In this document: positions 1 through 64,000 of the stretch, in pieces
Layout of the letters: the number at the start of each line of letters is the position of its first letter
Position numbering within the stretch: position 1 is the stretch's first letter
From: Leucoraja ocellata
Taxonomy: Eukaryota
Assembly: GCA_036785375.1 (NCBI GenBank)
Contig: JAWMAR010000471.1
Span: 868,001-932,000 of the forward strand
Direction of reading: 5' to 3'
Length of the DNA stretch: 64,000 bases
Translations under genes and position numbers: made by a program
The notes under the pieces: generated by a model
What the model was told of the DNA's origin: nothing
Databases searched by the model: none
Seen by the model: the letters and a program-made list of their open reading frames with translations, nothing else

Positions 1-667
1 CTTCGAGTTGAGTGATGGATGGTCATATATTGTTATTTTGCTCGCTTTCCTAAATTGTGAAATGGACGGAGATTTCCTTTGGTTTGAATGTAATCCCTGA
101 TACTGCGCTCACGAACAAACATTCCACCTAACAGTGAATTAATCTACTGAGAAACAGTTTGAACGGAAGCGTAGAGTGAACAATACGACTGAAGTTGGTG
201 TTAATCGGGTGCACATTTCGGATCAGCATTTGCTTATTGGTTTGCAACATTTGCAGGGGGCGGTGTACAGTGGAGAATACCTGCACGCGATGCGGCGATC
301 GTTGAAGAAAGTCCACAATGAAAATTAATAGAAGCCATTAAAAGGGAGAACATATGGAAACAAAGATAGAGCGGGAAATACAATCGCCCGAGGTTTAAGC
401 ACATACAGCCTTTGTCGCTCAACCTACTTTGGCTGTTACTTCACTTAACAATATTGCAAGGATCATTCTAAACGCCAAACGGTGAAATGCAATGAAACCA
501 TACAATAACTATATTATCTTCTGGTTATTTCCCCCAAACCCCATTCCCTGAATGCAGCCGAGTGTCCAGTACATGTTGTCACATTATTTTAACTTAATCT
601 TCAACATTACCGCTTCCCAATCAATTGGCGTCACGGTTATCCCACATACAGCCGTCAAGAGACATAC

Positions 668-734
668 CGGGTACTCCAATTGATGCCAGGATTGGGTAAT
701 AATAATATTCAACCGACATGTGCATCCGACCCAT
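668..734 (-). CDS. GPR139-like GPCR, exon 1 (exon 2 predicted just left of the window)
   Basis: ATG at 734 gives MGRMHMSVEYYYYPILASIGVP+G, then a GTATGT donor. Identical to exon 1 of the intact gene at 25933-25999. Confidence 0.85.
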
Positions 735-1702
735 TTCTCCTTCAAAGCGACCTCGGAAACTCAGTACACAGCTTACAGATGTTATAGTGGGAGGTTAAAC
801 CGCTTGACATTTATAACCCAAGAAGAAGATTCACGAGTTATTGTGATAACCTCCCTGTGGACATTCATTACGGATTTTGCTCCCGTGTGATGTTATACGA
901 CAACAATCACGAGGGTGGTCGTTCGCTGCACATGCACCAATTGAGCGCGTACAGAACTAACACACTGTAAAGTAGGATTGCGAAAAATATTTCGCAATTT
1001 AAATATGTTCCACGGAGGTTGCAGCTGCAGAAAGGTCCGACAGAAATATCAGTCAACAACACACGATCCAATGAGGAACTGCAGATGCTGGTTTAAACAG
1101 AAGGTAGACACAAAAAGCCGGACTAACTCAGCGGGACCGACAGCATCTTTGGAGAGAAATAAATGGTTGGCGGTTCGGGTCAAGACCTTCTTCACTGTGA
1201 AGAAGGGTCTCGAACCGAAACGTCACTCCAGCTTTTTCTGTCTATCGTTTGTTTATTCGGAAAACTTGAACTACAGTTCCCAGACACTGACCCAATCCCT
1301 TTAAATTTACCACTATCGATTTCTTCCCAGGTGCTTCCAGTGGGCCCTGTTGAAACATACATTAGAAAGGTTCGTGTGTGTGTTCTTATTTACATTCTTC
1401 ACGGGGAAAGATCAGGGGGAAACCTATGCCCTCTGGTCCTCGATGCACCTACTCTGGAAAGAGACTCGGCATCGTCCCGACCTTATCCTCTATAGTTTGT
1501 ACATCTCGATAAGAACACCCCTCATCCTGCTACACTTCGTGGATAGAGACCCAGCCTACAGAACCTCTCCTCATTACTCATACCCTCTCGTCCTGGAAAC
1601 ATGCTCGTATATCTTTTCTGAACCTTTTCAAGCTTGTCAATATCTTTCCTATAACATGGTGTCCAGAACTTAACAAAAATATTACTGTGCTGTCATTGAT
1701 TG

Positions 1703-2140
1703 TTGGTCTGCACAGTGCTTGAACTGAATTATAGGTCTGCACTGTGCTTGAACTGATTTATTGGTCAGTTCTACTGTACTTGAACAGAATTATTGGTCTG
1801 CACTGTGCTTGAAGTTAACTATTGGTCTGCACTGTGCTTGAACATAAGTGTTGGTCTGCACTGTGCTTGAACTGTATTGTTGATCTGCACTGTGCCGGAA
1901 CAGAATTGTAGGTCTGCACTGTGCTTGATCTGAATTGTTGTTGTACACTGTGCTTGAACTGAATTGTTGGTCTACAATGTGCTTGAACACAATTGTTTGT
2001 TTGCAATGTGCTTGAAATTAATTGTTGGTCTGCACTGTGCTTGAAATGAAATATTGGTCTGCACTGTACTTTAACTTGACTGTTGGTCTGCACAGTGCTG
2101 GAACTGATTTATTGGGGTGCACGGTGCTTGAACTGAAATG
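1703..2140. repeat. 29-bp minisatellite, about 15 units
   Basis: Consensus TGGTCTGCACTGTGCTTGAACTGAATTGT repeated in tandem. Confidence 0.95.
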
Positions 2141-3399
2141 TCTTCACTGACCGGTTGCTGGCTATTCAGAACAAATTGACCTCATGCCGTCGGCCAAGGC
2201 CCAGCCACGGGTTGTCCAAGTGGATTCACTACAGCGTTTTAATGTTTGCATAAATATTCGAGCATATGTAGTCTTTTGTATCTCAGCGATTTGCAAGACG
2301 TATTGTTTCATGTATTGTTGGTTTAGTTAACTTTCCCTGTGTGAAATATACTCGTTTTACCGTTTTAATCTTGTAATCACTGCAACAGATGCGAAGCATG
2401 TTTTGAGTGTGGCCCAAATCCAGCACGTGCACCCAAGTGGTCAAGCAGAACCTCCGAAATGAAGAAGGACGGATGGAGGAATTTGCATTTAGAGTCGGAT
2501 TATTCTGGAGATGGTCAGCAGGTCTCGGGGCATTGGCGGAATAAAATATAATCATTCATCTTTGATCTCCTCTCAGGGATTCGGATTTCCGTAAAAAACC
2601 GCAGTTTGACCGCGGGGAACAATGGAGGAAGAGACTGACTTTGGTGCCTTCCCACACAGTGGGAAACATTGATTCTGCTGTGTGGGGATGTTTTATGTCA
2701 AACCCTATAGTGTGTTGTGTCCCTTTTTTTATTGTATGGCTGTATGGGAATTTCATTTCACTGTGCCATCTGGCACATGTGATGAATAAATCTATCTTGT
2801 ATCTTGTATCTTGTTCAGTATCGCATCGATCTACTCTGCTCCATTGAAGCCTCGCGTCTCTCCACTATTTCATTCTATACTCCAGTGTCTCTTCTACGCT
2901 TTCCATTTTACGACGCGTCTCCTTGTAATGGCGTGAGAGGATCAGGGCGGAATATGTAAAGAGTCCGCTGCGAGTGTGTTAACAATTCTGGCATAACTTC
3001 TTTGTACTTCGCTTTTGTACTGTGGGCCCTTTAGCAGAAGTGATTTCAACAACCATTCGCCACTAGCCGCTTCATGACATACCATATCGGAAGACAAAAT
3101 ACCTGCTGACGGTATAAATTTTATTGGGGGTTCTGATCCTATGTCCGTTTATGTACGTACCCGTGCCTTACGATGCCTGCGTTAGATATGCATGTTCACA
3201 CACTTCTACCAAACTCCCATCTAAATCGTTGCTGTCAGACGTGCTCGTGCCATCCGAGGTACCGACGAAATACCATTCTACCTTTCTAAGCACCATTTGG
3301 GACGACGAGTGAGCTAACCGTCCGTTGTCAGCTCCCAATCGAATCTCGATTGTAACCATCTAGGCTATTTCAGTCGCATTTTGGAGACTTATTACAAGG

Positions 3400-3812
3400 C
3401 ACGGCTTGTACTCGCTAGAATTTAGAAGATTGAGGAGGGGTCTTATAAAAACGTACACAATTCTTAAGGGGTTGGACAGGCCAGATGCAGGAAGATTGTT
3501 CCCGATGTTGGGGAAGTCCAGAACCAGGGGTCACGCTTTACGGATAAGGGGGAAATATTTTAGGACCGAGGTGAGAAAAACATTTTTCACACAGAGAGTG
3601 GTGAATATCTGGAATTCTCTGCCACAAAGGTAGTTCATTGGCTATATTTAAGAGGGAGTTTGATGTGGCCCTTGTGGCTAAAGGGATCTGGGGGTATGGA
3701 GAGAAGGCAGGTACAGGATACGGAGTTGGATGATCAGCCACGATCACATTGAATGGCGGTGCAGGCTCGAAGGGCTGAATGGCCTACTCCTGCACCTATT
3801 TTCTATGTGTCT
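3400..3812 (+). mobile_element. CR1 LINE 3' fragment
   Basis: ORF2 C-terminus YSLEFRRLR...RTRGH...FFTQRVVNIWNSLP and a CR1 3' UTR ending cctattttctatg. Confidence 0.9.
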
Positions 3813-4528
3813 GAGTTATTCAACCTGATCAAAATATCTGGCTACAGTGATTTTCTTACCGTCGTTAAATTGTTAGGTTAGAATATGGAATTTCGAATGA
3901 AGCACAGATGGATGAGTGAATTATCCAGCATGATAATCATGAAATAAATGTATACCCTTTAATAAAACGTTAACACAAATACTTAGTACAGTAAAGAACC
4001 AACTGCCTCAAACTCTCCTTCGGTAAAACCATCGGGTTTTGTTTCATTGTCTGCTTTGATCAGTTTGTGCCTCAAGAAAACAGCCATCTCAGTGGATGCA
4101 GGAGTACATTCCGTTCTCAATAAGTAGTTAATAAACTCTGAGTTTGACAGCAAGACTCATGGTTAACTCAGAAGCATCTACATTCCTTTTGTTTGCATCG
4201 GCCTCCTTTCTGTTTCTCTAACGAGAATACATTAAGAGGTATTTATTCCCTCATTGCACGAACGTTTCCCTTTTGCGAAGCAGTGGGTCTCCTAAATGAA
4301 CAAGTTTGACTTCAATTTACTTTCAATGGAGAATTGTTTTTTTTTCCAGATAGCTCGCCGAAAGCATGCAGTAACTACCAGAAATAGACAGAATCAATAC
4401 ACCGAGTGAATTCTTCTCTGACTGCGTCTCCCACCCGCACGCAAGCTGCGAATTTCGCGGCCGCTGCCCAAGCCGCAATGAACGACATCCATCCACGAGA
4501 CAGCAGCTGTGCGCTTGAAATTCTCACC

Positions 4529-4567
4529 AGTTATTGTACGGGTATGTACACCATTCTCATCACTGTG
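4529..4567 (-). other. 23-bp-spacer recombination signal sequence (RSS) of V copy A
   Basis: Minus strand reads CACAGTG + atgagaatggtgtacatacccgt (23 nt) + ACAATAACT. Confidence 0.95.
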
Positions 4568-4869
4568 TTTCACTGCGCAGTAATAAACTGCCGTATCAGT
4601 CAGACGCAGTGCCGAGATTGTCAATCGATATTTTTTCTCCGACTGCTGGACTGAGTCCGAAAAACGATTTTGAGCGAATTCAGCCTTCAGCTCAGAGCCA
4701 CCGTCAGTGAATCGCCGGACCGCAAACTCGGGGTGCCCGCCAGGATACTGCCGATACCAGTATAAGAAATAATTATCCTTAGTATAGGTACATGTGAAAG
4801 TGGCGCTTTGACCCTCCGTATGTGCGAGCGGACCCTGCTCTTGGTTGACGGAATCTGAATGAACCAGAC
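4568..4869 (-). CDS. TCR alpha/delta V exon, copy A (open)
   Basis: After a tttccag acceptor: GLVHSDSVNQEQGPLAHTEGQSATFTCTYTKDNYFLYWYRQYPGGHPEFAVRRFTDGGSELKAEFAQNRFSDSVQQSEKKYRLTISALRLTDTAVYYCAVK. Has the canonical Cys, WYRQ and DTAVYYC, followed by a 23-RSS. Confidence 0.93.
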
Positions 4870-5159
4870 CTGGAAAACATTAGAGCGAGTGAAGAATTAA
4901 TGATACAAAGTAAACGCAAACGACTTTGGGACTCTTCAACACAATTAGGCAACAATAAGAGCACACTATTCCTGTCGAAGCAAATTGAGTTTGACCGTCT
5001 GGAAATCCTACATAAATATTCACTATTACCAAAACCAATGCCAATGTTGCATCTCATTCTACGCTTTATTGCCGCTCTCCACTGAAACATGTTTATATGT
5101 TTTGTAATATACTGTGTTGAGTTGCACTTTCATTGGTAAAATCGTTTATATAAACATAT

Positions 5160-5680
5160 ATAAACATATAACAATTACAGCACGGAAAACAGACCATCTC
5201 GGCCATAGCCTTCCATTCCTTTCCCATTCATATACCTATCCAATTTATTTTTAAATGATAAAATCGAACCTGCCTCCACCACTTCCACTGGAAGCTCATT
5301 CCACACAGCTACCACTGTCTGAGTACATAAGTTCCCCCTAATGTTACCCCTAAACTTATGTCCCTTAATTCTCAAGTCATGTCCTCTTGTTTGAATCGTC
5401 CCTACTCTCAATGGGAAACGTTTATCCACGTCAACTCTGTCTATCCCTCTCATCATTTTAAAGACCTCTATCAGGTCCCCCCTTAACCTTCTGCGCTCCA
5501 AGGAATAAAGGCCTAACTTGTTCAACCTTTCTCTGTAACTTAGTTGCTGAGACCCAGGCAACATTCTATTAACTCTCCTCTGTGCTCTCTCTATTTTTTT
5601 GACATCCTCCCTATAATTAGGCCACCAAAATTGTACACCATACTCCAGAATTGGCCTCACCAATTCCTTGTACAATTTAA
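5160..5680 (-). mobile_element. CR1 LINE 3' fragment in V intron
   Basis: ORF 5175..5708 LVRPILEYGVQFW...LYSLERRRLRGDLIEVFK; also present in copy B (30405-30932). Confidence 0.9.
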
Positions 5681-5740
5681 TCCTCTGTATCATTTGTATA
5701 CGTATCATTCATCTATTATGTGACAATTCTTCAGTGGTAC

Positions 5741-6266
5741 ATAGAAACATAGAAACATAGAAATTAGGTGCAGGAGTAGGCCATTCGGCCCTTCGAGCCT
5801 GCACCGCCATTTAATATGATCATGGCTGATCATCCAACTCAGTATCCCGTACCTGCCTTCTCTCCATACCCTCTGATCCCCTTGGCCACAAGGGCCACAT
5901 CTAACTCCCTCTTAAATATAGCCAATGAACTGGCCTCAACTACCCTCTGTGGCAGAGAGTTCCAGAGATTCACCACTCTGTGTGAAAAAAGTTCTCCTCA
6001 TCTCGGTTTTAAAGGATTCCCCCCTTATCCTTAAGCTGTGACCCCTTGTCCTGGACTTCCCCAACATCGGGAACAATTTTCCTGCATCTAGCCTGTCCAA
6101 CCCCTTAAGAATTTTGTAAGTTTCTATAAGATCCCATCTCAATCTCCTAAATTCTAGAGAGTATAAACCAAGTATATCCAGTCTTTCTTCATAAGACAGT
6201 CCTGACATCCCAGGAATCAGTCTGGTGAACCTTCTCTGCACTCCCTCTATGGCAATAATGTCCTTC
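5741..6266 (-). mobile_element. Young CR1 3' insertion present only in duplicate A
   Basis: (CATAGAAA)n tail and ORF2 C-terminus; absent from copy B; flanked by GTAC direct repeats. Confidence 0.92.
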
Positions 6267-6538
6267 GTGTTATGTACGACCGTGTTATGTGTCCTCTGTA
6301 GGAAGTGACTACTTGGCCTTTACTTTCCCGATGACATTCATCTCAAAATATGCTTTTCGCCAAACTATTTTACGAAACTATTAGATCCCATTTCTTAATG
6401 GGGTCGCGGACAACACACGATGTCATATATCAATAACAAGTGAATGACCAAACCGTTCGATGTTTAACTCCTTGGATCTTCATGCAGTCAGGCACTTGCT
6501 CTGGAAATGCAACTGTTTAGAGAAATCGCTCTTCTTAC

Positions 6539-6584
6539 CGACAAAGAATGTCACCCACGCCACCGCATGTAGCAGGAGATGCAT
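6539..6584 (-). CDS. Leader exon of TCR V copy A
   Basis: MHLLLHAVAWVTFFV+G then GTAAGA. Phase 1, joins the V exon in frame (G|GT). Confidence 0.85.
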
Positions 6585-6856
6585 GTTTGATGACCCTGGC
6601 TGCAAGAAATCTGTCTGTCTGAGATACCCGCAGAGCGTCCGTCTGACAGCCCTGCGAGCACTGGCTGACACTGGCATGGCGTCATTTCCTACAGCAAACA
6701 CATCTAAGAGAGCGAAAATGCGGGGTTCGGCGTCACTCTCATAAGTAACGAAACGTGTTTAATGTAGACAACTCAACCTGGATGTGTTGTTATATATGAA
6801 TATGAAAGAGAAGAGAGTTTGAATGCTATCCTACCGATAAATCAATGGGAATACTC

Positions 6857-7240
6857 ATAGAAACATAGAAAACATAGAAAATAGGTGCAGGAGGAGTCCA
6901 TTCGGCCCTTCGAGCCAGCACCGCCATTCATGGGTGATCATGACTGATCGTCCCCCCTATCAATAACCCGTGCCTGCCTTCTCCCCATATCCCTTGACTC
7001 CACTAGCCCTAGAGCTCTATCTCACTCTCGTTTAAATCCATCCAGTGATTAGGCCTCCACTGCCCTCTGTGGCGGGGAATTCCACAAATTCACAACTCTC
7101 TGGGTGAAACAATTTTTTTCTCACCTCAGCCTTATTGTCCTCCCCTTTATTCTAAGACGTTGCCCCCTGGTTCTGGAACTCGCCCAACACTGGGAACATC
7201 TTTCCTGCATCTAGCTTGTCCAGTCATTTTATAATATTAA
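6857..7240 (-). mobile_element. CR1 LINE 3' fragment
   Basis: catagaaacatagaaa tail plus CR1 3' UTR/ORF2 end; duplicated near 31560-31935. Confidence 0.85.
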
Positions 7241-8202
7241 ATTGTTCTCCTGGAGTGTCTCCAACGAGTCACTGTTGAATCTGCATTACCACCAGAGTCG
7301 AGTTGACCTCTACTCACTGCAGGCAGCTCCAGGTGACATTAGTGAGGACCTGAATAATCAATAACCGGGTAGACCCCCCCCCCCCCCCCCCCCTCGAGAG
7401 AGTACGGGCTTTGATTCTCGCCATCCCGCCACACAGTGGACAAACCAAATAAGTAGTGTTAAAATGAGCCTCACTATGGTTTTACTTGCAGTAAAAGAGG
7501 GAAGAATGACTGCTGTTTGTAAGAATGAGGTTTATCACGGTTTCCGCTTGAGTACAAGCATTTACGTTTAGTTTATTTTTAGTGATAGTGCGCGGAAACA
7601 CGCCCATCGGACCACCAAGCCCACGCCCACCAACAATCCCCGCAGCTAAACACTATCCTACGCACGCTTGGGACAATTTACATTCACTTTTTAAATGTTT
7701 TTATTATTCATATTTTATTAGAAGTAATGCACAGTAATATAAACCGTGGCATATAACATAATACATTTCGTGTACAACTTCTTGTTTTAAATTTAACAAT
7801 AGAGGAATAACCGCAGAAAGAGAAAGACAAAATAAAAAAGTAAGGAAATAGTGATGTGTAAACTCCTGGAGTACCACTCCAGGAGTTAACATTTGATAGT
7901 TTGTGGAAGGATTAGAGAGGAAGAACCCATAAAGATGATAAAAAAAACACAACAGAAAATAAAAGGGATATACCTACTTCATATCTTTCCAAACCCCTCG
8001 CCNNNNNNNNNNNNNNNNNNNNNNNNNNNNNNNNNNNNNNNNNNNNNNNNNNNNNNNNNNNNNNNNNNNNNNNNNNNNNNNNNNNNNNNNNNNNNNNNNN
8101 NNNNNNNNNNNNNNNNNNNNNNNNNNNNNNNNNNNNNNNNNNNNNNNNNNNNNNNNNNNNNNNNNNNNNNNNNNNNNNNNNNNNNNNNNNNNNNNNNNNN
8201 NN

Positions 8203-9990
8203 GGTCACTATAACCACCAGCGCGGTTCTCTCAGTGCAGTATCTGGTTCTCAGATTCTGAGTGGAATGGCCACAAAGCGATCAAATGTGAAAGCGACCGT
8301 GAGCCAAACAGAACAGGCAACGGCCGCGGGAGCGAGGAACATAATGGACCTGCACACAGTATTGTGTAGAGGAATGAGTGCCCCCAGTAAAGGTCAGCAA
8401 TCCGATGTAACATCACTTCGCAGACGATCACCGAGAGGTCCACAGTCGCCATGGCCACCAGGTACCGAGTGGTGCATTTGGAGAGACCACAATTTCTGCG
8501 CGACAGGATCACAATTGCCAGCAAGTTCACTGCGGGTGTAGAAAAGAGGAAACTGTAGTTACATGTAAGGGAAACGCGATGCTAATTTGGAGGCGGGGAT
8601 CAATTTAGGGCACGCTTTGCTTATTTGTTCGAAAACAACTGGCCCACATGCAAACCTGGGTGCTTGCCAAGGAGCTGTGCGGATTAATTAGCAGCGGTCT
8701 ACGCAGGTAGCGTGAGCTGTCTCCCAGCCACACTTGTTGCACCGCAGACTCTATATTGCAGCAACATGTCCGCATCAGACGACATCGTCCTGGACCTAAA
8801 CCCTTCCCGGGAACAGCCGGGCAACAAAGGCGTCGAAAGTAAGATTCCCATTTCTCCGCTGGAGAACTTGCCTTCAACACTACTCCCATCCAAACCCATT
8901 GATAAGCTCCACAGCCCAGCGAGCAGCACACCAGCTTGCGAATGGATACTCAACTTCCTAAAGAATAAACCGAGAGAATTAGTGGTAACACCCTTCCACA
9001 ATAATTCTCAACAACGGTGCCGCACAAAGCTTGTTGTGGGGCCATCTATGCCCAATAAAGAATAAATTGCACAGGGTTCTGGAAGACGCCGGGTCCATAT
9101 CACGAAATGGACTCCGCACTGTTGACTGCGTTTGCACTTCACAATCTTTGGAAACGGAGACATGTCTCACCCCGCTCATTCCTTCTACTTCCTGCTCCGT
9201 CGGGCAGAAAATGGAGAAGGCTTAAAGCTCGCTCCACCAGACTCCAGAACAGCTCTTCCCCATCTGTTGTCAGGCTTCTGAGCCGCTCTTCCATATGCCA
9301 GGGCATTGCCGTTTCACCTCTATCCCCTTGCGGACATTGGGCTTTGTGGAAGTGATACGCTGCAGTGCGCTCCCAAACTTGAACTACGCTCTGCACTCCG
9401 ATTTCCCCTCTTACACTACCTGTTACTGAGATTGAATTGTTTGTACTGTTATTTAATTTTATTTGATCTAATTTGGATTTCTTGCAAACCAAAGCTTTTT
9501 GCAGCTCCCGGAGAGACATGACAAACAATGCACCTAAAGCTAAATCTGAAGAGAATTAACCCCGTGCCAGATCCAAGGAACGACCAACGATCAAGTAGAT
9601 TAACAAAGGAATAGGTGACGTTTCGGGTCGAGACCCTTCTTCAGACTGATCAGTCTCGACCCGAAACGTCACCTATTCCTTCGCTTCCTAGATGCCGCTT
9701 CACCCGCTGTCTAATTCTCCAGCATTTTTGTCTAGATTCGATTTCTCCAGCAACTGCAGTAATTTCTTAAACAAACATTTTCTAGTTAATACCGCCCTAA
9801 CCTGAAGAATGCAGTCTAGCATTCCCGTGTTTCGCACACTATTTACACTTTACCTTTAACATTGTTTTTATCAACATATCTCACGTCTCAGTCCCTCTTA
9901 CTGCTTTCCCCTTCACCTACCGGGTACTCCGATTGCTGCCAGAATTGGATAATAGTAATATTCAACTTCCAAGTGCCACTTCCAACTCAT
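8203..9990 (-). pseudogene. GPR139-like GPCR, frameshifted and truncated by a gap
   Basis: Exon 1 9921-9990 MSWKWHLEVEYYYYPILAAIGVP+G|GTAGGT. Exon 2 from 8529: NLLAIVILSRRNCGLSKC...ACSVWLTVAFTFDRFVAI. Two 1-nt deletions (near 8360 and 8265); the rest falls in the N-gap, so the lesions could be assembly errors. Confidence 0.8.
8700..9300 (+). mobile_element. Degenerate Rex/Babar-like LINE in GPCR intron
   Basis: Remnant RT motifs (..CEWILNFL.., KARSTRLQNS) with many indels. Confidence 0.55.
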
Positions 9991-12407
9991 TATTCCTTCA
10001 AGCCGTCCGCAGTTATGCAGTGCAAAACTTAGAGAAGTCAAAGTGGAGAAGTCAAACAGCGCTATATTTATATTCCTGGAAAAAAGTGAAGTACTGCGTG
10101 CGTTCACCTCCCCGCGGACATTTATTTTGGACCGATGAACAAATAGTTTGCTCCCATGTGATGCAAAGCGATCAAACTCATTATGCGACCGCTCCCTACT
10201 CAGGCACCAGCTCAGTACCAACAGAACAAAGGAACTGTAAAATACGACTGCACATTCTATTTTTAAATGTTAACGCGTGGCACACAGATGCAGCAAAATT
10301 CATGTCATGTAGTATTTGTCTACACATGCTGCGATGCAACACAGTATTTCATTTGTGGCATTTGTAATGCATTTTCCAGACACCGTTCCATTCATTTAAC
10401 ATGTACCCATTAATAATTTGATCTTTCAAAAGGAATGATTATTATTTTTGGGCAGGGTCTAAATGATGTAAATCACAGGGAACCTTCCAGAAGACATCGT
10501 ATACATTCAGATATAACAGCAGCATTAATGCCTTTCAACTGTTGGCACCGCATGAAGTAAAGGATAAGCGAATATAATGTGTAACGTGACAACTCACTGG
10601 AAATAAACAGCGGCTAGAAATATTCTTGATCAACAGGTTATCTTTAAAGGAATGTGTTAATTCATAAAACATAGAGGTGACCAGCTTTTGATATTACTCC
10701 AGATATTAGGGCGAAATCTTCTCAATGCATTGATCCGTTGGAGATATCAAGAATGTTGATGTGCAAGATGATAGAACCGATTGAATCCGCTAAGGAGACT
10801 CTGACCGGCGGTACATGTTTTGGGATAGATAATTTTGAAGAAAGTCTTGACCTAAAAACAAGTGTCATGTTTGCTGCACTCAAACTAAGAAATTCAAAGG
10901 AAAAGAAATCTTCACAAAGCAGTACAGCACAGGAACAGGGATATTAATTTTCGAAATAATTAATTAAGGATCCATTTAAACTAGGGAGTATGCAACTCTC
11001 CTCACACTAATATTGGACAGAGCGAATTGTGAGATGGACTGGATGATGCAGAATCTTTTTCCCTCTGCAGCGAACAAAACAGGAGGAATTATGGAGAATT
11101 AAAATATGACAAGGTGATCAATTGAAGTATTATATTTTGTTCCTAAGGTATAGGTCTCTACAATAAGTAAATATTTAAAGGGCACGCAGCGCCAACTTCC
11201 CCTCACGGGAGGGGCAGGTATATTGAACCAACTCTCACTGTAAGTGGTAGTTGCATGTTACACAGCACAGAAACAGGGCCCTTTCTCCATCTTGTTCATG
11301 AACTATTTGCTTACAACCAATGCGAGTAAATTTGAATGTGGATGGTAAGATTTTTTTCCCTCAGCCAGCTGGAGGTGTGGGCTTATTTCACGGCAGGAGT
11401 CGCACGCAGTTGGATATAAGTGGAGTTTAACCACCTGGTCTGGGACGTTGACGAGGCCGCACGTGCAATGTTGTTCAGATCGCAATATGTTAGCGATGAT
11501 ACAATTAAACTGGGGGTGGCAGCGTATTAATGACAAAGTTTTTGCCTGGACTGGTGTGGTGGTTCAATCCTGAGAGAGACTGTATAGGTCAGGATATTTT
11601 ATTTCTCTGGACCGAACGATGTTGTCATTTGACATTTCAAGTTTTGAACGTTTTCACGAGAGACAATATAATCAAGACAGTCGTCGAAATGCCCAATTGT
11701 GTTCCAAATGACGAGGATGAGAGATTTAGTAGAGATGTAGACTCGGATGTTATGTGCAGAAATTTGCGCCTTGCCCCGGCGGAAGGTGATTTGTTGTTCT
11801 TAGATCTTGGCATAAAGTCCTGGTGTCATCCGGCAAGCGCGACCAAACCAGAAGCGTGAGCCGCGCGGAGGTCGAGTCAGTGACACGACGTCGAGGCGGC
11901 TGCGGACCGGCAGCCGCGCGGAATTTTTGAACACGGTCAGTTTTTCGGAGCCCCGCGCGATGTCGGGACCAGCTCCGCACAACTCCATACGCCTCCGGCG
12001 ATCGAAGTGGGACCGGCCATGCGAGGTCGTACGGCTCAAGCGACCACGTTAGGTCGCGCTTGCCGCTTGGAGTCGCATGCTCGTGGGACAGGTCCTTTAC
12101 ACTGCATACACACTTTTTCGCACAGGAAGTGACCGGTATATGGAACGTGCAGCCAGAGGGAGTAGTTGTGGCAGGCACTATGACAGGTACTTTATTGAAA
12201 ACACATGTGGACAGGTATATGGATACGGAAGGCGTATGATACAGACGCGGGAAAATGACACTAGGGGCATCGTGGTCGGCACGAACAAGGGCCCAAAACG
12301 CTGTTACCGTAGGTATCACTCTATGGCTCTCTAACGATGTATCAAGTGCAAATTCATGGCTTGAAATATTAATATTAGTGGATATATCATGTCAGCTGAT
12401 GCAATAA

Positions 12408-26965: not shown

Positions 26966-27376
26966 GTTGGTCTGCACTGTGCTTGAACTGAATTATAGGT
27001 CTGCACTGTGCTTGAACTGATTTATTGGTCAGTTCTACTGTACTTGAACAGAATTATTGGTCTACACTGTGCTTGAAGTTAACTATTGGTCTGCACTGTG
27101 CTTGAACTGTATTGTTGATCTGCACTGTGCCGGAAGAGAATTGTAGGTCTGCACTGTGCTTGATCTGAATTGTTGTTGTACACTGTGCTTGAACTGAATT
27201 GTTGGTCTACAATGTGCTTGAACACAATTGTTTGTTTGCAATGTGCTTGAAATTAATTGTTGGTCTGCACTGTGCTTGAAATGAAATATTGGTCTGCACT
27301 GCACTTGAACTTCATTGTTGGTCTGCACAGTGCTGGAACTGATTTGTTGGGCTGCACGGTGCTTGAACTGAAATGT
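26966..27376. repeat. 29-bp minisatellite, copy B (about 14 units)
   Basis: Same unit as 1703-2140; lacks the ...aacataagtgt unit. Confidence 0.93.
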
Positions 27377-29780
27377 CTTCACTGACCGGTTGCTGGCTAT
27401 TCAGCACAAATTGACCTCATGCAGTCGGCCAAGGCCCAGCCACGGTTTGTCCTAGTGGATTCACTACAGCGTTTTAATGTTTGCATAAATATTCCAGCAT
27501 ATGTAGTCTTTTGTATCTCAGCGATTTGCAAGACATTGTTTCATGTATTGTTGGTTTAGTTAACTTTCCCTGTGTGAAATATACTCGTTTTACCGTTGTA
27601 ATGTTGTAATCACTGCAACAGATGCGAAGCATGTTTTGAGTGTGGCCCAAATCCAGCACGTGCACCCAAGTGGTCAAGCAGAACCTCCGAAATGAAGAAG
27701 GGCGGATGGAGGAATTTGCATTTAGAGTCGGATTATTCTGGAGATTGTCAGCAGGTCTCGGGGCATTGGCGGAATAAAATGTACCCATTCGTCTTTGATC
27801 TCCTCTCAGGGATTCGGATTTCGGTAAAAAAAAACGCAGTTTGACCGCGGGGAACAATGGAGGAAGAGACTGATTTTGGTGCCTTCCCACACAGTGGGAA
27901 ACATTGATTCTGCTGTGTGGGGATGTTTTATGTCAAACCCTATAGTGTGTTGTGTCCCTTTTTTTATTGTATGGCTGTATGGGGATTTCATTTCACTGTG
28001 CCATCTGGCACATGTGATGAATAAATCTATCTTGTATCTTGTATCTTGTTCAGTATCGCATCGATCTACTCTGCTCCATTGAAGCCTCACGACTCTCCAC
28101 TATTTCATTCTATACTTCAGTGTCTCTTCTACGCTTTCCATTTTACGACACGTCTCCATGTAATGGCGTGAGAGGATCAGGGCGGAATACGTAAAGAGTT
28201 CCCTGCGAGTGTGTTAACAATTCTGGCATAACTTCTTTGTACTTCGCTTTTGTACTGTGGGCCCTTTAGCAGAAGTGATTTCAACAACCATTCGCCACTA
28301 GCCGCTTAATGACATACCATAGCGGAAGACAAATACTTGCTGACGGTATAAATTTTATTGGGGGTTCTCATCCTATGTCCGTTTATGTACCTACCCGTGC
28401 CTTACGATGCCTGCGCTAGATATGCATGTTCACACACTTCTACCAAACTCCCATCTAAGTCGTTGCTGTCAGACGTGTGCTCGTGCCATCCGAGCTACCG
28501 ACGAAATACCATTCTGCCTTTCTAAGCACCATTTGGGACGACGAGTGAGCTAACCGTCCGTTGTCAGCTCCCAATCGAATCTCGATTGTAACCATCTAGG
28601 CTATTTCAGTCGCATTTTGGAGACTTACAATTGTTATTACAAGACACGGCTTGTACTCGCTAGAATTTAGAAGATTGACGGGGGATCATGTAGAAATGTA
28701 CACCATTCTTAAGGGGTTGGACAGGCTAGATGCAGGAAGATTTTTCCTGATGTTGGGGAAGTCCAGAACAAGGGGTCACGGTTTACGGATAAGGGGGAAA
28801 TTTTTTAGGACCGAGGTGAGAAAACCATTTTTCACACAGAGAGTGGTGAATATCTGGAATTCTCTGCCACAGAAGGTAGTTCATTGGCTATACTTAAGAG
28901 GGAGTTTGATATGGCCCTTGTTGCTAAAGGGATCTGGGGGTATGGAGAGAAGGCAGGTACAGGATACTGAGTTGGATAATCAGGCATGATCATATTGAAT
29001 GGCGGTGCAGGCTCGAAGGGCCGAATGGCCTACTCTTGCACCTATTTTCTATGTGTCTGAGTTATTCAACCTGATCAAAATATGTGGCTACAGTGATTTT
29101 CTTACCGTCGTTAAATTGTTAGGTTAGAATATGGAATTTCGAATGAAGCACAAATGGATGAGTGAATTATCCAGCATGATAATCATGAAATAAATGTATA
29201 CTCTTTAATAAAACGTTAACACAAATACTTAGTACAGTAAAGAACCAACTGCCTCAAACTCTCCTTCGGTAAAACCATCGTTTTTTTTTCATTGTCTGCT
29301 TTGATCAGTTTGTGTCTCAAGAAAACAGCCACCCCAGTGGATGCAGGAGTACATTCTATTCTCAATAAGTAGTTAATAAACGCTGAGTTTGACAGCAAGA
29401 CCAAGAACATGGGTAACTCAGAAGCATCTACATTCCTTTTGTTTGCATCGGCCTCCTTTCTGTTTCTCTAGCGAGAATACTTTAAAAAGTATTTATCCCC
29501 CCATTGCACGAATGTTTCCCTTTTGCGAAGAAGTGGGTCTCCTAAATGAACAAGTTTGACTTCAATTTACTTTCAATGGAGAAGTGTTTTTTGTTTTCCA
29601 GATAGCTCGCCGAAAGCATGCAGTAACTACCAGAAATAGACAGAGTCAATACACCGTGTGAATTCTTCTCTGACTGCGTCTCCCACCCGCACGCAAGCTG
29701 CGAATTTCGCGGCCGCTGCCCAAGCCGCAATGAACGACATCCATCCACGAGACAGCAGCTGTGCGCTTGAAATTCTCACC

Positions 29781-29819
29781 AGTTATTGTACGGGTATGTA
29801 CACCATTCTCATCACTGTG
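29781..29819 (-). other. 23-RSS of V copy B
   Basis: CACAGTG-23 nt-ACAATAACT, identical to copy A. Confidence 0.95.
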
Positions 29820-30121
29820 ATCCACTGCGCAGTAATAAACTGCCGTATCAGTCAGACGCAGTGCCGAGATTGTCAATCGATATTTTTTCTCCGACTTTTG
29901 GACTGAGTCCGAAAAACGATTTTGAGCGAATTCAGCCTTCAGCTCAGAGCCACCGTTAATGTCTCGCCGGACCGCAAACTCGGGCTGCCCGCCAGGATAC
30001 TGCCGATACCAGTATAAGTAATAATTATCCTTAGTATAGGTACATGTGAAAGTGGCGCTTTGACCCTCCGTATGTGCGAGCGGACCCTGCTCTTGGTTGA
30101 CGGAATCTGAATGTACCAGAC
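29820..30121 (-). CDS. TCR alpha/delta V exon, copy B (open)
   Basis: GLVHSDSVNQEQGPLAHTEGQSATFTCTYTKDNYYLYWYRQYPGGQPEFAVRRDINGGSELKAEFAQNRFSDSVQKSEKKYRLTISALRLTDTAVYYCAVD followed by the RSS. Confidence 0.93.
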
Positions 30122-31241
30122 CTGGAACACATTAGAGCGAGTTAAGAATTAATGATACAAAGTAAACGCAAACGACTTTGGGGCTCTTCAACAAAATTAG
30201 GCAACAATAAGAGCACACTATTCCTGTCGAAGCAAATTGAGTTTGACCGTCTGGAAATCCTACATAAATATTCACTATTACCAAAACCAATGCCAATGTT
30301 GCATCTCATTCTACGCTTTAATGCCGCTCTCCACTGAAACATGTTTATAGGTTTTGTAATATACTGTGTTGAGTTCCACTTTCATTTGTAAAATCGTTTT
30401 TTATAACCATATATAACCATATAACAATTACAGCACGGAAAACAGGCCATTTCGGCCATAGCCCTCCATTCCTTTCCCATCCATATACCTATCCAATTTA
30501 TTTTTAAATGATAAAATCGAACCTGCCTCCACCAATTCCACTGGAAGCTCATTCCACACAGCTACCACTCTCTGAGCAATTAAGTTCCCCCTCATGTTAC
30601 CCCTAAACTTATGTCCCTTAATTCTCAAGTCATGTCCTCTTGTTTGAATCTTCCCTACTCTCAATGGGAAACGTTTATCCACGTCAACTCTGTCTATCCC
30701 TCTCATCATTTTACAGACCTCTATCAGGTCCCCCCTTAACCTTCTGCGCTCCAACGAATAAAGGCCTAACTTGTTCAACCTTTCTCTGTAACTTAGTTGC
30801 TGAAACCCAGGCAACATTCTATTAACTCTCCTCTGTGCTCTCTCTATTTTGTTGACATCCTTCCTATAATTAGGCGACCAAAATTGTACACCATACTCCA
30901 GAATTGGCCTCACCAATGCCTTGTACAATTTAATCCTCTGTATCATTTGTATACGCATCATTCATCTATTATGTGACAATTCTTCAGTGGTACGACCGTG
31001 TTATGTGTCCTCTGTAGGAAGTGACTACTTGGCCTTTACTATCCCGATGACATTTATCTCAAAATATGCTTTTCGCCAAACTATTAGTTCCCATTTCTTA
31101 ATGGGGTCGCGGACAACACACGATGTCATATTTCAATAACAAGTGAATGACCAAACCGTTCGATGTTTAACTCCTTGGATCTTCATGCAGTCAGGCACTT
31201 GCTCTGGAAATGCAACTGTTTAGAGAAATCGCTCTTCTTAC

Positions 31242-31287
31242 CGACAAAGAATGTCACCCACGCCACCGCATGTGGCAGGAGATGCAT
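31242..31287 (-). CDS. Leader exon of TCR V copy B
   Basis: MHLLPHAVAWVTFFV+G|GTAAGA. Confidence 0.85.
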
Positions 31288-31379
31288 GTTTGATGACCCT
31301 GGCTGCAAGAAATCTGTCTGTCTGTGATACCCGCAGAGCGTCCGTCTGACAGCCCTGCGAGCACTGGCTGACACTGGCA

Positions 31380-31393
31380 TGACGTCACTTCCT
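31380..31393 (-). promoter_or_regulatory. ETS-CRE composite element in V promoter
   Basis: AGGAAGTGACGTCA about 95 bp upstream of the leader ATG; CRE elements are typical of TCR V promoters. Confidence 0.65.
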
Positions 31394-33639
31394 ACAGCAA
31401 ACCCATCTAAGAGAGCGAACAATGCGGGGTTCGGCGTCACTCTCATAAGTAACGAAACGTGTTTAATGTAGACAACTCAACCTGGATGTGTTGTTATATA
31501 TGAATATGAAAGAGAAGACAGTTTGAATGCTATCCTACCGATAAATCAATGGGAATACTCATAGAAACATAGAACACATAGAAAATAGGTGCAGGAGGCC
31601 ATTCGGCCCTTCGAGCCACCACCCCCATTCATTGTGATCATGGCTGATCGTCCCCTATCAATAACCCGTGCCTGCCTTCTCCCCATATCCCTTGACTCCA
31701 CTAGCCCCTAGAGCTCTATCTCACTCTCGCTTAAATCCATCCAGTGATTAGGCCTCCACTGCCCTCTGTGGCAGGGAATTCCACAAATTCACAACTCTCT
31801 GGGTGAAAAAAGTTTTTTTCTCACCTCAGCCTTAAATGTCCTCCCCTTTATTCTAAGACGGTGCCCCCTGGTTCTGGACTCGCCCAACATTGGGAACATG
31901 TTTCCTGCATCTAACTTGCCCAGTCCTTTTATAATATTAAATAGTTCTCCTGGAGTGTCTCCTACGAGTCACTGTTGAATCTGCATTACCACCAGAGTCG
32001 AGTTGACCTCTACTCACTGCAGGTCAGCTCCAGGTGACATTAGTGAGGACCTGAACAATCAATAACCGGGTAGACCCCCCCCCCCCCCCCCCCCCCCCGA
32101 GAGAGTACGGGCTTTGATTCTCGCCATCCCGCCACACAGTGGACAAACCAAATAAGTAGTGTTAAAATGAGCCTCAATATGGTTTTACTTGCAGTAAAAT
32201 AGGGAAGAATGACTCCTGTTTATAAGAATGAGGGTTTATCACGGTTTCCGCTTGAGTACAAGCATTTAGTTTTTGTTTAGTTTCGTGATAGTGCGCGGAA
32301 ACACGCCCATCGGATCACCGAGCCCACGCCCACCAACAATCCCCGCAGCTAAACACTATCCTACGCACGCTTGGAACAATTTACAATTACTTTTTAAATG
32401 TTTTTATTATTCATATTTTTATTAGAAGCAATGCACAGTAATATAAACCGTGGCATATAACATAATACATTTCGTGTACAACTTCTTGTTTTAAATTAAA
32501 CAATAGAGAAATAACCGCAGAAAGAGAAAGAGAAAATACAAAAGTAAGGAAAATAGTGATGTGTAAACTCCTGGAGTGCCACTACAGGAGTTAACAGTTG
32601 ATAGTTTGTGGAAGGATAGAGAGGAAGAACCCATAAAGATGTTAAAAAAAACAGAACAGAAAAGAAAAGGGATATACCTACTTCATATCTTTCCAAACCC
32701 ATCGCCCAGTTGTGAAACGGTTAGTTTCCAGAGTTATGTTGCGCCATATTATACTTGTAAGAAATCGATGAAAGGAGACCATATCTTTAAGAATTGCTCT
32801 GATTTTCCATTTACATTACAAGCAAACCAAGCAACGTGCAGACCTGTACGCCTTTGGAGTGTGGGGGGGAAATCGAAGATCTCGTGGAAAACCCCACGCA
32901 GCTCACGGGGTCCGAACGGACGGCACACGTGGTAAAGTTTCTCAGTGAGAGATTCGGAGGCATTTCGTGGGAACAGTAGACACGTTATAAGCTTCAACCC
33001 TTGTCAAGTGATTTTTTTCCAGCGTTCTGTTCACATATCTTTATTACTCAAGATTACTCTGCTGAATAGTGGATGCTGGCGTACGTCACCCGGGAGGAAA
33101 ACTGCCGGAGGGCTGCGTCACTCTCAGACACCTCTTCCTACTTGGGCCATGATCGCACAGACAAGCACCAGGCCTTAAACCCCCTTTTCACGGTGCGACT
33201 TGACGCAAGAGGTAACCAGAGTTTGACATCGTGGGAACCTCGTGCGTTAACAATACGGCATTCGTGGACTACCGTGGCGCTAACGGCATGTAATCGTGTA
33301 CCTTGGGTACTCGGGAGAAAATTCAAACATGTTTGAATTTGTCCAAGAGTGTCTTGTGCACTTGTGGTTAAGCATTGCAACATTTTATGAACGAAGTGTC
33401 CCGTGCGATATCGGTAGTAACTCTTGCGGTCACCGTGGGAACTCCTGCCAACGGTGAACCCGGAAGTTGGATAGAGTGAATCCAGCCAGTTTGCTATTTA
33501 CATACAAATCTAATAAAACTAGCTAAGCGTTTCATTAATGTCAGTGTGTCTCTTTTTGTCTGAAAGATGGGGGTGTCTTCATTTACTGGCGGTGGGTGTC
33601 TGTCACTGAAACAGGCAGGTAAGATTTCGCATCCACCTT

Positions 33640-33714
33640 GTCTCTCTCTCTCCCTCCCTCTCACACAGGCGTGAATGGATGAACTCCGCGGGCCAGACAG
33701 CATTTACGGAGAGA

Positions 33715-33753
<39 letters not shown>

Positions 33754-34268
33754 GCAGTCCTGGTCAGGCGTTTGAAGATAGACACCAGTTGCTTGGAGCA
33801 ACTCAGCGGGACAGGCAGCATCTCTGGAGAGAAGGAACGTAAATGCTGCCTGGCCCGCGGAGTTCCTCCATTCATGCCTGTGTGAGAGTGAGGGAGGGAG
33901 AGTGTGAAGAAGGCTCTCGACCCGAAACGCCACCCGTTCCTTCTCTCCAGAGATGCTGCCTGTCCCGCTGAGTTGCTCCAAGCCTCTCTCCCCCCCCCCC
34001 CCCCCCCCCCCTCACCCCAACTCTCACCCACACACGCGAATGCTGGAGAAACTCAGCGGGTGCAGCAGCATCTATGGAACGAAGGAAATAGACAACGTTC
34101 CGCTGAGTTTCTCCAGCATTCGCGTGTGTGGGTGGGAGTTGGGGTGAGGGGGGGGGGGGGAGACATAAGGCAGCCTGAAGAATGGGTCGCTGTTCATTTC
34201 TCTCCGTAGATGCTGCCTGTCCCGCGGAGTTCATCCATTCATGCCTGTGTGAGAGAGAGAGAGGGAGA

Positions 34269-34306
<38 letters not shown>

Positions 34307-34590
34307 CAGTCCTGGTCAGTCCTTTGAAGATAGACACCAGTTGCTTGGAGCAACTCAGCGGGACAGGCAGCATCTCTGGAGAGAAGGAACGTAAATGCTG
34401 CCTGGCCCGCGGAGTTCCTCCATTCATGCCTGTGTGAGAGAGAGGGAGGGGGAGAGAGAGAGAGAGAGAGAGAGGCAGTCCTGGTCAGTCCTTTGAAGAT
34501 AGACACCAGTTGCTTGGAGCAACTCAGCGGGACAGGCAGCATCTCTGGAGAGAAGGAACGGGTGGCGTTTCGGGCTGAAAGTTTCTTCAG
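33640..34590. repeat. Mosaic of tandem and inverted short-repeat fragments with (GA)n and poly-C/G tracts
   Basis: The block gaggcagtcctggtcag...gagaaggaacg occurs three times, and the gcatgaatgga/gctgcctgtcccg blocks occur in both orientations. Confidence 0.8.
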
Positions 34591-35399
34591 ACTGAAAGTT
34601 TCACCTCTCAGTAGATCATAAAATAACACAATAATCACGGTCAATGTGAGATACAGTCTTTATTCATATTTGACAAAATAAAAAGACGACTTCTTGCACA
34701 TATTGAGAGAAGGTGCATCACACCAAACAACATTTGTCTAAAAAAACAGATTATTCTTCAGCTCATTAAAGAGCTCGGGTGAAAAAAACGAATAGAGTGT
34801 GTGACAACAAAGTAACATCATTTGTGCCACGTGATTAACTACACTACAGTCCACGATGTTCATTCGGGAAAGATCGGGAGACGGACAAGTCACTCGCACA
34901 AATGACAGAATTGCCGAGTACCGTGGGAACTCTTTACTCTACCCCCGTTATATCGTGTGATATCGTGCTAGACCACGACCACTCAACTCTGGCTACATCT
35001 TGCGTCAAGTCGCCCCGTGTAAACTAGCCATTAATCTCACACACCATTTCTAATTTCAGCACTTCTGGCGGTCTGCATTTCGCAGCCTCCAAACTTATCG
35101 TTCCCAGCCCCGCAGTGCCCGATTTTGCCTGCTCACCAAAGTCCACTACCACAACTGTCCATTGTTTCCGCCTGCTCCTGTCCCAGGAGAATGATTTCCA
35201 CGTACTTCGACTCCATCCTATCACCCCTCGTACAGTCTCTCGCGCCCTTTGTCCAAGATACCTCACATGGCTTTCGTCTCTTTCCGAGCCCCCACGTTAT
35301 GATGGACGTTCAGTCACTCTACACGTCCACTTCCCACCAAGAATGCCTCAGTTTCTCCCTCCACCGCAGAACCATCAGATTTCCTTCTAGCTAGATGCA

Positions 35400-36300
35400 G
35401 GAAAAATATCCCCCATATTGGGCGAGTCCAGAACCAGGGGCCACAGCCTTAGAATAAAGGGGATGTCATTTAAGACTGAGGTGAGCAAAAACCTTTTCAG
35501 CTAGAGAGTTGTGAATTGATGGGATTCCCTGCCACAGAGGGCAGTGGAGGCCAAATCACTTGATGGATTTAAGAGATGGTTAGATCGAGCTCAATCGGCT
35601 AGTGGAGTCAAGGGATATGGGAAGAAGGCAGGCCGGGTTATTGATACGGGATGATCAGCCAAGATCACAATGAATGGCGGTGCTGGCTCCAAGGGCAGAA
35701 TGGCCTCTACCTGCACATCTAACTCCCTCTTAAATATAGCCAATGAACTGGCCTCAACTATATTCTGTGGCAGAGAATTCCAGAGATTCACCACTCCCTG
35801 TGTAAAACATGTTTTTCTCATCTCCGTCTTAAAAGATTTCCCCTTTATCCTTAATCTGTGACCATTTTTTCTGGACTTCCCCAACATCGGGAACAATCTT
35901 CCTGCATTTAGCCTGTCCAACCCATAAGAATGTTGTAAGTTTCTATAAGATCCCCCTCAATCTTCTAAATTCTTGCGGGTACAAGCCGAGTCTATCCAGT
36001 CTTTCTTCATATGAAAGTCCTGACATCCTGAAAATCAGTCTGGTGAACATTCTCTGTACTCCCTCTATGGCAAGAATGTCCTACCTCAGATCAATAGACT
36101 AAAACTGTACGCAATACTCCACGTGTTGTCTCACCAAGACCCTGTACAATTACAGTAGAACCTCCCTGCTCCTATACTCAAATATTTTGCTATGAACGCT
36201 AACATGTCATTCGCTTTCTTCACTGCATGCCTACTTCCAATGACTGTGTACCATGACACCCAGGTCTCGTTGCAACTCCTCTTTTCCTAATCGGCCACCT
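35400..36300. mobile_element. Two CR1 3' fragments joined tail-to-tail
   Basis: Plus fragment 35390-35715 abuts minus fragment 35715-36300 (ORF 35591..35920). Confidence 0.8.
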
Positions 36301-36414
36301 TCACTATACCGTTCCGCGCTCCTCAGAGACGGTACCTCCATAACTCCCTGGTTAACTCATCACTTCCCACACAACCCCCCCCCCCCCCCCCCCCCCCCAC
36401 CTCCCTCCTCAGGT

Positions 36415-36830
36415 AACGTCCCCTCCAAGCGCAGAAGATGCAACTCCTGCCGCTGTACCTCCTTCCTCGACTCTGTCCAAGGACCGCGAAAGTCCCTTCA
36501 GGTTAGGCAGAGGTTCACTTGCAGCTCTTGCAAGCTAATTTACGGTATACGTTGTTTTAGATTAGGACTCTTATACATCGGCGAGACCAAACGCACTGTG
36601 GACGTTAGTTTTGCGGAACACATTCGCTTAGCCTGCCTGAACGTAAACATTCTCCCCGTTGCGGGACACTTTAATTCTCCTTCCCATTCCTACACAGATC
36701 TTTCTGTCCTCGGTCTCCTCCATTGTCATAGTGAGGCTACACGCAAATTGGAGGAAAAGCATCTCATAGTTCGCTTGGGCAGCTCACAGCCCCGTGATAT
36801 GACTATTGATTTCTCTCCCGTCAGGTAGCC
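36415..36830 (+). mobile_element. Penelope-like GIY-YIG endonuclease fragment
   Basis: RCNSC...LIYGIRC...LYIGETKRT...FAEH...VAGHFNSPSH...RKLEEKHLIVRLGS. Confidence 0.85.
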
Positions 36831-37643
36831 CCGGCATTCCCTCTCAACACCACCCCCCACCCAAGCCACATTTGCTTTTCATTTTCTCGCTACAAACATC
36901 TAACAATGGCCTGTTTCCTATATAATTGTAACTTTTTTGCATATATTTAATTCATTGTTTTTTATCTCTCCACATCACCGGCTATATCTCTCGTTCCCCT
37001 TATCCCTAACCAGTCTGAAGAAGGGTATCGAGCCGAAACGTCACCCATTCCTTCTCTCCATCGATGTTGCCTGTCACGCTGAGTTACTCCAGCTTTTTGA
37101 GCCAAACCTCGGTTTAAACCAGCATAATACGGACAGGTAGCAGTGATCCCTACGTAAACGTCGGTGATGGCTTACGGCCCCGGCCGCTGGATGGCGCATT
37201 TCCCCCTCAATACCAAAAAGTTACATGAAGCATTAAAATAAAACTCTATGTTAAAGGATAAAGCAAATATGTGCAGGATTAGGCAATTCGGCCCTTCGAG
37301 CCAACACCGCCATTAAATAAGATCATGGCTGATCATCCAAAATCAGGACCCTGTTCCAGCTTTCCCCCCACATTTTGATTCCGATTGCGATTCCGACTAG
37401 AGTGTCCATAGAGCTTCATCTAGCCGATGCGCTATTTATGATTACACGCACGACTTCATATTTAACAATTACAAGAGTGCAAATTTCAAATCCAAACTAG
37501 CACGTGATCAGTGTCATTAGGAATACGGTTAATTGTTCCAGCCACTTTCAGTTGCGCTATAATTAGCCCGAGTCTGAGATGATTCGGCAACAGTTGCAAC
37601 CACCGTCATACAGAGCACGGACGCCATTTGAGCACGCAACAGA

Positions 37644-39868
37644 ATGCGTTGGCATGCGATACGGAACGTAGAATCGTGGTATTATCCAATTCTTGCTGCA
37701 ATTGGGGTTTTGGGTAAGTCTTCGTGAGCACATTTCGTCGAATGAACAACATGCCATACCATGCGCGTTTGTATTGTGTGTGTAGAAGAGAAATGCAAAA
37801 GGGAAAGAAAATGTTGGCGATGGGAGAGCAAGATATATCACCGCTGATGGAAATGAGTTAAGTTTCGACGTCAATTATTGTTCCTCAGTGTTAAGGTAAT
37901 ATCACCTTCAATTTCTTTCCAACGGCAAAATTATTCTCGCATTGCATGAGTCGACGACATGTGTTGGAATGAACGGCAGATGCTGATGTCAACCGAAGAG
38001 ATACAAAATGCTGGAGTACATCAGTGGGGCAGGCAGGATCTCTGGATCACCATCTTCTGAAGAAGGGTCTCGACCCGAAACTTCACCCATTCCTTCTTTC
38101 CGGAATGCTGCCTGTCCCACTGAGTTACATTAACATTTGTCATTCGTCTACCTACGCATTTGGAAGTATTTTATTTCTTCTTTGCATTTATTTATTCTTT
38201 ACGCAGCCAATGACTAGAAATAGTACACCCAAGAAGAGGGAGTTGTAGATTTGTTGAGCTGTATAATAATATTCGTAAACGATATCGAAATGGCTTGTAT
38301 AAATTGCAGCACAAATCGGACTGGGAGAGGCAAGAATATCTCTGCAAACATTTTTCTCAACTGAACCCCCACCGTGTCACTGCTTGAATTGGTGCCTCGC
38401 AGTTTAAATCCAGCGAATGGCAGACAACTAAATGATGCGCATTTCATTTAACGTTGCTGGCTTTCTGTGGACTCAGCACTTGATTAAGCCTCAATAGACA
38501 ATAAACAATGGACAATATGTGCAGGAATAAGCCGTTCGGCCATTCAATGTGATCACGGCTGATCATGCTCAATCAGCACCCCGTTCCTGCCTTCTCACCA
38601 TATCCCTTGACTCCGCTATCTGTAAGAGCCCTATCTAGTTCTCTCTTGAAGATATCCTGAGAACCGGACTCCACCGTCCTCTGAGGCAGAGAATTCCATA
38701 GGCCTCCTGCCCTAATGCATCTCCAAAATTTAATCTAGCTGTCTTGAGTCACCGAGTGGACTCGGCACAAGGACGCTAATTTGAGGAAGGACATTTTTGC
38801 TATTGAGGGAGTGCAGCGTAGGTTTACAAAGCTATTTCCTGGGATGTCGGGACTGTCATATGGAGAGAATGGAGCAGCTGGGCTTGTACACTGCATATTT
38901 ATTGTTATATACAGTAAATAATATCATATACATATATTGTTTTTGTTCTGTTTTAGTCAACCTAGTGGCGCTTGTGATACTGTCCCGAGGAAAGTGCGGT
39001 CTATCCAAATGCATCACTCGTTACCTGGTGGCCATGACAGCAGCGGATCTCTCCGTTATAATCTGCAATGTGATATTGTATCGGGTGGCCGAAATGTATT
39101 GGCCGGACACTTTCTTACTCAACCTTTATGTCTGTAGATTCGTGCACTTCCTGGCTCATGCGGCATTAGACTGCTCAGTTTGGTTCACGGTCGCCTTTAC
39201 TTTCGACCGGTTTGTGGCCATTTCCACGCAGCATCTAAAATCAAAATATTGCACCAAGAGGTCCGCGACTGTGATTATAGTCACAATGAGCGCAGGCTTC
39301 TGCTTAAAGAACATTCCCTGGGCCTTCTCCTATGTTCCATACTACAGAACAAATGTGCCAGATTGGGGTTGCCTGATAGCGTCACAATTCTATCTCTGGA
39401 CACCATGGATTGCATTTTCTTGGACTGAACAGTTGTGAACTCCAGTTATCCCACTTCTGCTTGATTTTGCTGTTCAACGCGCTTACTATCAGACGCATTT
39501 TACGGGCGAGTCGGATCCGCAGGATGCTCCATGATCCAAGCAACGGAGAGAAAGGAAAAGACGAGGAGATGAGTAACCGTAGGCGGTCCATCGTTTTACT
39601 AATTTCAATCTCCATGAGTTTTATTCTGCTCTGGGCCGCAACTCTCGTGCATTTTGTTATCTTTCGCGTTATCGCGGCTTTCAAACGTAGGGGTGACGGT
39701 AATCCAATTTCGATTTTGCAACACACTGCGATCATGCTTCAGCTGCTGAGTTCCTGCACGAACAATGCTATTTACACCGTGACGCAAAGGAAGTTCAGAC
39801 TAGAGCTATTCCGAGCCCTGAACTACCCCTTGCTGACATTGCTGAAACGGCAGATAACGGCAGATTAA
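37644..39868 (+). pseudogene. GPR139-like GPCR pseudogene; exons 37644-37713 and 38957-39868
   Basis: Exon 1 MRWHAIRNVESWYYPILAAIGVL+G|GTAAGT; acceptor ttttag|TC AAC CTA. In-frame TGA at 39436-39438 and a +1 frameshift near 39454 in TM5; the C-terminal half is in ORF 39410..39868. Confidence 0.88.
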
Positions 39869-52034: not shown

Positions 52035-53670
52035 ACTAACCATATAACCATATAACCATATAACAATTACAGCACGGAAAGAGGCCATCTCGGCCCTACA
52101 AGTCCGTGCCAAACAAATTGTTTTCCCTTAGTCCACCTGCCTGCATTCATAACATAACCCTCCATTTCCTTCTCATCCATATGCCTATCCAATTTATTTT
52201 TAAATGATACCAATGAACTGCCTCCACCACTTCCACTGGAAGCTCATTCCACACCGCTACCACTCGCTGAGTAAAGAAGTTCCCCCTCATATTACCCCTA
52301 AACTTCTGTCCTTAATTCTGAAGTCATGTCCCCTTGTTTGAATCTTCCCTATTCTCAAAGGGAAAAGCTTGTCCACATCAACTCTGTCTATCCCTCTCAT
52401 CATTTTAAAGACATCTATCAAGTCCCCCCTTAACCCTCTGCGCTCCAGAGAATAAAGACCTAACTTATTCAACCTATCTCTGTAACTTAGTTGTTGAAAC
52501 CCAGGCAACATTCTAGTAAATCTCCTTTGTACTCTCTCTATTTTGTTGACATCCTTCCTATAATTGGGCGACCAAAATTGTACACCATACTCCAGATTTG
52601 GTCTCACCGATGCCTTGTACAATTTTTAACATTACATCCCAGCTTCTATACTCAATGCTCTAATTACGTTTAAGAGTCCTATTTCGCTCTCTCTTGAAAG
52701 TATTCAGGGAACCGGACTCCACCGCCCTCTGACGCGGAGAATTCCACAGGCTCACAACCCCCCGAGTGAAAAAGTGTTTCCACATCTCCGTTATAAATAG
52801 CTTACTCCTTATTCTTAAACTGTGTGGCCCCTGGTTTCGCAACATCGGGAACATGTTTCCTGCCTCTAGCGTGTCCAAACCCTTAATAATCTTATATGTT
52901 TCAATAAGATCCCTCTCATCTTTCATAATTCCAGAGTATACAAGACCAACCGCTCCATTCTATCAGCATATGGCAGTCCCGCCATCCCGCGTATTAACAT
53001 TGTAAACCTACGCTGTACTCCCTCAATAGCAAGAATGTCCTCCCCCAAATTTGGAGACCAAGAATGACACAATAGTCCAGGTGTGGTCCCACTGGGGCCC
53101 TATACAACTGCAGAAGGACCTCTTTGCTCCTATACTCAACTCCTCTTGTTAAGAAAGCCAACATGCCATTCGCTGTCTTCACTGCCTGCTGAACCTGCAT
53201 GCTTACCTTCATCGCCTGATTAACAAGGACCCCCAGATCCCATTATACTTCCCTTTTTCCAACTTGACACCATTTAGACACTAATCTGCCTTCATGTTTT
53301 TGCTACCAAAGTGGATAACCTCACATCAATCCACATTAAACTGCATCTGCCAGGAATTTTCCCACTCAGCCAACCTGTCCACCTCACACTGCATGATATT
53401 AGCATCCTCCTCATAGTTCACACTGCCACCCAGCTTTGTGGCATCTGCATATTTGCTAATGTTACTTTGAATGACTGATGTATATTGTAATTAGCTGCGG
53501 TCCACAGCACCGAGCCTTGCGGTACCCCACTAGTCACTGCCTGACATTCTGAAAGGGATCCATTAATCCCTACTCTTTGTTCCCTGTCTGCCAATCAATT
53601 TTATAGCCATATCAGCACCCCATCCCCAATACCATGCCCTAATTTTGCCCTCTAATCTCCTATGGGTCCC
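52035..53670 (-). mobile_element. Cluster of CR1 fragments
   Basis: ORFs 52287..52622, 52660..52926 and 52994..53212 are CR1 RT C-termini; (ACCATATA)n tail at 52035. Confidence 0.88.
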
Positions 53671-54495
53671 TATCAAATAAAGGAAATTAAACCATGCCAA
53701 CGATAAAATATATGTATCAGTGGCAACCGGTTGCTCATAGCACCATCCCCTGGTCACAGGTAATATTCGAAATTCAATCTAAAATCCCAAAACCTGCAAT
53801 GAAAAGATACACCACGAGATGGCAGCAGATACAGACTCCTTCTAGACGACACTGAATGGAAACGCCTCTGTCGCACGAGATGTAAGGAGTACGCAGGGTC
53901 CTACTGCTCGTATTCAACTAAAATCGCTGGGTGCAGGAGGGTGCATGGTCCACATATACCAAGGGTGAAGAGTGCAATGAAGTCACAAGATTGGTGTAAT
54001 TTTTTACAACACAGGAGCATCGATTTCTATTGTATTGTATCTCGTGCGAACACAACCACGCCACGCCACGCCACACTCATGTACTTCAATGAATACTTAC
54101 TGCAGAAAGGAAAGGGCTGCACTGTAGGTTTCACAATGGGAAAGTCGGAATATCTCAGCAGAAAGACTGGATTTAGATGAATAGAAACACGTCGGTGTAA
54201 CATATGCTGACACTTGATCAGCATCTTGATTTATATATCGATATCGATATCTGTNNNNNNNNNNNNNNNNNNNNNNNNNNNNNNNNNNNNNNNNNNNNNN
54301 NNNNNNNNNNNNNNNNNNNNNNNNNNNNNNNNNNNNNNNNNNNNNNNNNNNNNNNNNNNNNNNNNNNNNNNNNNNNNNNNNNNNNNNNNNNNNNNNNNNN
54401 NNNNNNNNNNNNNNNNNNNNNNNNNNNNNNNNNNNNNNNNNNNNNNNNNNNNNNNNNNNNNNNNNNNNNNNNNNNNNNNNNNNNNNNNNNNNNNN

Positions 54496-54530
54496 CTCTC
54501 TCGCTCTTTCCTCTCTCTCTTTCTGTCTCC

Positions 54531-54569
<39 letters not shown>

Positions 54570-54612
54570 GCCTAATAACAGCCTAATATATAGCCTAATA
54601 TATATATATAGC
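54496..54612. repeat. (CT)n(AT)n microsatellite beside a gap
   Basis: Directly visible. Confidence 0.9.
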
Positions 54613-56472
54613 CTATTAACAGGGACAGGGCCTAATAACAATGCGAATTAAAAAGACGGGCCAATGATCTGTTGATCGTCATTTAATGTTCAAGTAAAAC
54701 ATTCCGATAGGTCCAGGCTGATTAACGAAGAGATCTCAATCGACAATAGGTGCAGGACTGGGCCATTTGGCCCTTCGTGCCAGCATCGCCATTCAATGTG
54801 ATCGTGGCTGATCATCCCCAATCAGTACCCCGTCCCTGCCTTCTCCCCATATCCCCTGACTCCGCTATCTTTAAGAGCCCTATCTAGCTCTCTCTTGAAA
54901 GTATCCAGAGAACCTGCCTCACCGCCCTCTGAGGCAGATAATTCCACAAACTCACCACTGTCTGTGAGAAAAAGTATTTCCTCGTCTCCGTTCTAAATGG
55001 CTTACTCGTTATTCTTAAACTGCGGCCCCTGGTTCTGGACTCCCCCAACATCGGGAACATGTTTCCTGACAGTAGATCATTTGGTTGGGTTCACTCCTCT
55101 GGCAACCAGCATAATCCCGAATAATCAGTGCCACTTTCCTGCATTATTCTTATTTAATTCAGATACATTAATGCATAACGTGTTGTTCCTGTCTGTAATA
55201 CACGTGGACACGTGTACACTAAGATTTCGAAGTCCACATGAACAGAAAATTCCCAATATTATTGATCTTTTATTCCGCTCCTCTCCAACAGACTTTTACA
55301 AAAATGTCTCAAATTATTTGGCCTCAGATCATCTACGGAAAGGGATGGAATGAAAGAGATTAAGTATTTTAAGTATCCATCAGTGTCTGAATGATGGAGT
55401 GGCTTTCAAGACTTCATTTTTAAGGGAGAAGCGCTCGGATATATGTAGACGCAGGTCACATTTCCCGTGAAATATAGAATAATAGAAATATAAAAATATA
55501 GCCTCAATTATACACTGGAAGTAAAAGCAGAAGTTGTAAAATCCCCATAAAACGCATAGATTTCCGCCGCAGGCGGTGGAAACAGAAATAGTTTAAATTT
55601 TATGACCATGATTCTCGATCAGAACAGAAAAAGTTGTTTTTTTAAACTGCGATTTAATTTTCACAGAGAAGTAGACCTTAAGAGGGGGGATGACAGAGGG
55701 AATATCGCCAAATGAAGTGTCCAAAGCTGACCTTTGGTGACGACCTGTTTATGAAGCTGTCTGATTTGTGGGTAAGGAAATACACTTTAAGAGAGAAAGC
55801 AAACATGTGGAGCTCGAGTTCCTTTGAGTGAGTGTTTAATGAGAAGCCAATGATATCAGAGGCCCTTCCTACCAGAACATCTTCCCTACTCACCGGACAT
55901 CATAGATACATAGAAACATAGAAAATAGGTGCAGGGGGAGGCCATTCAGCCCTTCGAGCCAGCACCGCCATTCATTGTGATCATGGCTGATCGTCCCCTA
56001 TCAACCCGTGCCTGCCTTCTCCCCATATCCCTTGACTCCACTAGCCCCTAGAACTCTATCTAACTCACACTTAAAGCCATCCAGTAACTGGCGGTGCAGG
56101 CTCGAAGGGCCGAATGGCCTACTCCTGCACCTAATTTCTATGTTTCTATGTCTGTTCTCCACTGCCCTCTGTGGCAGGGAATTCCATAAATTCACAACTC
56201 TTGGGAGAAAACGTTTTTTTCTCACCTCAGTCTTAAATAACCTCCCCTTTATTCTAAGACTGTGGCCCTTGGTTCTGGACTCGCCCAACATTGGGAACTT
56301 TTTTCCTGCATATAGCTTGTCCAGTCCTCCTATAATTGTATTTGTTTCTATAAGATCCCCCAGAGGAATGTTGGTTAAGCATGTATGTGGGGCTTATGGA
56401 CCTGAAGCAAATTCAGAAAATCACCCACCCCAGTTTATACCTATTGTTTGTTTACGCCATACAAAGCAGGGA

Positions 56473-56517
56473 CCGGAAACTGCGTCACTTCAGTAATTTG
56501 CGGAGCATAGGCCAATG
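56473..56517 (+). promoter_or_regulatory. Putative NAR-TCR V promoter elements (ETS + CRE half-site, CCAAT)
   Basis: CCGGAAACTGCGTCAC and GCCAAT lie 120-160 bp upstream of the leader ATG. Confidence 0.4.
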
Positions 56518-56634
56518 GAAACCAACCCGACCCACTGAAGTTTTGCAAGCCAACGTTATCGCAAGTCAGCGGAGCTTTTCACGGCTGCCAGCCGCAAATT
56601 CCGTCACCCAAGTGAGCTCCCGGGAAACAGAGCG

Positions 56635-56677
56635 ATGCGAATCCCACCGGTTTTTATCCTGTGGCTCTGCTTACATC
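56635..56677 (+). CDS. Leader exon of NAR-TCR V (cassette 2)
   Basis: MRIPPVFILWLCLH+C|GTGAGT, 43 nt like the cassette 1 leader; in frame with the exon at 56806. Confidence 0.88.
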
Positions 56678-56805
56678 GTGAGTACAGTTTGCACTTTTAA
56701 TATAAAAATAATCGCATCCGTCCCGATTTTCAAACCGTTTGTTTAATCCTCGACACGTGGTTCGTTTTTGATGCACATATACCTCTCCCTGTGCTTCACC
56801 TGCAG

Positions 56806-57115
56806 GCTCCTTTAGTCAGACACTGACGCAGCGCCCTTCGGCGGCGACGAGGGAGGAGTGCCAGTCTCTCGCCATCAAATGCCGTTTCCAACCTGGTTCA
56901 AGGGGTGAATATGCATTTCAAACTGGACGTTTCTTCAAACAAACCCAATCCGAACCTGGGCGGGAACGGATCACCAACGGGCCCCGATTCCGTACGTCGC
57001 TTAATGAAGCAGAAATGACTTTCACGCTGGAAATTCGAGAACTGGCAGCTGGGGACAACGCCACCTATTACTGTCAAGCTGAGTACAGATGGCGCCGACA
57101 AAGGGTTATGGGGAT
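56806..57115 (+). CDS. NAR-TCR (IgNAR-like) V exon, apparently germline-joined to D (cassette 2), open
   Basis: ctgcag|GC gives SFSQTLTQRPSAATREECQSLAIKCRFQPGSRGEYAFQTGRFFKQTQSEPGRERITNGPRFRTSLNEAEMTFTLEIRELAAGDNATYYCQAEYRWRRQRVMG with no stops. Clear paralog of 49266-49555. Confidence 0.9.
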
Positions 57116-57143
57116 CACAATATTAGAGAGCAGCACATAATCT
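57116..57143 (+). other. 12-RSS directly after the V-D fusion
   Basis: CACAATA + ttagagagcagc (12 nt) + ACATAATCT. Confidence 0.75.
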
Positions 57144-57455
57144 TCGGGCAATTAAAACATCTATTCACGGGAAGCGGCAACACAATGTAACAATTCTTCG
57201 TGACGCTGGAGTCGACCTGAACTCCATTGCAATAGGGAAGTTATTGCTATTTTTACTTGCAATTTTCTCCATCGATTTCCGAAACGACCACCGATCCAGG
57301 TACAGAGGTTGCATTTCTTGTTGGTTCGTCTCTTAAATTGAACAGATTGATCATACTGCGACGTTGGATCTTGTAACATTTGGTTTTCGTTCCGAAACCA
57401 CTGGAGGTGATTTCACAGCCTCTGGTCATGACTGTCGGGCAGATATAGACGAGGG

Positions 57456-57560
57456 AGTTTTTTATACTGACGATCCCAGCGTCAGGTCACTGTGGGTCCA
57501 TACTTCCGTGGAGAACTTACTATAAGGATGGTACTGGGTCCGCAGTGACTGTCACAATCG
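57456..57560 (+). CDS. NAR-TCR J segment (57495-57560) with 23-RSS (57456-57494), cassette 2
   Basis: AGTTTTTTA-23-CACTGTG, then SILPWRTYYKDGTGSAVTVTI+G|GTAAGC. Confidence 0.92.
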
Positions 57561-58004
57561 GTAAGCATTCGACAACTTCGGGTCCCACCTCTGGCTGTAC
57601 CTGGGAATGTGCTGGAACATGTTACAAGGCGACAGTAATTTAATCAATTTTCAACAGGACGTTTTTCTATAGGGGTTTGCAATAAAAACACATCTGGTTA
57701 TGTTGGAGAAATGATTGAGGCGCACTCCGGCAGCAGGTATGATATAACTATGACATAAATGATATAAACGATGACAGAGAACGATCAATGCACAAAAAAA
57801 TCCCCAAAAGGAATATGATTACAACAGCGATTTTATAAAGACTAAGAAGAGTAGCAATTATTTATTAACAGAAGGGGGGAGGGGTGAGTTTCTAAGCGGA
57901 CAAGGAAGAGGCAAAATAGAACAAAACCGCTGTTGAACCTGTTCACAACGCAATTACATTGCTTTTGTAAGAGCTTTCCCATTAGGGTATGACGCGTAGG
58001 ATGG

Positions 58005-58905
58005 CTTTAGTCAAGTCAAGTCAAGTCTAGTCACTGTTCTTTCCATAGCACATTTAAAAAACAACTCCCGTTGACCAAAGTGCTTTATATTGCTGGAGGT
58101 ACTAACGTTATACAACAGCGGTTCGTATATTAAGTACATCCATAAATATATACACATAGCCATCCCTCAGAGGACGTCAAGAAAGGCTTGAGAGTAAAGA
58201 TGAGTTTTATGTCTCGACTTAAAAGAGTCGATGGGGGGGGGGGGGGGGGGGGGAGAGCAGTTCCGATGGGAAGAGGGATGCTGTTCCACAGTCTAGGAGC
58301 TGAAATCTCAAAGGCGTGGTCGCCCCTGAGCTTATGCCTGGACCGCGGGATGTTCAGTAACCCCAGGTCGGCCGATCAGAGGGACCTGAAGATGGTGTGA
58401 CTTTAGTAAGCGGACTTTTGATGGAGGTGGGGACAAAGTCATAAAGAAGGAACCTGAAATTTATTCGGAACCGCACAGGGAGCCAGTGCAGAGAGGCCAG
58501 AATCGGGGTGATCTGGTCCCTTTTTCGGCTGCTCGTCAGGAGTCTCGCTGCGGCGTATTGGACCAGTTGCAGGCGGGACAGGGAAGATTTGCTGATGCCA
58601 GTGTGAAGGGAGTTGCAGTAATCGAGGCTGGAGGAGATGAATGTGTGGATGATCTTTTCGAGGTCGTCAAACTGGAGGAATTGTTTTATTTTAGCTATCG
58701 GCCGAAGCTGGAAGAAGCTAGCTTTTCCCACGGCATTGACTTGTTTGTCAAATTTGAACGGTGAGTCAAAGATCACGCCAAGGTTTTTGACGTGAGGTTT
58801 GAGTAATGGGGTAAGGCTTCCAAGGCTGCCTGCTATCGTTTTGATTGAGTCCGAGGGGCCGAGAAGGATGACCTCGGACTATCTCTCGTTTAGTTGGAGG
58901 ACGTT
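58005..58905 (-). mobile_element. L2 LINE 3' fragment in the J-to-supporting-V intron
   Basis: ASFFQLR..IAKIK, LDYCNSL, LASLHWLPV motifs; (CAAGT)n tail. Confidence 0.85.
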
Positions 58906-59661
58906 CTGGGTTGGGGACGGTGAAGTAATCATCTTTATAATTCCGAACTGCCAGAAGGCGCTTGACTGGAAGAATGTTGAACAGTACGTCTAAAACCCCG
59001 TGCGAAAACTGCACAGACTGAATCAAACCGACAAAATGCAGGTTATGGGAAAATATCACACGATGTTGATCATAAACCGCAAGTGATAAAATCGAGACAC
59101 CCATATCTGACAAAATGTGATGTAACGTTGAAATGAAAGTGAAACAAAGGAAGGTGTACCCCACCGAAGATAGAAACGTTGGTAATAAGCTGGGAGAGGT
59201 TTTATCCGGGTGTGTTAAATGCTGTTAAAGAATAGCACTTTCCCCAGAAATATTCAGTGTCGGCTTGGCTAATTCTGCGTTGAATAGTCTAATTTCACTC
59301 TCGTGTGTATTCCAATGCACTGGCTTATAACCGAGACGTGGTAAATCTTTACACGCGAGCAAAATATATCCATTTTTTACACGATATGTTCTTCGGGAAA
59401 CGCGAATGATGGAATTTTCATTTATTGTTAATCTGACCCATGATCTGGATGCAGGCTCTCTGAATGTGCCCCACAGTCATTCTTCCTGCTCCCGGTTCAT
59501 TTTCGTACACTTAGCCATGATAATCCATGAAGATCATTTCATGGTCAGTGACGTCCCTTCGCTGCTCATGGTTTGAATAATTACCAAGGATATTTTGAAA
59601 TCTAGTGCACACGTCTCTCCGGCAATGTATAGTGACGAAATAATGAATTTCTCTCCGACAG

Positions 59662-59973
59662 CTACAGCTTATATTTCCCAGTTGGCCACGAGTCCGCCGC
59701 TACAGTCTTTTCCTGCTGGCAGCAACGTTACTCTAGAATGCGTATGTTTTGGGTTCTGTCCGTTCATAATACATTGGTACCGGCAGTTCCCAGGACGGGC
59801 TCCACAATTTCAACTCCTGGGACACAGTTCAGGAGAGCAGGATCAGAAACATTCTGCTGCAGAAAAAATATTCGCTTCTCTTGATCGTGGACAGAAAATC
59901 AGCCGGTTAACAATCTCCAATTTGCAGCTTGGCGACGCTGCTGTGTTCTTCTGTGCAATTAGGTCAGGCACAG
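59662..59973 (+). CDS. Leaderless NAR-TCR-supporting V-delta exon (cassette 2), open
   Basis: Acceptor at 59661 or 59667 (both in frame). (AT)AYISQLATSPPLQSFPAGSNVTLECVCFGFCPFIIHWYRQFPGRAPQF...DAAVFFCAIRSGT, with a CDR1 Cys. Confidence 0.88.
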
Positions 59974-60012
59974 CACAGTCATACAAAATAGGGAGGAAGC
60001 CTTACAAAAACG
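59974..60012 (+). other. 23-RSS of supporting V-delta (cassette 2)
   Basis: CACAGTC + atacaaaatagggaggaagcctt (23 nt) + ACAAAAACG. Confidence 0.9.
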
Positions 60013-60119
60013 TCGATGTGGTCGAGCACAGGCAGGCACGGCGCTGCAGAGCTCAGAGAGAGCTGCAGAAAATGTCGGTGCGGTAGAAATTATTGCAGAA
60101 AATAATGTTTATATCTGCT

Positions 60120-60735
60120 GTTGGCCTTCATAACAAGAGGATTTCAGCATAGGAGTAAAGAGGTTCTTCTGCAGTTGTATAGGGCTCTGGTGAGACCGCA
60201 GCTGGAGTATTGTGTACAGTTTTGATGAAGGACATCCTTGTGATTGAGGCAGTGCAGCGTAGGTTCACGAGATTGATCCCTGGGACGGCGGGACTGTCAT
60301 ATGAGGGAAGATTGAAAAGGCTATTCACTGGAGTTTAGAACGATGAGGGGGAGATGTTATAGAAACATATAAAATTATAAAAGGGCTGGGCAAGTTAGAT
60401 TCAGGAAAAATGTTCCCAATGTTGAGCGAGTCCAGAACCAGGGGCCACAGTCTTAGAATAAAGTGGAGGTCATTTAAGACTGAGTTGAGAAAAACGTTTT
60501 CACCCAGAGAGTTGTGAATTTGTGGAATTCCTTGCCACAAAGGGCTGTGGAGGCCAAATCACGGGATGGACTTAAGAGAGAGTTAGACAGAGCTCTAGGC
60601 GCTAGTGGAGCCAAGGGTTATGGAGTGAAGGCAGGCACGGGTTATTGATAGGGGACAATCAGCCATGATCTCAATGAAAAGCGGTGCTGGCCCGAAGGGC
60701 CGAATGGTCTCCTCCTGTTTCCATGATTCTATATT
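60120..60735 (+). mobile_element. CR1 3' fragment
   Basis: Degenerate LVRPQLEYCVQF...RTRGHSLRI and CR1 3' UTR. Confidence 0.85.
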
Positions 60736-60804
60736 TATAAAAAGAGTAAACAAGATCGCGAGATGATTGTCAAGTTCATGGTTAATTGGGGTCGTAAAAT
60801 AATG

Positions 60805-60940
60805 CATGTATGCATGAATGAATGATGAATGAATGAATGAATGATGAATGATTGAATGATTGAATGCATGATGGAATGAATGAATAAATGATGAATGATT
60901 GATTGATTGATTGATTGAATGATGAATGAATGAATGAACG
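60805..60940. repeat. (GAAT/GATT)n microsatellite
   Basis: Directly visible. Confidence 0.9.
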
Positions 60941-61064
60941 GATGTAATGACGTGGAGCGTGTGACCGGTAATGAGGCAGGCAAGGGAAGAATGAATTAGA
61001 AGACCCTCGGAAGGATGAACAACCTGACCCAGGCCACGTGGATCAGAGGGGCATTTGAGATAGA

Positions 61065-62390
61065 ACGGGGAAGGAAAACGTTGTTGTCATTGGGGATAGT
61101 ATTGCTAGGGGGCGTTGACACTGTTCTCTGTCGAAAGGTTTGAGAGTCCCGGAAGCTGCGTTGCCTGCCTGGTGGCCGGGTTCAGGACATTTCGTCTGCG
61201 CTGCTGAGCAACGTGCAGGCGAGGGGAAAGATCCCGTTGGCGTGGTCCAATGACCTAGGTAGAACAAGAACATAGATTCTGCTGAAGGAATATGAAGAAC
61301 AAAAGCAGAACCAAGTAGGTAATAATCTCTGGATTGCTACCCGAGCCATGTGCGACGGTCGGAGCTGGGAATTGAATGTTCAAAGTTAAACATTCTATCG
61401 GAAATAAAGACTGGTGGGCGAAGGGGTTGGGGTAGCACGGTTGGCACGGAATAAAATTCAGTCCGTAGGGAGGGCGATATGATCATAGAGTGTAGAATCA
61501 TTGTGGATAGAGCTGAGAGATTTTACGGGTAAAAATGCGATAATGGAAGTTCGTTACAGGCAACCAAACAGTAGTCAGGATAGAGGATACAAGTTACACC
61601 AGTAGATAGAAACATAGAAAATAGGTGCAGGAGTAGGCCATTCGGCCCTTCGCGCCTGCACCGCCCTTCAATATGATCATGGCTGATCATCCAACTCAGT
61701 GTCCTGTACCAACCTTATCTCCATACCCCCTGATCCCTTTAGCCACAAGGGTCACATCTAACTCACTCTTAAATATAACCAATTGGCATGTAAGAAGGAC
61801 GATGCTACGGAGGTCATGTGGGATTTCATTATGCAGGTAAACTGGGTAAATCAGGATGGTACATGACCCCAAGGAAGGGGATTTGTTGAGTCCCTACGAG
61901 ATGGATTCGTAGAAAAGCTTTTAGCAGAGCATACCAGGGTAAAGATGATTCTGCATTTAGTGTTGAGTAGCGCTCCGGATTTGATAAAGGGAGCTCTAGG
62001 TAAATGAACCACTAGGAAGTAGCGACCAGACCATGATAAGTTTTAATCCGCAATTTAAGAGGGAGAAGATGACATCGGATGTGTCTGTATTGCAGATGAG
62101 CAAAGGGTACCGAGGCACGAAGGATTTTCTGGTGAAAGTTGTCTGGGAAGGGAACAGAGCAGGGAAGACAGTGGAACTTAAATGGCAGGAATTTCTGGGA
62201 ATATTCCGGAAGATGCAGAACATTTTCGTTGCAAAAAGGAAGAAAGATTCTAGGTGGAGAAATCGTGGCCGTGGCTGACAAGGGCAGCCAGGATATTATA
62301 AAACTAAAAGAGAAGGCGTATAACATTGCAAAGATCAGTGGGAAGCCAGAGTATTGGGAAGCTATTAAAGAACGACAGAAAGTAAATTAA
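61065..62390 (+). mobile_element. Old CR1 ORF1 (SGNH esterase) and ORF2 endonuclease remnant with a nested CR1 tail (61608-61783)
   Basis: ENVVVIGDSIARG motif at ~61073; decayed endonuclease motifs (ESLWIELR, YRQPN, DHDK). Confidence 0.7.
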
Positions 62391-63128
62391 CAGGGTTGAT
62401 GATACTCCAATATATTTCTAATTCACAATGCAGGGATTCTGTTTCTATCAGTTTAGTCTTTCCATCTCCGTGAATTACATATTCCATCAATGACGAGTGG
62501 CGCCGTCAGCGACGGCAGCCTCGCCAATAGTATTGCTGTCGTTTCGTCATTTTTGTTATTTTTAGTATGTTTTTTAAATACGTGTTAATGTTCTCTGGTT
62601 TGCTTTATGTGGGAGGTGGGGGACGGGGTCGGGGGAAACTTTTTTCAAACTCTTACCTTGCCGGAGATGCGATTGTTTTCCGGGTCGTATCTCCGATCGC
62701 TCTGCGGCCCAAGATCTTGGAGTTGGCGGCCTTGCTCGAATCTGACTTTCAGCCCCAACGCGGGGCCGTGGATTTACCTTGCTTGGGATCGACGCTCCAA
62801 CCGCGGCCTGTGGATTTCACCATCGAGGAGCTCGCAGACTCCGGCAAAGACTGATGTCGGGAAGCTCCAAGTCGCAGATGGTTCGACCAGCCCCGACCTG
62901 GGGGCCGATCGCCAGGCGCGAGGCAGCTGGGAGCCTCCAGATCCGGGCGCATGATCGCCCCGACGGGGAGGGATCGACCGCCGGCTGCGGGAGCCAAGAT
63001 CTCCCCGACAACGGAAGGTTGCAGAGCCCTGACCGCGGAAGAACAAAGAAGGGAAGCAGAGTGAACATGTTTGCCTTCCATCACAGTGAGGAATGTGGGG
63101 GAGTCGCTGTGGGCGATGGCCATGTTTA

Positions 63129-63797
63129 ACATAGAAACATAGAAATTAGGTGCAGGAGTAGGCCATTCGGCCCTTCGAGCCTGCACAGCCATTCAATATG
63201 ATCATGGCTGATCATCCAACTCAGTATCCCGTACCTGCCTTCTCTCCATACCCTCTGATCCCCTTAGCCACAAGGGCCACATCTAACTCCCTCTTAAATA
63301 TAGCCAATGAACTGGCCTCGACTACCCTCTGCGGCAGAGAGTTCCAGAGATTCACCACTCTCTGTGTGAAAAAAAGTTATTCTCATCTCGGTTTGAAAGG
63401 ATTCCCCCCTTTTCCTTAAGCTGTGACCCCTTGTCCTGGACTTCCCCAACATCGGGAGCAATCTTCCTGCATCTAGCCTGTCCAACCCATTAAGAATTTT
63501 GCAAGTTTCTATAAGATCCCCTCTCAATCTCCTAAATTCTAGAGAGTATAAACCAAGTCTATTTAGTCTTTCTTCACAAGACAGTCCTGACATCCCAGGA
63601 ATCAGTCTGGTGAACCGTCTCTGCACTCCCTCTATGGCAATAATGTCCTTCCTCAGATTTGGAGACCGAAACTGTACGCAATACTCCAGGTGTGGTCTCA
63701 CCAAGACCCTGTACAACTGCAGTAGAACCTCCGTGCTCCTATACTCAAATCCTTTTGCTATGAAAGCTAACATACCATTCGCTTTCTTCACTGCCTT
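63129..63797 (-). mobile_element. CR1 3' fragment
   Basis: ORF 63294..63791; catagaaa tail. Confidence 0.93.
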
Positions 63798-64000
63798 AAC
63801 ATTTAACTTAACATTACACTAACTACACTTAACATTTATATTGATGTCTTGTTGCTCTTTACTGTTACGACGGCATGATTTGACGGTATGTTGCAAACCA
63901 TTCTTGGCTAATAAAGTACTATTATGAGTATGATTTTGAATATGATATTATACCACAAAGGCAGAAAATAGATGGGTGACCACCAGTGAACGGATTATGG

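Follow-up and report, generated by a model that had tools for sequence, protein, structure and literature searches.

The window, the whole 64-kb stretch of DNA analysed here, belongs to a skate-like TCR alpha/delta V region and includes two NAR-TCR clusters. Two TCR alpha/delta-type V exons with a 23-bp-spacer RSS lie on the minus strand, V1 (4529–4879, heptamer at 4567) and V2 (29781–30131, heptamer at 29819). NAR-TCR cluster 1 (44162–49560, minus strand) comprises a NAR V (RSS at 49265), D/J signals (48869 and 48474), a J and a supporting V-delta (RSS at 44200) with a Cys in CDR1, which we take to be a mark of supporting V-delta genes; its top single-domain matches are mostly VNAR domains. 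Cluster 2 (56772–60012, plus strand) has a NAR V with a degraded RSS, a J signal at 57494 and a supporting V-delta (RSS at 59974). According to excerpts of two published accounts, a NAR-TCR cluster is defined by a VNAR-like V and D/J signals upstream of a supporting V-delta (PMC6795676, PMC5931798), and this arrangement is found in the window. The chondrichthyan TCR alpha/delta setting proposed in a preliminary description of this DNA is thus borne out by the 23-RSS V exons and the NAR-TCR clusters.

Five GPCR loci, all of those proposed in that description, were found among these genes. G4 (24312–25999, minus strand) is an intact two-exon class A GPCR of 325 aa, with exon 1 at 25999–25933, an intron of 710 nt and exon 2 at 25222–24312; it matches the 7tm_1 profile (E 9e-17), and its predicted structure has seven long helices (pLDDT 80). 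G1 is represented by exon 1 (668–734, minus strand), identical in sequence to that of G4. It had been described as an exon-1-only locus, an artefact of the window edge: the window begins within the G1 intron (1–667, running past the edge), and exon 2 lies just beyond. For the same reason an exon-1 relic was ruled out. G2 (8203–9990, minus strand; exon 1 9990–9921, exon 2 from 8529) is broken by 1-nt deletions at ~8365 and ~8266, followed by a 200-N gap in which its 3' portion is missing. G3 (20401–21315, minus strand) consists of exon 2, into which 1 nt has been inserted near 21167; no exon 1 was detectable in the window, so an exon 1 common to all five loci was ruled out. Its splice acceptor is touched by a LINE fragment (21329–22480, minus strand), presumably CR1-like. 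G5 (37644–39868, plus strand; exon 1 37644–37713, exon 2 38957–39868) carries an in-frame stop at 39436–39438 and a 1-nt insertion near 39454. Three of the four copies with exon 2 are therefore disrupted, as had been noted. Open-frame relatives of G4 (79%) and G2 (82%) exist elsewhere in other records.

The class A features found are the 7tm_1 match, which is the only Pfam assignment, seven helices, D2.50, a DRY-like motif, W6.48, NxxxY, and Cys3.25 with an ECL2 Cys. Most of the shared traits listed earlier hold: 9–11 residues precede the YYPILAxIGV(P/L) motif, where about 10 ahead of TM1 had been given, and every copy with exon 2, four in all, has DRF in TM3. The phase-1 intron after that motif has GT-AG borders in each of the four loci with a visible exon 1, but G3 lacks this exon. 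Proline is missing at 6.50 and 7.50 in the three copies with visible TM6 and TM7, although the strings quoted for these helices (LLWVTT, NTCTNTLIY) are exact in G4 only. The extracellular loops had been named as the most variable parts; among G3, G4 and G5 this applies to ECL3 (29% identity) and ECL2 (36%), whereas ECL1 (49%) is on a par with ICL2 (50%) and ICL3 (51%). These three genes are old paralogs, and a single G3/G4/G5 clade was rejected (AU p=9e-73).

Probable duplication of a GPCR and V gene segment

The segment at 1–8002 is a copy of 25266–32706 that includes the GPCR intron, exon 1 and a V gene, with identities of 96.4% over 5762 nt and 95.0% over 1739 nt. The preliminary description regarded GPCR plus V gene as the duplicated unit; this is true of the one pair, and is not repeated at G2, G3 or G5, next to which no further V-like pieces were found in the window. 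The pair might even be a second haplotype scaffolded in tandem, in which case the sole co-duplication would be an assembly artefact. We give this serious, though not the greater, credence: the duplicated segment, of at least 8 kb, ends exactly at a 200-N gap, its initial 946 nt match the G4 copy without a difference, and a relative has a single G4-type intron contig; against this, the copies differ by 150 substitutions in 5706 aligned nt (2.6%) and by 12 gap openings across the same 5.7 kb, and the V1 and V2 exons by 12 of 312 nt, concentrated in CDR2.

Relationship to GPR139, GPR142 and GPR210

The trees were drawn from 396 proteins, none of them a true GPR139 or GPR142, and G2 was omitted from the AU test and the later tree. 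The family is sister to a conserved amphibian clade (Y; support 100/99), separate from which stands a clade (X) of coelacanth, teleost, amphibian and reptile genes, joined by a single shark gene from each of three species. Support for the grouping of the family, Y, X and a further clade, Z, is 91/93, under the starred bar.

Among PDB entries the family profile matches human GPR139 best (69.9 bits; runner-up 51.3), and the same holds for clades X and Y and for amphioxus. The family profile itself scores higher with clades Y and X (186–217 bits, six scored), with amphioxus (121–145) and even with invertebrate-type outgroups (110–115) than with GPR139, and a single-sequence search against GPR139 (phmmer) gave 28 bits (E 1e-5), no better than TRHR. 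Foldseek searches of the PDB returned many class A receptors with weak, near-equal scores, and therefore did not discriminate among them; GPR139 was absent among the 50 matches listed. The GPR139 agonist site comprises E3x32, F3x33, H5x43, W6x48, R6x51 and N7x38, at which the aligned residues of G4 are S, A, E, W, T and V. Thus only W6.48, one of six, is kept, and the other five positions vary widely across the family.

The family shares with human GPR139 the lack of a TM7 proline, W6.48 and, as far as the excerpted source describes it, a two-exon gene (PMC7318219). However, P6.50 is found in GPR139 but not in the family, and in our alignment GPR139 has no Cys at 3.25, a residue present in 116/120 family members. 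GPR139 and GPR142 are also single-copy and conserved, unlike this massively multi-copy family; in the same excerpt, zebrafish GPR139 is 70% identical to its human counterpart (PMC7318219). That the loci encode true GPR139/142 paralogs sensing tryptophan or phenylalanine is therefore very improbable: the profile match, the two exons, the TM7 without proline and the RefSeq label speak for it, and the single agonist-site residue, the TRHR-level single-sequence score and the higher scores of Y, X, amphioxus and outgroups speak against it. The earlier label "GPR139-like" is apt insofar as GPR139 is the nearest relative of solved structure by profile, but misleads insofar as these are no GPR139/142 orthologues and the aromatic-amino-acid site is absent. 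Judged by these comparisons, the family is only a distant relation of GPR139, probably from a separate orphan lineage.

Clade X, which includes coelacanth XP_005988539 (UniRef H3B118), is probably GPR210B, an assignment we presume from UniProt–Ensembl numbering. The expanded family is sister to the amphibian clade Y and not to this probable GPR210 clade. GPR210A and GPR210B are low-copy with a conserved pocket, unlike the family. They have been described as orphan subtypes beside GPR139 and GPR142 in coelacanth, gar and fishes, and the portion of that account drawn on here names no sharks (Rinne et al. 2019, PMC6504862), which nonetheless have a clade-X gene of their own. In features and predicted structure, the next-nearest Atlas clusters are FMRFamide-receptor-like and Srw-domain invertebrate GPCRs, but the tree places these beyond the chordate group, and their N-termini are longer in three outgroup rows.

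Family size and position in the antigen-receptor complex

At E<=1e-10 the family takes in 2029 of 3497 candidate clusters, and the best 120 of these are 119 named chondrichthyan proteins and one unnamed. Among the best 120, Heptranchias has at least 48 members on at least 23 records, nine of them of at least 10 Mb, and Heterodontus at least 34 on at least 14 records, 12 of them of at least 10 Mb. Many paralogs, pseudogenes and tandem clusters agree with the birth-and-death family proposed earlier; recent paralogs occur, for instance, in the Heptranchias 29.8-Mb array. Confinement of the family to antigen-receptor loci does not hold, given its presence on many chromosomes per species; the genome-wide scatter that had been named as speaking against the earlier reading is largely what is found. 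In literature other than subscription journals on GPR139-, GPR142- and GPR210-type receptors in cartilaginous fishes, no report of an expansion appeared among the matches listed, and the expansion in sharks and rays has likely been overlooked under the database label GPR139.

Flajnik et al. 2025 (PMC12227049) describe the elasmobranch antigen-receptor complex (AgRC), which in the great white shark spans ~9 Mb and has V genes facing both ways among IgM clusters. Its TCR alpha/delta V and NAR-TCR V genes lie on either strand, as do those of the window. A GPCR between V genes is therefore nothing special in such a region; the terms "GPR" and "coupled receptor" are absent from the main text and both supplements of that paper. 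Four window copies fall within one 35-row subclade of a quick-method tree, in which the place of G2 is unreliable owing to a wrong-frame middle piece. Members of this subclade lie 171 accession numbers from IRF9 in Hypanus and 246 from IgW in Pristis, but about 39,000 from IRF9 in Stegostoma, and Hypanus C1q also falls within 389, so that the hint is coarse. In a V-gene homolog search for TCR chromosomes in annotated species, two of three candidates matched, both in Xenopus, and linkage is hence hinted by accession proximity alone. On indirect and mixed evidence, the subclade represented in the window may have resided in the complex for a long time. Such batoid hints run against a purely passive model, and must count there as old linkage.

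It is quite unlikely that these genes are lymphocyte receptors with a functional tie to the TCR locus, much as the preliminary description suggested, with V(D)J recombination opening, deleting or moving them and thereby giving T-cell clones differing GPCR content. The gap-free assembly that places V2 between G4 and G5, the one GPCR and V duplicate, the single subclade and the Hypanus and Pristis distances would suit such a role, whereas the many chromosomes, the unremarkable siting in so large a complex, the Stegostoma and C1q distances and the absence of TCR D-J-C within the 64-kb window oppose it. The position among TCR V genes is probably passive, the loci being bystanders.

Pocket variability and selection

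Ligand-pocket positions were placed by simple offsets from what we take to be generic GPCR numbering. At 27 predicted pocket positions the family (n=120) averages 0.42 identity, clade X (n=111) 0.78 and clade Y (n=9) 0.98, a comparison of paralogs with orthologues in which X is teleost-heavy; the corresponding means at the remaining 129 TM positions are 0.67, 0.68 and 0.81. Pocket variability is significant by permutation (p=5e-5; inside the extracellular half, p=0.003). Identity in the intracellular half of the family is 0.78, against 0.42 in the pocket, which accords with this part of the chemoreceptor-like character ascribed to the genes earlier, and D2.50, R3.50, P5.50, N5.58, F6.44, W6.48, N7.49 and Y7.53 are retained in 119–120/120. 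Between window paralogs, dN/dS is 0.17–0.23 in TM segments (dS 0.5–1.3) and, among G3, G4 and G5, 0.36–0.66 in loops, where dS is close to saturation; no value above 1 was found in either. The TM segments are under purifying selection.

A hypervariable predicted pocket over a conserved intracellular face fits a diversified sensor repertoire. The vertebrate birth-and-death sensor GPCR families, OR, TAAR, V1R/ORA, FPR and MRGPR, likewise have short N-termini, tandem clusters, many pseudogenes, variable pockets and a fixed signalling face, and mammalian OR genes are interspersed with distal TRAV genes. The present family differs in having an intron, and has no family-level homology with them (Pfam 7tm_1 only).

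Discussion

On balance, we favour the view that the five loci belong to a class A family expanded in sharks and rays, likely a chemical-sensor repertoire with variable pockets and a conserved signalling face, here probably sitting passively in a TCR locus. Its origin would be an orphan lineage distinct from GPR139, from which it spread through the genomes of sharks and rays. Each receptor is predicted to recognise a ligand of its own, probably a peptide or small molecule, in its variable pocket and to signal, presumably by G-protein coupling, through its conserved intracellular face. Expression would be sparse and cell-restricted, and the local cluster would have been carried along by the segmental duplications that multiply V genes. 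The interest lies in the family itself, the TCR link being probably passive.

A bolder version, which we hold tentatively, is that the "probable GPR139" label hides a chondrichthyan sensor repertoire of likely hundreds of genes per genome, dwarfing the known odorant-receptor families. It would derive from an orphan kept single and conserved in amphibians, have one old subclade in the AgRC, and amount to either a fifth family of chemoreceptors or an innate immune array for sensing ligands. Shark class A olfactory repertoires are reported to be very small, with two to eight genes in each known family of the catshark in the part of the account drawn on (PMC11979771), in contrast to the numbers of distinct members in the two sharks above. 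Expression in nose, skin, gill or leukocytes would change the view of chemical sensing in cartilaginous fishes. The ancestral ligand and tissue can be put to the test in laboratory animals, Xenopus and salamanders having the conserved sister gene, and the common GPR139 label misleads orthology work on GPR139 itself.

Against the sensor reading count the absence of any dN/dS above 1 and the breakage of three of the four visible window copies. Such breakage would suit a mostly neutral amplification by repeat-driven segmental duplication, with most copies, including those of the window, decaying around a few functional genes, as would the self-matches covering 53% of the window. In DNA contigs of a relative, moreover, a patch where exon 2 begins has a summed depth, which is no copy number, of ~185,000 over 29 contigs, against ~18 for the intron and 3' flank; this hints that some paralog is very highly amplified. 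Such neutrality is nevertheless unlikely in view of the low TM dN/dS, the nearly invariant signalling motifs, the open-frame relatives of G4 and G2, and the concentration of variability at predicted pocket positions.

RNA from a relative likewise weighs against the sensor reading: three runs, carrying no tissue label and covered to 1–5% each, gave zero reads attributable to the G4 orthologue. The 16, 13 and 5 matching reads fit a 42-nt patch only, and their loose ends in two runs belong to another paralog with its intron still attached.

GPCR loci and their V-gene neighbours

The real lead offered by this region is an overlooked and apparently pocket-diversified expansion of chondrichthyan GPCRs, rather than a TCR-specific function. 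The preliminary description is partly confirmed: tblastn and motif scans of the window located all five GPCR loci that it claimed, G1 (668..734), G2 (8203..9990), G3 (20401..21315) and G4 (24312..25999) on the minus strand, and G5 (37644..39868) on the opposite one. G4 is intact, with 325 aa, two exons and a 710-nt phase-1 intron; it matches Pfam 7tm_1, and its exon-2 protein has seven long helices in the predicted structure. Two 1-nt deletions disrupt G2, which then runs into a gap of 200 N; G3 has one 1-nt insertion, a LINE at the splice acceptor and no exon 1 detectable in the window, and G5 has one stop and one insertion. The window begins within the intron of G1, which is therefore not a relic. 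Protein identity among G2-G5 is 56-74%. The ~250 nt 5' of exon 1, 67% conserved between G2 and G1/G4 (662-981, 9915-10251, 25927-26246), are a candidate shared promoter. A minisatellite of ~29-30-nt units lies upstream of G1 and G4 (1684-2149, 26947-27384), its copy number differing between duplicates, and a GC-rich, coding-like fragment at 18460-18600 is probably a retroelement piece.

Six V exons were found, two of them (V1, 4529..4879; V2, 29781..30131; both minus strand) of alpha/delta type with a 23-RSS (4567, 29819). There are also two NAR-TCR clusters, oriented opposite to one another; both contain a V of VNAR-like type, signals for J and a V in the supporting role. The stretch from G4 to G5 holds V2 and is free of assembly gaps, and the proposed interleaving of GPCR and TCR V genes is therefore genuine. 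No TCR D-J-C was found within the 64-kb window. V1 and V2 show a hydrophobic leader-like frame without an in-frame ATG, the nearest ATG being one base off (~4950-5020, ~30200-30270, minus strand), and their leaders may be defective or unusual. The second NAR V (57054-57140, plus strand) is possibly non-functional: the one RSS it has is degraded, whereas nothing unusual is apparent in the J signal or the supporting V of that cluster.

Duplication of a GPCR and V gene as one unit had also been proposed, and a single such pair was found (1-8002 versus 25266-32706), with 2.6% substitutions. The first copy terminates at a 200-N gap; either a genuine paralog or a haplotig could account for it. Its initial 946 nt, spanning GPCR intron, exon 1 and promoter, show zero differences from 25266-26211, suggesting either gene conversion or assembly collapse, and the remainder differs by 1-5%. 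Against a general unit, no V remnant was found in the window beside G2, G3 or G5. In the tree, G3 and G4 each cluster with genes from other records, and a single G3/G4/G5 clade is rejected (p-AU 9e-73); these paralogs are therefore old.

Family size and linkage

With G4 exon 2 as the query there were 3497 candidates, and 2029 clusters reached E<=1e-10. Of the best 120 of these 2029, 119 are named proteins from chondrichthyans, almost every one under the label 'probable GPR139', and the last has no name. The closest named relatives among the matches listed are from skates (79%), which makes the source of the window a skate-like batoid. Within the best 120 of 2029, Heptranchias has at least 48 members on at least 23 records and Heterodontus at least 34 on at least 14. 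The family is therefore genome-wide, with many records in both species, which speaks against its being tied to antigen-receptor loci.

The window copies belong to one subclade (35 of 103 rows, SH-aLRT 100, in a quick tree; 20 of 23 rows, 100/100, in a second), whose sampled rows sit on a single record of chromosome scale in each shark or ray, except Amblyraja with two. In its published account (PMC12227049), the elasmobranch antigen-receptor complex (AgRC) is megabases long, and V genes of either orientation are mixed with Ig clusters; the text and supplements of that paper gave no hit for GPCRs. Accession proximity gives weak and mixed evidence for linkage to the AgRC: subclade members lie 171 accession numbers from IRF9 in Hypanus and 246 from IgW in Pristis, both hints in favour; on the other side, the distance from IRF9 is about 39,000 in Stegostoma, and C1q is also close in Hypanus. 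Human IRF9 is near TRA/TRD. Weighing interleaving and these hints against the genome-wide spread, we consider a TCR-specific function of these genes unlikely.

Relation to GPR139 and orphan lineages

The best PDB match of the family profile is human GPR139 (69.9 bits; next 51.3). An exhaustive profile search yielded 138 representatives at E<=1e-30, with names looked up for 15 of the 150 listed, plus five named in the G4 exon 2 search. The amphibian clade Y scored 196-217 bits, clade X (coelacanth, fishes, amphibians, reptiles, sharks) 186-200, amphioxus receptors 121-145 and invertebrate-type receptors 110-115; by these scores, all are much closer to the family than GPR139. In a careful tree of 31 rows, containing no GPR139/142 sequence, the family joins clade Y (100/99) and clade X stays apart. 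The names GPR210A/B were given to such orphans by Rinne et al. 2019 (PMC6504862). Clade X is probably GPR210B. Aromatic-amino-acid sensing of the GPR139/142 kind is disfavoured, given these closer relatives and an alignment in which G4 retains only W6.48 of the six agonist-site residues listed for GPR139 in PMC7318219.

Clade X (P0235, P0303, P0343, P0381), whose members bear the label GPR139 or GPR142, represents an orphan GPCR conserved all the way from sharks to snakes; two of its models are named as TMEM183A isoforms, which suggests TMEM183A as a conserved neighbour. In clade Y (P0224, P0385-P0390), N replaces D at 2.50 and P6.50 is kept; among frogs, salamanders and caecilians its pocket shows 98% conservation.

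Pocket variability and proposed function

Signalling motifs are retained in 119-120 of the 120 listed members. Identity at 27 pocket-assigned positions, placed by offsets, is 0.42 in the family versus 0.78 for clade X and 0.98 for clade Y, a comparison of paralogs with orthologues; at 129 other TM positions it is 0.67, 0.68 and 0.81 (pocket versus other TM, p=5e-5; p=0.003 inside the extracellular half). Among window copies, dN/dS is 0.17-0.23 in the TMs and 0.36-0.66 in the extracellular loops (G3/G4/G5), with no value above 1 found in either. Broken copies and a variable predicted pocket favour the proposed chemoreceptor-like birth-and-death family, and the loop values do not. The family is likely a pocket-diversified sensor repertoire, in which receptors would bind different ligands, likely peptides or small molecules, with a shared output, its genes probably being carried passively in a duplication-prone immune region. 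The genes carry machine annotation in RefSeq, and no paper on the expansion was found in a literature search whose coverage excludes most subscription journals.

Expression and a possibly amplified paralog

Expression of the intact copy received no support: none of the reads from three RNA runs of a relative, made from unknown tissue and covered to 1-5% each, was attributable to the G4 orthologue. Reads numbering 16, 13 and 5 match only a conserved 42-nt patch, and loose ends from two runs belong to a different paralog with its intron still attached. No indels are listed in the coding part in the relative's DNA contigs (8 of about 200 pieces). Summed depth at the conserved exon 2 start (25172-25214) is about 185,000 in 29 DNA contigs of the relative, versus about 18 in the intron and flank, a hint at thousands-fold amplification of one or more paralogs; the partial RNA reads are unspliced and derive from a paralog of this kind.
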